Positions 1-64,000 of a stretch of DNA of 64,000 bases are shown here, in pieces. The position numbers were made by a program, and so were the translations under genes. Location of the stretch: assembly GCA_041675205.1 (NCBI GenBank), contig JBAYUF010000003.1:111025-175024 (forward strand), read 5' to 3'. Below the pieces are notes generated by a model. The model had not been told where the DNA came from, made no database searches, and worked only from the letters and a program-made list of their open reading frames with translations. Source of the DNA: Patescibacteria group bacterium (lineage in GTDB: Bacteria > Patescibacteriota > Patescibacteriia > GWA2-46-9). Numbering within the stretch: position 1 is the stretch's first letter; every line of letters begins with the position of its first letter.

Positions 1-55
1 AGTTTAGACGGAGATCAAATCGCAGCGGGAAAGGGGATAGTGACTACGGAATAGT

Positions 56-424
56 ATGGGTGCACAGTTTTTTTCAATTGGCGTACGAACAGTTACTGAA
101 GAACTAATCAGTGCGCCGGTCTGGTGGTATTCTCGGGGATTACAGTTGGCATTTCGCCGACTGCTCGATCGGTTCAGTTATGCCAATAGATACTTGGGCG
201 TAACGGTCTGGGCAAGTAACCTTTTTGTTCCAATGTATGGTCAGTGGGACATTGCCGGCCGGGTTATTAGTTTTTTTGTTCGAGTTGTGCAAACGGTGGT
301 GCGATGTGTCGTGTTTGTACTGTGGGCGCTTACCGACGTCATATTATTTGCTCTGTATATTATATTTCCATTGGTCGTACTATGGCGCATCAGTACAACA
401 CTCATTCTCCTGCTAGCCCAGTAG
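56..424 (+). CDS. small hydrophobic/membrane protein (hypothetical)
   Basis: ATG at 56 after an in-frame stop. The 122 aa product has hydrophobic C-terminal segments. It overlaps the next gene by about 43 nt, so it may not be real. Confidence 0.3.
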   Translation: MGAQFFSIGVRTVTEELISAPVWWYSRGLQLAFRRLLDRFSYANRYLGVTVWASNLFVPMYGQWDIAGRVISFFVRVVQTVVRCVVFVLWALTDVILFALYIIFPLVVLWRISTTLILLLAQ

Positions 425-3093
425 GCGCCGCAATCGTTAGTTGCCCCGCCTGTTTTGGCGAAGGTACAGCGGATTACGCGACGTGCGTTTTGTGCGCCGG
501 AGAGGGAAGTGCCATTAAAGTTGGGAATCACATTGCGTGGCTACCAAATGATTTGTCTGCAGCGCAGTTTCACCGTGAACGTCTGGCAAGTATTTGGCGG
601 ATACTGATTCGAGGAACAATCTTTTGCGGTGCGATTACTGCGTTAGTGTATGCCGCGCTGCTGTTTGAAGCTGGCATCACTGAAGCCATTCTATCTGATT
701 TCGTTTCCGCACTCCTCATTTTTTCGGCAACCGGTGACTCATTTCTCTTTTGGGTCGGTGTGCTCTGCGGGTTGTTTGTGTATGTCAGTATTGAGCGTGA
801 TAGTTATGGCATAAAAAAGATTCCGCGCTTGCCCTACGATGCGTCTTCTGCGGCGCAAAAAACATATCGATTAGATATCTACAGTATGGTATCAGGCGAC
901 GCTCGAAGTTACATTGCTGCCGCAATTATTCGCGCAGACAAGTTTCGACGTCCTTTTCGACCCGCCGATTTATTTCTGTCGCTCATTACTAGTTCGGAAG
1001 TCTCCTTAATGTTGTTGCGACTTGGTGTTCAGCCGGCAGATGCTGGTCGGGCTGTTGTTCAAGAGTTACGTGCGGTCACGTCGACAATTGAAACAACCAT
1101 CGGACAAACGTTACTCCGTGCCTACTTGTCGGCTTACTATGATCGTCGCGAACGGCTTGACTGCTCTGCCTTGTTTGAGGCCACCATTGCACTAGACCCG
1201 GTTGTTCGTGACGTACTGTATGAGCGAGGTATAACAGAAAGTAAAATTCGTCACGTACTTTTGTGGCAGCAGAGCGATCGTCAGCTTCGTCAGCGGTATC
1301 AAAGGTTACGTTCGGCCGCTCGGTTTCGACCGCATTCTCGGCTCGACCGTGCCATGACGGCGGTGGCCACGCCGCTTCTCGATGCTTTTTCTGAGGACAT
1401 CACTGAACAAGCGCAGTATGGTGGTACGTTTCCGTTTGTGCGTCGCAGTGAAGCCATGAAAACTGCCTTACGTATATTTGAAAGCGGTGGTATGCCGCTC
1501 CTTGTTGGCGAGCAGGGGGTGGGTAAGCGGGGTCTGTTAGAAGACTTAGCTGACCGAATGGTGGCTGGTGAAGTACCGGCGGAATTAAAGGACAAGCGGT
1601 TAGTCAACCTTATTTTGCCAAAGTTAGTCAGCGGCGCGAATCCGTCTGAAGCGGCAGAGCGCATTTTGCGAGTTTTAAACGAGGCTAGTCGCTCCGGCAA
1701 CATCGTGCTCGCTATTTCCGGCGTGCACGGTGTGCGTGGCATATCGAGTGGTCAGGCGGGCAGCGTGGACCTGGCCGAGGTATTAGCAACGGGTGTGCGA
1801 CGGTTACGCATTAAAGTGATTGCCACAACAACGCCTGAAGCCAACCGTCAGTATTTGGTTGGGTCTGCCCTGGGTGGCTTATTTGAATCAGTGCTTCTGA
1901 CCGAGCCAACCGTGGAAGAAGCGATTCCTATGGTGGAGTCTCATGCGCTGCTCACTGAGCTGTCACACGGCGTCTTTTTTACGTATGACGCCATAGAGCG
2001 GTTGGTCGATCTGACTAGTCGTTTTTTGCCCGATAAGCGGCTGCCAAAAAAAGCTATTGATCTGTTAGACGAGCTGGCGCTGTACATGAAAGAAACAAGG
2101 CAAAAGAAAAAGGTAATTCGCTCAGGGGACGTTGATAGCTTTCTGTCTTCAAAAATTGATATGCCACTTCGTGATGTATCGCATGACGAGTCGTCACTGC
2201 TTCTAAATTTTGAGGACCGAATACACGAACGATTTATTAATCAAGAGCAAGCGGTCAGTGTGGTGGCTGACGCGCTTAGGCGGGCTCGCGCGGAGATTCG
2301 AGATACGAAGCGCCCTATTGTAAACCTTCTCTTTTTGGGTCCAACTGGTGTTGGGAAAACAGAACTAGCGAAGACCGTTGCGGCGCTCTACTTCGGTGAC
2401 GAAAAGAGAATGGTGCGAATTGATATGTCTGAATATGTTGGTGCTGAAAGTGTTGAACGGTTAACTGGTGGTCGAGCGACAACATATGGCATTCTGACAG
2501 AAGCAGTGCGGGCGCATCCGTTTTCGTTGGTGTTGCTCGACGAATTAGAGAAAGCAGATACACGGGTGCTCAATCTATTTTTACAGATACTCGATGACGG
2601 TCGAGTAACTGCTGGTAATGGGGAAGTTATTGATTTTACGAATACCATCATCATCGCTACGTCAAACGCCGGTACTGAGTATATTCAAGACGCTGTCCGA
2701 CGAGGTGACGAAATGGGTGAAATTGAAAAAACACTACATGAAACGGTATTGAGAAAGAATTTTGCACCAGAGTTCATTAATCGTTTTGATGCAGTGGTGG
2801 TTTTCAAGCCGCTTACCTTACCGCATGTTTCGGCCATTGCCAGTTTGTTGTTAAAAAAAGTTGCGAAGCGAATGGAAGTGCATGGCGTTTCGTTTGTGGC
2901 CTTACCTGCGGCGATAGAAGAATTAGCTGCCGCCGGATTTGATCCACTCTTTGGCGCGCGTCCTCTGCGGCGGGTTATTCAGGATAGAGTTGATTCAGTA
3001 CTGGCCAGGTACTTACTTGAAGGTCGGCTACATCGAAGAGATTCTGTAACGTTAGAGCCGGGCGGTATACTGCGCATTGCGCGACCAGAGTAA
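382..3093 (+). CDS. membrane-anchored Clp/Hsp100-family double AAA+ ATPase (ClpC/ClpE-like) with N-terminal Zn-ribbon and degenerate first nucleotide-binding domain
   Basis: The N-terminus carries a CxxC-x10-CxxC Zn-ribbon (CPACFGEG...CVLCAGEG). About three hydrophobic helices follow, then Clp_N-like repeats. D1 has a degenerate Walker A (GEQGVGKRG) and no Walker B DE (LAISGVHGV). D2 is canonical: Walker [10 protein letters not shown], Walker B LLDELEKA, sensor-1 IIIATSNAG, and a GARPLRR arginine/sensor-2 motif. The start is chosen at ATG 382; ATG 304 is also possible. Confidence 0.75.
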   Translation: MAHQYNTHSPASPVGAAIVSCPACFGEGTADYATCVLCAGEGSAIKVGNHIAWLPNDLSAAQFHRERLASIWRILIRGTIFCGAITALVYAALLFEAGITEAILSDFVSALLIFSATGDSFLFWVGVLCGLFVYVSIERDSYGIKKIPRLPYDASSAAQKTYRLDIYSMVSGDARSYIAAAIIRADKFRRPFRPADLFLSLITSSEVSLMLLRLGVQPADAGRAVVQELRAVTSTIETTIGQTLLRAYLSAYYDRRERLDCSALFEATIALDPVVRDVLYERGITESKIRHVLLWQQSDRQLRQRYQRLRSAARFRPHSRLDRAMTAVATPLLDAFSEDITEQAQYGGTFPFVRRSEAMKTALRIFESGGMPLLVGEQGVGKRGLLEDLADRMVAGEVPAELKDKRLVNLILPKLVSGANPSEAAERILRVLNEASRSGNIVLAISGVHGVRGISSGQAGSVDLAEVLATGVRRLRIKVIATTTPEANRQYLVGSALGGLFESVLLTEPTVEEAIPMVESHALLTELSHGVFFTYDAIERLVDLTSRFLPDKRLPKKAIDLLDELALYMKETRQKKKVIRSGDVDSFLSSKIDMPLRDVSHDESSLLLNFEDRIHERFINQEQAVSVVADALRRARAEIRDTKRPIVNLLFLGPTGVGKTELAKTVAALYFGDEKRMVRIDMSEYVGAESVERLTGGRATTYGILTEAVRAHPFSLVLLDELEKADTRVLNLFLQILDDGRVTAGNGEVIDFTNTIIIATSNAGTEYIQDAVRRGDEMGEIEKTLHETVLRKNFAPEFINRFDAVVVFKPLTLPHVSAIASLLLKKVAKRMEVHGVSFVALPAAIEELAAAGFDPLFGARPLRRVIQDRVDSVLARYLLEGRLHRRDSVTLEPGGILRIARPE

Positions 3094-3098
3094 TCTAT

Positions 3099-4181
3099 AT
3101 GCTGTACGCCATAGCTTTTGGGGCAGCTGGTATTGTGGTGCAATTTTTCATTCTGTTGGTACGCGCCTATGCCAACAGTCGTCACATAGTTGACGACCCA
3201 ACGCAGGACGCCGCACGACGGATGCACACCCGACCTATTCCGCTCCTCGGTGGCCTGGCAGTGTTTGCTTCTATCTTTACTGTGGCATTCTATTTTGGAT
3301 TCATTCGAACAGACCTGGTTACCACCTATCTTAACGCGGGTCAGTTGGTCTGGTTCTTTATTGGTGGGTTCATACTCATGCTTGGTGGTTATCTCGATGA
3401 TCGCTATGGTCTGCCTGCGCCCGCCAAACTGGCTTTACCGGTGCTCGCTTCACTTGCCGTGGTGTTTGGTGGGATTGGGGTCAACTTTATTACGAACCCC
3501 TTTGGCGGCGTCTGGCGCATTGATCAAATAAAGCTGCCAGTGACCTTGGCTGAGGCCAGCTATTTCGTAAATCTTGGCTCAGCACTCTTTACGGTTATAT
3601 GGCTGTCGGTCTTAATGTACACGACGAAAGTTCTAGACGGCCTCGACGGACTGGTGAGTGGCATTGGCTTTATTGGTGCGGCAACAATATTTACGTTGTG
3701 CCTCTTGCCACCAGTACTGCAGCCTGATACCGCATTGTTCGCAGCCATTATTGCCGGCGCATTTTTTGGTTTCTTGCCACACAATTGGCATCCGGCAAAA
3801 CAGTTCTTGGGGGAGTCTGGTAGTCTCTTGGCTGGTTACACAATTGGTGTGCTTAGTATCATTGCTGGCGGGAAAATGGCTACCGCAGCGCTCGTCATGG
3901 GTCTTCCGCTCCTCGACGCTTTTGTTGTCGTTGTGAGGAGGGTGCTTGAGCGAAAAAGTATTTTTTCGGCTGATCGTTCACACCTTCATTTTGTGCTCGT
4001 TGACCTCGGGCTTGGGGTTCGTGGTTCGGTGGCGGTGTTTTTTGCCTGCAGCGCCGCCTTCGGTGCGGCTGCGCTTTTCTTGCAATCCACCTATAAACTC
4101 TACGCATTGGCGTTTCTCGGAGTGCTTGCCGGAACGATTATATTCGGTCTACCATTTGCCAAACGGGTTATCGGTAAGTAA
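3099..4181 (+). CDS. GT4-family polyprenyl-phosphate sugar-1-phosphate transferase (WecA/MraY-like)
   Basis: The N-terminal motif ...HIVDDPTQDAARRMHTRPIPLLGGLAV and the DDRYGL and KVLDGLDGL motifs are typical of the MraY/WecA family. The protein is polytopic. Confidence 0.8.
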   Translation: MLYAIAFGAAGIVVQFFILLVRAYANSRHIVDDPTQDAARRMHTRPIPLLGGLAVFASIFTVAFYFGFIRTDLVTTYLNAGQLVWFFIGGFILMLGGYLDDRYGLPAPAKLALPVLASLAVVFGGIGVNFITNPFGGVWRIDQIKLPVTLAEASYFVNLGSALFTVIWLSVLMYTTKVLDGLDGLVSGIGFIGAATIFTLCLLPPVLQPDTALFAAIIAGAFFGFLPHNWHPAKQFLGESGSLLAGYTIGVLSIIAGGKMATAALVMGLPLLDAFVVVVRRVLERKSIFSADRSHLHFVLVDLGLGVRGSVAVFFACSAAFGAAALFLQSTYKLYALAFLGVLAGTIIFGLPFAKRVIGK

Positions 4182-4195
4182 TTCCAGTTAAATCT

Positions 4196-5683
4196 ATGAC
4201 TGATAGGCAAAAGTATCGTTTACTCGAGGCAATTCCAGGTACCCTTACCTGGTTTACCTTTACTTTGGCAATCCTACTTTCAGTGGTCAAACCACTGTGG
4301 GCTATAGCGCTTGTCATTCTTTTTGACCTTTACTGGCTCCTCCGGGTTGGTTATTTCGTTTTCTACCTCATTCATTCCTGGCGCATTCAGCGTCGAGAAT
4401 CGCGACGAGCATGGTGGGATGAATTACGGGTAACGTATCCATCATGGGGTGAGTATTACCATATAATTTTTTTACCAACGTACCGGGAATCGAAGGAGGT
4501 CATTGAAACAACACTCACTCGCTTTACGGAAATTGCGTACGACCCCAAACGACTCATTGTCGTTTTGGCTGGAGAAGAGCGAGATGCTGAAAATTTTTCA
4601 GCACTGGCCCGAGAATTAGAAGCTCGTTACGCGTCGCATTTTCATGCCTTCATTACGACGCTTCATCCGAAAGATTTGCCAAATGAAATTCCGGGTAAAG
4701 GCGCCAACCTAAATTGGTCAGGGCATCGTGTGCAAGAATACGTTGATGAACAAAAACTCGCTTATGACAAACTCATCGTATCTGCGTTTGATGTTGATAC
4801 AATTGTCGCGCCACAGTATTTTGCCTGCTTAACCTATACGTACCTCTCGCAGCCAAATCCGCAGCGGTCAAGTTACCAACCAGCCGTTGTTTATAATAAT
4901 AATCTTTGGGAGTCGCCGGCGTTGGTTCGCATTGCCGCCATGGGCACAACATTCTGGTTGATGACCGAACTCGCTCGGCCAGAGCGACTCTTTACATTTT
5001 CGTCGCACAGCATGAGCTGGCAGGCGCTCGTTGATGTTGGCTTCTGGGAGAAGCGAATTGTCACCGAAGATTCGCGTATTTTCTTGCAGTGCTTCCTGCA
5101 CTATGAGGGTGACTACGTCGTTACGCCAATGTACGTGCCAGTATCGATGGATATGGTGGCGGCTGGTGGGTACGTGAAAAGTTTAGGGGCACTGTATCGA
5201 CAGCAGCGACGCTGGGCGTGGGGCGTTGAGCACTTACCGTTCATGCTGTGGAACTTCCGAAAACACCCAAACATTCCGATGCGAAAAAAATTGTACTACC
5301 TCTGGAATTTGGGCGAGGGTATGTATACGTGGGCCACAGCACCAATTCTTATCACCGTGCTTGGCTATCTACCGCTCTATTTGGCGCCGCTGAACATTGC
5401 AGAAGTTGCGCTCACACAGAATGCGCCGGCATTACTTGAGTTGTTACTACGACTCGCCATGGTGGGTATTTTTGTAAGCGGTATTTTGGGTATGTCGCTC
5501 TTGCCACCTCGGCCAAACACTGTACCGGCGAACAGATACCTCATCATGATTTTACAGTGGGCACTGTTACCGTTCACGCTAATTTTATTTGGTTCGCTAC
5601 CGGCAATTGATGCGCAAACGAGACTCCTTCTCGGCAAGCACCTCGGTTTTAACGTCACACATAAGGTACGAAAGTCGTCATGA
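4196..5683 (+). CDS. membrane processive family-2 glycosyltransferase (cellulose/chitin-synthase-like)
   Basis: There are N- and C-terminal TM segments, a DVD (DxD) motif, and a Q(Q)RRW motif (YRQQRRWAWG) characteristic of processive GT2 enzymes. Confidence 0.7.
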   Translation: MTDRQKYRLLEAIPGTLTWFTFTLAILLSVVKPLWAIALVILFDLYWLLRVGYFVFYLIHSWRIQRRESRRAWWDELRVTYPSWGEYYHIIFLPTYRESKEVIETTLTRFTEIAYDPKRLIVVLAGEERDAENFSALARELEARYASHFHAFITTLHPKDLPNEIPGKGANLNWSGHRVQEYVDEQKLAYDKLIVSAFDVDTIVAPQYFACLTYTYLSQPNPQRSSYQPAVVYNNNLWESPALVRIAAMGTTFWLMTELARPERLFTFSSHSMSWQALVDVGFWEKRIVTEDSRIFLQCFLHYEGDYVVTPMYVPVSMDMVAAGGYVKSLGALYRQQRRWAWGVEHLPFMLWNFRKHPNIPMRKKLYYLWNLGEGMYTWATAPILITVLGYLPLYLAPLNIAEVALTQNAPALLELLLRLAMVGIFVSGILGMSLLPPRPNTVPANRYLIMILQWALLPFTLILFGSLPAIDAQTRLLLGKHLGFNVTHKVRKSS

Positions 5684-6669
5684 GCGTTCGTATCGTACTT
5701 GTCACGAGAAACGGGCTACCCATTGTTGAAGAGTCCTTGTCTGCCATTGCTAGCTATAGCGGTGGTGCACAGGTGAGTTTGCTAGACAATGGTTCGACAG
5801 ACGGAACAAGTGCCGTTCTTCGTGCATGGGCCATGCAGCACAATGCAGAGCTATTAATCTCAGAAACAAACACCGGTTTTTCAGCCGCCTATAATGCTTT
5901 ACTGCGACAGGGGAGTGAGCCATATCTCTTGGTATTAAATCAAGATGCGGTGTTGAGTTCCGGCTATGTGGATGCATTAGAGAAAGTGCTCGGTGAAGTG
6001 CCTGAGCTAGCGTCAGTTAGCGGAACGCTACTCCGCAGGGATGACGTCGTAACAAATGTTATCGACGCGCAGGGGCTTACAATTCATGCAACGGGTCGGG
6101 TAGTTGAGAGAAACCGCGGACAACAATTTAAAAATTCGACCACGGAGTTACAGTACGGTTTTGGTAATCCCGCCACAGCTACGCTGTATCGTCGCTCAGC
6201 ACTGCAAAGTATCGCCCTTGGCACCGCCGTACATCCACAATATTTTGATGAGCACTTCTTTGCCTATAAAGAGGATGTTGACCTCGCGTACCGTCTGGCA
6301 CTTGCCGGTTGGAAGTCTGCGGTCTTACCGAATGTTGTCGCCAGTCACATTCGCTCAGTCCGCGGCATTGCGGACGACCAGCAAGAAATTGGGGGGCGGC
6401 GTACGGCTGCGGCATGGCTTGCCCGGACTGATCTCCAGCAGTACCTTTCTTATCGTAACCACCTATATTTTCTTTTTGGTACCGCGCTCGTGCGGCGAAA
6501 CTATGTTTCATTGCCGCTCGTTATTATGTACGAAAAGATAAAGGCGTTTATGGTACTCATTACCCGACCACGACAATTTTTTCGAGCGTGGGGCGAGGTA
6601 TTTGGTAATCGTGAGTATTTGAAGGAAAAGCGTAAACACACTCGTGCTCTTAAACGGGTTCAGGTATGA
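5680..6669 (+). CDS. family-2 glycosyltransferase
   Basis: A GT2 N-terminal fold is indicated by LVTRNG...LLDNGSTDGT. The gene overlaps the upstream gene by an ATGA junction, consistent with an operon. Confidence 0.75.
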   Translation: MSVRIVLVTRNGLPIVEESLSAIASYSGGAQVSLLDNGSTDGTSAVLRAWAMQHNAELLISETNTGFSAAYNALLRQGSEPYLLVLNQDAVLSSGYVDALEKVLGEVPELASVSGTLLRRDDVVTNVIDAQGLTIHATGRVVERNRGQQFKNSTTELQYGFGNPATATLYRRSALQSIALGTAVHPQYFDEHFFAYKEDVDLAYRLALAGWKSAVLPNVVASHIRSVRGIADDQQEIGGRRTAAAWLARTDLQQYLSYRNHLYFLFGTALVRRNYVSLPLVIMYEKIKAFMVLITRPRQFFRAWGEVFGNREYLKEKRKHTRALKRVQV

Positions 6670-7448
6670 AACTTTCAATTGTTATCGTAAATTATAATAC
6701 CGCTGGATTGCTTCGTGAATTTTTGCGCGCCATTTTTGCGAATCCGCCGGAGATTCCATATGAGATTATCGTTGTTGATAATGGCTCACGGGATAGAAGT
6801 ATTGAAGTACTCAAAGAGTTTTCTGGTCGAGTACAGGTGATAGATACAAAGCGTAATCTTGGATATAGCCGCGGCACTAATGTTGGTATTCAGACGGCAC
6901 AAGGGGAGTTCATACTGCTCGCTAACACCGACCTCGTTTGGGAGCCTGCGGCTGTTCTTTCGCTTGTTGCACATGTAGAGGCAAACCCAAAGGTTGGTGC
7001 CGTCGGACCCAAATTATTGAATCCTGATTCCTCGCTTCAGTATTCCTGCTACCGTTTTCATACACTACTCACCGCGTTGTACCGTCGCACGCCGCTTGGA
7101 CGAACGCAGACGGGAAAGCGTGAGTTAGCCCGATTTCTCATGACGGATTGGTCGCACGACGAAACGCGAGCAGTTCCCTGGTTAATGTCGAGTTGTCTAT
7201 TACTTCGTCGCGCGGCAATGACTGCGGTGGGCAATTTTGATGAACGCTACTTTGTCTATTTCGCCGACACGGATTACTGTCGCCGGTTATGGTTGGCGAA
7301 CTGGGAAGTGCATTACCTGGCTTCGGCCTCGCTGATACACTTTCATAGACGTGAATCAGCTGACGACTGGCGCACTGCGATTATTCATAGTAAGGATCTT
7401 TTGCGATATTTTTGGAAGTGGAGAAGGTCAGTGCCGCCGCGCGTTTAG
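6666..7448 (+). CDS. family-2 glycosyltransferase
   Basis: GT2 signature MKLSIVIVNYNTAGLL...IIVVDNGSRD; ATGA overlap with the previous gene. Confidence 0.8.
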   Translation: MKLSIVIVNYNTAGLLREFLRAIFANPPEIPYEIIVVDNGSRDRSIEVLKEFSGRVQVIDTKRNLGYSRGTNVGIQTAQGEFILLANTDLVWEPAAVLSLVAHVEANPKVGAVGPKLLNPDSSLQYSCYRFHTLLTALYRRTPLGRTQTGKRELARFLMTDWSHDETRAVPWLMSSCLLLRRAAMTAVGNFDERYFVYFADTDYCRRLWLANWEVHYLASASLIHFHRRESADDWRTAIIHSKDLLRYFWKWRRSVPPRV

Positions 7449-7487
7449 GATTGCCAAAGCGGCGTTTTTTCAGTATCATAGAAGACT

Positions 7488-8495
7488 ATGTGGTCAAAGA
7501 AAATTGCCATTGATCTTGGCACAACAAACACATTGGTGCATTTGCCGAAGCGTGGCATTGTTATCAATGAACCATCCGTTGTGGCCATTTCTATCGTGGA
7601 CAAAAAGATTTTGGCAGTGGGGAACGAAGCAAAAGAAATGCTTGGCCGAACGCCAGAAACAATTGTCGCGCTCCGACCACTGAAAGAAGGCGTCATAGCA
7701 GATTACCGAACCACCGAAGCCATGCTTCGTTATTTCATAAATAAAGCTTTAGGTGGTGTTCGTTTTTTTCGACCGGAAGTAATGGTAGCTGTCCCCGCCG
7801 GTATTACCGCCACAGAACGTCGCGCCGTAATCGACGCTTGTATGGCGGCCGGCGCCAAAGCCGCGTTTATCATTAAAGAGCCTATTGCTGCTGCCATTGG
7901 TGCAAACATTCCCATTGGTTCGCCGTCAGGCCACATGATTATCGACATCGGTGGTGGTACATCTGAAATGGCGGTTATCTCGCTCGGTGGCATTGTATCG
8001 AGCACTTCAGTGCGCATTGGTGGCACGAAATTTGATGCCGCCATCATGGAGCATATTAAGAAAAAGTATAACTTGGCTATTGGTGAACGAACGGCAGAAG
8101 AAATTAAAATTGAAATTGGTTCTGCGCTTTACCTCGACGAAAAATTAAGTATGAACGTTCGTGGTCGGGACACCCTTACAGGACTCCCACAAACTATCAC
8201 CGTGACGTCTGACGACGTGACCGACGCTATTCAAGCTGAGTTAGAAGGAATCATTGACGCCACAAAGTCCGTTTTGCAGCACACGCCACCAGAGCTTTCG
8301 GCCGATGTCATCGACAAAGGCATGGTGCTTTCAGGTGGCAGCTCATTACTCAGAAATCTTGACCAACTGTTGAGTCGTGCCACTGGTGTGCCAGCGTACG
8401 TGGCGGATGACGCTTTGCTCTGCGTTGCGAAAGGTACTGGCATTGCCCTCGAGAATTTAGAAGCATATAAGCGAAGTATTTTGGCCACCCGCTAG
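7488..8495 (+). CDS. mreB: rod shape-determining actin homolog MreB
   Basis: Actin-fold phosphate-1 motif IAIDLGTTNTLV and MreB-typical motifs are present along the full length. Confidence 0.9.
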   Translation: MWSKKIAIDLGTTNTLVHLPKRGIVINEPSVVAISIVDKKILAVGNEAKEMLGRTPETIVALRPLKEGVIADYRTTEAMLRYFINKALGGVRFFRPEVMVAVPAGITATERRAVIDACMAAGAKAAFIIKEPIAAAIGANIPIGSPSGHMIIDIGGGTSEMAVISLGGIVSSTSVRIGGTKFDAAIMEHIKKKYNLAIGERTAEEIKIEIGSALYLDEKLSMNVRGRDTLTGLPQTITVTSDDVTDAIQAELEGIIDATKSVLQHTPPELSADVIDKGMVLSGGSSLLRNLDQLLSRATGVPAYVADDALLCVAKGTGIALENLEAYKRSILATR

Positions 8496-8499
8496 CGGT

Positions 8500-9240
8500 A
8501 TGCCGGAAGGAAATAGTCGAGTAAGTGAAACAAGCGGTCCAAATATTAATGACTGGGCAGAGGCGGTTAGACCCATTGATGAAGCGTTCGCCGACCGAAT
8601 CGGAATACCTCGTCAGGAAGGGTATCGAGCTGGGGCGGAAATTGGCTTACCAATGCCAGACAGCCGAACGCTTTCACTTCCTGATTTTTTAATGTCGCCG
8701 AACGAGCATCTCCAGCAGTTTGATTCTGAGTGTTATATAGTTGCACTGCTGCCTCACGATGCAAATTTGCCACGAGTATCAACTGCAAGGCTAGATTCGA
8801 ACGATATAATTTCTCTCGTGCACGATAAAGTTCCGGAAGCGGTTCGTGATTCCTATGATATTCGTTTGATGCCATATTACGACGTAAAATACGGTGGCAA
8901 TATAGTCGCGAATCCCAATGGTACGATGCATGTTGAATTCCGACAGGGACTTCCCGGGCCGGTGGCCTATGGTACCGAAACGCCACCGTTTTCTGCTAGT
9001 CGGGATCAATTTTTGCATAGCTTCAAATACAGTTTCGAAGATGAAGATTTGCGTAAGCAGATTTCGGAGGTTATAGCCCACATCCCGCATTCCGGAGAGG
9101 CGAGGGAAACACAGTATCACCCAGGCTACTATGAATTTATAGTCGTGGATAAGGGTGACAAAGCCCCATTAAAAACCCTCTTTATAGATTATCGTGATGA
9201 CCCAAGTTATTTTACCGATAGTGGCCCCAAGGCGGTTTGA
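8500..9240 (+). CDS. hypothetical protein (occupies the position where mreC is often found but shows no MreC features)
   Basis: A 246 aa ORF lies directly after mreB. No recognisable motifs. Confidence 0.45.
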   Translation: MPEGNSRVSETSGPNINDWAEAVRPIDEAFADRIGIPRQEGYRAGAEIGLPMPDSRTLSLPDFLMSPNEHLQQFDSECYIVALLPHDANLPRVSTARLDSNDIISLVHDKVPEAVRDSYDIRLMPYYDVKYGGNIVANPNGTMHVEFRQGLPGPVAYGTETPPFSASRDQFLHSFKYSFEDEDLRKQISEVIAHIPHSGEARETQYHPGYYEFIVVDKGDKAPLKTLFIDYRDDPSYFTDSGPKAV

Positions 9241-9265
9241 CACGGTCAAGGCACTAATCTATACT
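9237..9265 (+). promoter_or_regulatory. sigma70-like promoter for rplU (TTGACA-17-TATACT)
   Basis: The -35 hexamer TTGACA sits at 9237-9242. A 17 nt spacer follows, then the -10 hexamer TATACT at 9260-9265, about 25 nt upstream of the rplU start. Confidence 0.5.
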
Positions 9266-9290
9266 GGAGCGACTATCTTTACTGAACTAT

Positions 9291-9605
9291 ATGCACGCAG
9301 TAATCAAAACGGGCGGAAAACAGTACGTTGTCACAGAACAACAGCAGCTTGATATTGAAAAAATTGAGGGTGAGGAAGGTGCGGTAATTACGCTGAAGGA
9401 TGTCCTGTTGGTGTCGGACGACAAAAAGGTGACCATTGGCACACCGATGCTCGAAAAGGCAGCTGTTCAGGCAACGATTCTAAAGCAAGGCCGAGCTCGT
9501 AAAATTAGAGTCGTTAAATTTAAATCTAAAGTTCGCTACCACAAGGTACAGGGGCACCGACAGCCTTTCACGAAAATTCAGGTCACGAAAATTTCAGCCT
9601 CCTAG
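9291..9605 (+). CDS. rplU: 50S ribosomal protein L21
   Basis: Sequence MHAVIKTGGKQY...RYHKVQGHRQPFTKI is typical of bL21. Confidence 0.9.
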   Translation: MHAVIKTGGKQYVVTEQQQLDIEKIEGEEGAVITLKDVLLVSDDKKVTIGTPMLEKAAVQATILKQGRARKIRVVKFKSKVRYHKVQGHRQPFTKIQVTKISAS

Positions 9606-9618
9606 AGGCTGAAATTGT
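9592..9618. terminator. hairpin between convergent rplU and recR (possible bidirectional terminator)
   Basis: A 9 bp stem TTCAGCCTC/GAGGCTGAA with a 3 nt loop overlaps the rplU stop codon. A weak T-rich tract follows. Confidence 0.4.
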
Positions 9619-10242
9619 TTATTGTTCTTCCGAGGCTGAAATTCCTTTATCCTCTCGGCGTCCGAGAATCGCGTTTTGCAAGGTAATTTCATCGGCGTAT
9701 TCAAGGAGTGCGCCGGTTGCCATGCCGCGAGCGAGTTGTGTGATTCTGATGTTGGCTCGTTGTCGTAGTTCTTGCTTCAGATAACTTGTGGTTGTTTCGC
9801 CGGCCGTGTCACTATCAAAGGCTAATAACACTTCGGTAACGTCCGGCTTGATTCTCGCCAGCAGCTCCGCAATTGGGAGGTTAGTCGCGTCAATGCCTGC
9901 TACGGGGTCTAATGTGCCGCCTAGGACGAAATAGAGCCCTTGGAAGGCACCTGTTTGTTCAATGGCGGTTATGGCGTTGTCTTCTGCCACTACACACAGC
10001 TGCGAACCGTTGCGTGATGAGTTGGCACAAATAGGGCATAGGACTGCCTCGCTCAGCTGTCGACATTTTTCACACAATCGCAATTCCTGCTGCACGAGGA
10101 GCAATGCCTGACTGAGCTCTTTAACTCGTCGTGAGTCACTGCGAACAATGTGGTAGGCAAAACGAATGGCGGTGCGTCGTCCAACGCCAGGGAGAAGTAA
10201 AAACGTCTCAATGAGACGCTGCAAGGGCAGCGGGTAGCGCAT
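9619..10242 (-). CDS. recR: recombination protein RecR
   Basis: The HhH N-terminus, a C4 zinc finger (CEKC...CPIC) and a Toprim domain are present. Confidence 0.9.
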   Translation of the reverse strand: MRYPLPLQRLIETFLLLPGVGRRTAIRFAYHIVRSDSRRVKELSQALLLVQQELRLCEKCRQLSEAVLCPICANSSRNGSQLCVVAEDNAITAIEQTGAFQGLYFVLGGTLDPVAGIDATNLPIAELLARIKPDVTEVLLAFDSDTAGETTTSYLKQELRQRANIRITQLARGMATGALLEYADEITLQNAILGRREDKGISASEEQ

Positions 10243-10245
10243 ACC

Positions 10246-11634
10246 TTAGAATGACGGGCCGTTGTTGTCAGCTGAGCGATCCAAGTTGCGGAAGCTGGTT
10301 AGACTTTCGTCGAAGTATAAATCTACTTTTCCAGTCGGACCATTACGATGTTTCTCAATATAAATTTCAGCAATGTTTCGGTCTTCAAGTGACACGGTGT
10401 CGCGCAAGCTTCTGTCCATAGCTTTTCGGTAAATGAACATGACCACATCCGCGTCTTGCTCAATGGCCCCAGATTCCCGTAGGTCGGCGAGCTTCGGAAT
10501 TGACGGGCTTCTAGCCTCAACTGCACGTGATAACTGCGACAAGGCCACAACCGGAATCTGCAGTTCTCGAGCTAGCCCCTTAAGTGCACGGCTGATTTCA
10601 GAAATTTCCTGCACGCGGCTTTCGCTCTTTCCTCTGCCTTCCATGAGCTGTAGGTAGTCGACGATGAGCAGTCCCAAACCTCGCTCCATTTGTAAGCGTC
10701 TGGCTCTGGCGCGAATTTCCATGACGTTCGCCATAGCACCGTCATCAATGTAGATTGGTGCTTCGGCGAGTGCGCCCATGGCGCGGCCAATGCGAGAGAA
10801 ATCGTCATCAGCTCCGCGGTCTGATAAACGGCCGGTGCGCATTTTCCAAAGGTCAACGCCAGCCTCGGCGCAGAGCACACGGTCTACGAGTTGTTCCTTA
10901 GACATTTCTAAACTGAAGATGCCCACTGGAATTTTTTCGTGGAGCGCCACATGGCGAGCAATGTCGAGGGCCAGCGATGTTTTTCCAATTGATGGTCGGG
11001 CGGCGATAATGATGAGGTCAGACTTTTGTAGTCCAGCAAGAATGTTATCGATTTCTTTGTAGCCCGTTGGAATGCCTCGAAGTTTGCCGCTCTGCCGGTG
11101 TAATTCATCAATACGGTCGAAAGCTTCGGTGAGCAGCGACTTCATCGGCGTAAAAATATGCCGCAAGTACTTCTGGGTCACCCGAATGAGTCCTTGTTCA
11201 GCCTTGTCGAGCGTCACTTGCAAATCGTCACTTTCGTCGTACCCAAGGCCAGTGATAGTTGTTCCGGCATCGATGAGTCGGCGAAGCGTTGCTTTTCGTT
11301 GCACAATTTCACCATAGTGACTGACGTGCGATGCGGCTGGTACGCTGTTTGAAAGCGATGCGAGGTAGCTGCGCCCACCAACCTTTTCTAGAACACCTTG
11401 CTCTTCAAGACGGGTGCTTAAGCTCAGAACGTCGATTGGCTCTTGCTTGGCAAATAAGCTGAGCATCGACTCATAAATAAGACGATGTTGGTCTTTATAG
11501 AAATCATCAGGTGTCACCGAGTCGGCCACCTTAACGATGGCTTCTTTTGATAGCAAAATTGAGCCGAGCAGTGATTGCTCAGCCTCGATGCTTTGCGGCG
11601 GTATTTTGGCGACTCCTGAATTATTATCTGCCAT
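10246..11634 (-). CDS. dnaB: replicative DNA helicase DnaB
   Basis: The DnaB N-terminal domain (SIEAEQSLLGSILL), a Walker A motif (ARPSIGKTS) and RecA-like motifs are present. Confidence 0.9.
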   Translation of the reverse strand: MADNNSGVAKIPPQSIEAEQSLLGSILLSKEAIVKVADSVTPDDFYKDQHRLIYESMLSLFAKQEPIDVLSLSTRLEEQGVLEKVGGRSYLASLSNSVPAASHVSHYGEIVQRKATLRRLIDAGTTITGLGYDESDDLQVTLDKAEQGLIRVTQKYLRHIFTPMKSLLTEAFDRIDELHRQSGKLRGIPTGYKEIDNILAGLQKSDLIIIAARPSIGKTSLALDIARHVALHEKIPVGIFSLEMSKEQLVDRVLCAEAGVDLWKMRTGRLSDRGADDDFSRIGRAMGALAEAPIYIDDGAMANVMEIRARARRLQMERGLGLLIVDYLQLMEGRGKSESRVQEISEISRALKGLARELQIPVVALSQLSRAVEARSPSIPKLADLRESGAIEQDADVVMFIYRKAMDRSLRDTVSLEDRNIAEIYIEKHRNGPTGKVDLYFDESLTSFRNLDRSADNNGPSF

Positions 11635-11677
11635 AGGTAGTTCATGTACTGTACGCCTGCTTTACGCTTCATTCAAG

Positions 11678-11706
11678 TTGCGCTTTTGTCTGGTATTTCG
11701 TATATT
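11678..11706 (+). promoter_or_regulatory. sigma70-like promoter upstream of tRNA-Lys (TTGCGC-17-TATATT)
   Basis: Hexamers TTGCGC and TATATT are separated by a 17 nt spacer and end about 12 nt before the tRNA 5' end. Confidence 0.4.
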
Positions 11707-11717
11707 TCGTCGCATGC

Positions 11718-11789
11718 GCTCCGGTAGCTCAGTGGTAGAGCAGTGGCCTTTTAAGCCAATGGTCGCAGGTTCGATCCCTGCCCGGGGCA
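11718..11789 (+). tRNA. tRNA-Lys (anticodon UUU)
   Basis: The cloverleaf was folded manually. Acceptor GCTCCGG/CCGGGGC, D-arm GCTC-AGTGGTA-GAGC, anticodon loop CTTTTAA and T-arm GCAGG-TTCGATC-CCTGC fit. CCA is not encoded. Confidence 0.8.
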
Positions 11790-11912
11790 AAAAACCTTAA
11801 GGACAACCCGTCGGGTTTTCCTTAATATTCCTTTCCTTCAGCACAGGTCGCTCGTTTCTTCTTCCGCGCAGTAGCAGGCTTTGCCCTACCGCCACCGTGC
11901 TCAGAAGAAACT
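11790..11912 (+). repeat. conserved ~120 nt tRNA-downstream element (copy A), homologous to 18601-18725
   Basis: The shared core TTCCTTAATATTCCTTTCC plus flanking blocks CCCG.TC, AGGTCG.TC and CCGCCACCGTGCTCA(G/C)AA match at about 70% identity by eye. Confidence 0.5.
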
Positions 11913-11926
11913 CGCTATGATTTGAA

Positions 11927-12493
11927 ATGAACAAAAAAATTACTCTATTCATATTCGTAACTCTTGTCGCTCTGCTCATTGTGGGTGTGAGCTATTTTTT
12001 ATTTACAAAAGAAGTGGTTAAAGTTCCGGATGAAACGCAGCCGATTGTAAATGTGCCAGTGGAGTCATTACCGCCAGAGCCGGTAATGGTTAGCGAAGAG
12101 AGTACTGTTTCTGTTGCTACAGATAAGTCAGTCTATGCACTTGGAGAAACAATTCCAGCCATGGTTACAAATAATACCGAGTCGGCTATATGGCTGAGTA
12201 CCGCTTGCGGTATGCCTATAACGTTATTGAGGAAGAATGGCGAGACGTGGGAGCCTCATGGCGCATACCCTACAAAACGTTGCGCAGCCACCGCACCAAG
12301 TGTCGAATCTGGCGAAACGGTTAGTTACGTCTTGGATTTAGAAAATATGTACGCCCACACTTTTTTCAAAATTGAGCCTGGAACCTATAAGGTTGAAGTG
12401 GAGCATACGATTGTTGACGGAAAACTTTGGCCTGTAGCAAATTTTAGTTTTTTGAAGTCACAATCAGAAGAATTTAGAATTGTTCAGAAGTAG
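11927..12493 (+). CDS. hypothetical exported/membrane-anchored protein
   Basis: An N-terminal TM/signal segment (ITLFIFVTLVALLIVGV) is present. No known motifs. Confidence 0.5.
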   Translation: MNKKITLFIFVTLVALLIVGVSYFLFTKEVVKVPDETQPIVNVPVESLPPEPVMVSEESTVSVATDKSVYALGETIPAMVTNNTESAIWLSTACGMPITLLRKNGETWEPHGAYPTKRCAATAPSVESGETVSYVLDLENMYAHTFFKIEPGTYKVEVEHTIVDGKLWPVANFSFLKSQSEEFRIVQK

Positions 12494-12497
12494 TTTT

Positions 12498-13226
12498 ATG
12501 GACTCAACAAAACTTCTTTATCTCGAAGATTTTAATCTCTACGCTGGCACCGCTACTGTTTTAGGGATAATTGACGAAGAAGAAAGAAAGGTTATTTATT
12601 TGAATCAAACTATCTTTTACCCGCAAGGTGGTGGTCAGCCATATGACCAGGGCATAATTGAAAATGCCTCTGGGAAATTTTTAGTCGAAGAAGTACGTTT
12701 TGTTGAAGGGATTGTCAGACATGTAGGTTCATTTGAATCGGGCGATTTTAAAGAAGGTGAAATCGTTCAATGCTCGATCGATAAAACTCGTCGGGTGCTC
12801 AATAGTCGTCTCCATTCGGCTGGTCATGTTGTTGATATGGCCGTAAGTGCCCTAAAGCTCAATTGGGTTCCTGGTAAGGGATATCACTTTCCGAACGGTC
12901 CTTACGTCGAGTATGAAGCAAGCTTGGAAGGCTTAGACAAAGAAAAGTTGAGAACCAGTATCGAAGATTCATGTAATAATTTTGTTGCTGAAAATAGGAC
13001 AACAAAGCTCCTTTTCATACCAAAGGAGAAAATGCACGAAGTTTGTCACCATGTACCCGATTATTTACCTGAAGGTAAGCCAGCGCGGGTCGTGATGTAT
13101 GGGGATTTCGGTGTTCCTTGTGGTGGTACCCATGTCAGTAATTTATTATCCATTGGGCATATAGTGATTAGAAAAATTAAGTCCCAAGGTGACACTACTC
13201 GTGTGTCCTATGATGTCGATAGGTAA
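12498..13226 (+). CDS. AlaX-like tRNA editing protein (alanyl-tRNA synthetase editing-domain homolog)
   Basis: Contains FYPQGGGQPYDQG, HSAGHVVDMA and CGGTHV (Zn-binding HxxxH...CxxxH) motifs. The start is probably the ATG at 12498; the ORF track gives 12480. Confidence 0.7.
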   Translation: MDSTKLLYLEDFNLYAGTATVLGIIDEEERKVIYLNQTIFYPQGGGQPYDQGIIENASGKFLVEEVRFVEGIVRHVGSFESGDFKEGEIVQCSIDKTRRVLNSRLHSAGHVVDMAVSALKLNWVPGKGYHFPNGPYVEYEASLEGLDKEKLRTSIEDSCNNFVAENRTTKLLFIPKEKMHEVCHHVPDYLPEGKPARVVMYGDFGVPCGGTHVSNLLSIGHIVIRKIKSQGDTTRVSYDVDR

Positions 13227-13273
13227 AATGAATTTATTGCGGTAGGTCATTAAATTCCGTATGATAACCGTAC

Positions 13274-13936
13274 ATGAAAACAAATCTACCCATTACCCTC
13301 CGCGATAGTGAAACTGTACTCTTGGTGTGTCGGGAGCACTGGCTGAAATTGGCTGGTACGATTCTCGGCATCGCTATAATTTTTCTTTTACCCTTTTTTT
13401 TCCTAGCACCACTTTTTGATCTTGGCGTCATCGGCATCGCCGTTTTTGGATTCGTCATTTTTTGCTGCGCTTTTTACGCAATTCGCGAGTACTTTCGCTG
13501 GGACAGAACGCAGCTTGTTATTACCACAGCTCGTTTAGCGTACGTTGACCAACAGGGGTTGGTAACTCGTTTGATTGTAGAAGTTTTCTACCCACACTTG
13601 TTAGATGTAGAGCAGCAAACGAAAGGGGTACTGCAGACGCTTGGCAAATACGGCACGCTCTATATTCGAGCGGCCGGTCGACCAGAGGCGCTCGTAGTGG
13701 CGAACGTTCCGAAGCCTGCCGCAGTTCGCCAAGTTCTGCTTGATGCGCGCGATGCCTCGCTTGGTAGTCGTACGCAAGCGACCAAAGGTAGCTGGTGGTG
13801 GCAGCGTTTTACTGCCATGGAGCCAGTGGAGCAGCAACAGATGCTAGAACGGCTTTTCAGTAAAGTTGACGAGAGCACAATGCGTGATCTTTTCCGACCC
13901 GGAGTTTCGTCACCAGACACTGACGTTACAGAATGA
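13274..13936 (+). CDS. hypothetical membrane protein
   Basis: Two or three TM helices near the N-terminus. Confidence 0.45.
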   Translation: MKTNLPITLRDSETVLLVCREHWLKLAGTILGIAIIFLLPFFFLAPLFDLGVIGIAVFGFVIFCCAFYAIREYFRWDRTQLVITTARLAYVDQQGLVTRLIVEVFYPHLLDVEQQTKGVLQTLGKYGTLYIRAAGRPEALVVANVPKPAAVRQVLLDARDASLGSRTQATKGSWWWQRFTAMEPVEQQQMLERLFSKVDESTMRDLFRPGVSSPDTDVTE

Positions 13937-14316
13937 AGAATCTTCGAGCGCTGCTTCCAACAAGAAGTGAAGCCATGCCCTGGCTCTTGGGGTTGTTTTT
14001 AGTAGCGTTACTAGTTGGTAACACGCGTCTTCTTATTCGCCGACAGCAAATCAAGACCGAAGTGGCCGAGCTTAATGAGAAAGCCACTGAATTACAGCGG
14101 TCCAACCAGCAATTGCAATCGCTCTTGTCATACGTACAAACAGATACGTACACTGAAGAGCAAGCTAGGGTACGATTTAATTTAGCGAAACCCGGCGAGA
14201 AGCTATTTATTTTGCCGCAAGAGGGCGAGGAACTTGCGGCGGGTGGTGAGGAGCCAGCAACCGAGTCGGGTAGTCTAATCGCAAAATGGTGGAGATTCTT
14301 TTTTGTAAAACAATAG
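13933..14316 (+). CDS. septum formation initiator family protein (FtsB/DivIC-like)
   Basis: A single N-terminal TM is followed by a coiled coil (EVAELNEKATELQRSNQQLQSLL) and a C-terminal EEQARVRFNLAKPGEKLF motif typical of FtsB/DivIC. Confidence 0.6.
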   Translation: MKNLRALLPTRSEAMPWLLGLFLVALLVGNTRLLIRRQQIKTEVAELNEKATELQRSNQQLQSLLSYVQTDTYTEEQARVRFNLAKPGEKLFILPQEGEELAAGGEEPATESGSLIAKWWRFFFVKQ

Positions 14317-14317
14317 T

Positions 14318-15262
14318 ATGGCTGACAAAAACAACAAACCAGCAGCGATAACACCGGAAGAAAAAAAACACATGCACGATGTTGTTATAGAGTGGATAGG
14401 GGACACAGAGAAAGAAGAGAAGGAAAAAGCAAAGCCGCGTGTAAAAAAATCTGCACCACCGGTAGTCAAACCAAAAGAGGTTGCACAGCAGCCCGTGGTT
14501 ATGAAGCCTGCACCAGAGCCGAAACCAAAACCTAAGCCAGAAGTTGTCGTTAACCCTTTTGCTGCCGTTGAAACAACTGAAGAAGGTTACGCAGCCCCTA
14601 AAGAGATAACGAGCCCAACACCAGTACTCATGTTGCCAAAGCCGCACGTGCGACTACTGCCGATACTGTATAAGATTGCGCTCGCCTGTTTTATTGCTGT
14701 AGTTCTGACAGCGGGTGTAAGTGCGAAGTACAAAAAGTTTGATTACCCGTATCGGTATGCGCTTTCCTTTGTGCCACTGCCGTACGCCTCTCTTGGGACG
14801 CACCCAGTATTACTGAGTAAGGTCTTGGATGAAGCGGATGCAGTGAATAAATTTTATCAGCAGCAAAGCATCCCAGAATCCGCTCGGCCTTCCTTGGCAG
14901 CCATGCGTGATCAAGTGGCGAGTGAAGCCTTACGGCGCGCAGCGGCGAACGCCATAGCGGGTCGTTATGATGTTCGGGTTAGTAATAGTGAGCTTGCGGA
15001 AGCAACACAGAAACTCATCACAGAAGCTGGCTCACGCGAAATAGCTGAAGACGCTATAAAAAATCTTTGGGGGTGGAGCCTCAGAGATTACCAGCAAAAT
15101 GTCATTGAGCCCTATCTCTTGAAGCAAAAACTTGCTGAGGCATTAGCTAAGGATCCTTTAACAAGTCGCTTAATTCCACCAGGTAGCGATGGAGAGGTAA
15201 TTGATAATTATTTGGATACTATTGTGGAAAGTCGAGCGAGGATTTATTTGCCATTGCAGTAG
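14318..15262 (+). CDS. hypothetical membrane protein with Lys/Pro-rich low-complexity region
   Basis: A PEPKPKPKPE tract and one TM segment. No motifs. Confidence 0.45.
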   Translation: MADKNNKPAAITPEEKKHMHDVVIEWIGDTEKEEKEKAKPRVKKSAPPVVKPKEVAQQPVVMKPAPEPKPKPKPEVVVNPFAAVETTEEGYAAPKEITSPTPVLMLPKPHVRLLPILYKIALACFIAVVLTAGVSAKYKKFDYPYRYALSFVPLPYASLGTHPVLLSKVLDEADAVNKFYQQQSIPESARPSLAAMRDQVASEALRRAAANAIAGRYDVRVSNSELAEATQKLITEAGSREIAEDAIKNLWGWSLRDYQQNVIEPYLLKQKLAEALAKDPLTSRLIPPGSDGEVIDNYLDTIVESRARIYLPLQ

Positions 15263-15334
15263 CGCTTACGTACATGTATTTGACTTTTCTAGGTTTTTCT
15301 GTATAATAACTTTCTTATTTATTAATTAATTTAT

Positions 15335-15523
15335 ATGGAAGAAGAAAAAAAGGTAATTCCCGAGGATTGGAACGCAGATGACGAGTCAGCAGAGTCTGAA
15401 CCAGTGGCTGACGAAAATGCGTTAGAGCATGGGCCACGTATTCCGGCAGATGTTGAAGAGCTTGAAAATGGGCCACGTGTTCCAGCAGACTGGAATAAGC
15501 CAGAAGCAGAAGAAGTAGAATAA
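15335..15523 (+). CDS. small acidic protein with internal tandem repeat (GPR[IV]PAD...)
   Basis: A 62 aa ORF followed immediately by a strong terminator. It contains an internal repeat (EHGPRIPADVEELENGPRVPADWNKPE). Confidence 0.35.
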   Translation: MEEEKKVIPEDWNADDESAESEPVADENALEHGPRIPADVEELENGPRVPADWNKPEAEEVE

Positions 15524-15540
15524 AATCGAAGTTGAGGAAT

Positions 15541-15571
15541 AAAAAATACCGGCGAGAGCCGGTATTTTTTG
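15541..15571. terminator. rho-independent terminator (bidirectional, between convergent genes)
   Basis: AAAAAATACCGGC-GAGA-GCCGGTATTTTTT forms a perfect GC-rich stem flanked by an A-tract and a T-tract. Confidence 0.75.
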
Positions 15572-15595
15572 TATGCGTGACGAGAACAGAGGTTT

Positions 15596-15889
15596 TTAAC
15601 GGTTTTCTATTGAGTCCAGCCGCTGCCGTATGGCGTACAGGTGTGCTTTTGTAAGATCGTCATCCAGTGCGTGTGGGTCACTGGCAACGCGTTCAGCAAT
15701 GATGTCTAAAGCATGCTTTGCTTCGTACGCAAGCATTCGGGTTGCTGTTTCCTCTTTTGGGTCTGTGGTTTCAGCTTCGGGAAGAGGAGCGTTCCAATCA
15801 CGTTGATTCATAGAGCCTTCAGATTCACGTGGGGCCATAACTTTAGGGTTAAATAATAAGAAAAACATTGTATCTATCCTAAGATCCAC
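15596..15889 (-). CDS. hypothetical protein
   Basis: A 97 aa ORF downstream of the minus-strand tRNA pair. No motifs. Confidence 0.4.
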   Translation of the reverse strand: MDLRIDTMFFLLFNPKVMAPRESEGSMNQRDWNAPLPEAETTDPKEETATRMLAYEAKHALDIIAERVASDPHALDDDLTKAHLYAIRQRLDSIENR

Positions 15890-15990
15890 TGCTGTCTTTT
15901 CTACGCGGGATTACTGATCCTTCGCTGCGTATGTATGGCCAAGTCTGACTTGGCTGCGCTCGTCTAACGAAAGCGAGTTAGACTCGCTGG

Positions 15991-16063
15991 AGCCGAAGGT
16001 GGGAATCGAACCCACGACCTCTACTTTACGAAAGTATTGCTCTACCAACTGAGCTACTTCGGC
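15991..16063 (-). tRNA. tRNA-Thr (anticodon CGU)
   Basis: Folded manually from the reverse complement. Acceptor GCCGAAG/CTTCGGC, D-arm GCTC-AGTTGGTA-GAGC, anticodon loop TTCGTAA and T-arm GTGGG-TTCGATT-CCCAC fit. Confidence 0.8.
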
Positions 16064-16211
16064 GCATTCTTTTCTGTCTTCAAACGATAGTGAGTTTTTC
16101 TGAGCACGGCGGCGGTAGGGCATCGCCTGCTGTCGCGCGGAAGAAAAACGAACGGCCTCATGAGAAGGGAGGGAGTAAGGGGGGAACCGGAAGGTTCACC
16201 CTTGAGCTTTT

Positions 16212-16282
16212 AGCGGGATACGGGAATCGAACCCGTACTTAAACCTTGGGAAGGTCTCGTACTACCACTATACTAATCCCGC
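16212..16282 (-). tRNA. tRNA-Gly (anticodon CCC)
   Basis: From the reverse complement. Acceptor GCGGGAT/ATCCCGC, anticodon loop TTCCCAA and T-arm ACGGG-TTCGATT-CCCGT fit. Confidence 0.8.
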
Positions 16283-16292
16283 ACTTTGGGCA

Positions 16293-16403
16293 GTACGCCA
16301 TATGGCGTACGCTATACGATAACACAAAACTCATGGTGTCCTGAGCGTAGTCGAAGGACCATATCCCATACGGCGTACGCTATACGATAACACAAAACTC
16401 ATG
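16293..16403. repeat. intergenic repeats upstream of ftsE: 18 nt perfect palindrome plus 32 nt perfect direct repeat (x2)
   Basis: The palindrome GTACGCCATATGGCGTAC lies at 16293-16310. The repeat GGCGTACGCTATACGATAACACAAAACTCATG occurs at 16304-16335 and 16372-16403. A related GCCGTACGCAATACGCTGTAC lies at 16524-16544. Confidence 0.6.
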
Positions 16404-16567
16404 ATTTTTTATGATTGATTCTGAGCGGTCTTACTATTAGCTATTTGCTATTTGCTATTCGCCACTTAGAATTTGCTATACTATAGGTAACAGTGCTGGG
16501 AATGACAAGGAGTAGATAAGCTATACGCCGTACGCAATACGCTGTACACATTACACGTTAGCAAAGA

Positions 16568-17287
16568 ATGAAAAAAGAAGAAGTACAAAACTCAAAATCA
16601 AACAGAATGGTTTCATTACGTACGGTCAGTAAACATTATCCAGATGGAACGATTGCACTTCGGGGAGTGACGTTCGACGTCGAACCCGGAGATTTTATAT
16701 CTATTGTCGGTCGCTCTGGCGCTGGAAAGAGCACTCTGGTGCGAGTACTCCTCGCTGAAGAGCGGGTTACACGAGGGCAGGTCTCCATTGGTGGCTGGGA
16801 TATTACCGACATCGCTTCTCGGGATGTTGCTAATTTGCGGCGTCAAATTGGGGTCGTTTTTCAAGACTATAAACTACTGCCCAGAAAAACAGTGCTAGAA
16901 AATGTTGCCTTCGCTCTTGAAGTTTGTGGCATTCCGTCACGCCGCATTAACGAGGTTGTTCCGCAAATGTTGAAGTTGGTTGGTTTGGAAGGAAAGCGCC
17001 ACCAGTTTCCAGAGCAGCTTTCCGGTGGTGAGCAGCAACGGGTGAGCATTGCGCGAGCGCTTGTGCATCAGCCGAGACTTTTAATAGCTGACGAACCAAC
17101 GGGTAACCTCGACACTATTAACACGCAAGAAATAATTGAGCTTCTTAGAAAGATTAATCAGCTTGGAACAACTGTGCTTTTGGTTACGCACAATCGAGAT
17201 GTGGTGAACGCACTGAAACGCCGAGTCATAACGTTAGATGGGGGAGCAGTTGTGTCTGATCAATCAGTTGGTCGTTACGTTTTGTAA
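16568..17287 (+). CDS. ftsE: cell-division ABC transporter ATP-binding protein FtsE
   Basis: Walker A GRSGAGKST, the ABC signature LSGGEQQR and Walker B LLIADEPT are present. It is paired with ftsX. Confidence 0.85.
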   Translation: MKKEEVQNSKSNRMVSLRTVSKHYPDGTIALRGVTFDVEPGDFISIVGRSGAGKSTLVRVLLAEERVTRGQVSIGGWDITDIASRDVANLRRQIGVVFQDYKLLPRKTVLENVAFALEVCGIPSRRINEVVPQMLKLVGLEGKRHQFPEQLSGGEQQRVSIARALVHQPRLLIADEPTGNLDTINTQEIIELLRKINQLGTTVLLVTHNRDVVNALKRRVITLDGGAVVSDQSVGRYVL

Positions 17288-17288
17288 T

Positions 17289-18203
17289 ATGTTGACCGCC
17301 CTACTTAGAGTTGGAAAATTTGCCGTGCAATCAATGGTGCGGAATATCTGGCTGACCATTGCAACATTTAGCACCGTTGCGCTTACCGTGTTGGCGCTTA
17401 GCTCGCTGTTAGCGGTAAACGTTGCAGTGAACCAAATCGTGGCTTCGGTTGAGGATCGCATTAACGTAACCCTTTTCTTGCACCCTGTTACCACAGAGTC
17501 GCAAGCTAATTCTTTTATTTTAGCCATCAATGCCTTGCCTGACGTTTCGAACGTAACATTTCAAACCAGAGAACAAGTCTTGGCCGAGCAACTAGCAAGT
17601 GGGGACCCGGTTGTTTTGAAGTCGCTTGAGGCACTCGGTGAAAACCCATTTGGTCCGGCGGTCACGGTAGAGTCAAAATCGCCGGAAGGGTATTTACGCA
17701 TCATCCAAGAATTGCAGCAGCCGCAATTTGCAAACCTTATTGAAGGGGAGCAGAAGAATTTTGAAGAGAACCAGGCGTTCTTAAATGGATTGAATTCGTT
17801 TGCCAAGAAAATACGACTGGCAGGACTGGTAGTGGTTTGCTTCTTTGTTTTAATCAGTGCGTTAATGGTGTTTAACGCCATTCGGGTTGCCATATACACG
17901 CAGCGACAGGAAATAGGCGTTATGAGGCTTGTAGGGGCGTCTGTGGCCTTCATTCGTGGCCCGTTACTGTTAGAGCTAGTGTTTTACGCCATTGGCGCAG
18001 TGGTCATTGCAAATGGGGTAATCATCTATATCTTCAAGCTGGCGCAAGGTAGCTTTGATAGTTACTTCGGGCCCGGCATTATAAATGTGTCGAGCTACTT
18101 TATAGAGAACGCTCCAGCAATAATGGGTGCTGAGTTCCTCCTCATTTCGGTGCTTGGTTCATTAAGCACATATTTGGCTATACGGAGGCACCTTAATAGC
18201 TAA
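17289..18203 (+). CDS. ftsX: cell-division ABC transporter permease FtsX
   Basis: Topology is FtsX-like: TM1, a large periplasmic loop, then three C-terminal TMs. ATG 17289 immediately follows the ftsE stop; the ORF track gives 17238. Confidence 0.8.
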   Translation: MLTALLRVGKFAVQSMVRNIWLTIATFSTVALTVLALSSLLAVNVAVNQIVASVEDRINVTLFLHPVTTESQANSFILAINALPDVSNVTFQTREQVLAEQLASGDPVVLKSLEALGENPFGPAVTVESKSPEGYLRIIQELQQPQFANLIEGEQKNFEENQAFLNGLNSFAKKIRLAGLVVVCFFVLISALMVFNAIRVAIYTQRQEIGVMRLVGASVAFIRGPLLLELVFYAIGAVVIANGVIIYIFKLAQGSFDSYFGPGIINVSSYFIENAPAIMGAEFLLISVLGSLSTYLAIRRHLNS

Positions 18204-18361
18204 TAGCGCGTGGCAAATAGCAAATGGCTGGCGCAGGAACGGGTGCAAGGCGCGGGAGAGAAGGTTTACAGTATTGAGTAAATAGCGTATAGAAAATAGC
18301 TAATAGCACTGAGTGATGAGCCTTCCATAGGCCATTTGCTAACGGCTATTTGCCACCCTGG

Positions 18362-18435
18362 TGGGGGATCGTCTAATGGTAGGACAGCGGCCTTTGAAGC
18401 CGTGAATCATGGTTCGAATCCATGTCCCCCAGCCA
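18362..18435 (+). tRNA. tRNA-Gln (anticodon UUG), CCA encoded
   Basis: Acceptor TGGGGGA/TCCCCCA, anticodon loop CTTTGAA, T-arm CATGG-TTCGAAT-CCATG, discriminator G, then CCA. Confidence 0.85.
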
Positions 18436-18960
18436 AAAAATCTTTAACCCCTGGCGGGTTGGAGATTTTTTGTTTGAGAGATATGATGGATTCGAACCAG
18501 AGGCGAAGGGGTTCCGCCAGAGGCGGACAAGCTAGAGAAGCGATTGACGATGGTTCTAGTCCCGTGAAGCGGGACGGAATCATGTCCCCCAGATATCTTT
18601 AAGAAAAACCTCCCGGTCTTCCTTAATATTCCTTTCCCTCGGCTAAGGTCGTTCAGAAATCATTTCACACGACAGCGAGCTAAGCTCTACGGCCGTCGTG
18701 CTCACAATTTCTTCACTCTAGTAAGACAGAACAATCTAAATAGTTTTAGGGAAGTAAACGAGAGTTGTGACCGATTCCCCCAGCCAAAAATCCTTGGCCC
18801 CCATTGTGGGGCTGAGGTTTTTTGATTGTAGGAGTATAATGGATTCGAACCAGGCGAAGTGGGTCCACCAGAGGGGCACAGGCCAGAAAAGCAGACGACG
18901 ATAGTTCTAGTCCCGAGAAGCGGGACGGAATCATGTCCCCCAGCCATCTTGAGATAGGTT
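18436..18960 (+). repeat. array of degenerate tRNA-Gln-derived repeats (pseudo 3' ends TCCCCCAG(CCA) at 18585, 18776 and 18936), two ~180 nt units plus a copy of the ~120 nt tRNA-downstream element
   Basis: Unit 1 (~18446-18592) and unit 2 (~18796-18946) align along their length. Each ends with GCGGGACGGAATCATG^TCCCCCAG, which is the tRNA-Gln 3' part with the T-arm deleted. Each contains an inverted T-arm-like GGATTCGAACC. Unit 2 starts with a second TTCCCCCAGCCA. Confidence 0.7.
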
Positions 18961-18986
18961 ATTGCGAACGAGGTGTATAGATAAAT

Positions 18987-20204
18987 ATGAATTTGGTTAA
19001 TAAATTTTTTTTAGACAAAGTAAAGCAAGATGAGCTAGAAATGGTACTCTTGTCTTATTTTGGGAGAGGAAATGGTCCACATGAAGGCAAATCTGTATAC
19101 CATAAAGAAGACGATGACAGTTTTTCCGTAACTATTTATTATGGTTCGAGCGGAGAGATCCAGTCAATAGAAAATGGTTCAAAACTTAGCGAGAGAGATA
19201 TAAATGAGATTTTACAGAAAATATCTGATGAGTTAATCGGCGCTCAGGAAGTAGTCGTCGCTAGGGATATTTGTTTTGTAACAGGTTCTAAGGTTGAAGA
19301 GTATTTTACATACAAGGATATATTTCAAATACTGCCCATGCCGTCTGATGCTCCTCAAATACAAAACCAAATGTGGGGGCATCACCCAATTTTATTAGAA
19401 TACAAATATGTTTCATCAAAAAATACTCTAGTAAATGGGTTTAGAAAAAGTAAAAAATTCAGAGAATTAATCACGCTGTTACATTTATTGTCGCAAAGAT
19501 TTTATGGTCCTTCTAGATTTGGTCAGTCTGACTGGGTAGTTATTAGTAATGAAGATATAGAAAAGACAACCAGCGAATTTAAACAGATGGGCTATTGGTA
19601 TAGTAAAAAATTCCAAACCGATAATTCATTTTCATCGACAAAAGGTATAAAAGAGGTTGAATTTGGAAAAAGTAAAAGCAATGAGCTGACTTTTATTGAA
19701 GACGCTGATAAATTGTTAGATATTATTTTTATATTGGATCATGACAGATACTCAAAATTCATCACTTCCTGCTATTGGTTTTATACAGCAAACGAGATCT
19801 GGAAAACTTCGTATTCGGTTTCGTATGTTTGTTTGGTAACGAGTATCGAATGTCTTATGAGCAATGTAGAAAAGTGTGAGTGCGGATCAGCTCTTACAGA
19901 TAAATCTATAGAGAAATGCGAAATATGCGGTGAACCGAAATATAGGATAGGAAAAAGTTTCAAAGACTTTCTAGAAAAATATTCCAATGAGGAATACTCT
20001 AAACTATCCAAGGAAGAGAAAAGTTATATTTACAATATTAGATCCACCATGCTTCATGGAGAAAGAGTATTTACTAGAGACTTTGAACCAATGGGATTCT
20101 TGGGATATCAAAAATCATACGAAAGCGCTTTTCATCGCACGATTTCAAGTTTAGTCTTCGGTGCTTTGATTAACTGGCTTTCTGATAATAAAAAGGTAAA
20201 GTAG
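18987..20204 (+). CDS. hypothetical protein with CxxC...CxxC zinc-ribbon and possible HEPN-like Rx4H motif (defence candidate)
   Basis: Contains CECGSA...CEICGE and, near the C-terminus, NIRSTMLHGE (R-x4-H). AT-rich codon usage. A good RBS GAGGTG precedes the ATG. Confidence 0.5.
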   Translation: MNLVNKFFLDKVKQDELEMVLLSYFGRGNGPHEGKSVYHKEDDDSFSVTIYYGSSGEIQSIENGSKLSERDINEILQKISDELIGAQEVVVARDICFVTGSKVEEYFTYKDIFQILPMPSDAPQIQNQMWGHHPILLEYKYVSSKNTLVNGFRKSKKFRELITLLHLLSQRFYGPSRFGQSDWVVISNEDIEKTTSEFKQMGYWYSKKFQTDNSFSSTKGIKEVEFGKSKSNELTFIEDADKLLDIIFILDHDRYSKFITSCYWFYTANEIWKTSYSVSYVCLVTSIECLMSNVEKCECGSALTDKSIEKCEICGEPKYRIGKSFKDFLEKYSNEEYSKLSKEEKSYIYNIRSTMLHGERVFTRDFEPMGFLGYQKSYESAFHRTISSLVFGALINWLSDNKKVK

Positions 20205-20309
20205 TGTCGCATTTGTCGCTTTGAATCCGTTGCGAAGAGCCTCAAGGTGTTATAATAAAGAACATCAGAAAACACTTTTCTGCTTCCTTCTTGTAATAGA
20301 ATCATTTAT

Positions 20310-21032
20310 ATGAAACACCAACTTCTTTATAAGGATCTCGCTCGTTATTACGATCATATTTATTCATTTAAAAATTACGAGGCTGAGACCAAGGAACTGC
20401 GTAGTCTTATTGAAAAATATAAGCGTTCCAAGGGAAGCGACATGCTCGACATTGCCTGTGGTACCGGGAAACATTTAGCCTATTTCAAGCGTTGGTATTC
20501 GTGTATTGGGGTTGATGTTAATGAGGGTATGCTACGGGTGGCCCGGAAAAAGATTAAAGGTGTCGTTTTTAAAAAAGGTGACATGACGACACTGAAACTC
20601 AATCGGACTTTTGACGTTATTACCTGTTTATTTAGTTCAATAGGATATGTTCGCACCTATGCAAACCTAGGAAAGACTATCATTGCTTTGTCTAAGCATT
20701 TGAAGCCAGGTGGTGTGCTTATTATTGAACCCTGGTTTACGCAAAAAACATATCGGCCAGGCTTACCGCATATGACGACATACAGTTCCCCGGATATAAA
20801 AATTGCGAGACTTAATGTAAGTGAACGTCGTGGCAGTGTGTCGGTCATGGATATGCATTATCTTGTCGCCGAGCGGGGGCATAAGGTGAAATATTTTGTT
20901 GACCGCCATGAACTCGGCATGTTTGAGCCAGATCGTTTGATAGGTCTAATGCGAAAGGCAAACCTCGAGACGCGCCTTGCAAAGTCAAAACTGATGAAGG
21001 ACCGCGGGTTGTATGTTGGCGTTAAGGTTTAA
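20310..21032 (+). CDS. class I SAM-dependent methyltransferase (TylM1/DesVI-like small-molecule methyltransferase)
   Basis: The N-terminal Y..YD.IY...Y..E pattern and SAM motif I (LDIACGTGKH) resemble sugar N,N-dimethyltransferases. Confidence 0.65.
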   Translation: MKHQLLYKDLARYYDHIYSFKNYEAETKELRSLIEKYKRSKGSDMLDIACGTGKHLAYFKRWYSCIGVDVNEGMLRVARKKIKGVVFKKGDMTTLKLNRTFDVITCLFSSIGYVRTYANLGKTIIALSKHLKPGGVLIIEPWFTQKTYRPGLPHMTTYSSPDIKIARLNVSERRGSVSVMDMHYLVAERGHKVKYFVDRHELGMFEPDRLIGLMRKANLETRLAKSKLMKDRGLYVGVKV

Positions 21033-21072
21033 AAAATTTGTATTAGGCGTATTGGCGTGCATTTAAAAAAAT

Positions 21073-21819
21073 ATGGATGAAGAAATAAAGATCAATGAAT
21101 TCAATAAAATTTTAGAGCAGGCAAAAAATGACGATAGGGTTATCGGGCTAATTTTAGCTGGCGGACGCGGCAAGGGCATGTTCACAGAAAATTCTGATTA
21201 CGACGTTGCTATAATTACAACCGATGAATCGATTTTAGGTGTTAAGGAAGATTACAAAGGCACACAAGATATTATTGATATAGGGGTATTATCGATATCT
21301 GAATTTAGAATATATGCAGCAGTAGGAACAGCGGAAGACTGGGATAGATATACTTACGCACATATAAAAGCTCGCATTGATAAAACAGGAGAAATCCAAA
21401 AGATAATTGATGAAAAAGGTATTTTGCCGCAAGAGCAAATATCAAAAGTAGCAAAAAAAGCTTTGTGTGGTTATCTAAATTCTTTGTATCGTGCTTTAAA
21501 AAATCACAGAGACGGAAACGAATTTGCCTCGCGTTTAGACGCTTGTGAATCTTTGCCTTGGTTACTAACCTTTCTCTTTGCAGTTGAGGGGCGAGTTCGT
21601 CCGTACAATAAGTTTCTGAAATGGGAACTTGAGAACTATCCATTAAAGAATCTACCAATCTCATCTGAAGATTTTTTAGCAAAAATCGAATTAATTATCA
21701 AAATAGGCGATATTGAAATCCAAAAAGAATTTCATAAAATTGCAGAAGAAATTGCAGTAAAAAATGATTGTGTTGATGTGATAGACGACTGGGCAGGATA
21801 TTATTTTGCTAGAGAATAA
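21073..21819 (+). CDS. nucleotidyltransferase-fold protein, ANT(6)/AadK-like
   Basis: The N-terminal minimal NTase motif GGRGKG...SDYDVAII and the overall length match aminoglycoside 6-adenylyltransferase-like proteins. Confidence 0.5.
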   Translation: MDEEIKINEFNKILEQAKNDDRVIGLILAGGRGKGMFTENSDYDVAIITTDESILGVKEDYKGTQDIIDIGVLSISEFRIYAAVGTAEDWDRYTYAHIKARIDKTGEIQKIIDEKGILPQEQISKVAKKALCGYLNSLYRALKNHRDGNEFASRLDACESLPWLLTFLFAVEGRVRPYNKFLKWELENYPLKNLPISSEDFLAKIELIIKIGDIEIQKEFHKIAEEIAVKNDCVDVIDDWAGYYFARE

Positions 21820-21825
21820 TTAAGC

Positions 21826-22475
21826 ATGACACTCCTTAAATTCGAAAACATTCCTATACATGAATGCGGAGACGAACTCGTTAATCTAGGCGAATACGAC
21901 TTCGCTCTTGAACCGGTCTATTTCAATTTAGGTTTCTCTCCGGAGCCACGTATTTTTCTTCGTAAATCAGTCGTCGACAAACTTATTGGCATACAGAATA
22001 GTCTGAACGGATATCGCTTTAAGATCTGGGATGGTTTTCGCCCGCGTTCTGTACAGCAGAAGATTTATGAAAAGTTTTGGAATGAGCTGAGTGAAGCACA
22101 TTCCGAATGGGACGAAGAAAGATTGAAGATGGAAGTTGGTGTGTTTGTCACCACGCCTAACGACCAAAACCGCATTCCTCCTCATGCCACAGGTTCAACA
22201 GTTGACCTAACGCTCGTTGACTCGGATGGTAACGAACTCGATATGGGTACGGCATTTGATTATTTTGACCAGAAGCAGCGGCTTTCTACTTTGACGAGAA
22301 TCCGGGAAACTTGACGGCAGCAAAGAATAGAAAGCTACTTCGAGAGACAATGTATGCTGGGGGTTTTGGAGGAGACAAAGACGAGTGGTGGCACTTTGAC
22401 TATGGGAATCAGAAGTGGGCAGTCGAGCTAGGTCACGCTGAAGCGATGTTCGGAGAGGCTGAAATTCCTAAATGA
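21826..22475 (+). pseudogene. VanX-like D-Ala-D-Ala dipeptidase (peptidase M15D), disrupted by a frameshift
   Basis: The N-terminal 162 aa ORF (21826-22314) carries the active site PHATGSTVDLTL and DYFD. The C-terminal conserved part (AAKNRKLLRETMYAGGF...EWWHFDY) is encoded in a different frame, 22269-22475. The shift lies between about 22270 and 22312. Confidence 0.6.
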
Positions 22476-22942
22476 GTTCCTGCATTACTTCTGAGCAAAA
22501 ATCTATGCAACCATCAAAACACCCAAAAGTAGGTTTAGGTATTATTATCGTTAATAGTGAAGGGCGTATTTTAATTGGCAAGCGGATAGGGAGTCATGCC
22601 CAAAAATATTCTATTCCTGGGGGCCACTTAGAAATGGGTGAGACATTTGAGGAGGGAGCTATTCGAGAGGTCAAAGAGGAAACTAATTTGAATATAGTTG
22701 AACCGAAAGTAATTGCCATTACTAATAATTTAGAAACTTTCAAAGAAGAAGGGGAGCACTACATTTCTGTCATTCTTCTGGCACGAAAATATACGGGCGA
22801 ATTAATAAACATGGAGCCGGATAAATGTGAAGAACTTATTTGGGTAGACCCCAAAAATCTCCCTCAGCCTCATTTTGACGCAAGCGCATTAGGAGTATCG
22901 TGCTATTTGAAAGGCAGTTTTTATAGTGGGGCTGATTTTTGA
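22472..22942 (+). CDS. Nudix hydrolase
   Basis: Nudix box GGHLEMGETFEEGAIREVKEETNL. The 3' end runs into a copy of the GGGGCTGA repeat, so the C-terminus is uncertain. Confidence 0.7.
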   Translation: MSSCITSEQKSMQPSKHPKVGLGIIIVNSEGRILIGKRIGSHAQKYSIPGGHLEMGETFEEGAIREVKEETNLNIVEPKVIAITNNLETFKEEGEHYISVILLARKYTGELINMEPDKCEELIWVDPKNLPQPHFDASALGVSCYLKGSFYSGADF

Positions 22943-22977
22943 TTGTAGGAGTATAATGAATTTGAACCGGGCGAAGG
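22926..22977 (+). repeat. third copy of the GGGGCTGA...TTGATTGTAGGAGTATAATG(G/A)ATT(C/T)GAACC...GGCGAAG element
   Basis: Near-identical to 18806-18863 over about 50 nt. Confidence 0.6.
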
Positions 22978-23065
22978 GCTTGGGAATCGGAGGCTGGCAA
23001 ATTGGGTAATCTGATCCAAATACTTTTTAGGAGACTAGTGGTGTAAAGAAAAGGGAGAAATAATT

Positions 23066-24883
23066 ATGGCCAAAATAAAAGACATTCCAAAAGTAGATCG
23101 CCCAAGGGAAAAGTTCCTACAAAAGGGCTCGGAAGCACTTTCAAAAAGTGATCTTTTGGCAATCTTGCTTGGCAGTGGAATAAAAGGGAAAAATGTAAGA
23201 CAGCTTTCCGAGAATATCATTAAAAAATTTGGTAATAAATTTTTAGATATCAAAGTGGATGATTTGCTTCAGGTCTCAGGAATAGGCCAAGCAAAAGCAC
23301 TACAAATTGTTTCTGCTATTTCTTTGGTAAAAAGATTTTACGATGAGCAAAAAAGAAGCGAAATTATAATAAAGAATCAGCAGGATGTCTTAGCCCTGAC
23401 GTACGATCTGACAGATAAGAAGAAAGAGTACTTAGTCTGTCTCTATTTAAACACGAGAAATGTCTTGATAAAAAAAGAGGTTGTTAGTGTTGGATTACTC
23501 GATAAAAGCTTAGTTCACCCCAGAGAAATATTTCATCCAGCCGTTGAATTTAATGCCGCTAGTATTATTTTAATTCACAATCATCCCTCCGGAATATCAG
23601 ACCCGAGTGAGAAAGATATTGAGATTGTTAAAAAAATATCCCAGGCTGGTGACATAATGGGAATTGCTGTAATTGATTTTGTTATTACTGCTAACAATGG
23701 GAGTTATAGTTTTTATGACAAACTACAACAAGGTAAGAAACATTTGGATTACGTTGCTGACGGCATACAAGGAACCTTATTTGATCTTTTAGAGATTGAA
23801 AAGCCGACTTATGAAATAAATGCCGAAAAGATACAAGAAAATTATTTTTATATTCCTCAAATTAAGAAGAATCACCTCCAGTTACAAAATCGGAGATATA
23901 TTGGAAGTAAGCATAAACTAATTGAATGGATTTTTTCTATAATCAATAAAGAATGCGAGAAACGAAGTTCCTTTGCTGATGTCTTTGCAGGCACCGGAGT
24001 TGTTTCGGCTGTCGCGGCTAGGCATTTTGATGAAATCATATTGAACGATTTTCTACATTCAAATTATGCAATCTATCAGGCTTTTTTTGGTAATGGTAAG
24101 TGGGACAAACAAAAGCTTGACGATATAATCAAAAATTACAATAACATCAACGGTGAAGACCTAGAAAAGAATTATTTCTCTGAAAACTTTGGCGGAAAGT
24201 ATTTCAGTCATAATTCCTCAAAGATAATTGGATTCATAAGAGAAAATATTGAGGAAAATAAAAGCAATTTAACTGATAAGGAATATTATATTCTCATTGC
24301 TTCTTTGTTGTATTCAATTGATAAGGTTGCAAATACGGTTGGTCACTACGATGCCTATTTCAAAAAGGATCATTTTGAAGACGGGTTTTTTATGAGACCA
24401 ATTGATCCAATCGAAGTAAAGAGAGTGGCTATCTTTAGAGAAGACACAAATCTTTTAGCAAAAAAAATTAAAGCCGATGTTGTCTATATTGATCCTCCAT
24501 ATAATTCAAGACAATACAGTCGTTTTTATCATGTGCTTGAGACTCTAACGAAGTGGGATAAACCAAGACTTTATGGAACGGCATTAAAACCCGAAGAAGA
24601 AAATATGAGTGATTACTGTAAGGTACGAGCAAGAGATAGACTTGCCGAGTTGGTCCGGGACTTAGATGCCAAATATCTAGTAGTGTCATACAACAATACT
24701 TACGATTCAAAAAGCAACTCTTCAAAAAATAAGATCACCCTGCAGGAAATAAAAGATATTTTAGTCTCTAAGGGTAAAACAAAGGTTTTTGAAAAAGACT
24801 ACAGGCATTTTAATGCCGGAAATACCGATTTCAAAAATCATAAAGAATACTTGTTTGTAACTACCACAGACTATGCAAAGTAA
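23066..24883 (+). CDS. RadC-like JAB/MPN domain fused to Dam-like (alpha-class) N6-adenine DNA methyltransferase (R-M methylase M1)
   Basis: Residues 1-220 carry the RadC HhH plus JAMM motif HNHPSG...SEKD. The C-terminal part carries YIGSKHKL, FAGTG (motif I) and DPPY (motif IV). The RBS is AAAAGGGAGAAAT. Confidence 0.8.
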   Translation: MAKIKDIPKVDRPREKFLQKGSEALSKSDLLAILLGSGIKGKNVRQLSENIIKKFGNKFLDIKVDDLLQVSGIGQAKALQIVSAISLVKRFYDEQKRSEIIIKNQQDVLALTYDLTDKKKEYLVCLYLNTRNVLIKKEVVSVGLLDKSLVHPREIFHPAVEFNAASIILIHNHPSGISDPSEKDIEIVKKISQAGDIMGIAVIDFVITANNGSYSFYDKLQQGKKHLDYVADGIQGTLFDLLEIEKPTYEINAEKIQENYFYIPQIKKNHLQLQNRRYIGSKHKLIEWIFSIINKECEKRSSFADVFAGTGVVSAVAARHFDEIILNDFLHSNYAIYQAFFGNGKWDKQKLDDIIKNYNNINGEDLEKNYFSENFGGKYFSHNSSKIIGFIRENIEENKSNLTDKEYYILIASLLYSIDKVANTVGHYDAYFKKDHFEDGFFMRPIDPIEVKRVAIFREDTNLLAKKIKADVVYIDPPYNSRQYSRFYHVLETLTKWDKPRLYGTALKPEEENMSDYCKVRARDRLAELVRDLDAKYLVVSYNNTYDSKSNSSKNKITLQEIKDILVSKGKTKVFEKDYRHFNAGNTDFKNHKEYLFVTTTDYAK

Positions 24884-25778
24884 AATCAAAAGATCCCCTT
24901 TGTTTTACGTCGGGGACAAGTACAAGCTAATGAAACAGTTGGCTGGTTTATTTCCAAAGGAAGTAAGCAACTTTTATGAGCCGTTTGTTGGTGGTGGAAC
25001 AGTTTTTTTAAATGTTCGTGCCGATAAATATTATTTGAATGATAATGACAAAAATCTCATTAACATACACCGGTTTTTGGTGGGAAGTTCAAATAACCCA
25101 GATGTATTTTTTAAGAATGTAGAAAAGGTAATAAAAAAGTATCGTCTATCACGATCATACAAGGAAGACATAATTCCTGTTTCATTAAAAAGAGAGTGGA
25201 AGAAAACCTATTTTGCTAGATTCAATAAAGAGGGCTACGAGAAGTTAAGGGTTTGTGTAAATAAGAATTTAAAAAATGATCCCCTGGTTCTGTATATATT
25301 GCTAATCTACGGATTCAACAGGATGTTGAGATTCAATGGAGGGGGTAAGTTCAATCTACCGGTTGGCAATGTCGATTTTAATAAAAATGTTGTTAACGCC
25401 CTAAATGAATACTTTGACTTTACTCGGAACAACAAAATAGCTTTAAGCTCGAAAGATTTTAGAAGCTATTTTGTTGGCCGAAAATATTGGGAAAACGACT
25501 TTGTTTATCTCGACCCGCCATACCTGATAACTGCTAGTGAATACAACAAACGGTGGGATCAAAAAGCGGAAGCTGACTTACTAAAAATAATTGATGATCT
25601 CGACAAAAAAGGTGTTAAGTTTGCCCTGTCGAATGTAACTCATTATAACGGTAGTAAAAATGAGTTACTGATTGACTGGATGAAAAAATATAAGACTCAC
25701 AAGATAGTGAGCAATTACATCAGTTATCACAATAACGGCAAGAAACAGATTAAGGAAGTGTTGGTTACCAATTATTAA
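24873..25778 (+). CDS. Dam-like N6-adenine DNA methyltransferase (R-M methylase M2)
   Basis: Contains YVGDKYKL, EPFVGGGTVFLN and DPPY. The gene overlaps M1 by 11 nt. Confidence 0.8.
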   Translation: MQSKIKRSPLFYVGDKYKLMKQLAGLFPKEVSNFYEPFVGGGTVFLNVRADKYYLNDNDKNLINIHRFLVGSSNNPDVFFKNVEKVIKKYRLSRSYKEDIIPVSLKREWKKTYFARFNKEGYEKLRVCVNKNLKNDPLVLYILLIYGFNRMLRFNGGGKFNLPVGNVDFNKNVVNALNEYFDFTRNNKIALSSKDFRSYFVGRKYWENDFVYLDPPYLITASEYNKRWDQKAEADLLKIIDDLDKKGVKFALSNVTHYNGSKNELLIDWMKKYKTHKIVSNYISYHNNGKKQIKEVLVTNY

Positions 25779-25782
25779 ATAT

Positions 25783-27318
25783 ATGAAAACAAAAACAAGA
25801 GAATCAGAATATAAACCATTATTGTTTACTACCACACTCAGAAATCCGGAAAGGCTCAAGTGGTTTTTAGGAGTCCTTAAGGACTATGACGGTAAAGTTC
25901 TCGATGATCAGTTGGCGGAAGAAATCTCCGGAGAAGTCATTAGAGTTGGCTTGTATAAACCGACAAAGATAAGTGCTGCTATAAAGAAAAAAATTGAAGC
26001 AAAAGAGCCATTGTCCGATTCCGAAGTCATAAAGATTCTTGAGGACAATCCGCAGAATCACAAAGAGGCCGGTTTTAGTAAGGGCTGGGCTTCTCGATTT
26101 GATACCTGGTTTAAGATCGCCAAGGAGCTTGGCTTTGTCTATTACAAAAATGGTGAAAAAATCAGATTTTCTGATATCGGATTAAAATTAGTTGATAATG
26201 AACATCCCGAATTTGAACAGCAGGCTTTTCTGAACGCCTTTGTAAAATACCAAAGTAATAGTCCATTTAGACGAGTCCTCAACGAAAATGCGCCACTCAT
26301 TTTATTGCTCAATGTTATCAATGAAGTAAACGCGGATAAGGATTTAAACGGGACCGGAATTTCTAAATTAGAATTACCGCTGATTATCTTTTGGAAAGAT
26401 GATGACGCGCAGGGACTATACAAGCTTATAAAGAAAATCAGAAAAGAACACGGCTATACCCCGAGTTGGGAAGTTATTGTTGGCATTTGTGCTAACCAGA
26501 TTATGAAGGGTGATTTCAAAAAGTTTAATCCGAAGTCAATAATGGTTGACTATCCGGATGAATTCATCAGGAAAATGAGGTTGACCGGGCTGATCTCATT
26601 AAGAGGAGCTGGTCGTTTCGTTGATATAAACAGAAACGAACAATCCAAGGTTGATTATGCTCTAGCTAAATATTCTCAATATGAGAAGTATGCAACGGAA
26701 GAAGAGTATTTTGAGTACATGTCGACCGTGGACAAAAACCTAATCTCGTTTGTTGCTAAACCGGTAAGTGTTGGTGAAAGAGATGCGTTTTTGGCAAAGT
26801 GGGTTGGTATTTACCCTTGGAACAAAATTAAGGCCGAAATGTTAAATCTTGCAAATAAAAAGCTCACGAAAGATGATGTTTTAAAATACCTATCAAATCC
26901 CGTCAGACTTGAGTTTTTAGTGTCTTTGGCCATCAAATCAAAATTTCCAAGTGTTAAGGTGATCCCCAATTATCCTTATGATGACGAAGGAATTCCGACC
27001 TCAACAGCTGGAGGTGTTGGAAACAAAGGTGATATCGAATGCTTCGAAGATGTTAAGGGTATATTGGTTGAAGTAACTATGTCTGAAGGACGTATGCAAA
27101 CCATGATGGAAGTATGGCCGATCTCAAGACACCTGGAAGAATTCAAAAAAAGCGCACCAGATTCAATGTGTTATTTTGTGGCACCTAGCATATTCAAAGA
27201 TTCGGAAATGCAGATTAATTATGTCAAAGAAAAAAAGAATCTTTCAATCTTGCCGAAAACAATTGATGAATTTTTGACTCACATAGAGAGTAGGGAGACT
27301 CTATACGCGGCTACGTAA
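25783..27318 (+). CDS. type IIS restriction endonuclease, AlwI family (N.BstNBI/MlyI/PleI/AlwI-like)
   Basis: Several blocks match N.BstNBI from memory: PLILLLNVINEV...ISKLELPLIIF, RKMRLTGLISLRGAGRFV, and the C-terminal GNKGDIECFEDVKGILVEVTMSEGRMQTMMEVWPISRHL (PD-D/ExK-like). It lies directly downstream of the two methyltransferases. Confidence 0.7.
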   Translation: MKTKTRESEYKPLLFTTTLRNPERLKWFLGVLKDYDGKVLDDQLAEEISGEVIRVGLYKPTKISAAIKKKIEAKEPLSDSEVIKILEDNPQNHKEAGFSKGWASRFDTWFKIAKELGFVYYKNGEKIRFSDIGLKLVDNEHPEFEQQAFLNAFVKYQSNSPFRRVLNENAPLILLLNVINEVNADKDLNGTGISKLELPLIIFWKDDDAQGLYKLIKKIRKEHGYTPSWEVIVGICANQIMKGDFKKFNPKSIMVDYPDEFIRKMRLTGLISLRGAGRFVDINRNEQSKVDYALAKYSQYEKYATEEEYFEYMSTVDKNLISFVAKPVSVGERDAFLAKWVGIYPWNKIKAEMLNLANKKLTKDDVLKYLSNPVRLEFLVSLAIKSKFPSVKVIPNYPYDDEGIPTSTAGGVGNKGDIECFEDVKGILVEVTMSEGRMQTMMEVWPISRHLEEFKKSAPDSMCYFVAPSIFKDSEMQINYVKEKKNLSILPKTIDEFLTHIESRETLYAAT

Positions 27319-27322
27319 ATAT

Positions 27323-28237
27323 ATGAACAAAAAACTAATTACCGTTGCACTTTTCTTGCTCCTGGTGCTAGCTGTTGCTTTCTCGCTCGCATATTTTTTC
27401 ACCCCCAAGACGGGTATTCTCAACAAAGAAGACGCTATAAATGCTGTCATTCGGTTGCACCCCGAATTAGAAGCATATAAAACCACCTCGCTTCCACCGA
27501 GTTCTATTGAGACGAAAGAAGCAAGAGATGGATGGTATGTTGGATTCATTCAAAGCGGAAGCGGCGTGCCGGGAATATTAAATGCAAAGTGCTATAAGGT
27601 TGATGAAAAAAATGTGGCACCAGTCGGAACGTATGCGGGGGATAGCACTAGGACTACGAAAAGTATTGTACTTCAGACGTGCGAACCGGTATTCGCCGAA
27701 CAACCAACTGAAACATTTTTGGCTTACGGTGACGTAGAACTTCAGTTGAATCAACTCGCCACATTTAAGGACATAGCAATTCGCCCACTTTCAATTGAAG
27801 AAGATAGTCGTTGTCCAAATGATGTGCAATGTATTCAAGCGGGAACAGTGCGCGTAAAAGTTGAAATTCTATCAGGTGTGAAATCAAGCACGAGCATTCT
27901 AAAGCTTGGAGAACGTTTTACGACTGAAGGCGAAATTATAACGCTGAATAGTGTCACGCCCGTTACTAATTCCAAAGTGAAGATTACTGATAAGGACTAT
28001 CGTTTTGTTTTCAGTGTTGTTCAAGAGTTAGTAAAAAATCCGGATCCGGAAGGAAAATGTTTTGTTGGCGGATGTTCGTCACAGTTGTGTACAGACCAGC
28101 CAGACGCTGCATCAACCTGTGAATATAAGAGCCAGTATGCTTGCTTTAAAGCAGCAAAGTGCGAGAGGCAATCGAATGGCCAGTGTGGTTGGACAGAGAC
28201 AGAAGAACTTTCCGCTTGTCTTGCAAAAGAGAACTAA
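27323..28237 (+). CDS. hypothetical secreted protein, Cys-rich C-terminus
   Basis: An N-terminal signal/TM segment and 10+ cysteines in the last 70 aa. Confidence 0.45.
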   Translation: MNKKLITVALFLLLVLAVAFSLAYFFTPKTGILNKEDAINAVIRLHPELEAYKTTSLPPSSIETKEARDGWYVGFIQSGSGVPGILNAKCYKVDEKNVAPVGTYAGDSTRTTKSIVLQTCEPVFAEQPTETFLAYGDVELQLNQLATFKDIAIRPLSIEEDSRCPNDVQCIQAGTVRVKVEILSGVKSSTSILKLGERFTTEGEIITLNSVTPVTNSKVKITDKDYRFVFSVVQELVKNPDPEGKCFVGGCSSQLCTDQPDAASTCEYKSQYACFKAAKCERQSNGQCGWTETEELSACLAKEN

Positions 28238-28314
28238 GCCGGGCAAATCTCATAGTCTTCATTCAAGACTCCTTTCAGGAGTCTTGATGACTTTGCTATA
28301 CTTACGGTAAGACA

Positions 28315-28611
28315 ATGCTGAAAGAATACATACAATACATAAAAGACAATCCAGAGCACTATTGGTTTAAACGCAAGCTTTACGGCTGGGGCTGGACACC
28401 TGCTACCTGGCAGGGGTGGCTAGTTCTTGCGATATGGCTTGTACTCGTCTTGATGTTTGCGTTTACTCTCGACGAAAATTCGCCCACGCGCGAAGTAATG
28501 TTCACCTTTATTTTACCAGTTACTTTGTTAACCCTTACGCTTATTCGCATTGGTTACAAAACCGGTGAAAAACCTAGCTGGCAATGGGGATTACCAATCG
28601 ATAAGAAATAA
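28315..28611 (+). CDS. small membrane protein (hypothetical)
   Basis: Two TM segments. 98 aa. Confidence 0.4.
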   Translation: MLKEYIQYIKDNPEHYWFKRKLYGWGWTPATWQGWLVLAIWLVLVLMFAFTLDENSPTREVMFTFILPVTLLTLTLIRIGYKTGEKPSWQWGLPIDKK

Positions 28612-28626
28612 TTAATAACAAACTAT

Positions 28627-29082
28627 ATGAAAGAAACACTGCATTTCGAAATTAACATTCAGGCTCCTGTAGAGAAAGTATGGGACACCATGTTGACGTT
28701 AGAAACTTACAAAGAGTGGACGAGTGTTTTTGAACCAACGTCTTACTATGAAGGGTCTTGGGAAAAGGGAAGTAAAATTCTGTTTCTCGGAGCAGGAGGC
28801 AGCGGCATGGTTTCGGAAATTGCTGAAAATATTCCGCATAAGTTTATTTCCATCAAACACCTGGGTCAGATGAAAGACGGCATTGAAGACACCACCAGCG
28901 ACGAGGTAAAAAAATGGACTCCGGCATTTGAAAACTATACGTTTACTGATAACGGCACAGAAACACTGCTTGCGGTTGATATGGAAATGGAATCAACGCC
29001 AGAGTCGGTGGAATTAAAGGAACAATTTGAAGGCATGTGGCCAAATGCATTGCTGAAATTGAAAGAGATTTGTGAACGGTAA
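28627..29082 (+). CDS. SRPBCC superfamily protein (AHSA1/START-like ligand-binding domain)
   Basis: Pattern ...INAPVEKVWDTM...YKEWTSVF matches AHSA1-like proteins. Confidence 0.6.
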   Translation: MKETLHFEINIQAPVEKVWDTMLTLETYKEWTSVFEPTSYYEGSWEKGSKILFLGAGGSGMVSEIAENIPHKFISIKHLGQMKDGIEDTTSDEVKKWTPAFENYTFTDNGTETLLAVDMEMESTPESVELKEQFEGMWPNALLKLKEICER

Positions 29083-29701
29083 TTTTTCGGCTGACACGAA
29101 AAAATACAATAAAGCACTTACTTCTGAGTACAGTAAGATCTGCGATGTACTGGCTCTGGAAATTTACCGTGCCCTACCCAAAGCAGAAAATAAAATCTGG
29201 CACAGGAGCCCGGTTTGGTTTATAGAAGGCAATCCAATTGTTGGGTACGACAAATTAAAAGACTGCGTGCGGCTTCTTTTTTGGAGTGGTCAGTCTTTCA
29301 AGGAAAAAGGCCTAAAGAAAGAGGGTAGTTTTAAAGCTGCTGAAATTAGGTATACTGCGGCTGAACAAATCAACATTAAAGATTTGAAACGTTGGTTGAA
29401 AAAAGCACAAACGATTCAGTGGGACTATAAAAATATTGTTAAAAGAAGGGGAGTGTTGAAGAAGGTTGTTCCCGCGAAGAAGTCTGTAATTGTTCGTGGT
29501 TTTACTATCAAGTATCACGCGAACGGGAGCACTGTTTGGTCGAAGGGAAAAATGAAACAGGGTAAGCCTGACGGCTTTTGGCAATGGTACCGCCCAGACG
29601 GAACACTTAAGCGTTCCGGCTATTTCAATGCAGGGGAGTCTGTAGGCAAGTGGACGACATACGACCAAAAAGGAAAAATCTACAAAGTGACTCAGAAATA
29701 G
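29072..29701 (+). CDS. DUF1801 (YdhG-like) domain fused to MORN-repeat (YwqK-like) domain
   Basis: The N-terminal 120 aa match the YdhG/DUF1801 pattern. The C-terminus is GKPDGFWQWYRPDGTLKRSGYFNAGESVGKWTTYDQKG, a MORN variant. Confidence 0.5.
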   Translation: MNGNFSADTKKYNKALTSEYSKICDVLALEIYRALPKAENKIWHRSPVWFIEGNPIVGYDKLKDCVRLLFWSGQSFKEKGLKKEGSFKAAEIRYTAAEQINIKDLKRWLKKAQTIQWDYKNIVKRRGVLKKVVPAKKSVIVRGFTIKYHANGSTVWSKGKMKQGKPDGFWQWYRPDGTLKRSGYFNAGESVGKWTTYDQKGKIYKVTQK

Positions 29702-29711
29702 ATTTAATGAA

Positions 29712-30155
29712 ATGGATATCGTTACCTCAGATCGCTACAAACTGATCGCTTCCGTCTACCTGTTGTTCGTAAAGAATGACAAGATTTTGTTGCTCCTTCG
29801 AGCTAATACTGGGTATGAAGATGGCAAATATGGCCTTGTGGCTGGTCACCTTGAATCGGGTGAATCATTAACGAACGGCGCCATACGTGAAGCAAAAGAG
29901 GAATCCGGCGTTGTTATCGAGCCGAGTGATCTTGTGCTAAGAGCCACAATGCATCGCCGACAATTTGACGAGCGATTAGATTTCTTTTTTGAAGTAAAAA
30001 AATGGAGTGGGGAACTTAGGAATGCAGAGCCGGATAAGTGCGATGATTTGAGCTGGTTTCCGTTAGACGATCTACCGGCAAATACTATTCCGTATATTCG
30101 TCAGGCCATAGACTGCTACCGCAAGGATATTGGTTATTCTGAGTTTGGTTGGTAG
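29712..30155 (+). CDS. Nudix hydrolase
   Basis: Nudix box GHLESGESLTNGAIREAKEESGV. Confidence 0.75.
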   Translation: MDIVTSDRYKLIASVYLLFVKNDKILLLLRANTGYEDGKYGLVAGHLESGESLTNGAIREAKEESGVVIEPSDLVLRATMHRRQFDERLDFFFEVKKWSGELRNAEPDKCDDLSWFPLDDLPANTIPYIRQAIDCYRKDIGYSEFGW

Positions 30156-30208
30156 CTCTGTTCTCTCTCCTTATTTTCCAAAGGACTTTCAAAAAATAAA
30201 TTTTAACC

Positions 30209-30727
30209 ATGACAACTTCTCATAAATTCAGTCCAATAGAAAACCGGGGTCAGCTATTAGAAGCGATAATGTATACACATTTTAAATGCTTTGAGCTCTG
30301 CAAAAATAATTTTGGGCGGTATCTTTCTGTTGCTGGCAATATCGGAATATTTTGTCACTTTGAAAACGAATACGAATTTCTTACAAAATTAAGGAAAGAG
30401 CTCACAGAGGAATCCAACAACTGGAATCAAAAGTATTATCGGCTTCTTGAACCCATTTTCATACCCACCAACGGTGACATACCGGAAACAGTGTATACAT
30501 ATCTATATATTCGGAAGCCGGATGAGCACACGGAAGTTGGTGATGTTGATTTCATTTTAGGCGTCGAAGAATTTAACGAATTAAAAAATTCTTTGCAGTC
30601 AGGCAAGGAGATGAAAGGTATTAGATTATTTAGTCGTCCGGATCTTGATCTAATAAGATTGTTTGATGCGTCCACAGACGTTCTTGCCTTTATTGGCAAG
30701 AAAAACATGGCTGAAAACATTTTATAA
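30209..30727 (+). CDS. hypothetical protein
   Basis: A 172 aa AT-rich ORF. No motifs. Confidence 0.4.
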   Translation: MTTSHKFSPIENRGQLLEAIMYTHFKCFELCKNNFGRYLSVAGNIGIFCHFENEYEFLTKLRKELTEESNNWNQKYYRLLEPIFIPTNGDIPETVYTYLYIRKPDEHTEVGDVDFILGVEEFNELKNSLQSGKEMKGIRLFSRPDLDLIRLFDASTDVLAFIGKKNMAENIL

Positions 30728-30834
30728 AGAGTGTTACACTGTAACAGGAAAAATTTAACCTATCTTTTTGTGCTTATCAGAAACAAGTACGCACAAAGAC
30801 GAAATTATTATTCAGTCGTGATTGTCATTGTCTA

Positions 30835-31449
30835 ATGGATTCCAAAGTCACAACGTTCATATTTGACTGCTTTGATGTCTTATTGGCACCAGTTGTTACC
30901 CGCTGGTATAGAGAAAACAGTGCCAAGTTAGGCTTCGTTGATGAAAACCTACAAGACATTTTACGGCAGTTTGACCTCGCGCTTTTATCTGAAGCCGATC
31001 TGATGGAGTATTTACTGAAGTATCCAGGCGTAAACTCTACAGTTGCAAAACTTCAAAGCGAAATTGATGCCCATCTCGAAATTGATGAGGCACTTGTAGT
31101 AGTAATTAAAAAGTTAAAAAACAAAAGCTTCAAGACCGCCTTATTGTCGAACGCCAACCATTCTTTCTTTGAAAGAAAAGTATATTCAACATATCCAGAG
31201 TTCAAAGGACTATTTGATGAGATAGTCATTTCTTCTGCTGTTAAGATGGTCAAGCCAGACAAAAATATCTATTTGTATACTCTTGCCAAAATTAATTCAA
31301 AGGCGGAAGAGTGTTTATTCATCGATGACAACAAAACCAACGTTGCCGCTGCGGTTGCATTAGGCATGAATGGTTACGTCTATACAGACTACAAATCCTT
31401 TGCAGATTTCATTACTGAATCAGGTATCGAGCTTGAGGCGGGCGTATGA
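30835..31449 (+). CDS. HAD-superfamily hydrolase (phosphatase-like)
   Basis: Motif I FDCFDVL, motif III K, and C-terminal DD (FIDDN) are present. Confidence 0.7.
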   Translation: MDSKVTTFIFDCFDVLLAPVVTRWYRENSAKLGFVDENLQDILRQFDLALLSEADLMEYLLKYPGVNSTVAKLQSEIDAHLEIDEALVVVIKKLKNKSFKTALLSNANHSFFERKVYSTYPEFKGLFDEIVISSAVKMVKPDKNIYLYTLAKINSKAEECLFIDDNKTNVAAAVALGMNGYVYTDYKSFADFITESGIELEAGV

Positions 31450-32354
31450 CAGAACAGGTGGCCGCCACAATTGAAATCGGTGGCAAATCATACGAACACG
31501 TAAAGACTCGAGAGTATACACCCGTTGCAATTTATAAATGCGACGGCGAGTTTCTACGTATTGCGCCAAAAGAAGTACTGACGCCAGAATTAACTTTACA
31601 CAAAAAGATTTTGAGCTACGGCTTTCCTGTTCCGAACATTCTCGCCGAGGGTGAATTGGATGGAATGCTTTACTACACAGAGCAGTCGTTTGGGGACAAA
31701 TTACTAGGCGACCTGTTTTGGGAAGACTGTAAACAAGGTGGTGAAATATCTAGCGAGCATTTTAATTTTTTTCTAAACGTTTCAGAGAAGTTTGCTTTAG
31801 CGCAATTAAAAACTGCAATTGATGACAAGGACGACGAAGGTTTTTACATGGGCATTCACGTTAATGATATAATCGAAGAACTTCCAAAGTTAGAGACCAC
31901 CGTTATTGCTGCGTTCGAAAAGACGAAGGAGAGAACTAGAGCTTTGCCAACGGTTCTGACTCACGGTGACTTAAATGCCCATAACATGTTTCAGGCTGGA
32001 ATAATTGATCTTGGCAGTACCCACACGGCTCCAGCTGGGTATGATTTAATCGGTAATATCTACCATACCTACAATTTCCCTAAGACTGGGGAGTATGAAA
32101 GTATGAGAAGGTATGATTTCACAGCGAATCAAATTAGTGAGTACCTTAGAGTAATTGATGCGATTTATACTGAAAGTGGTTTGCCAAGGTTAATCGACTT
32201 TAAAGATGATTTCATTTTCGCGAAGTCCGTTTGGTCTACTGTGAGAATGTACAGATATCCGAAACTGAAGAAGTGGCGCCAAGACCGTTTTAAGAAGATT
32301 TTGGTCAGCTACCTCAATGGGCAACCTCTGGCGCAAATAATTTTTGAGTCATAA
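31446..32354 (+). CDS. aminoglycoside-phosphotransferase-family (APH/choline-kinase-like) small-molecule kinase
   Basis: The Brenner motif LTHGDLNAHNMF and IDLG (DxG) are present. ATGA overlap with the HAD gene. Confidence 0.7.
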   Translation: MTEQVAATIEIGGKSYEHVKTREYTPVAIYKCDGEFLRIAPKEVLTPELTLHKKILSYGFPVPNILAEGELDGMLYYTEQSFGDKLLGDLFWEDCKQGGEISSEHFNFFLNVSEKFALAQLKTAIDDKDDEGFYMGIHVNDIIEELPKLETTVIAAFEKTKERTRALPTVLTHGDLNAHNMFQAGIIDLGSTHTAPAGYDLIGNIYHTYNFPKTGEYESMRRYDFTANQISEYLRVIDAIYTESGLPRLIDFKDDFIFAKSVWSTVRMYRYPKLKKWRQDRFKKILVSYLNGQPLAQIIFES

Positions 32355-32363
32355 TCAACTACT

Positions 32364-32801
32364 ATGCCACTTGACGACAAGGAACAATATTACGTCGCAG
32401 TCAAAGTCTTTTTAAAGAAGGACGGCAGGCTGCTTATTATGAAAGACAAGTTCGGCGACTGGGACTTGCCGGGTGGCAGAATTAGAAAAGATGAATTTTC
32501 TGTACCGCTTCAAGACGTGGTTGAACGAAAAATGCTTGAAGAACTTGGGGGCGACATTCGTTATACAATTGGTAAACCAGTGGTGTTTATGCGCCACGAG
32601 CGTGTTGAGCAAGTACCAGGTAATCCAACCGTACGTATTTTTGCTATTGGATATGAGGGCACGCTTGAAAGTGGTGAAATAGTACCGTCAGAGTTGCACC
32701 CCGAGGTATTGTGGGTTGATCCGAAAAGTTTTAGGCCAGAGGATTACTTTACCGGCGGCTGGCTTACTGGTGTCAAAGAGTATTTAAATCAAAGTATATA
32801 G
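32364..32801 (+). CDS. Nudix-like hydrolase (divergent Nudix box)
   Basis: GGRIRKDEFSVPLQDVVERKMLEELGG approximates the Nudix box but with altered spacing. Confidence 0.5.
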   Translation: MPLDDKEQYYVAVKVFLKKDGRLLIMKDKFGDWDLPGGRIRKDEFSVPLQDVVERKMLEELGGDIRYTIGKPVVFMRHERVEQVPGNPTVRIFAIGYEGTLESGEIVPSELHPEVLWVDPKSFRPEDYFTGGWLTGVKEYLNQSI

Positions 32802-35219
32802 ATGACCTGGATTAAACCATTTTCAGAGATTTCCAAAGATGACGCCGCTATAGCGGGTGGCAAGGGCGCTTCTTTGGGAGAAATGACCCAGGCCGGTATA
32901 CCCGTGCCAGAAGGTTTTGTGTTGCTTGCAACGGCATTCGAGTCTTTTTTTGAAAAAACTAGTCTTGCTACTGAGGTAGCTGCTATCCTCAAAACCGTTC
33001 GGGCTCAAGATATGAAAACAATTGAGCATGCTTCCGAGCAAGCGCAGTCACTTATTCTTCAAAAAGAAATACCAGAAGATATTGTCAAAGAAATTGAGAA
33101 AGAATTTTCTAAACTCGGTGCAGAGTTTGTGGCCGTTCGTTCGAGTGCCACTGCGGAGGACAGCGCCGAGGCAGCATGGGCTGGCCAGCTCGATACATTC
33201 TTGAATACAACAAAAGATACGCTGCTAGAGAATGTGCGCCGATGCTGGGCGTCACTTTTTACACCAAGAGCAATTTTCTATCGTATTGAAAAGGGTTTAC
33301 TTACGGCAAAGATTTCTGTGGCAGTTGTTATTCAAAAAATGGTACAGAGCGAAGTGTCTGGCGTAGCGTTTTCTGTTCATCCAGTCACTGAAGACAGGAA
33401 TCAAATGATTATTGAAGCCGGGTTCGGGCTAGGAGAGGCTATTGTTTCAGGACAAATTACACCAGATTCATACGTGATTACGAAAATACCGTTTGCCATT
33501 TCTGACAAGAATATTTATTTTCAGAAACAACTTCTGCGCAAAGCAAAAGGTGTAGGCAATGAGTGGCATGAGCTCAACGAAAAGGCGGGAAGCAAACCCG
33601 CGCTGTCTGACAAGCAGGCGCTGAGGCTGGCGAAAATAGTTGTCGGCATTGAGGAACACTACGGCGTACCATGTGATATAGAGTGGGCTTTTGAGGCCGA
33701 TCAATTCTTCATTACTCAGAGCAGGCCAATAACAACGCTACATAATGATACTGGTGAAAAGAAACATGCTTATGAGTTTTCTTGGGGCGAGAGGCATTCA
33801 ATTATTTCAGCGGAATCTTGGTTGAGAGGATATATTTCTTTGCGTGATGTCATTGGAAACGAGAACATGAATGTTTTTCTGTACGTTAATAAAGGTCAGG
33901 TAAATACATATAATTCAAAAGAAGATTTGCCAGTAGCCATAGAATCTGGAAGAGAGGTGCTTAATCACAAATTCTTAAAAAAGCACCTAAAGAATACATT
34001 TACAATTCGGGAAAAGTTTAAAGGGTTAGCTGAAAAAGTTAATAAAGTAAAAATGCCGAAGGCCTCGGATGAGGAGTTGCTCTCATATTTTGTGGCCTAT
34101 CAAGATTTATTTGATAAAACTTGGTCCTGGTTTAAAGTTTCTCAGCCTGAGTATCTTGAATTAGCAAAGGAAAAACTGGAAGAATTAATCAATGAAAGAA
34201 AAATTCTAAATCCAAATGAAGTATTTATAATCTTAACGAAGCCCACTGAGATTGATTTAATAAAAGAAGAAGAGTTGGCTGCTCTCAAGTGCTCGCTTGG
34301 AAAGGTTAGTGGCGAAAAATTGTTGCGACATGCAGCGCAATATCCTTGGTTATGTTTCAACACTTATGACCAAAGTACAATTCTGAAATTTTTAGAAAAA
34401 AAATTTGCCGATTTGGCACAAATTCCGGTTGCGGAAAGAAGAAAGAAAATTGAATCCATAGAACTTGAAATCCAAGAGCATCGAAGTAATCGTGACGCTC
34501 TTTTAAGGGAACTTGGAAGCGATAGCGATGTGAAGTATTTATCATCTGTTTTTGGCACCCTTGCTGTTGATCGTTTAAGAATGAAAGCGTGGTGGGGTGG
34601 CGCTGAATATTTGTTTCTGCCACTTTTTCAAGAAATTGCTAAGCGGGCAGGCGTTTCAGTTGAGGATTTATTTATGGGCTACAAAATTGAAGATATTATT
34701 GAGCTACTTCAAAATCGGAATTATCTTGACAATCGGACTATTGCTGAACGAAAAGAAATATATGCCATTGCCATCGAAGAGGGGAAAATGAGGTTTTATG
34801 AAAAAGACGAGGCTCAAGATATTTTTTATTCAATCATAGGCTCACAAAAGACATCCATTAATTCATCTGACACAATTAGAGGTGTTATTGCTAATACTGG
34901 TAAAGCAGAAGGCAGAGTCAAAGTTATTGTAGTTGAAGATTTAAAGACTCTGATTGCAGACATGGATAGATTTGAAAAAGGGGACATCATGGTAACAACC
35001 ATGACTCAGCCTACAATGGTCTCATTGGCTCGCAAGGCAGCTGCAATCGTAACTGACGAAGGTGGAATAACGTCACATGCCGCCATTTTGGCTAGAGAGT
35101 GCAATATTCCGTGCATCGTGGGTACCAAAATGGCCACACAAATCCTGAAGGACGGTGATATTGTTGAAGTGGATGCTGAAATAGGTGTTGTAACCATAAT
35201 AGAAAGAGAGTCTGATTAA
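32802..35219 (+). CDS. PEP-utilising phosphotransferase, rifampin-phosphotransferase-like architecture (PPDK_N ATP-grasp N-domain + C-terminal swivelling phospho-His domain, no PEP TIM barrel)
   Basis: The N-terminus (ISKDDAAIAGGKGASLGEM...) is a pyruvate phosphate dikinase-type ATP-binding domain. The C-terminus (GDIMVTTMTQPTMVSLARKAAAIVTDEGGITSHAAILARECNIPCIVG) is the mobile His domain. The 805 aa length and domain order match RPH/PpsA-like antibiotic kinases. Confidence 0.7.
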   Translation: MTWIKPFSEISKDDAAIAGGKGASLGEMTQAGIPVPEGFVLLATAFESFFEKTSLATEVAAILKTVRAQDMKTIEHASEQAQSLILQKEIPEDIVKEIEKEFSKLGAEFVAVRSSATAEDSAEAAWAGQLDTFLNTTKDTLLENVRRCWASLFTPRAIFYRIEKGLLTAKISVAVVIQKMVQSEVSGVAFSVHPVTEDRNQMIIEAGFGLGEAIVSGQITPDSYVITKIPFAISDKNIYFQKQLLRKAKGVGNEWHELNEKAGSKPALSDKQALRLAKIVVGIEEHYGVPCDIEWAFEADQFFITQSRPITTLHNDTGEKKHAYEFSWGERHSIISAESWLRGYISLRDVIGNENMNVFLYVNKGQVNTYNSKEDLPVAIESGREVLNHKFLKKHLKNTFTIREKFKGLAEKVNKVKMPKASDEELLSYFVAYQDLFDKTWSWFKVSQPEYLELAKEKLEELINERKILNPNEVFIILTKPTEIDLIKEEELAALKCSLGKVSGEKLLRHAAQYPWLCFNTYDQSTILKFLEKKFADLAQIPVAERRKKIESIELEIQEHRSNRDALLRELGSDSDVKYLSSVFGTLAVDRLRMKAWWGGAEYLFLPLFQEIAKRAGVSVEDLFMGYKIEDIIELLQNRNYLDNRTIAERKEIYAIAIEEGKMRFYEKDEAQDIFYSIIGSQKTSINSSDTIRGVIANTGKAEGRVKVIVVEDLKTLIADMDRFEKGDIMVTTMTQPTMVSLARKAAAIVTDEGGITSHAAILARECNIPCIVGTKMATQILKDGDIVEVDAEIGVVTIIERESD

Positions 35220-35243
35220 ATTATTCCGTGATAAACTACTAGA

Positions 35244-35660
35244 ATGACTCAGATTCCAGAGTGTTTTTATCGCGTAAGTATAAAGGGGTTAATACTCGAC
35301 GAAACTCGAACCAAGTTTCTTGTTTGTCTTGAAGACAATGGCTTGTGGGAACTACCGGGCGGGGGATTAGATTGGGGCGAATCAATCGAGAACTGTCTGA
35401 AGCGTGAAATTAAGGAAGAGATGGGCCTCGACACTACGTTCATTAGCACGCACCCACTATACTTCACGACAAGCATTAGTTTAAGAAATACCTGGTTTGT
35501 TAATGTTATCCATGAAGTAAAGGTTAAAGATTTAAATTTCAATCCTTCCGACGAATGCCGGGAAATTCGGTTTGTTTCACCAGAAGATTTGGCGTCTATA
35601 AATGTTTACAATAGTGTGAAAGAATTAGGACTACAGTTCGATAGTTCAAGACATATATAA
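35244..35660 (+). CDS. Nudix hydrolase
   Basis: Nudix box GGGLDWGESIENCLKREIKEEMGL. Confidence 0.7.
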   Translation: MTQIPECFYRVSIKGLILDETRTKFLVCLEDNGLWELPGGGLDWGESIENCLKREIKEEMGLDTTFISTHPLYFTTSISLRNTWFVNVIHEVKVKDLNFNPSDECREIRFVSPEDLASINVYNSVKELGLQFDSSRHI

Positions 35661-35665
35661 CTTTT

Positions 35666-37147
35666 ATGCATGATTCTCACCCGAGCGGCAGAGACCGACT
35701 ACGGCGGATAGCACACAGGGTAATGTTGCAACGTGGTTTGCAGCCAGATTTTCCACCGGCCGCAATTAGTCAAACTGATAAAATAACCGCTCCGGCGAAG
35801 GCAACTGACGCATCGGTCAAAGATTTACGCCACTTGCTGTGGGCTTCAATTGATAACGATGATTCGCGAGACCTCGACCAACTTTCGGTTGCCGAGTCAT
35901 TGCCGGATGGCAGCACGAAGATATTTGTCGCCATTGCGGATGTTGATGCGCTGGTAAAGAAAAATACGGCCATTGATTTGCATGCTTTAAAAAATACAAC
36001 GTCTGTGTACACGGCTGGCGAAATATTTCCAATGTTGCCGGAAAAACTTTCAACGAATCTTACCTCGCTCGCTGAAAAAGAAGAGCGACTAGCCATAGTT
36101 GTTGAAATGACCGTTGCAGAAGACGGACAAGTGACCTCGTCCGACATATATCAAGCGCTTGTTTTTAACCACGCGCAGCTGGCGTATAACGCTCTAGCTC
36201 TTTGGCTGGAAGGCACGGGGCCGGCCCCAGAGAAACTAGAGGCCGTGCCGGGGCTCGCTGAGCAACTGCATCTTCAAGACAAAGCAACCCAGGCGCTTCG
36301 GCAAATACGACATCAGCATGGTGCATTGCAGCTAGAAACAGCCGAGGCGAGAGCAGTATTTGAGGATGATGTACTGATGGATCTTCGACCAGAGGAGCGG
36401 AACAGGGCGAAAGATATTATCGAAGACTTCATGGTGGCGGCGAACGGTGTTACCGCTAAGTTTCTTGAAAAAAATAACTATGCGTCGCTGCGCCGGGTGC
36501 TCAGAACACCAAAACGATGGGACAAAATTGTGCAGCTTGCGGCAGCACTTGGTCACCAACTACCAGCAACACCAAATGCAGCAGCGCTCGATGTGTTTCT
36601 TGATGTTCGTCGAAAAGCCGAGCCGAGTACGTTTCCTGATCTCTCGTTGTCCGTCGTAAAGCTCCTTGGCTCTGGTGAATATGCCCTGGAACTACCAGGC
36701 GAAGACGTGGAAGGGCACTTTGGTTTAGCGGTTCGAGATTACACGCACTCTACTGCCCCAAATCGTCGCTATCCAGACCTTATTACCCAGCGACTGTTGA
36801 AAGCGGCACTCGCCAAAGAACCATCACCGTATACAAACGACGAGCTCGTCGTTATGGCCATGCATTGCACTGAGCAAGAAGATAATGCCCAAAAAGTTGA
36901 GCGACAGGTACGGAAATCTGCCGCAGCGCTACTCCTTGCCAGGCGCATTGGGGAGCACTTTGACGCCATTGTTACCGGCGCCTCAGAAAAAGGTACGTGG
37001 GTACGAATAACTAACCCCGTAGTTGAAGGAATGCTGGTGCGAGGCATTACGGGCTTAGACGTTGCCGATCACATTCGCGTGCGACTTATTCGCACGGATG
37101 TAGAGCATGGCTTTATTGATTTCGAAAGAATAGGAACGAAAGGATGA
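35666..37147 (+). CDS. RNB-domain exoribonuclease (RNase II/R family, lacks N-terminal cold-shock domains)
   Basis: An RNB-like acidic motif (SIDNDDSRDLDQLS) and about 490 aa. GC content is higher than the surrounding island. Confidence 0.6.
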   Translation: MHDSHPSGRDRLRRIAHRVMLQRGLQPDFPPAAISQTDKITAPAKATDASVKDLRHLLWASIDNDDSRDLDQLSVAESLPDGSTKIFVAIADVDALVKKNTAIDLHALKNTTSVYTAGEIFPMLPEKLSTNLTSLAEKEERLAIVVEMTVAEDGQVTSSDIYQALVFNHAQLAYNALALWLEGTGPAPEKLEAVPGLAEQLHLQDKATQALRQIRHQHGALQLETAEARAVFEDDVLMDLRPEERNRAKDIIEDFMVAANGVTAKFLEKNNYASLRRVLRTPKRWDKIVQLAAALGHQLPATPNAAALDVFLDVRRKAEPSTFPDLSLSVVKLLGSGEYALELPGEDVEGHFGLAVRDYTHSTAPNRRYPDLITQRLLKAALAKEPSPYTNDELVVMAMHCTEQEDNAQKVERQVRKSAAALLLARRIGEHFDAIVTGASEKGTWVRITNPVVEGMLVRGITGLDVADHIRVRLIRTDVEHGFIDFERIGTKG

Positions 37148-37878
37148 ATACAACGACCTCATTCAATTCACTCGCAGCTGTTTGGAACGAGCGAGTAGGG
37201 GACGTGGGACTTTGTATTGGAGGAGTCTCAATAAAAGAAACCTTAAAGCTTGTCGGTAACCTCAAAAACAAACGGCTATACGATATAGCCTGCGGCAATG
37301 GTCTTTTGGCTCGTAAGTTTATAAAGTCGGGTGCTAAAGAGGTCTATGCGTCTGATATTGCACCGGCGCTTATACGGATTGCTCAGGAGGAATACAATGC
37401 TGACGGCATTACCTATTTAGTAAGGGACGGTAGCAACTTTAAGGACATTCCAAAGAATTATTTTGATACGGTCGTTATTCATCAAGGAATTTTCTATATT
37501 TCAGATATACGGAAATTAATGAAAGGAGTATCGACTATTCTCAAACCCGGCGGTACTTTTGTGTTTACGTTACCGCACCCGCTGGCACTAGAGGCAAGGG
37601 TCGCCTCAGGTAAAGTAAGAAAAAATTTGAAGGAACTGCTGAAGGTGCAGGAGAATTATTTGAAGTCATATAGTGTGATTGTAAAAAAGGAGTGCCTCGG
37701 TAAAAATGTGACATACAAAACGTACAAACGTTCACTGAGTTACTATGTTAATCTGTGTGGAAATAACAACCTGCACATCAGCGCTATGTGTGAGTTTTTT
37801 TCAAAGGCGAAAGGTTTGAATGGTAAATCTTCTCGGATTCCACATTACATGGTGATCAAGGCAATTAAGGCGGCGTAG
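37144..37878 (+). CDS. class I SAM-dependent methyltransferase
   Basis: Motif I (YDIACGNGLLARKF) and motif post-I (VYASDIAP) are present. Confidence 0.65.
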   Translation: MNTTTSFNSLAAVWNERVGDVGLCIGGVSIKETLKLVGNLKNKRLYDIACGNGLLARKFIKSGAKEVYASDIAPALIRIAQEEYNADGITYLVRDGSNFKDIPKNYFDTVVIHQGIFYISDIRKLMKGVSTILKPGGTFVFTLPHPLALEARVASGKVRKNLKELLKVQENYLKSYSVIVKKECLGKNVTYKTYKRSLSYYVNLCGNNNLHISAMCEFFSKAKGLNGKSSRIPHYMVIKAIKAA

Positions 37879-37886
37879 TTCTTCAA

Positions 37887-38333
37887 ATGAAAAAAAGAAA
37901 GTCGATCACCATTTGCACGAGCGCTTCTTTCTTTAAAGAGGCGCTACGGGTTGAGGAAGAATTGAATGCACTTGGGTTTGCGGTGAAGTTGCCATACACC
38001 GCTAGTGTCATGAAAAAGACCGGGGATTTTAAAGTGTCTACTTACAAAACGTGGTTTAAAGATGCCTCAACGTATAGTCGAAAGTCCTGGCTCATAAAGA
38101 ATCACCTTCGAAAGGTGATTGCCGGGGACGCCGTTTTACTGCTGAACTATGAGAAGAACGGAATGCCGGGCTATATTGGTGGCAACACGCTCATTGAGGC
38201 GGCGATAGGTTTTCATTACAAAAAGCCACTCTTTATCCTGAATCCCATTTCAGATGAGCTTAGTTTTAAAGAAGAAATTCTGGGTATGCAGCCGGTATTT
38301 TTAAATGGGGATGTAAAGAAAATTTCCTTTTAG
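37887..38333 (+). CDS. hypothetical protein (possibly nucleoside 2-deoxyribosyltransferase-like Rossmann fold)
   Basis: Weak pattern resemblance only (ICTSASF ... GGNTLIEAAIG ... ILG). Confidence 0.3.
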   Translation: MKKRKSITICTSASFFKEALRVEEELNALGFAVKLPYTASVMKKTGDFKVSTYKTWFKDASTYSRKSWLIKNHLRKVIAGDAVLLLNYEKNGMPGYIGGNTLIEAAIGFHYKKPLFILNPISDELSFKEEILGMQPVFLNGDVKKISF

Positions 38334-38349
38334 TATTTCCAGCTCGAAT

Positions 38350-38745
38350 TTATTGTTCGGGTATGAATATAGCCGGATAAAATTCAGTAAATTTTTTTAA
38401 ACGAGCTTCGTCACCGCTTAGTTCTAAAACAGCAGCGAGGATATGCTGATCGCTCAATTGGTCTGGCCGAGCGCCCTGCTCAGATTCCTGTGACTCGTTC
38501 GCGGTTGGAGCAACGGGAAATGGTTCCCGCAGGGCGCAGTACAAAGAGACTTCCCCCGAGCTCACCTCTATGTCGGCAGACTCGGCCATATGTTCAGCCT
38601 GTATTTTTGATGCGTTGCGAAATTTGTGCTCTGGATCTGCTACCAGTCTTCGGGCTTCCTCCAAAGCCTTGGCGTTTAATTCAATATGAAACGAGACGAC
38701 TGAATCAGGTGAATATTGTTCTGACTGTTCATGGGAATGCATCAT
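38350..38745 (-). CDS. hypothetical acidic protein
   Basis: A 131 aa ORF and the only minus-strand gene in this stretch. No motifs. Confidence 0.35.
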   Translation of the reverse strand: MMHSHEQSEQYSPDSVVSFHIELNAKALEEARRLVADPEHKFRNASKIQAEHMAESADIEVSSGEVSLYCALREPFPVAPTANESQESEQGARPDQLSDQHILAAVLELSGDEARLKKFTEFYPAIFIPEQ

Positions 38746-38794
38746 AGCTATAATAGTAGGAGCTTCAGAAAAATACGCAATACTCAGTAGAAAT

Positions 38795-39223
38795 ATGAAT
38801 AAACCGCAAATAATTATGTTGACCGTTGAAACAGCTATAGACGCCGTTCCCGAGCAGGTATGGCATTATTGGACTGAGCCAGAGCACATTACAAAATGGT
38901 GCCACGCGTCAGAGGATTGGCACGCGCCCAGCGCAACGAATGACGCACGGGTGGGTGGGAGATTCAAAACAGTAATGGCCGCGAGGGACGGGAGCACCGG
39001 GTTTGATTTTGAGGGAACCTACACAGTAGTTGAGCAACCTCACAAAATCGAATACGCAATGGACGACGGAAGAAAGGTTGTTATTGATTTTTTGGCCGAG
39101 GGCAACATGACAAAAGTGATTGAGGCGTTTGATACTGAAAACGAAAATTCGTTAGAAATGCAAAAGGACGGCTGGCAGTCGATTTTGAACAACTTTAAAA
39201 AATACGTAGAGTCGCAAAAATAA
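38795..39223 (+). CDS. SRPBCC superfamily protein (AHSA1-like)
   Basis: VPEQVWHYWTEPEHITKWC... matches the AHSA1/START-like pattern. Confidence 0.6.
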   Translation: MNKPQIIMLTVETAIDAVPEQVWHYWTEPEHITKWCHASEDWHAPSATNDARVGGRFKTVMAARDGSTGFDFEGTYTVVEQPHKIEYAMDDGRKVVIDFLAEGNMTKVIEAFDTENENSLEMQKDGWQSILNNFKKYVESQK

Positions 39224-39231
39224 TTAAGATA

Positions 39232-39732
39232 ATGTCAAAACCAAAAATTATCATCGTAGATGACAATGACGTTCCGATTGGTCTCATGAACCGAGAAGAG
39301 ATAGACCCCACGAAAGATAACTATCGATGTGCCGGTATTTGGGTTACCAATGCAAAGGGTGAAGTGTTAATCGCCCAGCGAAAGTTTACGAAGCACGTTG
39401 ACCCAGGTAAGTGGGGCCCCGCGGCGGCTGGAACCGTTGACGAGGGGGAAACGTATGAATCAAATGCGCATAAAGAGCTGGAAGAAGAACTTGGCATTAC
39501 TGATGTTACGTTTACGCTTGGTCCAAAAAGATTTGTAACTTCACCGAGAAGATATTTCGTCCAGTACTTTATTTGTGAAATAGATAAACCCGTAACCGAT
39601 TTTATAATTCAAGAAGATGAAGTTGAGAAAATTGAATGGATTAGTAAAGCAGTGCTGTTGCAGGATCTCAAAGACCACCCTGAAAAATACTTACCGCATT
39701 TTTCGGAGAGCGTGAGCCTCGTTATTTCATAG
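39232..39732 (+). CDS. Nudix hydrolase
   Basis: Nudix box GTVDEGETYESNAHKELEEELGI. The gene is immediately downstream of an SRPBCC gene, an arrangement also seen at 28627-30155. Confidence 0.7.
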   Translation: MSKPKIIIVDDNDVPIGLMNREEIDPTKDNYRCAGIWVTNAKGEVLIAQRKFTKHVDPGKWGPAAAGTVDEGETYESNAHKELEEELGITDVTFTLGPKRFVTSPRRYFVQYFICEIDKPVTDFIIQEDEVEKIEWISKAVLLQDLKDHPEKYLPHFSESVSLVIS

Positions 39733-39750
39733 GTCACCACTGTTTTTTCG

Positions 39751-40413
39751 TTACGGCTGAACGACAACTGTTTTTGTCATTCGATCAACAAGGCCATCAA
39801 CATCAAACGATTCTCGCTCAGCTAGGCACTCGGTCTTTTGTGGGTCGTCGTAGTTTAAGCACTGCACGGCTCGCAGGCTGAAGGTAAAAGCAATGAGTTT
39901 ATTCTTCTTCTGTTCGCCGACATAGGTGTAGGTGGTGTATACACTGCCAGCTGCGCCTTCACTTTGTGTGGTGACGCAATACGTGCGGTCGTCAACCATG
40001 CGTTTTTCAACCGAGCCGCCTTTTCTGTTTTCGTTACCTCCCGAGGTGCAACCCAGTGGCCCGTCGAACAGGTTTACGATTGGTGGCCACTCGGCCGCGG
40101 TAATATATTTTGAAGCAAGCACCTCTGGGTATTTAAAGGTAACACCGAGGTCATTGTCGGTTGCTATTTCCCAGCCATCTTCTGGCGGAGCGGGGGAGTC
40201 TACTACCTCAGGGCAAGTTGCAAATTCACAGTTTGGCCCAGTGCGGCCTACGTAAGAGCCGTCGGGACATAGTTTTGCCTCCTGAGTGCATTGTGTGTAG
40301 TCCGGTTCTTTTGCCGTTTTTGGCCACAGTACGAACGCAATGCCAACGAGCAAAAGCACACCAAATAGTGAGAAGAGAGCCTTTCGTTGATTTGAATAGT
40401 GTTCTACTACCAT
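39751..40413 (-). CDS. hypothetical secreted Cys-rich protein
   Basis: An N-terminal TM/signal segment and multiple cysteines. Confidence 0.45.
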   Translation of the reverse strand: MVVEHYSNQRKALFSLFGVLLLVGIAFVLWPKTAKEPDYTQCTQEAKLCPDGSYVGRTGPNCEFATCPEVVDSPAPPEDGWEIATDNDLGVTFKYPEVLASKYITAAEWPPIVNLFDGPLGCTSGGNENRKGGSVEKRMVDDRTYCVTTQSEGAAGSVYTTYTYVGEQKKNKLIAFTFSLRAVQCLNYDDPQKTECLAERESFDVDGLVDRMTKTVVVQP

Positions 40414-40449
40414 AGTTCTACAGTAGCACGTTTATGCTATCATCACGCC

Positions 40450-41127
40450 ATGAAAACAGTATTGATAACCGGTGTTAGTCGCGGCATTGGTTTAGCCACG
40501 GCAAAAAAGTTTTTAGAAAATGGTTGGCAAGTAATTGGTACGTTTAATAAAACTGCCGTTCCAATGACTCACCCAGGCCTCGTTAGTATTAAGCTCGATA
40601 TAACATCTGAAGAAAGCATTGCGAAGGCCGTTGAGAGCATCCAGCAGGTAGCGCCACACCTTGACGTACTCATTAATAATGCAGGGGTAAGCGCAGACGC
40701 ATTTGAAACTTCGCCAAACATGCAAACAGTGCGGGCGACTTTTGAGACAAATGTCTTCGGGCTAATGACGCTTACTGAAAAATTACTGCCCGGAATTGTA
40801 ACCAGTGGTCACATTGTAAACGTTAGTTCTCGCTACGGTGCATTCTCTTTTGCAATCGACGGGCCGGACTCTACGGCGTACAGGATGTCAAAAGCCGCAC
40901 TTAATATGTATACTCGAACACTCGCATTTCGATTAAAAAAGAAAGGCGTCATCGTTTCTGCTATTCATCCAGGGTGGGTGAAGACGGACATGGGTAATTC
41001 TGCTGCCACTGAAAAGGAAAAGCCCACGATAGAGCCCGAAGAAGCGGCAAACGAAATTTACAATCTAATAATGAACAAAAGTGAGTCTGGTCAGTTTTGG
41101 CAATTTGGTAAACAAAGAGAGTGGTAG
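40450..41127 (+). CDS. short-chain dehydrogenase/reductase (SDR)
   Basis: The TGVSRGIG cofactor motif, NNAG, and catalytic S...YxxxK (YRMSK) are present. The ATG at 40450 is preferred; the ORF track gives 40399. Confidence 0.8.
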   Translation: MKTVLITGVSRGIGLATAKKFLENGWQVIGTFNKTAVPMTHPGLVSIKLDITSEESIAKAVESIQQVAPHLDVLINNAGVSADAFETSPNMQTVRATFETNVFGLMTLTEKLLPGIVTSGHIVNVSSRYGAFSFAIDGPDSTAYRMSKAALNMYTRTLAFRLKKKGVIVSAIHPGWVKTDMGNSAATEKEKPTIEPEEAANEIYNLIMNKSESGQFWQFGKQREW

Positions 41128-41167
41128 AAGTGTGGATTTAGTATTGACAAAAGCGTAGAAAATTGAT

Positions 41168-41962
41168 TTGATACATGGTCAACCATTGGGGTTGGCTACA
41201 CTCCCTACCGTTCACTTAACAACCACAGGCTACGGTACTGAGTTGTTTTTTGATTGGACTGAGGAGAATTGCTTCTACGGAAGCGGAGGAAACGAAAGCA
41301 TGGACTTTGAAAACTTCCACATCGAGTGGCTACTTGTGCCGCTCGTTTTCATCTTCAGGGCGACGAACTTCGTCCTGTCGCTCCACTGGGGCTGGTGGAT
41401 CGGCGGTCTCAGCGTCGCCGTGTTCATCGCCCGTTGGCAGTGGCGGGTGAGTCGTCGCCACAAGTTGGCTCTTGCCTACGAGGCAAGCCACGCGAACAGC
41501 TTGGCCGAGAGACAGCTTCAAGAGGCAGTTCGTGATGAGTGGTTGTGCCAGAACACGCTCCAGCTCTACTTCAACGCCATAGGCGGATTGATAGCGGTCA
41601 TGACGCCTCGGCAATATGCCGAGTGCACCCGAATCACCGACGCACAACGCGTGGATGGACGCTGGGAGTCTCAGACCGTTCTCGTTCCGTGGCTGCCAAC
41701 GGTTCTGTTTGCGACAGACTCCGCCTATGAACTGTGCGGGCCATCGATGCCCAAATGGGTGGAACGACCGTTCTTGGTCAGTCACCTGACCCAGCTGCAG
41801 GAACGGTACAACATTCACATGGTTCACAAGGTGGATATTTTTGTGCCATACGTTAACGAGGCTCTCGCTCCGTTCGATGAGCACAAATCGAACTCTTCGC
41901 CCCTTAGCCCCCGGCAGCTGCTCATCTACCCGCAGTTGCCCAGCAATCTGCACCCGTTCTAG
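41168..41962 (+). CDS. hypothetical protein in GC-rich patch
   Basis: A 264 aa ORF in a markedly GC-rich segment. The antisense ORF 41330-42136 is judged a GC-driven shadow. Confidence 0.4.
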   Translation: MIHGQPLGLATLPTVHLTTTGYGTELFFDWTEENCFYGSGGNESMDFENFHIEWLLVPLVFIFRATNFVLSLHWGWWIGGLSVAVFIARWQWRVSRRHKLALAYEASHANSLAERQLQEAVRDEWLCQNTLQLYFNAIGGLIAVMTPRQYAECTRITDAQRVDGRWESQTVLVPWLPTVLFATDSAYELCGPSMPKWVERPFLVSHLTQLQERYNIHMVHKVDIFVPYVNEALAPFDEHKSNSSPLSPRQLLIYPQLPSNLHPF

Positions 41963-41971
41963 GAGGATGCC

Positions 41972-42364
41972 ATGAACCCGATTGATTTCTTTTTCATGCT
42001 TTTCGAGCATTTCGGCTCCATGGGGTCGGTCACAACCTGGGGTGTGCCCTACGCGCGAAATGCGGAGGGCCTTCAGTCCTTCAACATCGTGGTCACGAAT
42101 ATGCCGGCCGATTCTCGTTTGGCCAACGGATGCCACGCGTGTTATTTCGACACGTGGCGCTGGAAAGTGCGGGACGGCGTCAAAGTCATCGATGTCGACG
42201 ATGAGCCAGACCTCGGGCTGGTCATTGCGGATTCGTGCTACGGGGAGCTGGAGGACTCCCTAAGGTACTTCGCCGGCTGCTTGTTGCCCCTCAATGGTGA
42301 GCCGCCTCTTCCGGCCGATGCGGCACTCCTCAAGGGTGCGTTCATCAACGCGCGCAGGCAGTAG
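41972..42364 (+). CDS. hypothetical protein in GC-rich patch
   Basis: A 130 aa ORF followed by a strong hairpin. Confidence 0.4.
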   Translation: MNPIDFFFMLFEHFGSMGSVTTWGVPYARNAEGLQSFNIVVTNMPADSRLANGCHACYFDTWRWKVRDGVKVIDVDDEPDLGLVIADSCYGELEDSLRYFAGCLLPLNGEPPLPADAALLKGAFINARRQ

Positions 42365-42388
42365 GAGCCGGTTGGCGTGCAGTTCAAT

Positions 42389-42424
42389 AGCGGCGGCGGT
42401 TCTCTAACCAGAACTGCCGCCGCT
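42389..42424. terminator. long GC-rich hairpin (likely terminator for 41972-42364)
   Basis: AGCGGCGGCGGTTCT-CTAACC-AGAACTGCCGCCGCT forms a ~15 bp stem. No clean U-tract follows. Confidence 0.4.
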
Positions 42425-42473
42425 AAAAGTTTACAGCGTGGGTAATGCAGCTACTTTGTGTTAAAATACACCT

Positions 42474-42908
42474 ATGAAGAGCGAAATATTTGACTATCTA
42501 AATTCTCAGCGGGTTGGTGTTTTGGCAGTGGAAATGCCAGACGGCTCGCCCCATGGGGCGACTGTTCACTTTGCCTACACGGAGGAACCGTTCGTTTTCT
42601 TTTTTGAAACGAATCGCGATTATCGAAAAACCGAGGCATTGTTTGCGAAGACAACAGTTCGAGCATCGTTTGTAGTGGGTACCGATGAGCTAGCGAAAAA
42701 AACAATGCAGCTAGATGGTATAGCAACGTTACTGCGTGCAGAGGAGAAAGAAATATATGATCATGTGTACTTGGCCAAGTATCCAGAAAAAATCAAGAAG
42801 TCGCTCGACCCCAAAGCAGTATTTTTCAAATTCACTCCAACCTGGTGGCGTTATACCGACTGGGCGCACATAAGCGCGTCGGGCACCCCAATAATCGTAA
42901 CGTCGTGA
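42474..42908 (+). CDS. pyridoxamine 5'-phosphate oxidase-like FMN-binding split-barrel protein
   Basis: ...RVGVLAVEMPDGSPHGATVHFAY... matches the PNPOx-like/general stress protein 26 pattern. Confidence 0.65.
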   Translation: MKSEIFDYLNSQRVGVLAVEMPDGSPHGATVHFAYTEEPFVFFFETNRDYRKTEALFAKTTVRASFVVGTDELAKKTMQLDGIATLLRAEEKEIYDHVYLAKYPEKIKKSLDPKAVFFKFTPTWWRYTDWAHISASGTPIIVTS

Positions 42909-43207
42909 GCACTGTTTTAAAAAATGACAAATACCGTCGGACGCGTGGTGGGCACGCGCGAATACTTGATATTTGCTGCGCCAACTGTTGTACACATTTG
43001 TTCTATTATCAAAAGGATGGGGCAGGGCATTTAAAAAGAATGTACCTCGACAGGATTGTTGGGCAAAAACTTCAGCAAAAGAATTTATCATGCCCGAAGT
43101 GCAAAGAGCTTATTGGTGTTGCTACGGTATACAAGAAAGAGAACAGGCCAGCAATTCGATTGTTTGTGGATTCTGTAACAAAGAAACAATACCGCTTGGT
43201 GGCGTAG
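42845..43207 (+). CDS. uncertain small Cys-rich (zinc-ribbon-like) protein; start and frame uncertain
   Basis: The GTG-start ORF contains CCANCC...CPKC. It overlaps the PNPOx gene by 64 nt. An alternative overlapping ORF at 42973-43320 shares a GVAT...KKE motif, suggesting a frameshift or duplication. Confidence 0.25.
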   Translation: MALYRLGAHKRVGHPNNRNVVSTVLKNDKYRRTRGGHARILDICCANCCTHLFYYQKDGAGHLKRMYLDRIVGQKLQQKNLSCPKCKELIGVATVYKKENRPAIRLFVDSVTKKQYRLVA

Positions 43208-43385
43208 CAACGTTAGTCGACATAGACAAGAAAGAAGTTGATTATTCTCTTCACCTCTCTAAGTTCCCCCAAAAATATAAGCGTCTCTTTATCCCATCTA
43301 GCAGAGGCAGTTTCTATTGATATTCTGATTACGACTTGATAACCTTTGCTAGACCCAAACTATTGGGGTTACAGGAGGAACGAAC

Positions 43386-43670
43386 TTGAAACTGGAAATC
43401 GGAAAGAAGCCAACACCAACCCTCGTCGTGAGGCCGCTCGGGCAACTGAAGCCTGGAGACTGTTTCAGGTACCACGATGGTGAGTGCCTCGAAACGCTGC
43501 TGCTGGATGAAAACCCCGCCGTTTTCATGGTCGTCCCAGGCACTCCCGCTGATGCTGATCGAGTTACCGTCTTTCCCCTCGACGGCAGGTCGGGAGTCAG
43601 CAAGAAAGACAGTGACCGCAAGGTCGTGCTGGTGGAGGCGACCGTGGTCCTGCGCGACGCTCGACGCTGA
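43386..43670 (+). CDS. hypothetical small protein in GC-rich patch
   Basis: A TTG start 8 nt after a consensus AGGAGG RBS. The 94 aa product is followed by a strong rho-independent terminator. Confidence 0.5.
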   Translation: MKLEIGKKPTPTLVVRPLGQLKPGDCFRYHDGECLETLLLDENPAVFMVVPGTPADADRVTVFPLDGRSGVSKKDSDRKVVLVEATVVLRDARR

Positions 43671-43689
43671 GTCGGCGGTTTGGTCATTC

Positions 43690-43735
43690 TGTGGGGGCGC
43701 GATACGAAATCGCGCCCCCACCTTTGATTTTATTT
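43690..43735 (+). terminator. rho-independent terminator
   Basis: A 12 bp perfect GC-rich stem TGGGGGCGCGAT/ATCGCGCCCCCA with loop ACGAA, followed by CTTTGATTTTATTTG. Confidence 0.75.
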
Positions 43736-43749
43736 GCTATAATATAAAC

Positions 43750-44661
43750 ATGACTGGACCACTTCTCATTATGTTTGCCGCTGCGTTGTGGGCCTTAGAC
43801 GGTCTACTTCGCACGCAGTTGACACTCACCATTCCAGCCGCCTGGATAGTCTTCATCGAACACCTCGTGGGACTCATTCTACTCTCTCCTCTGCTGTTCC
43901 GTTATAAGCACGTTATTAAGCAATTAAAGTTGACTGATTGGCTGCAGCTATTACTACTCTCAGCGGTGAGTAGCGTGCTCGGCACTATTCTTTTTACGAC
44001 TGCGTTAGCAAGTAGCTTTGCCGCTGGAGATTTTGCTACGCCAATACTGCTGCAGAAACTGCAACCAATTTTCGTCATCATCTTAGCGGCAATTGTTTTG
44101 AAGGAGCGTTTAACCTTCCGATTTTTAACTCTCGTTCCGGTTGCTTTAGCCGGTAGCTACCTTATTAGCTTTGGCGCAGAAACTGTTCCGTTTGGCCTTG
44201 AAGGCAAGATGCTTGTTTATGTATTGGCAGTTAGTGCGGCCTTGGCGTGGGGGAGCGGCACTATTTTAAGTAAGCGGGTGCTCCGCACGTTACCTTTTGC
44301 TCTTGCAACCGCTCTGCGGTTCCTCCTGGCTGTACCGATTAGTTTAGCTGCGGCACTTTACCTAGCACCAGACTACGCTGTAACTTCACTGTCAGGTTCT
44401 GAATTACTGCGCTTTGTCGTCATCGCTTTCACAACCGGCGCTGGGGCGATTCTTATTTACTACCGAGGGCTCAAACAAACGCCAGCACGGGTTGCCACAA
44501 TTGCCGAACTCGTATTTCCGGTAGTTACGATACTCATCGCTATAACATCTTTAAATCCTTATGGCGCGCCGCAAGTGCTCTCAATTGCAAACAGTATTGG
44601 CATAATCGTTCTGCTCGGTTGCATCCTGGCGGTTACTGTTGACCCTGAAACTAAAACATAA
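43750..44661 (+). CDS. EamA/DMT-family drug/metabolite transporter
   Basis: Ten predicted TMs in two EamA-like halves. The true ATG at 43750 lies downstream of the terminator; the ORF-track N-terminal extension is rejected. Confidence 0.75.
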   Translation: MTGPLLIMFAAALWALDGLLRTQLTLTIPAAWIVFIEHLVGLILLSPLLFRYKHVIKQLKLTDWLQLLLLSAVSSVLGTILFTTALASSFAAGDFATPILLQKLQPIFVIILAAIVLKERLTFRFLTLVPVALAGSYLISFGAETVPFGLEGKMLVYVLAVSAALAWGSGTILSKRVLRTLPFALATALRFLLAVPISLAAALYLAPDYAVTSLSGSELLRFVVIAFTTGAGAILIYYRGLKQTPARVATIAELVFPVVTILIAITSLNPYGAPQVLSIANSIGIIVLLGCILAVTVDPETKT

Positions 44662-44663
44662 CT

Positions 44664-45017
44664 ATGAACATATTTTTTCGTTGGATAATTCAGGCTTTAG
44701 CGCTTCTCGCCATTGCCAATATTGTACCCGGGATTGAATTAGCCGGACCTTTTTATGCGTTTGTCGTGGCCTTGCTACTGGCGCTTGTTAATTTGACGTT
44801 CAAACCCATCCTTATACTGTTGACGCTCCCATTTAACATTCTCACTCTTGGGTTATTTACGTTTGTTATAAACGCGTTTCTCATTTGGTTTGTTGCGGGC
44901 ATCGCTGACGGCTTCTCAATAACCGGTTTTATGCCGGCTTTTGTGGCGGCGCTGTTACTTTCGATAGTGAACGCGCTCGTTAACTGGACGAACAACGACG
45001 TTCGGGTTGGTCAGTAG
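44664..45017 (+). CDS. small membrane protein, DUF360/phage-holin-4-like
   Basis: Four TM segments in 117 aa. A Gly/Ala-rich pattern typical of the family. Confidence 0.55.
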   Translation: MNIFFRWIIQALALLAIANIVPGIELAGPFYAFVVALLLALVNLTFKPILILLTLPFNILTLGLFTFVINAFLIWFVAGIADGFSITGFMPAFVAALLLSIVNALVNWTNNDVRVGQ

Positions 45018-45018
45018 G

Positions 45019-45492
45019 ATGGTGGTTGGTCGTCGCAAACTACTTTCACTACTGCTCGTTACTTGTGCTGCGTTAGCTGCTGCTCTCGTTTACATTGAAG
45101 TTCAGCCCCGAGAGACTCTTCAACTCACCTTAAACGACGCGGCCATTACCGTTGAATTGGCGCAAACGCCGCAGGCGCTTGCCCGTGGCCTTTCAAACCG
45201 GCAGCAGTTGGCTGCAAACGAGGGCATGCTGCTTGATTTTGGTGCACGAAGCTCGGCTGGAATATGGATGCGGCACATGAACTTCCCCTTAGACGTTATT
45301 TGGCTTGATGAAGACCTGAAAATAATTTCAATTACAGAAAACATGGCGCCCGTATCGTATCCAAACGTGTTTTTTCCAACTGAACCCGCCAGGTACGTGC
45401 TTGAAGTCACTTCTGGGTGGGTGCGAACGCACCAGATTACCGTTGGCATGAAGGGAATACTCGCCGCAGACACTGCGACTACGCTATACTAA
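45019..45492 (+). CDS. DUF192 (COG1430) family protein
   Basis: Contains LARGL...GMLLDF...FPLDVIWLD. An N-terminal TM is present. Confidence 0.6.
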   Translation: MVVGRRKLLSLLLVTCAALAAALVYIEVQPRETLQLTLNDAAITVELAQTPQALARGLSNRQQLAANEGMLLDFGARSSAGIWMRHMNFPLDVIWLDEDLKIISITENMAPVSYPNVFFPTEPARYVLEVTSGWVRTHQITVGMKGILAADTATTLY

Positions 45493-45496
45493 ACGC

Positions 45497-47185
45497 ATGC
45501 CTGTTTTCTTTTTGCAGCTCACCGCAATTTTAGCAATCGCAACGGTGCTATCCGTTGTGATGCGTCGACTGGGACAACCGCTCATGGTTGGCTACCTCAT
45601 CACCGGTATGGTGGTCGGCCCTTTTGTTTTGGGAATTGTGCATGAAAATGATGCGGTGGATACCTTTGCTAGCATTGGCGTAGCGCTACTTCTATTTCTA
45701 GTTGGGTTACGACTGAAGCCGCAGATGATTAGAGAGATTGGCCACATGGCCGTGTTCGCAGGTCTTGGCCAAATTATCTTTACTTCAGGCGTTGGTTTTT
45801 TAATTGCCCTGGCGCTTAATTTTAGTTGGCTGACGGCGCTCTATTTGTCGGTGGCGTTCACGTTCTCAAGCACCATCGTTATCTTGCAGCTCCTCTATAC
45901 AAAAGAAGAGCAAGACAGTCTCCATGGTCGTCTGGCTACGGGTGTCATGCTGGTGCAAGACGTCGTGGCCATGATTATCTTTCTTTTTCTGTCGAGCGCA
46001 CCCGAGGGAGCGACCGCCTCAGTTTTTGTTGCGACGATTCTCATCAAGATTACGCTCATTATCACGAGCGTCTACATTCTTTCTGCGTATGTGGTGCCGA
46101 GAATAGATAAATACTTTGCCCAAACGAGAGAGATTCTGTTCCTTTTTGGTTTAACGTGCTGCTTTGTCTTCGCAACTGCTTTTGCTAGTCTTGGCTTTTC
46201 ATATGAGTTAGGTGCTTTACTCGCTGGCGTTCTTCTTTCGGCGTCTCCATATCAGCGGGAGCTAGCGGCGAGCGTCAATACGCTGCGCGATTTTTTCCTC
46301 GTTATGTTTTTTGTGGTTCTTGGAACGCACGTTTCTCTCTCCACCTTTGAGGCAAACTGGGTATGGATTAGTGTTTTTTCAGCTTTCATTCTGATAGGGA
46401 ACCCTTTTATTGTGATGCTTCTCCTCCGGCCCGCCGGCTATACCCTTCGAACGAGCTTCTACACTGGTCTCACGGTGGCGCAAATTAGTGAATTCTCGCT
46501 CATTCTCATTGCAACCGGCGCGGCGCTTGGTCACATACCAACAGAGTTGTTTGGACCAGTGGCAATCATCGGCATCATTACGATATTCTTTTCCTCATAT
46601 TTCATGATGCACAGTCGTAGCATTTTCAATTTTCTTGAACCAATGCTCGTGTTCTTTTTTGGTAAAGACGACGTTACGCCAACCGCTGACCTACCAAAAA
46701 CATGCGACACCATACTTTTTGGTTGCCATCGACTCGGCCGAGGGTTGGTGACCACCCTAAAGACAATGCGCAGAAACTTTATTGTCGTAGAACACAATCC
46801 ACAAATTACAAACCAGTTGGAGCAGGAGAACGTGCCGTACATTTTTGGTTCGGCTGACGACCCGCACCTCGTCGCTGATTTGCCACTCGCGAACGTGAAG
46901 CTGGCCATATCGACAATTCCAGACTTGGAAACAAATATAACCTTGCTCAGCCGACTCAGAGCAAAGAATCAGAAATTAATTTTTATTTGTGCGGCGTACC
47001 AAGAGGCAGATGCCGAACAGCTATATCTCCATGGGGCGACCTACGTGGTTATACCACCATACTTGGGCCGTCGGTATCTCGGCGATATTCTCAAAGCGCA
47101 TAAACTTAATACGGCCGGTTATAACAAAGAGCGTCTCCGACACCAGAAAGACATTCGTTACATTCGTGATACTATACGCATATAA
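45497..47185 (+). CDS. CPA2-family monovalent cation/H+ antiporter with C-terminal RCK (TrkA-N) domain
   Basis: The N-terminus (LTAILAIATVLSVVMRRLGQPLMVGYLITGMVVGP) is KefB/NapA-like. About 12 TMs precede a Rossmann-like C-terminal domain. Confidence 0.8.
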   Translation: MPVFFLQLTAILAIATVLSVVMRRLGQPLMVGYLITGMVVGPFVLGIVHENDAVDTFASIGVALLLFLVGLRLKPQMIREIGHMAVFAGLGQIIFTSGVGFLIALALNFSWLTALYLSVAFTFSSTIVILQLLYTKEEQDSLHGRLATGVMLVQDVVAMIIFLFLSSAPEGATASVFVATILIKITLIITSVYILSAYVVPRIDKYFAQTREILFLFGLTCCFVFATAFASLGFSYELGALLAGVLLSASPYQRELAASVNTLRDFFLVMFFVVLGTHVSLSTFEANWVWISVFSAFILIGNPFIVMLLLRPAGYTLRTSFYTGLTVAQISEFSLILIATGAALGHIPTELFGPVAIIGIITIFFSSYFMMHSRSIFNFLEPMLVFFFGKDDVTPTADLPKTCDTILFGCHRLGRGLVTTLKTMRRNFIVVEHNPQITNQLEQENVPYIFGSADDPHLVADLPLANVKLAISTIPDLETNITLLSRLRAKNQKLIFICAAYQEADAEQLYLHGATYVVIPPYLGRRYLGDILKAHKLNTAGYNKERLRHQKDIRYIRDTIRI

Positions 47186-47197
47186 GTAAATTTCACT

Positions 47198-48277
47198 ATG
47201 TTTAAAAAATACAGAAACCTATTTTTAGCTATCAGCCTGGTTGTACTCATTACCGGTGGTTACGCAGTTACTACGACAGCGCTTCGCGCCGGCGTAACAC
47301 CGAGCGTGGAGGAAGAGGCATTTATCGCCACAATTGCTAAGGCGTTACCCAGTGTGGTGAGTGTCGTTGGCCTTCAAGAACAAAATGGTGTGCGATCTGT
47401 AGTGTCACGGGGTTCTGGTTTTTTTGCTACCAAAGACGGGTTGGTGTTTACCAACCGTCATGTGGTTGAGTCTGTGGGGGTAACGTACCGGGTTTTCCTT
47501 GGAGATGGTCGTCGTTTTACTGTGGATAGTCTGGCCATCGACCCGCTTAACGACATCGCTATTTTGAAAATAAAGGGAACAAATTTCCAACCACTGCCAT
47601 TCGCTGATTCTGACAAGTTGCAGATTGGCGCTACCGTGATGACGATAGGCAATTCACTCGGTCAGTATCAAAACAGTGTAACGCGAGGCGTGGTTAGTGG
47701 TTTAAATCGATCTCTTTCCGCAAGTAATGATGCCACTGGCGGCACCGAAACCTACGAAGATGCTATTCAAACAGACGCAGCTATTAACCCTGGAAATTCA
47801 GGTGGACCACTCGTTAACTCTCGTGGTGAAGTCGTTGGTATAAATAGTGCCGTCAATCGTCAAGGCAATGGGGTTGGCTTTGCGGTTCCTATCAATAATG
47901 CGGCCCAAGCGCTGAAATCGTACCAGAAGCATGGTCGCATTGTTCGTCCGTACGTCGGTGTTCGTTACCTTACGGTTACCCCAGACATTCAAGAAGAGAA
48001 GCGATTAGCGCAGGACTATGGGGCATTGGTGAGCGCCGGCGACATTCCTGCACCAGCCGTGCTCGCCGGTTCGCCGGCTGATAAAGCTGGATTAAAAGAG
48101 AACGACGTCATACTAACCGTGAATGGTGTACTCGTTCGCGGCCAAAACACACTGAAGCGTATGGTTGGAAAATTTAACCCAGGTGACACGCTCACGCTAC
48201 TCGTTAATCGAGGTGGAAAAATTGTAACGATTTCACTGACGCTTTCAGAGCTTGATTCGAAGCCGACGGGACAGTAG
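47198..48277 (+). CDS. htrA: HtrA/DegP-family serine protease with one PDZ domain
   Basis: The catalytic triad context (TNRHVV; DIAILKI; GNSGGPL) and a C-terminal PDZ domain are present, with an N-terminal TM anchor. Confidence 0.85.
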   Translation: MFKKYRNLFLAISLVVLITGGYAVTTTALRAGVTPSVEEEAFIATIAKALPSVVSVVGLQEQNGVRSVVSRGSGFFATKDGLVFTNRHVVESVGVTYRVFLGDGRRFTVDSLAIDPLNDIAILKIKGTNFQPLPFADSDKLQIGATVMTIGNSLGQYQNSVTRGVVSGLNRSLSASNDATGGTETYEDAIQTDAAINPGNSGGPLVNSRGEVVGINSAVNRQGNGVGFAVPINNAAQALKSYQKHGRIVRPYVGVRYLTVTPDIQEEKRLAQDYGALVSAGDIPAPAVLAGSPADKAGLKENDVILTVNGVLVRGQNTLKRMVGKFNPGDTLTLLVNRGGKIVTISLTLSELDSKPTGQ

Positions 48278-48280
48278 CGT

Positions 48281-49498
48281 ATGGTGCCAATCCGCATTGT
48301 TGTATTAGGTAGCGGCTTTGGCGGCGTTTATGCGTATCGCCGTTTAGCGAAGTTGCTTCGAGGTCACCAGAATCATGAGCTCACGCTTGTTTCCCGAGAC
48401 AACTATTTTTTGTTCAGCCCCATGCTGCACGAAGTGGCAACTGGTGGTTTAAATCGACACGATATCGTTCAACCCATTCGACAAATTGTACGGGTGGGAG
48501 AAGGTAAGTTTTTGAAGGCAACAGTGACCGGTATCAATGCAGAACTTCAGACGGTGCAAACTGATATGTGTTCATTGCCGTACGATTATTTAGTAGTGGC
48601 GCTCGGTGCTGAAACCAGATTTTCTGACATTCCGGGGGCTAAGGAGTTTACCCTCGGTCTAAAAACGATGCGCGACGCGGTGTGTATTCGTAATCGCGCC
48701 TTGAAGCTACTAGAAGCGGCTAGCGTCACAAAAGACTCCGGAGAGCAAGAAAGACTACTGCGGTGGGTAGTTGTTGGTGGTGGACCAACCGGCGTTGAGC
48801 TAGCACCTGAACTGGTTGATTTAGCAAACGCATACGCACGATCATCGCCAGAATGTCCGATAGAGAAATTAGATGTGCAGCTGTACCACGCCGGCTCCTC
48901 ACTATTACCACAATTTGGAGTACGAACCAGCAACTACGTTAGTCGTCTGTTGCGATTGAAAAGAATCACTGTTCACCTTACTACTGCAATCGAAAGCGTT
49001 GCAGAAAACAGTATTCAAGTTAAAAACAGTGTGATACCTGTTGGTCTGGTTGCCTGGACGGCCGGTATCTCACCGATAACCGTACCAATCACTCCTTTGC
49101 CCGAGCGTGGTACTACCGGGCGCATAATCGTTTCACCAACCCTTTTGGTGCCAAATACCAAGAACGTTTTTGTGGTAGGAGATTTGGCAGGGGTTGATGC
49201 ACCACAAACCGCACAAGCCGCAGTCGAGCAAGCAAAAGTCGCGGCCATGAATATTGTCGCGCTAATAAACAGAACGACACTGCAGGGGTATAGCTACAAG
49301 GAGCAAGGGCTTCTCGTCTCACTTGGGCAATGGAAAGCCGCCGGAACGGTCTATGGCTATTTCATTTCTGGTGCTTTTGCTTGGTGGCTATGGCGGACAG
49401 TATACCTATCAAAATTAGTTGGTACCGCAAATAAAATTCGTGTTGCCATTGATTGGACGCTCAATCTTTTTTACACCCGAGATACCTCAGAAGTATAG
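48281..49498 (+). CDS. ndh: type II NADH dehydrogenase (NDH-2) / FAD-dependent pyridine nucleotide-disulfide oxidoreductase
   Basis: Two GxGxxG dinucleotide motifs (VVLGSGFGG; VVVGGGPTGVE). Confidence 0.75.
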   Translation: MVPIRIVVLGSGFGGVYAYRRLAKLLRGHQNHELTLVSRDNYFLFSPMLHEVATGGLNRHDIVQPIRQIVRVGEGKFLKATVTGINAELQTVQTDMCSLPYDYLVVALGAETRFSDIPGAKEFTLGLKTMRDAVCIRNRALKLLEAASVTKDSGEQERLLRWVVVGGGPTGVELAPELVDLANAYARSSPECPIEKLDVQLYHAGSSLLPQFGVRTSNYVSRLLRLKRITVHLTTAIESVAENSIQVKNSVIPVGLVAWTAGISPITVPITPLPERGTTGRIIVSPTLLVPNTKNVFVVGDLAGVDAPQTAQAAVEQAKVAAMNIVALINRTTLQGYSYKEQGLLVSLGQWKAAGTVYGYFISGAFAWWLWRTVYLSKLVGTANKIRVAIDWTLNLFYTRDTSEV

Positions 49499-49518
49499 CA
49501 ATTTCAATCAAAATTCCT

Positions 49519-49547
49519 TTGACAAGTCGATAAAAAACTTGTACTCT
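49519..49547 (+). promoter_or_regulatory. sigma70-like promoter upstream of greA (TTGACA-17-TACTCT)
   Basis: A consensus -35 hexamer and a TAnnnT -10 hexamer separated by a 17 nt spacer. Confidence 0.4.
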
Positions 49548-49587
49548 GTAGAGAACATATACTTAATGAAAATATCTGGCTGAGACA

Positions 49588-50034
49588 ATGATAACTGAAG
49601 AGGGGAGACAAAAGGCGGAGCGAGAGCTTGCTGATCTGAAAACTCGTTTGCGACCAGAGATTACAGAGCGTATTCGAAGTGCCAAAGAACACGGTGACCT
49701 CAAAGAAAATGCTGAGTACGCTGCGGCCAAAGATGATCAGAGCTTTACGGAAGCGCGGATAAAAGAATTAGAACAACTGCTTCTGTCAGCCGTTAGTGTG
49801 GCACCGACAACGCACGATAGTGTTTCAATTGGTTCGACAGTAACCGTAAAGGACGACGCTGAAAAAATGCAAACGTATATGATTGTTGGTATGAACGAAG
49901 CAGATCCAATACACGGTAAAATTTCTAACGACTCTCCCGTCGGCCAAGCATTACTCCATCGCCGGGTAGGGGATAGTGTGCCTATCGAAACCCCCCGTGG
50001 AAGTCGGGTACTGACTATTGTAGAAATTCGATAG
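49588..50034 (+). CDS. greA: transcription elongation factor GreA
   Basis: An N-terminal coiled coil with the acidic tip (EHGDLKENAEY) and a C-terminal FKBP-like domain. Confidence 0.85.
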   Translation: MITEEGRQKAERELADLKTRLRPEITERIRSAKEHGDLKENAEYAAAKDDQSFTEARIKELEQLLLSAVSVAPTTHDSVSIGSTVTVKDDAEKMQTYMIVGMNEADPIHGKISNDSPVGQALLHRRVGDSVPIETPRGSRVLTIVEIR

Positions 50035-50035
50035 T

Positions 50036-51514
50036 ATGGCGGAACCGCACGACGAGCTAACGACCCGCCGGGCCAGACTCGTGGCACTTAGAGCGGCAGG
50101 AAAAGACCCCTTCCCAAGCACCGTAGAGCGAACGCACGAACTTATAGCACTGCGGGAACAATTTGAAACACTTCTAACTGAAACTGCCACCGTTAGTGTC
50201 GTTGGGCGAGTTCGAAGCATTCGTGAGCACGGTGGATCGACATTTATGACTATCGACGACGGCACGGCCACGATGCAGCTTTACTGCAAGAAAGATGACC
50301 TGGGAGACGACCAGTATGCGGCGCTGCAGACGATAGATGTGGCCGATTTTGTGTCGGCTAGGGGAACCTGTTTTCTCACTAAGCGTCTGGAGCCGTCGGT
50401 ATTGTGCAACGCAGCGCCAATAATTATTACAAAAGCGCTTCGACCGCTGCCTGAGAAATGGCACGGGCTTAGTGACGTTGAGATACGATACCGCAAGCGA
50501 TATCTTGATTTGCTTGTCAACGAACCAGCCAAAAAAACTGCCTTGACTCGTGCGGCGCTACTTCGCGAACTCAGGAACTTCCTTGATGAAAATAGCTACA
50601 TTGAAGTTGAAACGCCTATTCTGCAAGATATTCCAGGTGGCGCAACTGCCAGGCCATTCATGACACACTTTAATGCACTCGACCTCGACATGTACTTACG
50701 AGTAGCGCCCGAGTTATTTTTAAAACGACTACTGGTTGGTGGCATCCCGAAGGTGTATGAAATCGCTCGTTGTTTCCGAAACGAAGGCATAGACCACAGC
50801 CACAACCCCGAGTTTACGCAAGTTGAAATGTACGAGGCCTTTGCGGATTACGAAGCCTACATGCGGTTTGTTGAAAAAATGCTCTCTACTCTGCTGCTGC
50901 GATTAACTGGCGGCATGACGGTGGTGGGCCCGACTGGAGAGACGATTGACTTTACGCCTCCGTACGCACGAAAAGACTGGATGACCACTTTAAATGAAGC
51001 GGCGAAGATAGACGTAGGTGCCCTTGACGACGTGGCACTCAAGGCGTTTATGGAGGAACGAAATATAGATTGTGAAGTAACCGACGGCCGCGGAACATTG
51101 CTCGATAAGACGTACAAGGTTCTCGTGCGACCAAATATTCTGCAGCCGACATTTTTAATTCACCATCCGGTCAGTCTATCGCCATTAGCGAAACGCCTGA
51201 AAGGTAATAGTGAGCTTACCGAACGTTTTCAGCTTGTGCTTGGAGGAGGCATCGAACTTGTAAACGGCTTCTCTGAATTAAACGACCCAGATGATCAACG
51301 TGAGCGCTTTGAAGGGCAAGAAAAATTACGTGATTCGGGCGATGAAGAAGCACATCGCATTGATGAAAATTTCATTACTGCGCTCGAGCACGGTATGCCG
51401 CCGGCGGCTGGCCTTGGCATGGGGATTGACCGCTTGGCGGCCCTTATTACAGGCAACACTACCTTGAAAGAAGTCATCCTTTTCCCGACATTGCGACCAG
51501 AAGCTGAGAACTAA
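50036..51514 (+). CDS. lysS: lysyl-tRNA synthetase (class II)
   Basis: An OB anticodon-binding N-domain and class II motifs (FRNEGIDHSHNPEFT; GGIELVNGFSEL; GLGMGIDRL). Confidence 0.9.
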   Translation: MAEPHDELTTRRARLVALRAAGKDPFPSTVERTHELIALREQFETLLTETATVSVVGRVRSIREHGGSTFMTIDDGTATMQLYCKKDDLGDDQYAALQTIDVADFVSARGTCFLTKRLEPSVLCNAAPIIITKALRPLPEKWHGLSDVEIRYRKRYLDLLVNEPAKKTALTRAALLRELRNFLDENSYIEVETPILQDIPGGATARPFMTHFNALDLDMYLRVAPELFLKRLLVGGIPKVYEIARCFRNEGIDHSHNPEFTQVEMYEAFADYEAYMRFVEKMLSTLLLRLTGGMTVVGPTGETIDFTPPYARKDWMTTLNEAAKIDVGALDDVALKAFMEERNIDCEVTDGRGTLLDKTYKVLVRPNILQPTFLIHHPVSLSPLAKRLKGNSELTERFQLVLGGGIELVNGFSELNDPDDQRERFEGQEKLRDSGDEEAHRIDENFITALEHGMPPAAGLGMGIDRLAALITGNTTLKEVILFPTLRPEAEN

Positions 51515-51516
51515 GT

Positions 51517-51963
51517 ATGCGTAAACGAGTACTCGTTTTTGGTACGTTTGATGTGCTCCACCCAGGACACGTGCGGTTTTTGACGGCCGCTGCCAAATTT
51601 GGTTCGGTAATGGTGGCGTTAACACCAGATACACTTGTAACTACCTACAAAGGGAGGCCACCAGTTAATAGCTATTCCGTGCGGGAGGGTAGACTGCGCG
51701 ATATGGCCGTTGTTACGGATGTTGTGGCTGCCGACAATACACCAAATACGTACGATATAATCGAAAAGCTTCGGCCAGAGGTACTTGTGCTTGGTTACGA
51801 TCAGACTGGCCTCCGTGCTACTATTACAAAAAAGCTATCAGAAACCGAAATCAGCGCCTCAATTCGTATGATTGAAGCCTACCGGTCAGATGTTTATAGG
51901 TCGTCACGACTACGAGCCTTAGCAGAAAAAACGATTTCAACAACTAGTGCCGCAACGGTATGA
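51517..51963 (+). CDS. cytidylyltransferase-family nucleotidyltransferase (TagD/RibL-like, HxGH motif)
   Basis: VLVFGTFDVLHPGHVRFL matches the GTFDxxHxGH signature. Confidence 0.6.
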   Translation: MRKRVLVFGTFDVLHPGHVRFLTAAAKFGSVMVALTPDTLVTTYKGRPPVNSYSVREGRLRDMAVVTDVVAADNTPNTYDIIEKLRPEVLVLGYDQTGLRATITKKLSETEISASIRMIEAYRSDVYRSSRLRALAEKTISTTSAATV

Positions 51964-53240
51964 TAGATATTGACCTTATTAGAAAAGACCCGGAGCAATT
52001 GCGAGCTTCCGTCCGCCGCCGCGGCGGCAATGAAAGTTCGGTCGATGCTTTAATAGCACTTGACAATGAGTGGCGTGAAGCAACTGAGCGGGTTGACGCT
52101 TTGCGCAAAAAGCAAAAAGAACTTTCCGCAAACCGCAACATTGAGGCTGCAAAAGTAAACAAGGAAGAAATTAAAAAAGAGGAGGTTCTCCTTAACGAAG
52201 TTGCGAGTGCGCGACAAACGGCGTGGCGACTTCTTCCAAATATTTTGGCTGATGACGTTCCTGACGGTAAGGATGATAGTGAAAATGTGGTGCTGAGAAA
52301 ATGGGGGAGTGTACCGCCAGTCGTCTTCCCACCAAAGGATCACCTCGCGCTTGGTGAAGCACTTGGCATAATCGATATGGCCAAAGCAGCGGAGATATCT
52401 GGTGCACGCTTTTATTATCTCAAGGGTGATGCAGCACTTTTAGAATTTGCACTCGTGACCCACGCTATGCGGCGGCTTACGAATCGCGAATGGCTGCGGC
52501 CAATTGCTGAGCGTGCAGGCGTGAGTGACAAGCCATTTATACCAGTTGTGCCGCCAGTCATCATCAAGCCAGAAACCTACATTAGAATGGCTCGGCTTAC
52601 GCCCGGCGTAGATGAGGATGAACGCTACTACCTGCCTCAGGATAATCAGTACCTGGTTGGCAGTGCTGAACATAGCCTTGGACCGCTACATATGGATGAG
52701 ACCTTACCGGCCGACAGTGCCCCCATTCGCTATGTTGGTTTTTCGACCTGTTTCAGACGGGAAGCTGGGTCATATGGAAAAGACACGCGCGGCATGATTC
52801 GTGTTCACCAGTTTGATAAAGTTGAAATGGAAAGTTTTACAACGTCAGCCCTGGGTATTGCTGAACAGAATTTTTTTGTTGGTATCCAGGAGGCACTGCT
52901 GCAGGAACTTGGCATCCCACACGAGGTTATTGCGGTATGTACTGGTGACATGGGTTCACCTGACGCAAGACAACTAGATATTAATTGCTGGCTACCAGCC
53001 CAGCAAACGTATCGTGAGACGCATTCAGCAGACTACATGGCCGACTTTCAGGCCAGAAGGCTCGGTACGAGGCTTAAAACAGCTGCGGGTAATGAATTTG
53101 CCCACATGAACGATGGCACTGTTTTTGCCATAAGCCGCATGGTGGTTGCAATACTCGAAAATTTTCAGAATGAAGATGGATCAGTAACGATACCGGAAGT
53201 ATTGCGGGATTTCATGGGGAAAGACACGATAGCCGCATAG
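51960..53240 (+). CDS. serS: seryl-tRNA synthetase
   Basis: An N-terminal coiled-coil arm and class II motifs (FRREAGS; GMIRVHQFDKVE). Confidence 0.9.
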   Translation: MIDIDLIRKDPEQLRASVRRRGGNESSVDALIALDNEWREATERVDALRKKQKELSANRNIEAAKVNKEEIKKEEVLLNEVASARQTAWRLLPNILADDVPDGKDDSENVVLRKWGSVPPVVFPPKDHLALGEALGIIDMAKAAEISGARFYYLKGDAALLEFALVTHAMRRLTNREWLRPIAERAGVSDKPFIPVVPPVIIKPETYIRMARLTPGVDEDERYYLPQDNQYLVGSAEHSLGPLHMDETLPADSAPIRYVGFSTCFRREAGSYGKDTRGMIRVHQFDKVEMESFTTSALGIAEQNFFVGIQEALLQELGIPHEVIAVCTGDMGSPDARQLDINCWLPAQQTYRETHSADYMADFQARRLGTRLKTAAGNEFAHMNDGTVFAISRMVVAILENFQNEDGSVTIPEVLRDFMGKDTIAA

Positions 53241-53250
53241 TAAGTGGTTC

Positions 53251-54081
53251 TTGATGCGAGTATTTACCCGACAGCAAACTCCACCACGGCAACCATTTCC
53301 TGTTCGTTCAAAGCGCCAAACCGTTTCTAGGAAGTCTCGGCTCATTTTTTACATTGTGCTATTGCTTTTGGCGTACGGAACGTTTGGTACCAATTTCTTT
53401 TACGCCCATACCATTACTGTCGAGGGAACAACCTATTTACGACCACAAACTGTTGCTGCTGAAGCAGCGCAGTATTTAGAGAGCCACCCGAGACTTGGTT
53501 TTATTTCCTCAAGATATTTTTTTACGCTTCCAACCCAAAAACTTCGCGAGGCGCTAACCTCTGTTCGGGTGCAACGAATTGAAATTGACCGGCTGCCACC
53601 AGGCGAACTACGCATTCGAATTACTGAAAATATTCCTGTTGCAAACATCACAGCAGCCAACAGGTGGTACGAGGTTGATGTTGCAGGTACGGTTATCGGA
53701 GAGTCATTTGCACCAAAACCGTCTGGCATTAAAATAGCTCTCGTTGACCACATTGACCCTTTGGTAAATGGTTCAGAAGCGCTGCCACCGGAGATTCTTA
53801 GTTGGTTGCAGAGTGCTGACGCGTTACTACCAGTTGACATTCCTGGTATGGCTGCTCTAGAACGAAATTATTTTGTTGATAAAAATAATCTCTATTCAAT
53901 TAGCGTTGTGATGGATGCTGGTTGGTCGCTCCGGCTCAATAGGGAACTACCGATGGATGTGCAAGTTACCAAGCTCAAAGCATTCTATGAAAACCGAATT
54001 GCTAGCAGTAAACCTTGGCCGGGCAGTTTGCGATACATTGATCTCCGTTTCTCAAATACAAGAGTGTACTACCAGGAATAA
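53251..54081 (+). CDS. FtsQ/DivIB-like cell division protein (POTRA)
   Basis: A short cytoplasmic N-terminus and one TM. The POTRA-like segment is IEIDRLPPGELRIRITENIPVANI...YEVDVAGTVIG. Confidence 0.55.
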   Translation: MMRVFTRQQTPPRQPFPVRSKRQTVSRKSRLIFYIVLLLLAYGTFGTNFFYAHTITVEGTTYLRPQTVAAEAAQYLESHPRLGFISSRYFFTLPTQKLREALTSVRVQRIEIDRLPPGELRIRITENIPVANITAANRWYEVDVAGTVIGESFAPKPSGIKIALVDHIDPLVNGSEALPPEILSWLQSADALLPVDIPGMAALERNYFVDKNNLYSISVVMDAGWSLRLNRELPMDVQVTKLKAFYENRIASSKPWPGSLRYIDLRFSNTRVYYQE

Positions 54082-54852
54082 GGTATTCGTAGATTGTGTA
54101 CCGCTGCCGGCCGTTTATTAACGGTATTACATTGCCCCGCTGCTGGCCGTCTATCGACGGCACAACAGACTTAGTAAACATTCCAACACGGTCGGAATGA
54201 TAGCTGTTGTAGCAGGACTACTATCATTGTAAGCATTTTGATATTTCAAAATGTAAATTAATGTTGTGCGACACTTGGCTTGGTTATATTTAGTACGAGT
54301 CAGGGAAGGGGTAGAATAGGTATATCCATCAAAAACATGCACGCTGAGAGCCGTTTAAATGACCCAGGAGGCCGATGAAAGTTGCTATAGGTAAACTAGT
54401 GCTCAAAAGGAATTTTATAGATTCTGAAAGATTATTTATAAACCCGGAAGTTGGCATTTGTCCTGAATGCATATTTAATCTATCCGCCGGACAGAATATG
54501 GGAACGCAACACCTGCAATAGCGATCAGAACAAAAGGTGAACGTATTGGGAACCACGCCGGATATTAAAAGTATTAGTAGAAGCAAAGAAAACCATGATT
54601 GATGTGTCGCATAAGATATATTGTGCGACGTTAGAGTATCTGTTTCCTTAAGCTATTTGAATACTCCCCTTAGGGTTAACCGCGCGGTCAGGTACTGCTG
54701 ACGACATCTTTTTACGTCTTGTTCTTGTTGTGACAACCAAGACGCAATCATCACACGAATATATTTTTAAAGTAGGGCGTTGCAGTGCGAAAATTGAGTG
54801 TGGCGAAACAATTCAAAGAGGTCTCTCCCCTGCCCCATTATTTAATAATGAA
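54082..54852. other. unusually long (~770 nt) non-coding region between convergent genes, containing tandem hairpin repeats
   Basis: No convincing ORF. CCGCTGCCGGCCGT...hairpin and CCGCTGCTGGCCGT...hairpin lie at ~54100-54170. TTGTGCGAC is repeated at ~54264 and ~54616. Confidence 0.4.
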
Positions 54853-55578
54853 CTAGGTCGCTGTTGGGGTTCTCACCATGTAGGTATCATCGTTCTCCTG
54901 GTCGTGACGCACCAAGATAAACACCAATAAAAATGCGGCACAATATAATAGACGAAAAATAACCAGCGCCCAATCGTCAACAATTTTTGCTAGGTCGATA
55001 CCACCGAGTGCCACGTAGAGTAATATGGCGAGGTCATACCAAATTTCATGGTTGTGGCCGTCGGCCTGTTTGTCGTGTCGATGACGAATAATATTAGTGA
55101 GAAGTAAAAGCGCCACAACAGCAATCTCAACTCTGAATATCATACTCGACACTACATTTGCGACAGCCTCAGCCGTAAAAAAGCTGATTGGTGCAAAAAA
55201 TATTCCGCTTGGCTGAAAAAGAAAGTATGTTCCTATAATGCCTGCTATGGCTGCTTGTCCAGCAAGTAGTCGCGCCACCACCTTGCTTCTAAAAACCTTA
55301 ATTCCGACATAGTAAAACAATGGCACACCACTCAAAAAGACAGTGGCTTGACTGAGGACAGATGACTCATAGCGAGGAAAATCTTCAGCGAAGATACCGA
55401 AACCAAAATTACGAATCGCATTTTGCAACCAGAGAAAGCCAGTCGCGAGCCAAAAAAAACTGTACGAACGATACCGATCATTCTCACGTTTCAATAACTC
55501 ATATACGAGTACAAACGCCACGGCAGCAATAACAGCCGTTACAAAACCGTGAAATACAATTCCGATAGCTATAGGCAT
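54853..55578 (-). CDS. hypothetical polytopic membrane protein (7 TM)
   Basis: Hydrophobic helices throughout. No motifs. Confidence 0.5.
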   Translation of the reverse strand: MPIAIGIVFHGFVTAVIAAVAFVLVYELLKRENDRYRSYSFFWLATGFLWLQNAIRNFGFGIFAEDFPRYESSVLSQATVFLSGVPLFYYVGIKVFRSKVVARLLAGQAAIAGIIGTYFLFQPSGIFFAPISFFTAEAVANVVSSMIFRVEIAVVALLLLTNIIRHRHDKQADGHNHEIWYDLAILLYVALGGIDLAKIVDDWALVIFRLLYCAAFLLVFILVRHDQENDDTYMVRTPTAT

Positions 55579-55580
55579 AC

Positions 55581-56778
55581 TTATGGTAGATAGTTTAATG
55601 GATTAACTGGAGAGCCATTTAAGTGCACCTCAAAATGTAGGTGTGCGCCAGTGCTAAACGGCCCCGATCCTGGTTGATTTGGTAACCCACCTGACAGGGC
55701 AATGGGTTGTCCTTGGGTTACAAATGACCCGGCACTGACGAGCGGCTTAGATATATGCCCAAACACCGTTGTAATGTTTCCGTCGTGAATAAGCACGACA
55801 TACCAATAATTTTTTGGGCTTCCAGTCCTCACTTTAGCAACGTAACCTGCAGCCGGCGCACGAATCGTTGTTCCGGCGGCGGCGCGAATATCAATGGCAT
55901 TATGTTCAAAGAGCTGTTTAAATGGGTAATCAATGTCCCGAAACAGCGTGGTCACTCTGTTTTTTGGTACCGGCCAAATAAGCGGCGGTGCCTGACCAGT
56001 GTCCACTACCCCCTGCTCTTTAAGTTTTTGACGAACACTCACTTCTAGTGCCGCTACATCAGCATTTGCCGCTTCCTGTTCTCGCTTAGCTTCTTGGAGT
56101 AATGCTTCAAATTTCTTCTCTGAGGATTGCGTTACTGAAAGTATACGTTCCTTTAACAGTTGCTGCTCTTCGAGCTTTGAATGTTCGTCTTGCAAAACCT
56201 CTGAAGCGCCGAGTAGCTCATCACGCTTTCCACTGAGTGAATCATGTTGGGTCGCAAGCGTGGCCTTTATTTCGGCGACGCCATCAATGGCTTCACCAAT
56301 ACGCACTTGCAACACCTGCACTTTTTGCAAAGACGTATAGAAATCTGAGAAACTGCCGGTGGCAAAAAATGTATGCAGTGGACTGCGAGACCGCTGCAAG
56401 GCCATGTACCGTAGCAGGCCACCTAAATCAAGCTTTAATTCACTAAGCTCACCTTCACGTAAGCTGATAGCTTCTTCCAGTCCGTTAATTTCAAGATTTT
56501 TTGATTCTATAGAAAGTTGCGTGCTTTCAATTTGGGTTTCTGTTCGACTTACCGTGTCGGCCAGAATGCCTAGCTGGTTCGCCAACGTGCGGCGTTCTTG
56601 TTGTTTTTGACGAAGGCTCGCTTCATATTTTTTCGCAGTATCTTGTAGTCGCTGAATTTGCTCCTGCTTCGCTTTAATTTGTGCCTGTAATTCATCAACA
56701 CTTTCCGCCCTGCTTTGAAGCGGCACAAAAAGCAGTAGCGCGACCAACGTAAGGGTAAGTCCACGAGTAAAGAACATA
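55581..56778 (-). CDS. M23/LytM-family peptidase with N-terminal signal/TM and long coiled coil (EnvC-like)
   Basis: The C-terminal M23 motifs end in TGAHLHFEVHLNG. The coiled coil spans residues 30-250. The start is set at ATG 56778, which has an AGGAAAA RBS; the ORF-track extension is rejected. Confidence 0.8.
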
Positions 56779-56779
56779 G

Positions 56780-58282
56780 TTATTTTCCTTTCGTAAGGCT
56801 GGTGTATGCTCGCTCCACTCTCTCCAGAGACACTTCCCGGCCAAGTACAGTCAAATATATAAACGGGCTTGGGCTTTTTGCCTGGCCGGATAGTGCAACG
56901 CGGAGCGGCCAAAGCACGTCCCCCACTGAACGCCCTTCCTCTGCGATCCATTCTCGCAGTTTCTTTTCAAGTTCTTCAGCATTTCCATACATAGAATCCG
57001 GCAGCGTTCCCAGGTATTCTTTTACCGACTGTAGTATCACTGCCGTACTAGTAGCAGTACTCCCCTTCCAGAGTAATAATTCTGTTTCGTACTCCCGTGC
57101 ATCACTTAACATTTCAGCCACCAGTCCCGGCGCGTCCGCAAGTGTTTGCATCCTATCAACCGTGCCACGTAAGGCGGCTGAAATCATATGCCGACTCACT
57201 ATGTTGCCACTGGCGGTTTTAAAGTTGCCGTTTGCTTCAGTAACAACGTTACTGGCGATGAGAAACGGCAATGTTCGCTCGGTCAGTTCATTTTCTGGCA
57301 TGGCTCGCAGGTATTGCTGATTCATCCATTGCAACTTCTCCATGTTAAATATTGCACCGGCTTTATTGACATCCGCCAACTCAAACAGACCACACAGTTC
57401 AGTCAAAGAGTATAGTTCCCTATCAGTTTTCGGGTGCCAGCCGAGGAGCGCCAAAAAATTTATTAAAGCTGGCTGCACGTAGCCCTGCTCTTGAAACCCA
57501 GCCGCCGCTGCTGCACCATGCCGCTTACTTAATTTCAATCTATCGGTGCCGAGAATGAGTGGCACATGCGCATACTGTGGCGGTTGCCAACCAAATGCGG
57601 CATACGTAACGAGATGCTTCGGCGTCGACGGTAACCATTCTTCCCCGCGAATGACCTGATTAATTTCCATCAAGTGATCGTCGACCACGCTCGCCAAGTG
57701 ATACGTCGGCCAGCCGTCAGACTTTAGAAGCACAGGGTCATCGAGCAACGCATTTTGAAAATTTACCTCGCCGCGAATACTATCTATAAATTTGGTACCT
57801 CCTTCTCGTGGCATACGTAATCGCACGACATGCGGCTCCTGTTCAGCTCGGGCATTTGCCTCGGCAACTGCTAATTCCCTACAGGCGCCATCATAGCCAG
57901 TTGGTGCATGCCGAAGTTCTTGTTCCTTACGAACCTGAGCCAGTCGCTCTGCTGAGCAGAAGCAACGGTACCCTGAACCATTGGCGAGAAGCTGCCGAGC
58001 GTGCTCTTGGTATAAGGCTAGTCTGTCCGACTGGCGGTACGGCCCATATGGTCCGCCAATGTCTGGACCCTCGTCGTACTGTATTCCGTACCAGTGCAGT
58101 GTTTCAATGAGGCGCTCTTCAGCCCCAACGACAAACCTATTTCTATCGGTATCTTCAATGCGTAAAATAAACTTGCCGCCCGTATGTTTTGCATACATAT
58201 AACCAAAGAGCGCCATCCACACGCCACCAATATGGAGCTCTCCCGTGGGGGAAGGCGCAAAACGGGTACGAATATTATTCAT
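56780..58282 (-). CDS. gltX: glutamyl-tRNA synthetase
   Basis: The HIGH motif (PSPTGELHIGG) and KMSKS-like motif (KLSKRHG) are present. Confidence 0.9.
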   Translation of the reverse strand: MNNIRTRFAPSPTGELHIGGVWMALFGYMYAKHTGGKFILRIEDTDRNRFVVGAEERLIETLHWYGIQYDEGPDIGGPYGPYRQSDRLALYQEHARQLLANGSGYRCFCSAERLAQVRKEQELRHAPTGYDGACRELAVAEANARAEQEPHVVRLRMPREGGTKFIDSIRGEVNFQNALLDDPVLLKSDGWPTYHLASVVDDHLMEINQVIRGEEWLPSTPKHLVTYAAFGWQPPQYAHVPLILGTDRLKLSKRHGAAAAAGFQEQGYVQPALINFLALLGWHPKTDRELYSLTELCGLFELADVNKAGAIFNMEKLQWMNQQYLRAMPENELTERTLPFLIASNVVTEANGNFKTASGNIVSRHMISAALRGTVDRMQTLADAPGLVAEMLSDAREYETELLLWKGSTATSTAVILQSVKEYLGTLPDSMYGNAEELEKKLREWIAEEGRSVGDVLWPLRVALSGQAKSPSPFIYLTVLGREVSLERVERAYTSLTKGK

Positions 58283-59519
58283 AGGATTGCTTCAGTGTTT
58301 CAGGTAGGTGTGTTAGCGCAAGCGCCACAATTGGTCGACGAACGGGATGCACGAACTGCATAAGGTCCTTTTGCGAAACCCATTGCCAAGCATCATGTTC
58401 AATAGTATCTAGTGTAATCTCTGTTTCTAAACCCGTAAACTGTAGGTAGACAATTGTTTGTGCCTGTCCTTTGTAGGCACTCCGCCTGCTAAAATTGATG
58501 CCCTGATTGTTCGCTTGATATCGGCGCTTCCAGGAATAACGGTAAAGATTTTCCGCTGTTCTCCCAATCACTGTCAGACTAACCATACCAACTTCTTCTT
58601 TTACCTCTCGAAGGGCTGCCATCTCGATGGTCTCTCCAGACTCCCGACCGCCCTGCGGCAGCTGCCAATGATTCTGATCGCTTACCCGCGAGACAGCCAG
58701 AATGTCTTTATTTGCATTTACAATACACGCCACAACATTCGATCGATAGCGAATTGTACTTTTGGTTGTCCAGGCAATAGCGACGAGTGGGAAAAATGCG
58801 ATAGCGGTGAGAATCCTTCGCCATCGACTTGGTTGTTGTAAAAGTCGCCAGAGCCACTCCAGGTGCAGTCGACGTAGAAATCGTGGCGCCCTCTGAACCG
58901 TACCAGCCAGATAGTCGAGCGTGCCGCCTACCCCCATTGCCACCCGTACTGAGGGTAGTGCGGGTTGAAATGCCGCTATCCACCGTTCTTGCACTCCGTG
59001 ACCCAAGGCAACAAACAAGACATCCGGCCGAGACGCTCGAATAGCGGCAAGTACTTCTTCGTGCGCTGCTGTATTCAGCACGGTAAGGATATCGGCAGAA
59101 ACGGTATATGTGTTGCGGGGCGGTTCAAATGTGCCAACGACGTTTGCACCGAACTGCTGTCGGGCTTTCGTAGCCGCTAGCTCCCCTACCCCGCCTTCAG
59201 CACCAAGAAAAAAGAAACGCGTTTCCGGTGGCAATTCTTTTAATAAACTTTCAACGAAATCTGCACCAGCAATTTTTTCTGGAAGCGGAACGCCAGCTAA
59301 TTTGGCAGCAAAATATAAACCGCTACCGTCAGTTATGCTGAGGCTTGCTCCATCCAATACATTGCGAAAGCCAGCATGTTTAATGGCCATCACGGCCATT
59401 TCTGGATTCGGCGTTATAATATAGTACTGTCCATTGTTATGTAGCCAACCGGATACTTTAGAAACCGCAGCTTTGTGGGTTACAACATCCAGTGGAATTG
59501 AATACGCATAGTTTCTCAT
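58275..59519 (-). CDS. WecB/TagA/CpsF-family (GT26) glycosyltransferase fused to C-terminal Nudix hydrolase domain
   Basis: The N-terminal 250 aa (TPNPEMAVMA...SITDGSGLYFAAKL...VLFVALG...HLEWLWRL) are GT26-like. The C-terminal 150 aa carry the Nudix box GGRESGETIEMAALREVKEEVGM. The gene overlaps the gltX start by 8 nt. Confidence 0.75.
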   Translation of the reverse strand: MRNYAYSIPLDVVTHKAAVSKVSGWLHNNGQYYIITPNPEMAVMAIKHAGFRNVLDGASLSITDGSGLYFAAKLAGVPLPEKIAGADFVESLLKELPPETRFFFLGAEGGVGELAATKARQQFGANVVGTFEPPRNTYTVSADILTVLNTAAHEEVLAAIRASRPDVLFVALGHGVQERWIAAFQPALPSVRVAMGVGGTLDYLAGTVQRAPRFLRRLHLEWLWRLLQQPSRWRRILTAIAFFPLVAIAWTTKSTIRYRSNVVACIVNANKDILAVSRVSDQNHWQLPQGGRESGETIEMAALREVKEEVGMVSLTVIGRTAENLYRYSWKRRYQANNQGINFSRRSAYKGQAQTIVYLQFTGLETEITLDTIEHDAWQWVSQKDLMQFVHPVRRPIVALALTHLPETLKQSYE

Positions 59520-59561
59520 TACGGGTATGCTACCAGGAAGACCGAATAAGCTGAAATGCTA

Positions 59562-59590
59562 TTGACGCTCAACCAAAGCTTTTCTACTAT
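59562..59590 (+). promoter_or_regulatory. sigma70-like promoter for clpB (TTGACG-17-TACTAT)
   Basis: The two hexamers have 17 nt spacing and sit immediately upstream of the CIRCE element. Confidence 0.5.
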
Positions 59591-59594
59591 TCTT

Positions 59595-59621
59595 TTAGCA
59601 CTCAATTTGCTCGAGTGCCAA
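59595..59621 (+). promoter_or_regulatory. CIRCE operator (HrcA binding site) upstream of clpB
   Basis: TTAGCACTC-aatttgctc-GAGTGCCAA matches the consensus TTAGCACTC-N9-GAGTGCTAA with one mismatch. It ends 4 nt before the clpB ATG. Confidence 0.7.
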
Positions 59622-59624
59622 AAT

Positions 59625-62279
59625 ATGACCAACTTCACCAATAAATCTCAAGAAGCACTCCAGCGCGCCTATCACTTAGCGGCTGAGCACGGACATCAGC
59701 AAATAGAAGCTGGTCACCTTCTCGCGGCGCTCCTTCTACAAGAGGCCAGCATTGTTATACCTATTTTAAAACGTCTAGAAATCCCCACCACCAAACTGAA
59801 GAGCAGTGTGTCTGAATTGCTTGAAACCTACCCCAGAGTGGCTGGTGGCGGAGCGGCACAAATCTACCTCAGTCAATCCATGGGGGATGTTATGAAACGC
59901 GCTGAAGCCGAAGCCGCAAACATGAAGGATGAATACATCAGCACCGAGCATCTATTTTTAGCATTGACCGACGTCACGAGCCCTGCACAAAAGTTACTAA
60001 ACACCATAGGGGTCAACTATGCGGACGTACTGCGTGTTTTAGTTGACGTGCGAGGCAATCAACGGGTAACCGACGCAGAGCCAGAAAGTAAATTTCAAGC
60101 TCTTGAAAAGTATGCAAAAAACTTAACTGCCTTAGCACGGCAGAATAAACTTGACCCTGTTATTGGCCGCGACGACGAAATTCGGCGCGTCATGCAAGTT
60201 TTATCCAGACGCACTAAAAATAACCCGGTCCTGATTGGTGAAGCGGGTACTGGTAAAACAGCTATCGCGGAAGGTCTGGCGCAGCGCATTGCCAGTGGTG
60301 ACGTTCCTGAAACACTCAAAGACAAAGAGCTCGTTGCTCTTGATCTTGGTTCTCTATTAGCTGGTGCAAAATTTAGGGGTGAATTTGAAGATCGATTAAA
60401 AGCCGTGCTACGCGATATTGACAGCGCCGCTGGCAAGATACTTTTATTTATTGATGAACTACATACGCTGGTTGGTGCCGGGGCAGCTGAAGGCGCCATC
60501 GACGCCGCCAACATGCTAAAACCAGCGCTCGCCCGAGGTGAACTGCATGCTATCGGTGCCACTACCCTATCCGAATACCAACGCTTTATTGAAAAGGATG
60601 CAGCACTCGAACGTCGATTCCAGCCAGTGTACGTGGGCGAACCATCGATCGAAGATACCATTGCGATTCTCCGCGGACTCAAAGAACGCTATGAAATTCA
60701 TCATGGAGTGCGAATTACAGACGCGGCAGTTGTGGCCGCGGCTGAATTATCACATCGATACGTTACAGAGCGTTTCTTGCCAGACAAAGCGATTGATCTT
60801 ATCGACGAAGCGGCTTCGGCGCTCAGAATGGAAATTGATAGTCTTCCGACCGAGCTCGATAAACTTGAACGAAAAATACGGCAGCTTGAAATTGAGCGGG
60901 AGGCATTAAAAAAAGAAACTGATGCGACGTCACAAGCGCGACTAACAACCCTCGAGGCCGAACTAGCTTCCCTTAAAGAACGGTCAAACCAACTTTCAAT
61001 TCACTGGAAAAGCGAAAAGGAAACGATTGGCAAGATACGCGCCGCTAAAAAACGGGTTGATGAACTCCGACAGGAAGCGGAGTCAGCTGAGCGTAATTCT
61101 GAATTTCAGCGAGTTGCAGAAATTCGCTATGGTGAAATTCCTGCTCGAGAAACAGAAATTAAAACTCACGAAGGTCAACTATTTGATTTGGAAAAGGAAA
61201 CGGGCCAACGTATTTTGAAGGAGGAGGTCATGGCCGAGGATATTGCCAGCGTTGTTGCGAGATGGACGGGCATTCCAGTCGAAAAAATGCTGGAAGCAGA
61301 AAGCGAAAAATTAGTCCGCGCCGAAGCCGAATTATCAAAACGGGTCGTTGGCCAGCGCGACGCAATCAGTGCCGTGGCGAACGCCCTCCGTCGTTCTCGA
61401 GCAGGTATAGGCGAAGAGGGTCGCCCAATCGGCAGCTTCCTATTCGTTGGACCGACCGGCGTTGGAAAAACTGAATTAGCTCGAGCACTCGCCACCTTCA
61501 TGTTCAATGATGAGCAAGCGGTTATTCGTGTGGACATGTCGGAATACATGGAGCGACACAGTGCTGCAAAGTTTATTGGTTCGCCGCCAGGGTACGTTGG
61601 CTACGAAGAAGGCGGACAGCTAACGGAGAAAATACGTCGCCGACCATATGCGGTCGTGCTTTTTGATGAAATAGAAAAAGCACATGAGGATGTCTTTAAT
61701 TTGCTACTCCAGATATTAGAGGATGGTCGATTAACGGACGCTCGTGGACGCACCGCAAACTTCAAAAACACTATCATCATTATGACTTCAAACCTCGGCA
61801 ACAGCCTCATTGAAGAGTTCAATCTCGGTTTTGAAGGTAATAAAATTTCTGTTGCAAAAGCTCGTGAAGAGCAACTCATTGAACAGGTTCAGCTGGCCGT
61901 GCGTAATCATTTCAAGCCAGAATTCATAAACCGCATCGATGATATTGTTGTATTCCATCACCTTTCAAAGGCTGATATGGAGCACATAATTGACCTGCAG
62001 CTAGAACTCGTATCAAAACGACTTCAAGCAAAAGCCATTGTTATTACTGTCAGCGAGAAAGCTAAACAGCATCTCATGGAACAAAGTTACAGTATTGAAT
62101 TTGGCGCGCGTCCACTTAAACGCGCTATTCAGTCTACTATTCTAGATGAAATTGCCCGACGCATTGTCAGTGGAGAACTACCGGCGGGAAGCCAAGTACT
62201 CGTGGATAATGACAAGAACGGATTTACTTTCAAAGTAACTACGGCAAAGAAAACCAAACGACGCACCACTACGAAGTAG
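59625..62279 (+). CDS. clpB: chaperone ClpB (Hsp100 disaggregase)
   Basis: The N-terminal domain, D1 (GEAGTGKTA; [12 protein letters not shown]), a long middle coiled coil, D2 (GPTGVGKTE; LFDEIEKAH) and GARPLKR are all present. The ATG at 59625 gives the canonical MTNFT N-terminus. Confidence 0.9.
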
Positions 62280-62991
62280 TACTGTTGGCATTGTCCGATG
62301 GTATAGAAAGTAAACTGTAATACAGTAAGCTCGTACCCAAAACCATAAGTACTGCGCCCATTATTAAGCGGGTGATATCAAATGCAGTGTGCGCTCCGGT
62401 TGTGGTCAGTACTGACACGGCCGTTATCAATAGAGCCAACATACCGCCAGCCATGGAGAACGACCGTCGTCGCACTATTTTATCTGAATGAGCACGAACC
62501 CCGAGAAGAAAAAAAGTTAGAACAAAAGAAAAAGTGGTAATTCCGGCAACAATTCCTGTCATGGCGCGTAACCACTGAGATGTCTGCGGCCACCAAAACA
62601 CGTATGGGCCGAACGTCTCACGAATACTTGCTTCAGGACTCAGGACTATACCAATGCAGTAAACGAGACCGATAGTGGTAATAATGATACCCGCCACCAC
62701 ACCAGCTTCTCTACGGTTTAAAAAAACAGCGGGAATTTGTATAAGAATAACGCAACTTGCGTAAACGATTACGCTGCCCAAAAAATCAACTACTGCATTA
62801 CCTGCTCCAGTTCGTACCAGAAGCTCGGGCAGAGCATAAACGGCAAACATGACCGTCAATACCCAAAACCAAGCTACAAATAATCGCAACGCATCGCTCG
62901 TATGTTGATGTCGCATTTGCATAAGTCGCACCGTTACGACGGCGCTTATCAGAGCGCAAATGGCGCTGGCAATTGATACGATGGGTAGCAT
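62269..62991 (-). CDS. hypothetical polytopic membrane protein
   Basis: About seven TM helices. The start is set at ATG 62991 to avoid an antisense overlap with priA. Confidence 0.5.
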   Translation of the reverse strand: MLPIVSIASAICALISAVVTVRLMQMRHQHTSDALRLFVAWFWVLTVMFAVYALPELLVRTGAGNAVVDFLGSVIVYASCVILIQIPAVFLNRREAGVVAGIIITTIGLVYCIGIVLSPEASIRETFGPYVFWWPQTSQWLRAMTGIVAGITTFSFVLTFFLLGVRAHSDKIVRRRSFSMAGGMLALLITAVSVLTTTGAHTAFDITRLIMGAVLMVLGTSLLYYSLLSIPSDNANSTTS

Positions 62992-63058
62992 TAAAAAAGT
63001 ATACCACACGCGGGTCAGCGCAGTAACATAAGGCTGAACAACCCTGTATACTATCCGT

Positions 63059-64000
63059 ATGTCATTCGCGAATATAACCCCACGAATTCGACTGCCGAGA
63101 CACGTTCGGCAGTGCTTCACGTACGCAGTACCTGAGGGTCTAGAACCAGCAAAGGGGTCGCTTGTTATAGTGCCATTCAGAAATCGACTGGTGCTGGGCG
63201 TTGTCGACACTGTGGTGGCAAAAACAACCATTAAAAATAAACTACAAACGATTTCACAAATTCTTACCTATGCAGCATTAACAAAAACTCAGCAGTGGCT
63301 ACGTAAAGAACTTGTCAATTACTACGGGGCAACGGAAACTACCGCACTCACTACCCTCTTACCCGATTTGGCACGCCGGCCAGAGATGCACGCCGTGGCA
63401 GCAGTAAAAAAAATAACAAGCATAACACGACAAAAAAAGCCTCTGCTGCCCTTGTCACAAAGTGCCATACTGACGGGTGTACTTCCAAACCCCACCGATG
63501 ACCTTTACGTAGCCCGAACGAAAAGCGCAATTCGTCTGGATCAGCAGTCACTTATACTCCTTCCTGATAGCGAAGAACTATTTCAGGTTACGGCGGCGTA
63601 CAAAAAATTTTGTCGGGCTGAACTGTGGCACGGCAGTCTGTCGCGTACGGAAAGCGCCAGAATTTATAGAAGCGTTGCGCGTGGTGATGTGGAGGTGATT
63701 GTGGGTACACGAAGTGCTCTTTTTTTGCCTTTCGTGAACCTGGGTAATATTATGGTGCACTACCCGACCGCTGACGGACACCGTTCGTGGGACATGCAGC
63801 CGCATTATGACGCCACCGTTTTAGCAAGCACCATGGCTAGTGCATTAAAAATACCTATTTTGGTTTCTTCCACGGTGGCACCAACGACGCTTCTCAACGC
63901 ACTTCCCGTTGCTCATCAAACTGAAAAGCAACGGCGTATTATTATAGCTGATCGTCGGGCTGTACATTCCAAAGAACGACAGCATCCGCTTGATTCAAAT
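63059..64000 (+). CDS. priA: primosomal protein N' (PriA helicase), 5' partial; continues beyond window
   Basis: Hand translation gives MSFANITPRIRLPRHVRQCFTYAVPEGLEPAKGSLVIVPFRNRLVLGVV (3'-DNA-binding domain) and ...VIVGTRSALFLPFVNLGNIMV... The reading frame stays open to the window end. Confidence 0.75.
   Translation, partial: MSFANITPRIRLPRHVRQCFTYAVPEGLEPAKGSLVIVPFRNRLVLGVVDTVVAKTTIKNKLQTISQILTYAALTKTQQWLRKELVNYYGATETTALTTLLPDLARRPEMHAVAAVKKITSITRQKKPLLPLSQSAILTGVLPNPTDDLYVARTKSAIRLDQQSLILLPDSEELFQVTAAYKKFCRAELWHGSLSRTESARIYRSVARGDVEVIVGTRSALFLPFVNLGNIMVHYPTADGHRSWDMQPHYDATVLASTMASALKIPILVSSTVAPTTLLNALPVAHQTEKQRRIIIADRRAVHSKERQHPLDSN

Follow-up and report, generated by a model that had tools for sequence, protein, structure and literature searches.

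A membrane-anchored, Patescibacteria-restricted Clp-like ATPase with a degenerate first AAA+ domain, encoded between a small helical-hairpin protein and a GT4 sugar-1-phosphate transferase

In the window (the whole 64,000-nt stretch of DNA analysed), the plus-strand open reading frame 304..3093 encodes, from its ATG at position 382, a membrane-anchored Hsp100/Clp-like ATPase of 903 aa (382..3093, +; Pfam AAA_lid_9, AAA_2 and ClpB_D2-small). The same start is used by NCBI PGAP (MFA7286545.1) and in an identical contig whose genes were called independently; the public name of the protein is "ATP-dependent Clp protease ATP-binding subunit". The gene is preceded by an unannotated gene for a small membrane protein (56..424, +), which overlaps its start by 43 nt, and followed by a gene for a GT4 polyprenyl-phosphate sugar-1-phosphate transferase of the MraY/WecA superfamily (3099..4181, +; PF00953). 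Further downstream lie a GT2 synthase-like membrane glycosyltransferase with a QQRRW motif (4196..5683, +), two GT2 glycosyltransferases (5680..6669 and 6666..7448, both +) and MreB (7488..8495, +; PF06723, E 3e-134), all four being lineage-specific neighbours.

The ATPase belongs to an Hsp100/Clp subfamily restricted to Patescibacteria, comprising at least 100 sequences, every one of them from Patescibacteria-type MAGs; members P0001 to P0025 share 36–52% identity with the window protein over 79–99% of its length. Against the NCBIfam ClpB model it reaches 467 bits (cut-off 1232). As a genuine ClpB with all canonical motifs is encoded elsewhere in the window (59556..62279; TIGR03346 1259.5 versus a cut-off of 1232.1), the Clp-like ATPase is an extra, specialised paralog. 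Its AF2 model (pLDDT 88.9; all models are monomers) matches ClpC and ClpB protomers in Foldseek at a TMt of about 0.8, with ClpC protomers on top.

At the N-terminus, aa 21–42 (442..507, +) hold the two CxxCxGxG motifs CPACFGEG and CVLCAGEG of a DnaJ-type zinc finger. The best Pfam match of this stretch is DnaJ_CXXCXGXG (E about 2e-3, below the cut-off), a model ranking top or second in 5/5 tested family N-termini. In the 100 members over which family-wide motif counts were taken, at least one such motif is present in 59 and two in 31; the zinc finger is therefore optional in the family. It is followed by two hydrophobic blocks that are conserved in the family alignment, with a median of 11 aa in the loop between them: TM helix 1 (about aa 76–98; 607..675, +), preceded by a K+R-rich flank, and TM helix 2 (about aa 121–138; 742..795, +), which carries a conserved FW motif; hydropathy and the AF2 helices at 60–101, 106–114 (short) and 118–142 agree with this placement. 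K+R-rich flanks are found on both outer sides of the blocks across the family, hence an N-in/C-in topology. This two-helix hairpin holds the ATPase in the cytoplasmic membrane, and its orientation places the zinc finger, Clp_N and both AAA+ modules on the cytoplasmic face. The Clp_N-like double-repeat N-domain (about aa 167–300; 880..1281, +) was missed by the Pfam search of the window protein and recovered when hhalign was used to align the family profile with canonical Clp N-domains (139 columns at a probability of 98.8%, E 1.1e-16). A nearly invariant, family-specific linker motif, RLDRAMTAVATPLLD (aa 320–334; 1339..1383, +), comes next; R323, T326, A329, T330 and L333 are invariant in alignment A1, AF2 confidence is low at 319–326, and the canonical consensus has no such motif.

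Judged by its motifs, the D1 AAA+ module including its lid domain (1399..2112, +) is a catalytically dead pseudo-ATPase and D2 a live ATPase. In the window protein, D1 keeps the P-loop lysine within a GEQGVGKRG Walker A, but has SG in place of the Walker B DE and GL in place of the Arg-finger RR, and its pore-loop tyrosine is deleted. None of the 100 family members combines GK[T/S] with an acidic Walker B pair in D1, and 99 lack the D1 pore-loop tyrosine. In D2 with its D2-small domain (2311..3051, +), Walker A, Walker B, sensor 1, Arg finger and sensor 2 are kept in 98–100 of the 100 members. A shortened pore loop is found in D2, with no aromatic residue at all in about 89 of them; the canonical GAPPGY is kept in seven, and the shortened loop of the window protein contains a Tyr. 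No IGF-type ClpP loop is present, the segment being fixed at 33 aa as in ClpB versus 39 aa with LGF/VGF in ClpC-like references, and there is no M-domain (65 aa versus 123–124 aa in ClpC-like and 188 aa in ClpB references). The domain order given in the first-pass annotation (a four-Cys zinc module, TM helices, Clp_N-like repeats, a D1 with degenerate GVGKRG Walker A and no Walker B acidic pair, a live D2, neither ClpP loop nor long middle domain) is thus borne out by alignments, hhalign and AF2, as is its view of a membrane-tethered protein distinct from classical cytosolic ClpC; nor is it a classical cytosolic ClpA or ClpB. Two details were revised: the membrane anchor stands, but with two helices instead of about three, and the D2 described as canonical is so in its ATPase motifs, not in its pore loop.

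ClpB (TIGR03346) is the best overall sequence match, and both proteins have Clp_N, a D1 fold with AAA_lid_9 and D2 with D2-small, the D2 being about 38% identical to that of the window's own ClpB and both lacking a ClpP loop in a 33-aa segment between sensor 1 and PEF. Unlike ClpB, the Clp-like ATPase lacks the M-domain coiled coil, has a dead D1, has mostly lost the pore-loop tyrosines across its family and carries a zinc finger at its N-terminus as well as a membrane hairpin. With ClpA, ClpC and ClpE it shares the double-ring layout and Clp_N, with ClpA also the lack of a long M-domain and with ClpE (and ClpX) an N-terminal cysteine zinc module. It differs from them in the missing IGF/VGF/LGF docking loop and UVR or short M-domain, in the dead D1, the membrane anchor and the DnaJ CxxCxGxG type of the zinc motif, and it reaches only 382 bits against ClpA TIGR02639 (cut-off 993). 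FtsH has an N-terminal two-TM anchor, an AAA+ ring on the cytoplasmic side, an M41 peptidase and a periplasmic domain; a comparable placement of the ring at the cytoplasmic membrane face is predicted here, but in another AAA+ clade, with two AAA+ modules instead of one, no Pfam match to M41 and, given the short external loop, no periplasmic domain. Although both rings are normally active in Hsp100/Clp proteins, type II AAA+ proteins with one non-hydrolysing ring are known, e.g., NSF (D2) and PEX1/PEX6 (D1). There, too, one tier keeps its P-loop without the residues for hydrolysis, plausibly for assembly, while the other is the motor; clades and cellular roles are different.

The most tightly linked partner of the ATPase gene is the small membrane protein, which had been missed before. 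Its product, a helical hairpin of about 120–122 aa (AF2 pLDDT 93.9; helices 2–47 and 66–121, loop 55–65), has invariant WWY..G, W..N.F.PM.G and S...R motifs in alignments A2 and A4 and a charge-free C-terminal stretch of 40 aa, and matches nothing in Pfam, NCBIfam or PADLOC and no fold in the PDB. All eight loci that were reached by way of the Clp-like gene have the small gene upstream. Used as a probe, the small protein matched 510 GTDB species genomes, and among the best 80 of these loci the Clp-like gene is next in 77 (77/79 informative), with a spacing to its ORF of −127 to +123 nt (median 3 nt), a gap of at most 12 nt in 64 and an overlap in 23; in two loci, no ATPase gene accompanies the small gene. 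Hence, the Clp-like gene does not head the operon, as had been proposed, and on the identical contig six more same-strand glycan/surface genes precede the small gene.

On the downstream side, a GT4 gene is found in 60/67 informative loci, at a median gap of 9 nt and within 150 nt in 47, and is missing from the retrieved flank in the other seven. The enzyme shows the DD, DGLDGL and H-x-H ("SHLHF") motifs and the PF00953 domain of MraY, WecA, TagO and DPAGT1, its best solved relative being DPAGT1/GPT; unlike MraY and WecA, however, it stays below every equivalog cut-off. The window protein scores 90 bits for WecA and 40 for MraY, and together with six orthologs the ranges are 68–103 (cut-off 326) and 40–67 (cut-off 192), with the WecA score higher in 7/7; an assignment as MraY ortholog was accordingly rejected.

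Small hairpin protein, ATPase and GT4 form a conserved three-gene module around which the flanks change. In the 43 loci with full flanks, to which the neighbour tally was restricted, the Clp-like gene (43) is accompanied by GT4 in 38, DUF192 in 23, L21 in 22, MraZ/RsmH in 20, GT2 in 2–3 (the QQRRW synthase in 2) and MreB in one; MreB also occurs nearby in loci L001 and L006, and L21, RecR and DnaB are often syntenic. Four upstream contexts were seen, consisting of PGT, three GT1, DUF4012 and CLIPPER; of mraZ, rsmH and a 112-aa gene (p112) in the FtsL position; of FtsW, pilin and GIY-YIG (L002); or of large surface proteins. The first-pass annotation was right about the gene order and the co-directional WecA/MraY-like primer transferase, and the suggested link to envelope glycans survives this survey through GT4. 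For the QxxRW GT2, the two further GT2 genes and mreB, the linkage does not extend beyond the closest relatives (1–3 of 43 loci).

It is hardly conceivable that the protein is a soluble ClpC or ClpB with a mis-called start, zinc finger and TM region being untranslated. An in-frame Met near the Clp_N start (aa 168, "IYSMVSGD") and the public name would fit, but the N-terminal 330 aa alone match 136 representative clusters, mostly of 850–940 aa and aligned from about residue 17–20 on, and CxxCxGxG, both hydrophobic blocks and the positive-inside flanks are kept across the family. Moreover, with the upstream gene stopping at 424, about 450 nt of in-frame, conserved sequence would have no explanation if translation began later, and dead D1 and missing M-domain and ClpP loop hold whatever the start. 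The conserved, aligned N-termini contradict a start downstream of the TM region. Likewise very improbable is a decaying, functionless ClpB paralog, to which the degenerate D1 catalytic residues and pore loops might point; it is contradicted by the conservation pattern, i.e., near-complete retention of the D2 catalytic motifs, many invariant positions including the linker, and conserved length and gene order with a small-gene probe reaching hundreds of species genomes.

Two further readings accept a functional membrane protein. General membrane-protein quality control, with a tethered disaggregase or extractase for misfolded membrane proteins resembling the AAA+ part of FtsH without its protease and with an inherited GT4 linkage, is a possible though doubtful explanation. 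Hsp100 ancestry, Clp_N and a DnaJ-type zinc finger as typical substrate- or adaptor-binding modules, the FtsH-like two-TM anchor, the seven members with canonical D2 pore loop and the synteny of housekeeping genes are consistent with it. However, most members lack pore-loop tyrosines, as would hardly be expected of a generalist unfoldase; about 40% of members do without the zinc finger; and coupling to small protein and GT4 is tight and often overlapping across all four upstream contexts. Since all loci come from one clade of uncultured bacteria in which L21, RecR and DnaB are likewise syntenic, part of the linkage could indeed be inherited gene order. Distinctly improbable is a cell-division or elongation accessory; here the trio would belong to a reduced dcw-type cluster, and the ATPase would use ATP to scaffold or switch the assembly of divisome or elongasome instead of serving a separate glycan pathway. 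The mraZ, rsmH and FtsL-position genes directly upstream in about 20/43 full-flank loci, FtsW/RodA nearby in L002, mreB downstream in the window lineage and a GT4 from the MraY superfamily would suit it. Against this, the GT4 is no MraY ortholog, the window lineage has no dcw context but the trio inside a PGT, GT1, DUF4012 and GT2 glycan cluster, and the loci seen have neither Mur nor Fts genes as direct neighbours.

We give roughly even chances to the reading that the protein is a remodelling ATPase, tethered to the membrane, powered by D2 and not proteolytic, which acts where a lipid-linked envelope glycan is primed. It would form a membrane-tethered ring, with the D1 tier as nucleotide-binding structural part and D2 as sole motor. 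Because a ClpP interface is missing, it would not degrade its substrates, and because the M-domain is missing, it would work without DnaK. The client would be a membrane component of the priming step; the co-translated small protein might serve as adaptor or regulated client, and GT4 would be the target, with ATP-dependent remodelling of its assembly or activity. Of the earlier proposal of an unfoldase or regulator for envelope glycan synthesis, the glycan link stands while unfolding is doubtful, given the pore-loop losses in D1 (99/100) and D2 (89/100). With most members lacking the pore-loop tyrosines, the protein probably does not act by canonical full threading with a tyrosine grip, but threading may still be possible, as suggested by the seven GAPPGY members and the loop Tyr of the window protein.

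A precedent for a dedicated AAA+ protein tuning an envelope glycosyltransferase, as opposed to general proteostasis, is the ATPase SpoVK, which promotes the cell-wall glycosyltransferase MurG (PMC11513918). No homology is implied, SpoVK being single-ring, from another AAA+ clade and not described as membrane-anchored in PMC11513918. Furthermore, MurG is a peripheral GT-B enzyme, whereas GT4 is a polytopic transferase of the MraY/WecA type. The three-gene setting suggests that envelope synthesis is controlled at a point so far unstudied.

A TagA/WecG-family glycosyltransferase is also encoded in the same window; enzymes of this class act after WecA/TagO-type primers.

The Clp-like ATPase is encoded on the forward strand in an ORF spanning 304..3093, and both the NCBI PGAP annotation (MFA7286545.1) and an independent gene call on the identical contig place its start at the ATG at 382, resulting in a protein of 903 aa. 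From this position, the gene overlaps by 43 nt with the end of a 122-aa ORF (56..424), in the following referred to as the small gene. A GTG start overlapping the stop codon of the latter was ruled out, as codon 421-423 reads GTA, and therefore ATG 382 was kept. Further same-strand genes follow at spacings between -4 and +39 nt, encoding a PF00953 transferase of the MraY/WecA superfamily (GT4, 3099..4181), a 495-aa GT2 of the cellulose/PNAG-synthase type with a QQRRW motif (4196..5683), a second and a third GT2 (5680..6669 and 6666..7448) and MreB (7488..8495). Directly 3' of mreB, a 246-aa ORF (8500..9240, forward strand) does not match any Pfam or NCBIfam family; in another locus, L006, a 255-aa gene (14321..15088) occupies the same position. 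The first-pass annotation had the ATPase heading a polysaccharide-synthesis operon. On the identical contig, however, the small gene is preceded by tightly packed same-strand genes for a phosphoglycosyl transferase, three GT1, a DUF4012 protein and a CLIPPER/CARDB protein, hence the ATPase gene is located in the middle of a cluster of about 13 envelope genes.

Pfam, alignment and Foldseek agree in assigning two tandem AAA+ modules of Hsp100/Clp class I (D1 and D2) to the protein. By Pfam, AAA_lid_9 (aa 511-577, 7e-12), AAA_2 (aa 644-804, 1.3e-47) and ClpB_D2-small (aa 811-890, 1.3e-18) are detected in the window protein, while neither an AAA match for D1 nor a Clp_N match is returned. D1 aligns to ClpB residues 161-407, and the AlphaFold2 model (mean pLDDT 88.9, pTM 0.77) superposes on ClpC/ClpB protomers at a TMt of about 0.8 in Foldseek. 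In the model, a small beta zinc-finger module is followed by a long helix (60-101), a 9-residue helix (106-114), a further helix (118-142) and then the Clp_N, D1 and D2 folds. The Clp_N-like repeats proposed earlier are right despite the Pfam miss, since hhalign pairs the family profile (aa 167-300) with canonical Clp N-domains at a probability of 98.8% (E 1e-16); PF02861 is also carried by many homologs. The linker between Clp_N and D1 contains a family-specific motif that hardly varies, RLDRAMTAVATPLLD (aa 320-334, window 1339..1383; also cited as RLDRAMTAVATP). It is rendered by AlphaFold2 as low-confidence coil and might serve for docking or as a pseudo-substrate.

At the N-terminus, the window protein bears two CxxCxGxG motifs (aa 21-42), and at least one such motif is present in 59 of 100 family members. 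PF00684 (DnaJ_CXXCXGXG) is the best or second match in all five family N-termini compared, with 18.7-22.1 bits (E 2e-4 to 2e-3) all being under the Pfam cut-off of 32.7 bits, in line with only half a DnaJ cysteine-rich domain being present. Anti-TRAP was also matched by family N-termini in the zinc-motif search, and no PDB sequence was matched by the N-terminal 330 aa in phmmer. Instead of the approximately three TM helices suggested before, the AlphaFold2 model, the family-wide hydrophobic blocks and the distribution of positive charges indicate only two. The segment between the two blocks is short (median 11 aa) and not basic, and the adjoining 20-aa flanks contain on average 4.4 K+R before TM1 and 4.2 after TM2, which therefore argues for a two-helix hairpin with N-in/C-in topology. 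From model and sequence, the protein is thus predicted to be tethered to the membrane with all soluble domains in the cytoplasm, zinc finger and ATPase rings lying on the same side.

For comparing the catalytic motifs, the window protein was aligned to E. coli ClpB and to the ClpB encoded in the window itself (59556..62279). In D1, Walker A reads GEQGVGKRG versus canonical G..GVGKT, the Walker B motif FIDELH is replaced by AISGVH, the pore loop AGAKYRGEFE by SGAN-PSEAAE and the arginine-finger sequence ALERRF by ALGGLF. In stark contrast, D2 has kept Walker A (GPTGVGKTE), Walker B (LLDELEKA), sensor 1 (TSN), the arginine finger (NRFD) and sensor 2 (GARPLRR). A census of 100 family members gives the same picture: the D1 P-loop lysine position is occupied by K in 87 and by R in 11, GK[T/S] is found in 24, any acidic Walker B pair in 8 and both together in none; the canonical Walker B DE is not present in a single member, arginine at the finger positions occurs in 7 and a pore-loop aromatic in 1, whereas the catalytic motifs of D2 are intact in 98-100 of the 100. 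The degenerate D1 deduced in the first-pass annotation and the intact ATPase motifs of D2 are thus family traits, and of the two rings, both catalytically competent in typical Hsp100 proteins, only D2 has retained its catalytic set.

The D2 pore loop is shortened and does not contain an aromatic residue in 89 of the 100 members, while 11 have one. A universal loss of the tyrosine was ruled out, as the ancestral GAPPGY is kept in 7 members and the window protein, albeit showing a shortened loop (GGRATTYG), still possesses a tyrosine. Hence, canonical threading appears to be lost or relaxed in most, but not all, members. The segment from sensor 1 to PEF amounts to 33 aa in all members, as in ClpB, versus 39 aa with LGF/VGF in ClpC-like references; an IGF/IGL/VGF-type ClpP-docking loop after D2 sensor 1 is absent, with only one of the 100 showing a chance IGL. 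The D1-D2 linker ranges from 63 to 68 aa across the family compared to 123-124 aa in ClpC-like proteins and 188 aa in ClpB. In the window protein, the segment at the M-domain position (P555-Q621) has 65 aa, and no coiled coil is present in the AlphaFold2 model. These lengths corroborate the earlier statement that neither the docking loop nor a long ClpB M-domain exists.

In fold and ancestry, the ATPase belongs to Hsp100/Clp class I, but it fails the defining tests of every named subfamily. TIGR03346 (ClpB) ranks first in NCBIfam with only 466.9 bits versus a cut-off of 1232.1, and the long coiled-coil M-domain of ClpB is missing (65 versus 188 aa). For ClpA, TIGR02639 reaches 382 bits versus a cut-off of 993. 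ClpC differs by its UVR domain (PF02151, without match here) and its linker of 123-124 versus 65 aa, and ClpA, ClpC and ClpE all bear the ClpP-docking loop lacking in the window protein. A two-TM anchor is shared with FtsH, from which it differs by the absence of Peptidase_M41 and the presence of two Clp-type AAA modules. Unlike Hsp100s in general, it does not have two active rings and its family has mostly lost the aromatic pore loops. A role as defence-system protein was ruled out, as PADLOC gave only generic D2 matches (DolB and PDC-M37B, aa 604-879), and neither GT4 nor the small protein was matched. In the full-text literature searched, a membrane-anchored Clp/Hsp100 or a Clp variant of Patescibacteria was not described, which is no proof of absence.

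A protein search yielded 25 full-length relatives at 36-52% identity and 79-99% coverage, the named ones all carrying Patescibacteria names, followed by ordinary ClpB/ClpC aligned over the C-terminal part only. With the N-terminal 330 aa as query, 136 representative clusters were found among 1.84 billion, most of them of 850-940 aa and aligning from about residue 17-20. A mis-called start of the ATPase as well as its interpretation as a decaying paralog are contradicted by the conservation data. The window additionally encodes a genuine ClpB (59556..62279, forward strand; TIGR03346 at 1259.5 versus the cut-off of 1232.1, named ClpB by NCBI), thus the membrane ATPase is an additional, specialized paralog. 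The ORFs scanned in the 64-kb window (150 aa or longer) included neither ClpP nor ClpX. The database label of the ATPase is "ATP-dependent Clp protease ATP-binding subunit"; due to the missing ClpP interface, metabolic and proteostasis reconstructions counting it as ClpC or ClpA are wrong.

In all eight family loci inspected, an unannotated gene of 119-126 aa precedes the ATPase gene, abutting or overlapping its start by 1-40 nt in six; in L006, both are separated by an 89-nt gap, and in L002 a GIY-YIG gene lies in between. These genes are homologous to the small gene of the window, as seen from their alignment (A2). The encoded protein shows the invariant motifs P.WWY..G, W..N.F.PM.G and S...R, a basic N-terminal part of 83 aa and a hydrophobic, charge-free C-terminal part of 40 aa. 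It is modelled as a helical hairpin (pLDDT 93.9) without fold match in the PDB and has no match in Pfam, NCBIfam or PADLOC. Being "hypothetical" in all annotation, this partner of about 120 aa represents a wholly uncharacterized family without any assignment that is still to be named.

As an independent probe, the small protein was searched against GTDB species genomes, resulting in 510 matches, the best 80 of which were analysed. Named taxa among these 80 loci are Uhr-, Magasanik-, Falkow- and Buchananbacteria as well as the Parcubacteria group, the others being unclassified. Many TPA MAGs with the cassette (L013, L015, L017 and others) are titled "uncultured Gammaproteobacteria bacterium"; their gene order is the same as in loci labelled Patescibacteria, so these titles are likely placeholders or mislabels. 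An ATPase ORF of the family follows the small gene in 77 of the best 80 loci at distances of -127 to +123 nt (median 3 nt, at most 12 nt in 64 loci and overlapping in 23). In one locus, there is no room for the ATPase gene beyond the small gene, and in two (L019 and L043) a Clp-like gene was not detected in the retrieved flanks, also not by tblastn; here, the small protein might occur alone or a rearrangement might have taken place. A PF00953 GT4 is positioned just 3' of the ATPase gene in seven of the eight inspected loci, and a GT4 orthologous to that of the window follows in 60 of the 67 loci extending at least 1.3 kb beyond the ATPase gene (median spacing 9 nt, at most 150 nt in 47 loci).

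Beyond these three genes, the neighbourhood varies. Of 43 full-flank loci, 2-3 contain GT2 genes and 1 contains MreB, while DUF192 is found in 23, L21 in 22 and mraZ-rsmH-p112 in 19-20. From the envelope-glycan neighbourhood highlighted in the first-pass annotation, only GT4 has therefore proven to be conserved, not the GT2 genes and mreB. In the window lineage, the upstream context comprises DUF4012 and CLIPPER genes with Bac_transf phosphoglycosyl transferase and three GT1 genes further 5', whereas other lineages show mraZ-rsmH-p112, FtsW with pilin and GIY-YIG, or large surface proteins. Constancy of the trio in varying upstream context is a classic signature of a functional module. DUF192, located 3' of GT4 in these 23 loci (for instance L003 11763..12245 and L004 12422..12904), may be a fourth, looser member; the DUF192 gene of the window itself (45007..45492, forward strand) is 40 kb off. 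In about 19 of the 43 loci (L003 7212..7550, L004 7226..7567), rsmH and the small gene are separated by a gene of about 112 aa without Pfam match, located at the site held by FtsL in dcw clusters. The DUF4012 (about 790-850 aa) and CLIPPER/CARDB-like (307-609 aa) genes directly 5' of the small gene were observed on the contig identical to that of the window (L089 5847..9999) and in L001, L006 and L008.

The GT4 of the window is matched by PF00953 at 90 bits and merely named "MraY family glycosyltransferase" by NCBI, its nearest solved relative being human DPAGT1/GPT. Seven orthologs, including that of the window, score 68-103 bits for WecA (TIGR02380 cut-off 326) and 40-67 bits for MraY (TIGR00445 cut-off 192), the MraY value always being below the WecA value. 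These scores rule out the MraY of the cell, a candidate suggested by the dcw-like context in some loci, and are thus indicative of a divergent polyprenyl-phosphate sugar-1-phosphate transferase. Together with the Bac_transf enzyme, the cluster of the window lineage therefore has two different priming transferases. In addition, the window encodes an unusual fusion of a TagA/WecG-family transferase with NUDIX (58275..59519, reverse strand), divergently adjacent to clpB. Enzymes of the TagA/WecG class act after WecA/TagO-type primers in teichoic-acid and ECA pathways, and the presence of the gene would fit a secondary glycan pathway of the lipid-linked type.

While the statements on architecture and module can be made with high confidence, all functional statements on these uncultured organisms are based on sequence, synteny and models. 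In the ATPase, D2 is intact and D1 dead; ClpP interface and M-domain are missing, and the protein coexists with ClpB and is tightly linked to its two partners, the small membrane protein and the priming GT4, independently of context. Conservation of arginine finger and sensor 2 in D2 implies catalysis between subunits, so that the protein would assemble as a ring, with D1 possibly serving as nucleotide-binding structural tier and D2 as sole motor. It would neither degrade substrates nor cooperate with DnaK. Its client might be a membrane component involved in priming a lipid-linked envelope glycan, with the small protein acting as adaptor or regulated client and GT4 as likely target. As pore-loop tyrosines are mostly lost, processive threading could be replaced by a switch in conformation or by gripping and pulling a short element. 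A precedent for an ATPase acting on a glycosyltransferase is SpoVK, a dedicated AAA+ ATPase tuning the envelope glycosyltransferase MurG (PMC11513918). Taken as a whole, we give this reading of a remodelling ATPase at the glycan-priming step about even chances.

Other roles are less probable. A general membrane-protein quality-control ATPase would share the predicted anchor and cytoplasmic rings; with GT4 following in 60 of 67 loci, we consider this role rather doubtful. A division or elongation scaffold tied to the dcw context would suit the 19-20 of 43 loci preceded by mraZ-rsmH-p112, and the other upstream contexts stand beside these; it is considered unlikely. Also unlikely is a further reading, by which the trio would be a membrane switch driven by ATP that controls the initiation of envelope polymers, a non-threading Hsp100 gating glycan priming. 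The small protein would then bind GT4 as inhibitor or activator and the tethered Hsp100, devoid of D1 catalysis and tyrosine pore loops, would load or strip it without threading, perhaps coordinated with the dcw/division programme. Conceptually, the action of the small protein on GT4 would be similar to that of protein E, a small membrane protein of a phage that blocks MraY with the help of a cytosolic chaperone.

Patescibacteria represent a large, mostly uncultured share of bacterial diversity with minimal genomes and poorly understood envelope biology. A three-gene module present in hundreds of their species is likely important for the latter and provides a concrete, testable handle on envelope control. 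Hsp100s are generally held to act via two active rings and tyrosine pore loops. For AAA+ specialists, a membrane-anchored, D1-dead and largely tyrosine-less member should be surprising, and the family is a naturally occurring test case for the capabilities of an Hsp100 ring in the absence of canonical threading.

Elsewhere in the window, components for the control of cell-wall hydrolases are encoded, an FtsE/FtsX-like ABC pair (16568..18203, forward strand) and an M23 peptidase (55581..56951, reverse strand). A stretch of low GC content from about 18000 to 36000 (0.34-0.43 versus about 0.48-0.50 elsewhere) contains a fusion of RadC-JAB with a D12 N6-adenine methyltransferase (23066..24883), a second D12 methyltransferase (24873..25778) and an AlwI-type restriction endonuclease (25783..27318), and is probably an acquired restriction-modification island.

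What the first reader, a model, noticed from the sequence alone, without database searches (positions are those of the whole stretch)
18436..43740. ~25 kb mosaic accessory region next to tRNA-Gln: AT-rich island with GC-rich patches and no recognisable integrase
Downstream of tRNA-Gln, base composition drops sharply. Genes from 18987 to ~35660 and again from ~37144 to 39732 are visibly AT-rich compared with the ~50% GC flanks. The gene content is entirely accessory: restriction-modification, Nudix hydrolases, kinases and methyltransferases. Two short, strongly GC-rich segments (41168-42424 and ~43380-43735) are embedded near the right edge.

The region begins with degenerate duplicates of the tRNA-Gln 3' end, which is the classical footprint of integrative elements. 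However, no tyrosine or serine recombinase, transposase or conjugation gene is visible in the window. Together this looks like an old, decayed, multiply-overprinted integration hotspot.
Basis: partly seen in the sequence, partly recalled or inferred. Interest (0 to 1): 0.65.

Follow-up and report, generated by a model that had tools for sequence, protein, structure and literature searches.

The report
Gene-gain hotspot beside tRNA-Gln
A 25-kb stretch next to a glutamine tRNA gene in an uncultured Patescibacteria (CPR) bacterium is a real, piecewise-acquired block of defence and accessory genes that relatives lack, an ordinary kind of genomic island, but the tRNA-end copies at its start look like E. 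coli RtT-type tRNA trailer repeats rather than integration scars.

Summary
The block 18436-43740 has 42.0% GC against 48% in the flanks. Its 4-mer signature deviates strongly from 18 to 35.7 kb (z 6-23). Three ORFs are GC-rich (GC3 0.67-0.76). No recombinase or transposase domain was found in any window ORF checked.

Synteny settles the origin. A relative (L096) has FtsX, tRNA-Gln, then EamA 55 nt later. Another has 2.6 kb of other genes there, and a third has at least 10 kb of different defence genes. The window block is therefore a lineage-specific fill of a shared hotspot.

It was built in pieces. A 4.3-kb type IIS restriction-modification cassette is 84-90% identical in DNA to cassettes in unrelated CPR contigs. 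The first gene, a HEPN-like protein, is 73-83% identical elsewhere, once beside a serine recombinase. The other genes checked are unique at 90% identity.

The tRNA-Gln 3'-end copies are real, but I do not read them as att scars of the island. All lie within 511 nt of the tRNA, and none marks the far boundary. They belong to about 160-nt units that follow many tRNAs in Patescibacteria. These units match the architecture of E. coli tyrT RtT repeats (Rfam RF00391), though the Rfam model does not detect the window's copies.

The parts
16568..18203 (+). Left core flank: ftsE (16568-17287) and ftsX (17238-18203).
   Evidence: Pfam annotations of L001. Orthologues at 44-53% identity lie in the same position in relatives.
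18362..18435 (+). tRNA-Gln(UUG) with encoded CCA, the left anchor of the hotspot.
   Evidence: ARAGORN and Rfam. It holds the same position after ftsX in L003-L006 and L096.
18436..18592 (+). tRNA-trailer unit U1. It consists of the tRNA terminator (about 18436-18472), head A (18475-18499, a degenerate reverse complement of the tRNA 3' end that includes ATGGATTCGAACCA), the hairpin TTCCGCCAGAGGCGGA, a GAAGCGA motif, a small hairpin, and the tail GGAATCATGTCCCCCAG (18576-18592).
   Evidence: Its head and body are 86% identical to L006 unit 2.
18595..18775 (+). Spacer between the units. Its first 115 nt or so are about 70% identical to the sequence following tRNA-Lys (11790-11905).
18776..18946 (+). 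tRNA-trailer unit U2. It starts with TCCCCCAGCCA (18776-18786), followed by a terminator (18792-18817), head B (18827-18852), a body, and the tail GGAATCATGTCCCCCAGCCA (18927-18946).
   Evidence: Its first 75 nt are 93% identical to L006 unit 1.
18947..18960 (+). Displaced ancestral tRNA flank, TCTTGAGATAGGTT.
   Evidence: The same sequence directly follows tRNA-Gln in L003-L005 (26-nt match at 96%). A related GATAGGGTAGG follows tRNA-Gln in L096.
18987..20204 (+). 405-aa HEPN-like protein with an invariant R352-x4-H357 motif and four invariant Cys. It is the most AT-rich gene (GC 0.337). It occupies the position where an integrase would be expected but is not a recombinase.
   Evidence: No Pfam, NCBIfam or PADLOC hit. 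The family has 12 members, 73-83% identical in other CPR contigs. The AF2 model has pTM 0.77. The best, non-significant fold hits are the RnlA HEPN RNase, and no recombinase fold appears.
20310..22942 (+). Small-gene block: class I methyltransferase (20310-21032), nucleotidyltransferase (21073-21819), VanX-like M15 dipeptidase split by a frameshift (21826-22314 plus 22311-22475), and Nudix (22472-22942).
   Evidence: Pfam. The split Peptidase_M15 gene calls are in L001. Gaps are listed.
22927..22978 (+). Partial third unit: the right arm of a terminator, head B (GTATAATGAATTTGAACC) and about 15 nt of body. It abuts the R-M cassette.
   Evidence: 93-94% identical to U2 and to the L006 unit 1 head.
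22987..27318 (+). Type IIS-like R-M cassette: RadC-D12 methyltransferase fusion (23066-24883), second D12 methyltransferase (24873-25778) and AlwI-family REase (25783-27318).
   Evidence: Pfam and PADLOC give full-length matches. The DNA is 90% identical to L088 and 84% to L089-L091, with different neighbours in each. The methyltransferase belongs to a cluster at 90% identity or more that includes Roizmanbacteria and Microgenomates MAG proteins.
27323..35660 (+). AT-rich array of tightly packed accessory genes. In order: a Cys-rich secreted protein, a 98-aa membrane protein, SRPBCC, DUF1801, Nudix, a 172-aa ORF shared with the L006 island, HAD, an APH kinase, Nudix, an 805-aa PEP-synthase/Rph-like protein, and Nudix.
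   Evidence: Pfam and NCBIfam. g30209 is 75% identical in protein to an L006 island gene.
35666..37147 (+). RNase II-family (RNB plus S1) gene with native-like composition (GC 0.507).
   Evidence: Pfam and composition. There is no counterpart in the relatives' intervals.
37144..41127 (.). Mildly AT-rich to native-like genes: a methyltransferase, a 148-aa ORF, a 131-aa ORF (-), SRPBCC, Nudix, a 220-aa ORF (-) and SDR.
   Evidence: Pfam and composition.
41168..42430 (+). GC-rich two-gene module (264 aa and 130 aa, GC3 0.69 and 0.76) followed by its own hairpin terminator.
   Evidence: Only distant relatives exist, at 40% identity or less. A relative sits next to an AAA_15 ATPase and is followed by a 133-aa ORF. 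There is no plasmid or phage DNA match.
42474..43207 (+). PNPOx-family gene (42474-42908) and an overlapping 120-aa ORF.
   Evidence: Pfam.
43386..43740 (+). GC-rich 94-aa ORF (GC3 0.67) followed by a hairpin terminator and a TATAAT box ahead of eamA. This is the right edge of the block.
43747..51514 (+). Right core flank: EamA, holin_4_2, DUF192, Na/H exchanger-TrkA_N, HtrA, NDH-2, GreA and a class II aaRS. Relatives have the same order.
   Evidence: Pfam. Synteny holds in L003-L005 and L096. EamA is 62% identical to the L003-L005 orthologue.

Best explanation
Window 18436-43740 is the lineage-specific content of a gene-gain hotspot. The hotspot lies between two conserved core anchors, ftsEX-tRNA-Gln on the left and eamA on the right, in a Uhrbacteria-like Patescibacteria genome.

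The ancestral state is tRNA-Gln followed almost directly by eamA. The 25 kb was added in several independent events from other CPR bacteria and from unknown donors:
- a very recent 4.3-kb type IIS R-M cassette;
- a mobile HEPN-like gene;
- an AT-rich array of small Nudix, SRPBCC, kinase and methyltransferase genes;
- a GC-rich two-gene module;
- older or native-like genes near the right edge.

Functionally it is a flexible pool of defence genes (R-M, a putative HEPN RNase) and small-molecule or nucleotide house-cleaning and modification enzymes.

Shown: the insertion, the mosaicism, the horizontal spread of two modules, and the absence of a recombinase.

Inferred: the mechanism. I think the most likely mechanism is serial insertion of small cassettes. 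Some probably arrived on recombinase-bearing mini-elements that later lost the recombinase. Others probably entered by homologous or illegitimate recombination after DNA uptake, using the conserved flanks and the repeated tRNA-trailer sequences.

The tRNA 3'-end copies at the left edge are RtT-like tRNA trailer units, not the att sites of the island.
For: Empty site: in L096, FtsX is followed by tRNA-Gln and then EamA 55 nt later. In L003-L005, the same flanks enclose only 2.6 kb (a 105-aa ORF, MazE, PD-(D/E)XK and an aldo-keto reductase). In L006, the same left flank is followed by at least 10 kb of other genes (T5orf172, DpnI, SLFN/AlbA_2, AbiEii and others). The right flank has the same gene order.

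Only one island gene has a counterpart in a relative's interval.

Mosaic composition is shown per gene and by 4-mer signature.

The R-M cassette boundaries are 22987/23057-27289. It is 84-90% identical in DNA to cassettes with unrelated neighbours. Its methyltransferase clusters at 90% identity or more with Roizmanbacteria and Microgenomates proteins, whereas core FtsX is at most 53% identical to anything else.

The HEPN-like gene is 73-83% identical in other CPR contigs. In one it lies directly after tRNA-Ser with a large serine recombinase 0.7 kb downstream. In another it sits inside a similar array of small accessory genes.

No recombinase or transposase domain is present. The first ORF shows no recombinase fold.
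Against: The closest available relatives are distant (FtsX 44-53% identical). The timing and order of insertions cannot be resolved, and part of the right third (35.7-43.7 kb, native-like signature) could be older lineage-specific DNA rather than horizontally acquired.

No insertion mechanism is demonstrated. No junction repeats were found for the cassettes. The right end of the L006 region was not seen. The window comes from a metagenome assembly, so contiguity rests on the assemblies alone.
Confidence: 0.78

Rival explanations
1. The block is one classical tRNA-targeting integrative element (tyrosine-integrase island or prophage) that has since decayed. On this reading the tRNA-Gln 3'-end duplicates are its att sites and the integrase has been deleted.
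For: The block is adjacent to a tRNA gene, direct copies of the tRNA 3' end exist, and composition drops sharply at the tRNA. The tRNA's ancestral flank is displaced to a position after the last copy.
Against: All copies lie within 511 nt of the tRNA. No copy or fragment occurs near 43.7 kb or anywhere else except a partial head at 22.9 kb. The displaced flank lies to the left of the island, so the island is outside the repeat-bounded segment. Composition and relatedness show several independent pieces. No integrase, excisionase, phage or conjugation gene is present. The same repeat architecture follows many tRNAs with no recombinase among the 1-2 ORFs annotated downstream in six loci and matches E. 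coli RtT repeats.
Confidence: 0.08
2. The tRNA-trailer units are tiny non-autonomous integrative elements (attP-only, CIME-like) that insert repeatedly into tRNA 3' ends through a recombinase supplied in trans. On this reading they mark the site as recombinationally active, and cargo such as the R-M cassette is inserted between their head and body.
For: Tandem arrays have a period that includes the terminator and the tRNA 3'-end copy (L078 tRNA-Asp, L070 tRNA-Met, the window and L006). Head types A and B are 86-93% identical between the window and L006 but occur in opposite order. A partial head abuts the R-M cassette edge. Accessory or defence genes follow units in L065 and L055.
Against: Both the inverted head and the direct tail match whichever tRNA is adjacent (Gln, Asp, Met, Thr, Gly, Arg). 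This is hard to explain for a mobile element with a fixed attP. No recombinase is linked in the loci examined. E. coli RtT repeats, which share the architecture, are described as processed RNA from the tyrT transcript (bioRxiv 10.1101/2024.07.17.603846; PMC3318445).
Confidence: 0.12
3. The region is native, vertically inherited DNA whose odd composition reflects gene function or expression, not acquisition.
For: GC3 of many island genes is close to the core value (the Mann-Whitney test on GC3 was not significant, p = 0.14). The 35.7-43.7 kb part has a near-native 4-mer signature. All genes are co-oriented with their neighbours.
Against: The site is empty in L096 and holds different contents in two other relatives. 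The R-M cassette and the HEPN-like gene are far more similar to genes in unrelated CPR lineages than any core gene is. The 4-mer signature gives z up to 23.
Confidence: 0.03
4. The junctions are metagenome assembly artefacts, meaning a chimeric contig that joins DNA from different organisms.
For: The source is a metagenome contig, and the composition changes abruptly at 18.95 kb.
Against: Both flanks are syntenic with the same relatives, so the contig returns to the same genome after the block. The same proteins are recorded from two assemblies of about 180 kb (180,389 and 180,355 bp). The left junction contains clade-specific trailer units shared with L006.
Confidence: 0.03

Closest known systems
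Horizontal-transfer hotspots or flexible genomic islands between conserved core genes, often next to tRNA genes and often without a recognisable mobile element. This concept comes from comparative genomics and is stated here from my own knowledge.
   Same: The flanking core genes are conserved. The interval is empty, small or large and holds different genes in different relatives. Composition is mosaic, the cargo is defence and accessory genes, and no recombinase is present.
   Different: The case here is in a CPR/Patescibacteria genome with very small intergenic gaps and complete co-orientation. The nearest comparators are only 44-53% identical in FtsX, so turnover rates cannot be measured.
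tRNA-targeting integrative islands, prophages and ICEs carrying a tyrosine integrase.
   Same: Location at the 3' side of a tRNA gene, direct copies of the tRNA 3' end, and foreign composition.
   Different: There is no integrase and no distal att copy. The tRNA-end copies are clustered within 511 nt and belong to structured units that also occur with no recombinase among the first 1-2 annotated ORFs downstream. The island lies beyond the displaced ancestral flank.
E. coli tyrT/tyrV 178-bp repeats, also known as RtT RNA (rttR; Rfam RF00391).
   Same: The units lie directly downstream of a tRNA on the same strand and are tandemly repeated. Each has a 5' segment that is the reverse complement of the tRNA's T-loop, T-stem and acceptor 3' strand, a GC-rich middle with a central hairpin and a GAAGCGA-type motif, and a 3' end that copies the tRNA 3' end (searches compared).
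   Different: The Rfam model does not detect the window's units and gives only 20.7 bits (gathering score 45) on one CPR unit. The CPR units follow several different tRNAs and include the tRNA's terminator. The window's heads carry G-to-A changes that weaken the closing helix on the tRNA strand.
Chromosomal integron cassette arrays.
   Same: A long co-oriented array of small, tightly packed accessory genes (Nudix, SRPBCC, DUF1801, methyltransferases and kinases). A similar array occurs in L095.
   Different: There is no IntI. Gaps of 0-50 nt and overlapping genes leave no room for attC sites.
AlwI-family type IIS restriction-modification systems.
   Same: A full-length RE_AlwI endonuclease and two D12 N6-adenine methyltransferases in one operon.
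   Different: The first methyltransferase is fused to an N-terminal RadC-like JAB domain. This fusion is conserved in all cassette copies seen. The recognition sequence is unknown.

Membership tests
tRNA-targeting integrative element (tyrosine-integrase island, prophage or ICE) | An integrase gene at one end of the element, next to the tRNA. | tested here: not met
   No recombinase domain was found in any island ORF. The ORF next to the tRNA is HEPN-like and shows no recombinase fold. The rest of the window is also negative.
tRNA-targeting integrative element (tyrosine-integrase island, prophage or ICE) | A direct repeat of the tRNA 3' segment at the distal boundary (attR). | tested here: not met
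   Searches with 10-24-nt tRNA 3'-end probes allowing mismatches, and blastn-short with whole units, find copies only at 18576-18592, 18776-18786 and 18927-18946, plus a partial head at 22927-22978. Nothing is found near 43.7 kb.
tRNA-targeting integrative element (tyrosine-integrase island, prophage or ICE) | Presence/absence polymorphism at the tRNA site. | tested here: met
   L096 is empty, L003-L005 hold 2.6 kb, and L006 holds at least 10 kb of other genes.
Horizontal-transfer hotspot or flexible island between core genes | The same conserved core genes flank the interval in relatives. | tested here: met
   tRNA-Thr(-), tRNA-Gly(-), ftsE, ftsX and tRNA-Gln lie on the left. EamA, holin_4_2, DUF192, Na/H exchanger, HtrA, NDH-2, GreA and an aaRS lie on the right.
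Horizontal-transfer hotspot or flexible island between core genes | Different, unrelated gene sets occupy the interval in different genomes. | tested here: met
   tblastn of all island proteins against the relatives' intervals finds only g30209 shared with L006 (75%) and a weak PNPOx match.
Horizontal-transfer hotspot or flexible island between core genes | Several independent acquisitions rather than one event. | tested here: met
   Distinct composition classes are present. The R-M cassette has its own boundaries and close relatives elsewhere. The HEPN-like gene has different relatives and contexts. The GC-rich module is separate.
Integron cassette array | An IntI integrase and attC sites between cassettes. 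| tested here: not met
   No integrase was found. Intergenic gaps are mostly 0-50 nt with overlapping genes, and no recurrent junction motif is present.
Type II (IIS, AlwI-family) restriction-modification system | An AlwI-family endonuclease together with cognate methyltransferase(s) in one operon. | tested here: met
   PF09491 scores 1.2e-43 and PADLOC REase_II scores 2e-127 over residues 6-505. Two PF02086 methyltransferases have full-length PADLOC MTase_II matches.
Type II (IIS, AlwI-family) restriction-modification system | Sequence-specific cleavage and protective methylation. | not testable with these tools
   This needs methylome data or biochemistry.
RtT RNA (Rfam RF00391), i.e. tyrT-type tRNA trailer repeats | Scores at or above the Rfam gathering threshold (45 bits). 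| tested here: not met
   The window's units give no RtT hit even at E up to 10 in a 531-nt search. The L011 Gly-adjacent unit scores 20.7 bits (E 0.064) as the top, full-length hit. The L055 unit gives no hit. The E. coli repeats score 133-137 bits.
RtT RNA (Rfam RF00391), i.e. tyrT-type tRNA trailer repeats | Located directly downstream of a tRNA on the same strand, tandemly repeated, each unit ending in a copy of the tRNA 3' end. | tested here: met
   The window has U1 and U2. L006 has two units. Arrays occur in L078 and L070.
RtT RNA (Rfam RF00391), i.e. tyrT-type tRNA trailer repeats | A 5' segment complementary to the tail, forming the closing helix on the tRNA strand. | tested here: inconclusive
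   The helix is clear in L010, L011, L065 and L078 (9-14 bp). In the window, heads A and B are complementary to the tail only with two or three A.C mismatches on the + strand, which would be G.U on the - strand. The strand-asymmetry test had too few mismatches. RNAalifold on a MAFFT alignment gave no consensus.
RtT RNA (Rfam RF00391), i.e. tyrT-type tRNA trailer repeats | Transcribed and processed into a discrete RNA. | not testable with these tools
   No expression data are available. Only consensus promoter-like and terminator-like sites were found.
HEPN-domain RNase (Apea-like or RnlA-like) | A conserved Rx4-6H motif in an all-helical C-terminal domain. | tested here: met
   R352 and H357 are invariant in the 12-member alignment. 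The model is helical over residues 240-404.
HEPN-domain RNase (Apea-like or RnlA-like) | A significant match to a HEPN profile or a solved HEPN structure. | tested here: not met
   No Pfam family matches at E up to 1 for any member. The PDB sequence profile search found nothing relevant. The best Foldseek hits are RnlA at E 0.08-0.14, with TM below 0.2. One distant homologue carries the source label 'Apea-like HEPN'.

The most novel reading that the evidence does not exclude
RtT-type tRNA trailer units are not an enterobacterial curiosity. On this reading they are an ancient, widespread class of tRNA-templated structured elements whose ends are rewritten to match whichever tRNA they follow. 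In Patescibacteria they would act as terminator-promoter landing pads at which foreign cassettes accrete without a dedicated integrase, and this would be how the tRNA-Gln island grew. The evidence offered for this is a partial unit fused to the R-M cassette edge and defence genes following units in other lineages.
Probability: 0.15. Interest if true: 0.7.

Novelty: new member of a known kind. Interest (0 to 1): 0.4.

Why it matters
As an island, this is a clean but ordinary example. Its value is that it documents an empty site, two alternative fillings and a recently exchanged R-M cassette in the CPR. Mobile elements and routes of gene flow are poorly described in this group, and genomes are small enough that 25 kb of accessory DNA is a sizeable investment.

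The case also warns against a common shortcut. Partial tRNA copies next to a tRNA are not automatically att scars.

The side finding could matter more. Units with the architecture of E. coli RtT repeats follow many tRNAs across distant Patescibacteria. If confirmed, this would extend a functionally unexplained RNA/repeat class far beyond Enterobacteria and give many independent sequences with which to work out what it does.

Tried and rejected
1. Rfam on the window's trailer region found only the tRNA.
2. A strict DNA signature of the unit scanned against GTDB species genomes found only the L006 contig. Against viral contigs it found nothing.
3. The metagenome scan with an FtsX profile returned only distant loci, at 36% identity or less. 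These were useful for the unit census but not for close synteny.
4. The test of G.U versus A.C asymmetry in head:tail helices found too few mismatches and was inconclusive.
I therefore did not build a covariance model.
6. I considered tmRNA (including permuted forms), split or intron-containing tRNA, retron ncRNA, an IS110 bridge RNA, attC sites, and a primer-binding site of a retroelement for the units. I rejected them for lack of the partner gene or motif (no RT, no IS110 transposase, no IntI), no ARAGORN or Rfam tmRNA hit, and because the RtT architecture fits better.
7. The integron idea for the gene array was rejected because the gaps are too small.
8. The 405-aa ORF as a cryptic recombinase was rejected.
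9. An Actinobacterial origin of the GC-rich patch could not be tested. The indexed search found only the query itself. The exhaustive search found 70 relatives at 40% identity or less with no organism names. There was no plasmid or phage DNA match, and DNA of the one long-contig relative was unavailable.
11. The primary RtT paper (PMC329039) is not held.
12. No att repeats were found around the serine-recombinase insert in L092, as expected for that enzyme class.

Full report
**1. What is in the window**

The window is part of a 180-kb metagenome contig (ENA ERZ27247358 k141_2283382) that NCBI names 'Patescibacteria group bacterium'. Its FtsX is at most 53% identical to any other protein in the database. 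The nearest relatives are a Candidatus Uhrbacteria MAG (GCA_002793855.1) and two unnamed MAG contigs.

tRNA-Gln(UUG) lies at 18362-18435 on the + strand, directly after ftsE-ftsX.

**2.

- GC drops from 0.477 to 0.337 within 1 kb of the tRNA.
- The block 18436-43740 has GC 0.420, against 0.482 and 0.477 in the flanks.
- Core genes average GC 0.479 (sd 0.024). Genes from 18987 to 35660 range 0.337-0.448.
- The RNase II gene (35666-37147) is native-like at 0.507.
- Three ORFs near the right edge are GC-rich (0.556-0.593) with GC3 of 0.67-0.76, against 0.455 in the core.
- A tetranucleotide-signature profile gives z = 6-23 for windows between 17 and 36 kb, peaking on the R-M genes, but z < 4 from 35 to 44 kb.

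The compositionally foreign part is therefore about 17 kb. The right third is near-native or ameliorated, with small foreign patches.

Pfam, NCBIfam and PADLOC confirm the gene content:
- an AlwI-family endonuclease with two D12 methyltransferases, the first fused to a RadC/JAB domain;
- six Nudix genes and two SRPBCC/AHSA1 genes;
- DUF1801, HAD and an APH-type kinase;
- an 805-aa PEP-synthase/rifampicin-phosphotransferase-like protein that falls below every equivalog cut-off;
- a nucleotidyltransferase, two class I methyltransferases, an SDR and PNPOx;
- a VanX-like dipeptidase that is split by a frameshift.

No recombinase, transposase or conjugation domain occurs in the island or in the integrase-sized ORFs of the rest of the window.

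**3. Presence/absence test**

This is the decisive result. All relatives share tRNA-Thr(-), tRNA-Gly(-), ftsE, ftsX and tRNA-Gln(+). Their contents at the site differ:

| Relative | FtsX identity | Between tRNA-Gln and eamA |
|---|---|---|
| L096 | 44% | 55 nt (empty site) |
| L003-L005 (Uhrbacteria MAG) | 53% | 2.6 kb: a 105-aa ORF, MazE, PD-(D/E)XK, aldo-keto reductase |
| L006 | 52% | at least 10 kb of other genes, running off the locus: T5orf172, DpnI, SLFN/AlbA_2, AbiEii, PNPOx, His_Phos_1, Nudix |

In L003-L005, the genes after the variable stretch are eamA, holin_4_2, DUF192, Na/H exchanger, HtrA, NDH-2, GreA and an aaRS. This is the order found at window 43.7-51.5 kb.

Of all island proteins, only the 172-aa ORF at 30209-30727 has a real counterpart in a relative's interval (75% to L006). 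EamA, by contrast, is a 62% orthologue.

**4. The block was assembled piecewise, and part of it recently**

The R-M operon is a discrete segment. Window 23057-27289 is 90% identical in DNA to L088, and 22987-27287 is 84% identical to L089-L091. In those contigs the same three genes (605, 301 and 511 aa) sit among unrelated neighbours: Fic, an OLD-family nuclease, DUF2130 and a P-type ATPase.

The RadC-methyltransferase belongs to a 31-member cluster at 90% identity or more that includes Candidatus Roizmanbacteria and Microgenomates-group MAG proteins. That is a different CPR lineage, so the similarity indicates recent horizontal spread.

The 405-aa first gene has a 12-member family, with 73-83% identity in other CPR contigs, including a Nomurabacteria MAG. 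Two contexts are informative:
- In L092/L093 it lies directly after a tRNA-Ser. A 218-aa ORF and a large serine recombinase follow it.
- In L095 it sits in a long co-oriented array of methyltransferase, Nudix, AHSA1, DUF1801, glyoxalase and acetyltransferase genes, much like the window's array.

All other island proteins checked are unique at 90% identity.

The GC-rich 264-aa ORF has only distant relatives (40% identity or less) with no organism names. One of them lies next to an AAA_15 ATPase and is followed by a 133-aa ORF. This suggests a two-gene module of unknown donor. It has no plasmid or phage DNA match.

Gaps between island genes are mostly 0-50 nt, with several overlaps. There are no attC-like junctions.

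**5. The gene at the 'integrase position' is not a recombinase**

It has no Pfam, NCBIfam or PADLOC match. The family alignment shows an invariant R352-x4-H357 motif and four invariant cysteines.

An AlphaFold model (pTM 0.77) has an N-terminal alpha/beta part and a C-terminal helical domain. Foldseek against the PDB gives no significant hit. The best matches are the E. coli RnlA HEPN endoribonuclease (E 0.08-0.14), with Csm6 lower down, and no recombinase fold appears.

I read it as a probable HEPN-type defence RNase. This is an inference.

**6. The tRNA 3'-end copies**

The copies are real, but their anatomy differs from a simple att scar. Downstream of the tRNA there are two units, U1 (18436-18592) and U2 (18776-18946), 73-84% identical by segment. 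Each unit is built as follows:
- a terminator;
- a 'head' that is the (degenerate) reverse complement of the tRNA's T-loop, T-stem and acceptor 3' strand;
- a GC-rich body with a hairpin;
- a small covarying hairpin;
- a 'tail' that copies the tRNA 3' end.

L006 has two such units. Its head types A and B are 86-93% identical to the window's but occur in opposite order.

The sequence that directly follows tRNA-Gln in L003-L005 (TCTTGAGATAGGTT) follows the U2 tail in the window. The units were therefore inserted or duplicated between the tRNA and its old flank, and the 25-kb island lies beyond that flank.

No copy of any unit part occurs at the right boundary. The only other fragment is a partial head at 22927-22978, fused to the left edge of the R-M cassette.

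**7. The units are a widespread family**

I surveyed 102 distinct tRNAs from the fetched Patescibacteria loci:
- A downstream copy of the tRNA's own 3' end occurs after 10 of 31 tRNA-Gln genes and 5 of 71 other tRNAs.
- Upstream, such a copy occurs for 0 of 31 and 1 of 71.
- Many also have an inverted copy.

Units follow tRNA-Gln, Asp, Met, Thr, Gly and Arg. The ends always match the adjacent tRNA. For example, L055 uses GGGACTCGAAC where the window uses GGATTCGAAC, and L078 has units after both Gln and Asp, the latter as a tandem array.

The well-preserved units fold on the tRNA's strand into a multi-branch structure closed by a 9-14-bp head:tail helix. Some have their own terminator.

The genes following the units include defence and accessory genes (ThsB-TIR plus SLATT, and YcaO) but no recombinase.

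**8. Closest known: RtT repeats**

The E. coli tyrT/tyrV locus carries 178-bp repeats annotated as sRNA RttR. Each repeat has these parts:
- GGGGAAGGAT...TTCGA, the split reverse complement of the tRNA-Tyr sequence TTCGAATCCTTCCCC;
- a GC-rich middle with a central hairpin and GAGCG/GCGAAGCG motifs;
- the tRNA 3' end AATCCTTCCCCCACCACCA.

Rfam RF00391 (RtT) scores these repeats at 133-137 bits. Its consensus structure is closed by exactly this head:tail helix.

The CPR units share position, strand, the logic of head and tail, a central hairpin and a GAAGCGA(CG) motif just 5' of the tail. That motif occurs on the tRNA strand downstream of 5 of 20 tail-bearing tRNAs, against 4 of 113 others (Fisher p = 0.004).

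The Rfam model's results on the CPR units were mixed:
- On one CPR unit (L011, tRNA-Gly) it is the top, full-length hit, but at only 20.7 bits (E 0.064, gathering score 45).
- It misses the L055 unit.
- It misses the window's units.

I therefore call the units RtT-like by architecture, not demonstrated members of the family. The function of RtT is still unknown even in E. coli (bioRxiv 10.1101/2024.07.17.603846; PMC3318445, citing Bosl and Kersten 1991).

In the window's own units, the closing helix is weakened by G-to-A changes. These changes would be G.U pairs only on the opposite strand. The window's units may be degenerate, and neither their strand nor whether they function as RNA or DNA is settled.

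**9. Mechanism**

Shown: insertion into a conserved interval, multiple origins, horizontal mobility of two modules, and absence of a resident recombinase.

Inferred: cassettes arrive serially. Some probably arrive on small recombinase-bearing elements. The same HEPN-like gene travels with a serine recombinase next to a tRNA in L092, and the window could have lost such a recombinase. Others probably enter by homologous or illegitimate recombination after DNA uptake, with the conserved flanks and the repeated trailer sequences offering homology. The partial trailer head fused to the R-M cassette is consistent with recombination at these repeats, or with re-use of a local terminator-promoter module.

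**10. Verdict**

This is a real genomic island of a known kind at a demonstrable hotspot, and a new member rather than a new class.

The 'integrative-element footprint' reading of the tRNA-end copies is not supported. 'Old and decayed' is only partly true, because the R-M cassette is recent.

The RtT-like trailer units across Patescibacteria are the most interesting by-product and deserve their own follow-up.

Noticed in passing
window 18436-18946 and 22927-22978; L006 11005-11320; L010, L011, L040, L053, L055, L057, L063, L064, L065, L070 and L078 (downstream of various tRNAs): A family of units of about 110-190 nt follows many tRNA genes in distant Patescibacteria. Each has a terminator, a reverse complement of the tRNA's own 3' end, a GC-rich middle often carrying GAAGCGA, and a direct copy of the tRNA 3' end. 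Some occur as tandem arrays. The architecture matches E. coli tyrT RtT repeats (RF00391), but Rfam does not annotate them.
   Followed up: partly
window 11790-11905 compared with 18595-18715: The 115 nt or so that follow tRNA-Lys are about 70% identical to the sequence that follows the U1 tail, with an exact 19-mer TTCCTTAATATTCCTTTCC. The similarity starts right at the tRNA or tail 3' end. The two genes after tRNA-Lys (11927-13226) are also AT-rich (GC 0.41-0.42, z -2.3 and -2.9), which may indicate a second small tRNA-linked variable spot.
   Followed up: partly
window 23066-24883; L088 1399-3216; L089 1126-2943: The first methyltransferase of the AlwI-type R-M cassette is fused to an N-terminal UPF0758/RadC-like JAB domain. 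The fusion is conserved in a 31-member cluster at 90% identity or more, spread over several CPR lineages.
   Followed up: partly
L095 2700-16500; window 27323-43207: Long, fully co-oriented, tightly packed arrays of small accessory genes recur in unrelated CPR contigs. They include Nudix, SRPBCC/AHSA1, DUF1801, methyltransferases, glyoxalase/Ble, acetyltransferase and His_Phos_1. The content resembles an integron cassette array, but there are no attC sites and no integrase.
   Followed up: partly
L092 7833-11236: A compact insert lies directly after tRNA-Ser. It carries a homologue of the window's first island gene (83% identical), a 218-aa ORF and a large serine recombinase on the opposite strand. 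It is a candidate intact vehicle for this gene in CPR bacteria. No long att repeats were found.
   Followed up: partly
window 21826-22475: The VanX-like M15 dipeptidase is split into 162-aa and 54-aa ORFs in different frames. This is either a frameshift pseudogene or a sequencing error.
   Followed up: no
window 41168-42430; relative P0163 context: The GC-rich 264-aa and 130-aa pair has a distant relative arranged as a 296-aa and 133-aa pair next to a 756-aa AAA_15/AAA_23 ATPase. This may be an uncharacterised defence-type module. GC3 of 0.69-0.76 in a genome with GC3 0.45 implies recent entry from a GC-rich donor.
   Followed up: partly
window 58275-59519 (-): A core-region gene fuses a WecG/TagA glycosyltransferase domain to a C-terminal Nudix domain. 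Together with the six Nudix genes in the island, this shows an unusually large Nudix complement in 64 kb.
   Followed up: no
L040 8325-8420: After tRNA-Thr there is a partial second copy running from the anticodon stem to the 3' end, with 31 nt identical. In it the anticodon loop is replaced by a 26-nt insert carrying the same TTCCGCCAGAGGCGGA hairpin found in the window's U1 body.
   Followed up: no

Follow-up and report, generated by a model that had tools for sequence, protein, structure and literature searches.

The window, i.e. the whole 64-kb stretch of DNA analysed here, contains a tRNA-Gln gene followed by two and a half copies of a ~140–145-nt module; a copy of the tRNA tail closes each of the two complete ones. 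The features are as follows, with L008 designating a distant Patescibacteria contig that carries two such units:

18362–18435, plus strand: tRNA-Gln(UUG), intact, with encoded CCA, the target or anchor (ARAGORN; Rfam tRNA model, 64.9 bits)
18436–18472, plus strand: terminator T1, with the tRNA trailer as ascending arm and unit A as descending arm (inverted repeats I1, I9)
18456–18496, plus strand: unit A left module, with terminator descending arm, predicted −35 TGGAGA (18460) and −10 TATGAT (ends 18487) (promoter scan)
18497–18551, plus strand: unit A middle, including hairpin GTTCCGCCAGAGGCGGAC (75% identity to L008 unit 2)
18552–18592, plus strand: unit A right module, with GGTTCTAG, hairpin GTCCCG-TGAAG-CGGGAC and GGAATCATGTCCCCCAG (displaced tRNA 3' end, fragment i) (motifs, repeats)
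18593–18740, plus strand: X trailer element, the 'spacer' between units (alignment A4; nhmmer E = 1e-37 to 1e-41)
18769–18786, plus strand: degenerate tRNA 3' fragment ii, GACCGATTCCCCCAGCCA (repeat family D6; motif search)
18787–18824, plus strand: terminator T2, formed by the trailer and the unit B descending arm (terminator scan, 10 pairs then a T run)
18808–18849, plus strand: unit B left module, predicted −10 TATAAT at 18835–18840 (95%, 41/43, identity to L008 unit 1)
18850–18902, plus strand: unit B middle (77% identity to unit A versus 43% to its cross-genome counterpart)
18903–18946, plus strand: unit B right module, with AGTTCTAG, a hairpin and GGAATCATGTCCCCCAGCCA (displaced tRNA 3' end, fragment iii) (motifs, 19-mer search, fold)
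18947–20204, plus strand: ApeA-like module, with left end TCTTGAGATAGGTT and an ORF at 18987–20204, docked exactly at the pseudo-CCA end of unit B
18947–43400, plus strand: variable island, from the tRNA-Gln stack to the conserved block EamA-holin_4_2-DUF192-Na/H exchanger (GC, Pfam, synteny with L005 and L014)
22927–22980, plus strand: unit C, a left module alone, with terminator descending arm, TATAAT at 22952–22957 and ~25 nt more (families D2, D15; nhmmer E = 8e-13)

The original prediction had reported that TCCCCCAG recurs at 18425, within tRNA-Gln, and at 18585, 18776 and 18936, and all the motifs it named lie where it placed them; the first occurrence (18425–18432) is part of the tRNA gene itself. 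The two units it proposed could be aligned (18501–18599 with 18852–18950, 84% identity), the block period being exactly 351 nt (repeat families D1, D2 and D6), and its inverted T-arm-like fragment, ATGGATTCGAACCA at 18486 and 18839, is complementary to the T arm, without mismatch, over 14 nt (I9, I10). Its third copy of the 5' core was also recovered, as unit C, which overlaps the stop codon of a Nudix ORF (22472–22942). The 19-mer GGAATCATGTCCCCCAGCC occurs at three sites with at most 3 mismatches, against 0.01 expected from shuffles; both the direct tRNA-tail repeats and the two units exceed chance. The repeat structure is not an assembly artefact, because contigs of two independent assemblies (JGI 3300037067, starting in the T1 loop, and Logan SRR6484325, starting in the tRNA T arm) have the same arrangement base for base, with 100% identity to the window over the stretches covered.

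Each left module consists of a terminator descending arm and a sigma-70-like promoter, which together form a degenerate inverted copy of the tRNA 3' end; that of unit A matches the tRNA 3' end on the minus strand in an HMM search (E = 0.006). T1, the tRNA 3' end and the unit A left module form a ~45-bp imperfect palindrome, positions 18405–18502 fold at −48 kcal/mol, and a minus-strand terminator was also called at the T1 hairpin. The promoter scan also picked out this promoter in L008, with TACAAT as the −10. Partial copies start at or near the terminator loop (unit C inside the loop, L008 unit 2 in the descending arm after GG), and both lack the ascending arm. Unit C, whose left module is 86% identical to that of unit B, is joined to the end of the Nudix ORF, from where it reads into a RadC-MTase/AlwI R-M operon; in L024 this operon is 96% identical and has an HTH_17 gene upstream instead of unit C.

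The generic right module is composed of GGTTCTAG, a GC hairpin and CGGAATC(C)ATGTCCC, i.e. the last ~17–20 nt of the tRNA with a hairpin in front; in unit A it folds as an extended stem-loop (z = −3.5). The original prediction had read the tail copies as the tRNA 3' portion with the T arm deleted between CATG repeats, which is probably wrong. The equivalent positions in L008 read GGAATCCATGTCCC and GGAATCCTGTCCCC, which matches the tRNA from the 3' half of its T loop onwards (GAATCCATG...). Since the deletion model does not predict the extra C in L008, the fragment probably corresponds to the final ~20 nt of the tRNA, from which the window copies have lost one C, and GGTTCTAG and the GC hairpin precede it. 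The X trailer (~140 nt) also occurs after tRNA-Lys (11790–11930) and tRNA-Gly (16211–16075, minus strand), and an orthologous copy was found in L005/L007 with nhmmer.

Functional tRNAs or known ncRNAs, an outcome that the original prediction had considered, were not found in the units with Rfam or ARAGORN. The Rfam tRNA model (E <= 10) matched the real gene alone, and ARAGORN at a lowered threshold found nothing in units A, B and L008 unit 2, even with the hairpin deleted, nor did it find a tmRNA. Among the Rfam 15 families, the units matched only miRNA-type models at chance level, caused by the palindrome, and nothing at the gathering threshold. When the unit body was compared with tRNA-Gln over the two-thirds at its 5' end, similarity was suggestive for L008 unit 2 only (1/500 shuffles), the alignments of A and B being ambiguous. 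A minus-strand tmRNA, a permuted tmRNA or a YrlA-like tRNA mimic, starting with CTGGGGGA and ending with the T-arm-like GGTTCGAATCC, was rejected, as the T stem is not conserved in L008 and unit C and no model matched. A small protein was likewise rejected: SD-like AGGAG and ATG are conserved, but the peptides (17–50 aa) differ in sequence, and DNA of hairpin 1 that is identical at 19/19 positions lies in different reading frames in unit A and L008 unit 2.

It is possible that the units are instead transcription units for structured RNAs derived from tRNA-Gln (sRNAs or 5' leaders of island operons). They would have arisen by tRNA gene duplication and been retained for a role at the RNA level, for instance in processing, stability or insulation. 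The sigma-70-like promoter is conserved, its −10 variants (TATAAT, TATGAT, TACAAT) all keeping A2 and T6; each unit is insulated from tRNA read-through by an upstream terminator, and downstream genes are directly entered from units B, C and L008 unit 2. The right-module stem-loop occurs in 4/4 units with three stem sequences, including a compensatory U-A to G-C change, and this retained pairing would fit RNA function as well as a DNA hairpin. In addition, the 19-nt stretch GTTCCGCCAGAGGCGGACA, which contains hairpin 1, is identical at 19/19 positions between unit A and L008 unit 2, and unit A folds as a cloverleaf-like four-way junction (z = −3.9). However, the interior is the least conserved part (43% in the B type), hairpin 1 (GTTCCGCCAGAGGCGGAC in unit A) is broken in unit B, L008 unit 1 has a long, unrelated hairpin in its place, the cloverleaf was not recovered in L008 unit 2 and no unit has its own terminator. 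The empty Rfam (E <= 10) and ARAGORN searches, which included hairpin-deleted sequences, and the absence of units from L005, a close relative of L008, also speak against such RNAs, and their function would not explain why the promoter spacer falls within the best-conserved stretch. We consider this explanation unlikely.

In L008 both unit types lie behind a tRNA-Gln identical to that of the window, in reversed order (B-like, then A-like). FtsX identity is 83% between L005 and L008 and about 52% between either of them and the window, and the region upstream of the tRNA could not be aligned between the window genome and L008. The left modules are nevertheless 90% (A type) and 95% (B type) identical between the window and L008, the 42-nt B-type module having a single differing position (41/43 aligned columns), whereas identity falls to 75% and 43% in the middle and to 78% and 62% in the right module. 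The right modules of the window's two complete units, A and B, are 91% identical to each other, above the cross-genome identity of either; this likeness shows local homogenisation, which blurs their history. The units are present in L008 and absent from L005 despite 83% FtsX identity, and thus their distribution is patchy. FtsX-anchored look-ups of more distant relatives (L003, L012–L016) did not find them; the tail in L012 weakly resembles unit A (8/1000 shuffles reach its score), and L014 has an empty site, FtsX-tRNA-Gln-EamA. L012 and L013 share the same FtsX protein and have different tRNA-Gln 3' halves, which indicates that recombination is ongoing at this tRNA.

Searches for further copies were negative: exact and gapped pattern scans of GTDB representative genomes gave 0 hits, those of JGI metagenome contigs only 3 chance matches in unrelated high-GC bacteria, a scan of IMG/VR with 5 patterns 0 hits, and blastn against phage and plasmid collections no match to the units. 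Only two genomes have units; scanning the GTDB representatives, the JGI metagenomes and IMG/VR for exact patterns added none.

These data also bear on an explanation that involves no mobile element at all, namely that the quasi-palindromes of the terminator and the T arm provoked snap-back or a template switch during replication (of the tandem-inversion-duplication type), which, followed by unequal crossing-over, built the units. Lineages would later have exchanged the whole variable region through homologous recombination, with tRNA-Gln and EamA as anchors. At its two ends each unit carries the same block of tRNA 3' end plus trailer, once inverted and once direct, hairpin-joined to the tRNA; the 351-nt period is exact, the homogenisation of A and B within the genome is a sign of active local recombination, and no recombinase gene was found in the window. 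On the other hand, both left-module types are 90–95% conserved, in the other order, in a genome whose FtsX is only 52% identical, which means that a single local accident would need to have been exported intact. Simple snap-back leaves the middle and the hairpin insert unexplained, and the partial copy at a separate junction (unit C) demands further events. We regard this scenario as rather improbable.

The stack opens an island that ends near 43.4 kb by synteny. The distance from FtsE-FtsX-tRNA-Gln to EamA varies from direct adjacency in L014 through 2.6 kb in L005 to ~25 kb in the window; the tRNA-Gln 3' flank is an insertion hotspot, in agreement with the repeated integration at this site that the original prediction had proposed. 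GC content is 0.34–0.44 in 19/21 kb-sized intervals between 19 and 40 kb (0.459 and 0.519 in the other two) and 0.42–0.54 in the flanks. The ~25-kb (24.5-kb) island contains mostly low-GC, co-oriented accessory and defence genes, including R-M, an ApeA-like HEPN protein, several Nudix proteins, methyltransferases and a phosphotransferase-like protein. No tRNA-Gln fragment was found past 18946, the far end of the island thus being unbounded by one. No integrase or recombinase ORF was found in the part of the 64-kb window covered by Pfam scans (14–63 kb) and by precomputed gene calls (~7.2–18 kb), nor in the 10 kb downstream in L023. An integron-like cassette array was rejected: Pfam gave no integrase, and the gene boundaries from 18 to 45 kb share no attC-type repeats. 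An IS200/605 PATE, an IS110 bridge-RNA end and a group IIC intron remnant were also rejected, as the neighbourhood has neither a transposase nor TnpB or RT and diagnostic motifs were not found.

The ApeA-like module is docked at the pseudo-CCA end of unit B, as its homologues are at genuine tRNA ends. The same junction, together with the 5' end of the gene, survives as a decayed remnant in L005, directly behind the genuine tRNA-Gln CCA; in L017–L019 both lie at the CCA of tRNA-Ser, followed by a 218-aa ORF and a large serine recombinase. Homologues of the ApeA-like HEPN gene at 79–83% (L017–L019, L022) have no units upstream, and the idea that the units provide it with a type III toxin-antitoxin RNA was dropped.

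Two parts of the original prediction, the hotspot and the displaced tRNA ends, are therefore upheld: the X trailer follows one tail copy and the left end of the ApeA-like module follows another. Its primary reading, that the units are functionless scars left by random deletion in decayed, full-size, integrase-bearing islands, did not fare as well. Displaced tRNA 3' fragments beside an island fit the classical picture (PMC4383910), and homologues of the 405-aa ORF travel with a large serine recombinase. However, independent random deletions would not yield collinear ~140-nt units of two types, with 90–95% identical ends, in two distant genomes; serine-recombinase elements do not duplicate their target, no integrase was found in the window, and the large island lacks a distal tRNA fragment. 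The units, with 90–95% conserved ends and variable interiors, form a discrete and conserved family of elements with two subtypes, and decay is very improbable as their origin. The alternative that the prediction itself offered, a small repeated element piggy-backing on tRNA fragments, is closer to the evidence.

We propose that short insertion modules without an integrase gene are stacked in the 525-nt stretch, behind the tRNA-Gln(UUG) 3' end where the ~25-kb island of this Uhrbacteria-like Patescibacteria genome docks, and we would put this at about an even chance of being correct. The proposal draws on four features: ends that are conserved, interiors that vary, tRNA-tail repeats on the flanks and a patchy occurrence. 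Non-autonomous mobile DNA is expected to combine conserved termini with variable interiors. In a complete module (~140 nt), the left end pairs with the trailer of the tRNA or tRNA-like 3' end before it, which completes a terminator hairpin, and its predicted sigma-70-like promoter points away from the tRNA; the middle is poorly constrained, and the right end has the GC hairpin between GGTTCTAG and CGGAATC, ahead of the last ~17–20 nt of tRNA-Gln. We infer the following route. A circular copy could recombine with the tRNA in Campbell style through the shared 3'-terminal identity, either site-specifically with a recombinase in trans or by homologous recombination. Insertion would regenerate an intact tRNA 3' end and terminator and move the previous 3' end downstream, and repeated events, together with recombination between modules, may have produced the order tRNA, A, X trailer, B and, formerly, C. 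Displaced pseudo-ends would remain open to further elements that dock at tRNA ends, and one of them has demonstrably received another mobile module, the ApeA-like one; the module promoters would read into any downstream cargo. It should be noted that neither a circular junction nor a unit-less allele of the same strain was seen, which counts against such modules. The same holds for the missing integrase, the presence of units in only two genomes, the hairpin pairing kept through different stem sequences, the local homogenisation of the right modules and the far end of the island without a tRNA fragment. The Logan contigs break inside the tRNA, a hint of variants.

A more far-reaching and quite unlikely version is that the modules are a dedicated landing-pad system, in which self-propagating copies of 'tRNA 3' end + terminator + outward promoter' may multiply safe docking sites for tRNA-end recombinase elements and transcribe promoterless cargo. 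If true, it would be an integron-like platform for acquisition and expression, built on a tRNA gene in reduced-genome Patescibacteria without a cognate integrase at the locus.

tRNA genes are well-known hotspots for islands, and to our knowledge the described cases are almost all kilobase-scale, integrase-bearing and from cultured phyla. The locus analysed here is a hotspot of this known kind in unusually miniature form and without an integrase gene, and it illustrates how defence and accessory genes build up at one tRNA in a streamlined CPR/Patescibacteria genome. Should the modules turn out to be mobile, or to serve as secondary attachment sites, the growth of islands without an integrase in these organisms would be accounted for, and such hotspots could be sought in metagenomes by their sequence signature.

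Several known systems share features with this locus. Tandem inversion duplications at quasi-palindromes, known from Salmonella, have a direct-inverted-direct arrangement with junctions at hairpin-forming sequences, as here; in our case, however, the segments measure tens of nt instead of kb, they recur in conserved form in more than one genome, and additional sequence that is not duplicated separates the copies. Like the integron platform (attI and Pc), the locus has a fixed recombination point followed by a predicted promoter that reads into co-oriented small accessory genes, but there is no intI, there are no attC-like repeats at gene boundaries, and only three promoter modules occur in 25 kb. 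Among tRNA pseudogenes and fragments mis-annotated as tRNAs (PMC9897764), partial tRNA 3' sequences adjoin the parent gene as they do here, whereas our units score as no tRNA at the thresholds tried and carry conserved non-tRNA modules.

The closest parallels are found among elements that target tRNA genes. A regenerated target, a displaced fragment and a preference for T-stem sites have been described for tRNA-targeting islands (PMC4383910). As in Islander-type islands with a tyrosine integrase (PMC4383910), an intact tRNA is followed by direct 3'-end copies (three fragments downstream of tRNA-Gln) that start in the T-loop/T-stem region, at a hotspot for low-GC islands and with serial fragments as in tandem arrays. 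In contrast to them, each unit here also has an inverted tRNA-tail copy, the inserts are ~160–350 nt with neither an integrase gene nor a conserved ORF between tDNA and fragment, and the far end of the 24.5-kb island has no fragment. Integrase-less, att-flanked elements that undergo tandem accretion have been described as CIMEs (PMC6323972). These are kilobase-scale derivatives of ICEs and IMEs in Firmicutes whose cis-mobilisation was shown experimentally, whereas the units here are ~140 nt, with no parent element found and with presumed mobility. Units A and B resemble CIMEs in being bounded by att-like repeats, the tRNA tails, with no genes inside; their integration genes were lost or never present, and they are stacked at the primary site with other elements docking beside them.

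The units lie behind one of four tRNA genes in the window, which is itself part of a 180-kb metagenomic contig (ENA ERZ27247358, k141_2283382):

18362-18435, + strand: tRNA-Gln(UUG), directly after ftsE-ftsX

The FtsX protein is labelled 'Patescibacteria group bacterium' at NCBI, and its closest relatives are from Candidatus Uhrbacteria. Taken per kb between 19 and 40 kb, GC content mostly lies at 0.34-0.44, with two values above this (0.459 and 0.519); the flanks have 0.42-0.54. A block of EamA, holin_4_2, DUF192 and Na/H exchanger genes restarts at 43477, and the variable region is therefore ~25 kb long. No integrase was found in the window ORFs scanned or in the downstream region of the related contig L023.

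The original prediction was that copies of the tRNA-Gln 3' end recur behind the gene, and every motif it listed was found in its place. The tail copies at 18585, 18776 and 18936 were confirmed, with a 19-mer matching three sites against 0.01 expected from shuffles. Two ~140-nt units, A (18456-18592) and B (18808-18946), do align with each other as proposed (18501-18599 versus 18852-18950, 84% identity), and the block of tRNA tail, terminator and unit has an exact period of 351 nt. The predicted inverted T-arm-like piece, ATGGATTCGAACCA, is in both units a perfect complement of the T arm, and the third copy of the 5' core is present at 22927-22980 (unit C, a left module only), where it overlaps the stop codon of a Nudix ORF. 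This arrangement is not an assembly artefact because JGI 3300037067 and Logan SRR6484325, two further data sets, contain contigs that match the window at 100% identity over the stretches covered; the former starts in the loop of T1, the terminator before unit A, and the latter in the tRNA T arm. In contrast, L008, a contig of the second unit-bearing genome, reads GGAATCCATG, which makes a simple copy of the final ~20 nt, minus one C, more likely than the suggested T-arm deletion between CATG repeats. In Logan SRR6484325, the ftsX contig (L002, end 2020) ends within the tRNA-Gln anticodon stem and the unit-bearing contig (L027, start 1) begins in the T arm; an assembly graph should break in this way where variants or repeats come together at the tRNA.

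Comparison with L008 divided the units into three modules. The left module (~41 nt) opens with one half of an intrinsic terminator, the descending arm; the A-rich trailer after the preceding tRNA or tRNA-like end supplies the ascending arm. The module holds a predicted sigma-70-like promoter (TGGAGA, 16 nt, TATGAT in unit A; the predicted -10 box is TACAAT in its L008 counterpart and TATAAT in the B type). At the same time, its sequence is an inverted, degenerate copy of the tRNA T arm and acceptor 3' strand, and its HMM matches the tRNA tail on the minus strand (E = 0.003-0.006). A ~45-bp hairpin is predicted for tail, terminator and left module together (-48 and -50 kcal/mol in the two genomes). 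The middle module (49-73 nt) is variable. The right module consists of (G/A)GTTCTAG, a GC hairpin and then CGGAATC(C)(A/C)TGTCCC...; the hairpin parts the T-loop halves GGTTC and GAATCC, and the tRNA 3' strand comes after. Elsewhere in the window, a weak (78%) 27-nt likeness to the promoter core (TGATTGTCATTGTCTAATGGATTCCAA, 30819-30845), overlapping the start of a HAD-hydrolase ORF, is probably due to chance.

A role of the units as sRNA or leader is a less probable but supported alternative: the predicted promoter is conserved, the same extended stem-loop is predicted for all four right modules, with an inner stem that covaries (GUCCCG/CGGGAC, GGCCCG/CGGGCC and CUCCGC/GCGGGG in three sequences), and unit A has a predicted cloverleaf-like fold (z = -3.9). 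However, the interior is the least conserved part of the unit, L008 does not reproduce the cloverleaf and none of the units has a terminator of its own. Functional tRNAs or tRNA pseudogenes were rejected, as the Rfam tRNA model matches the real gene alone, even at E <= 10 (the remaining weak matches are miRNA hairpin models, drawn by the palindrome); ARAGORN called no tRNA in the units, even with a lowered threshold and the hairpin insert deleted. A small protein was also rejected: short ORFs from the conserved ATG give unrelated peptides, and the best-conserved DNA of the units falls in different reading frames between copies. Phage and plasmid collections contained no unit match.

Related loci were collected by FtsX-anchored look-ups. 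In L014 (FtsX 44% identical), ftsX, tRNA-Gln and EamA follow one another with only ~55 nt between tRNA and EamA, an empty site. In L005-L007, from Uhrbacteria CG10 (FtsX 53% identical), 2.6 kb separate the tRNA from EamA, and units are not present in these contigs. L008 and L023 (FtsX 52% identical) have a tRNA-Gln identical to that of the window, with a B-like unit immediately behind it and an A-like unit next. More than 9 kb of defence-type genes in one shared orientation come after these (T5orf172/MUG113, DpnI, SLFN_AlbA_2 and AbiEii). FtsX is 83% identical between L005 and L008; the units thus occur in L008 and the distant window genome and not in a close relative of L008. Upstream of the tRNA, window and L008 are not alignable. 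Between them, identity is 90% for the left module of A-type units and 95% for that of B-type units; the corresponding values are 75% and 43% for the middle and 78% and 62% for the right module. Compared with each other, units A and B of the window are 91% identical in their right modules and 77% in their middles. Thus, left ends define the types, and local homogenisation occurs. Units are carried by two genomes only, and exact-pattern scans of large collections, requiring perfect matches, found none beyond these. Directly after the second L008 unit lies the T5orf172/MUG113 ORF (L008 7425-8150; L023 11425-12150). This GIY-YIG-like domain typically occurs in free-standing nucleases of the homing type that lie in phage tRNA regions; if the protein is such a nuclease, it could drive co-conversion of adjoining sequence.

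The 'spacer' behind unit A is a copy of a trailer element, X, of ~140 nt (mean identity of copies ~68%):

11790-11930, + strand: X, directly after tRNA-Lys
16075-16211, - strand: X, directly after tRNA-Gly
18593-18740, + strand: X, the 'spacer' directly after the pseudo-tRNA end of unit A
L005 4918-5022, - strand: orthologous copy of X, between tRNA-Gly and tRNA-Thr

X also follows tRNA-Gly in L005/L007 (the relative at 53% FtsX identity). The first part of X is a terminator hairpin, homologous to T1 and with compensatory changes; X also includes a CU-rich stretch (CCTTAATATTCCTTTCC) and has no Rfam match. The 14 nt behind the pseudo-CCA of unit B (TCTTGAGATAGGTT) are also found behind the genuine tRNA-Gln CCA in L005, and in alignment they are the left end of an ApeA-like module:

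18987-20204, + strand: ApeA-like ORF, 405 aa, with a distant relative labelled 'Apea-like HEPN'

No Pfam domain was detected in this ORF, and homologues (73-83% identical) occur in other Patescibacteria. The module is a decayed remnant in L005. In L017-L019 it stands directly after the tRNA-Ser(UGA) CCA (83% protein identity), next to an ORF of 218 aa and a large serine recombinase of 439 aa; there the three make up a compact element of ~3.4 kb (L017 4833-8236) that docks at a tRNA end. The same three genes are found in L022 (2410-5625). As the left end of the ApeA-like module lies at genuine tRNA CCAs elsewhere, the pseudo-tail has therefore served as, or once was, a tRNA end where another mobile module docked. 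L012 (2002-2075) and L013 (2013-2070) encode an identical FtsX, yet their tRNA-Gln sequences have different 3' halves, which indicates recombination inside this gene in natural populations. L013 has a canonical T arm, whereas the foreign 3' half in L012 (TTATCTTGGTCCGAATCCAAGCCCGGCAGCCA) mismatches the acceptor 5' strand and breaks the acceptor stem; ARAGORN did not call it as a tRNA, and it resembles either a hybrid junction of attL type or a tRNA that has been disrupted.

Homology of unit C with unit B begins inside the terminator loop; in the second L008 unit, which lacks the ascending arm too, homology begins after GG, within the descending arm. In silico removal of the ApeA-to-Nudix segment (18947-22926) joins the pseudo-tail of unit B to unit C, minus the ascending arm, which suggests that tRNA, A, X, B and C once formed an array into which cargo was inserted later. 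Unit C is followed by an R-M operon (23066-27318) with a RadC(JAB)-Dam fusion, a second Dam and an AlwI-type endonuclease. In L024 the same operon (96% protein identity) has an HTH_17 gene in front, not a unit; in the window, the left module of unit C has replaced this gene and now supplies the sole recognisable (predicted) promoter. The fusion has >5900 relatives at E <= 1e-30, and the 120 relatives listed are 75-96% identical, with names including Patescibacteria, Omnitrophota and other lineages, which points to a very widely travelled module.

Between 22472 and 39732 the island is unusually Nudix-rich, with five ORFs matching Pfam NUDIX (22472, 29712, 32364, 35244 and 39232). It also contains two SRPBCC/AHSA1 proteins, two class-I methyltransferases, an APH-like kinase, a nucleotidyltransferase, an RNase II-type (RNB) protein and a PPDK_N+PEP-utilizers protein, a domain pair that occurs in rifampin phosphotransferases. 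Nearly all genes are co-oriented, and similar arrays occur in L021 and L023. A D-Ala-D-Ala dipeptidase gene (Peptidase_M15, VanX-like; 21826-22475) is split into ORFs of 162 and 54 aa, which lie in different frames with a 4-nt overlap; the split probably reflects a sequencing error or a frameshift that made the gene a pseudogene.

The pattern behind tRNA-Gln is real, and it is both structured and conserved. The decay scars of the original prediction are disfavoured, since random decay leaves the collinear conservation of units across two genomes unexplained. Template switching at the palindromes of terminator and T arm would give the units a purely local origin, which is favoured by the direct-inverted-direct layout and by the lack of a recombinase among the ORFs scanned; however, two intact unit types would then need export to a distant genome. 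With moderate confidence, we regard the units as discrete insertion modules, non-autonomous, that use the tRNA tail for recombination and have accumulated by accretion at a hotspot, because they have conserved ends and variable interiors, are flanked by direct repeats of the target, have partial copies that lack the ascending arm and start in or close to the terminator loop, occur as two types in opposite order in the second genome, and are not present in a close relative, another relative having an empty site. Our confidence is no higher because two genomes only carry units and the wider scans demand perfect matches. We infer the recombination route through the tail, the promoter activity and the order of events from sequence comparison.

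In tRNA islands the target is regenerated and a fragment displaced, and T-stem sites predominate (PMC4383910). Integrase-less att-flanked elements are known as CIMEs, and tandem accretion is established too (PMC6323972). Unlike a classical integrase island, the tRNA-Gln locus has no integrase, tiny intervals and no distal fragment, and would therefore work like an integrase island without being one. It represents a miniature form of the known theme of tRNA hotspots and accretion, new in this form and from a phylum with few good descriptions of such elements.
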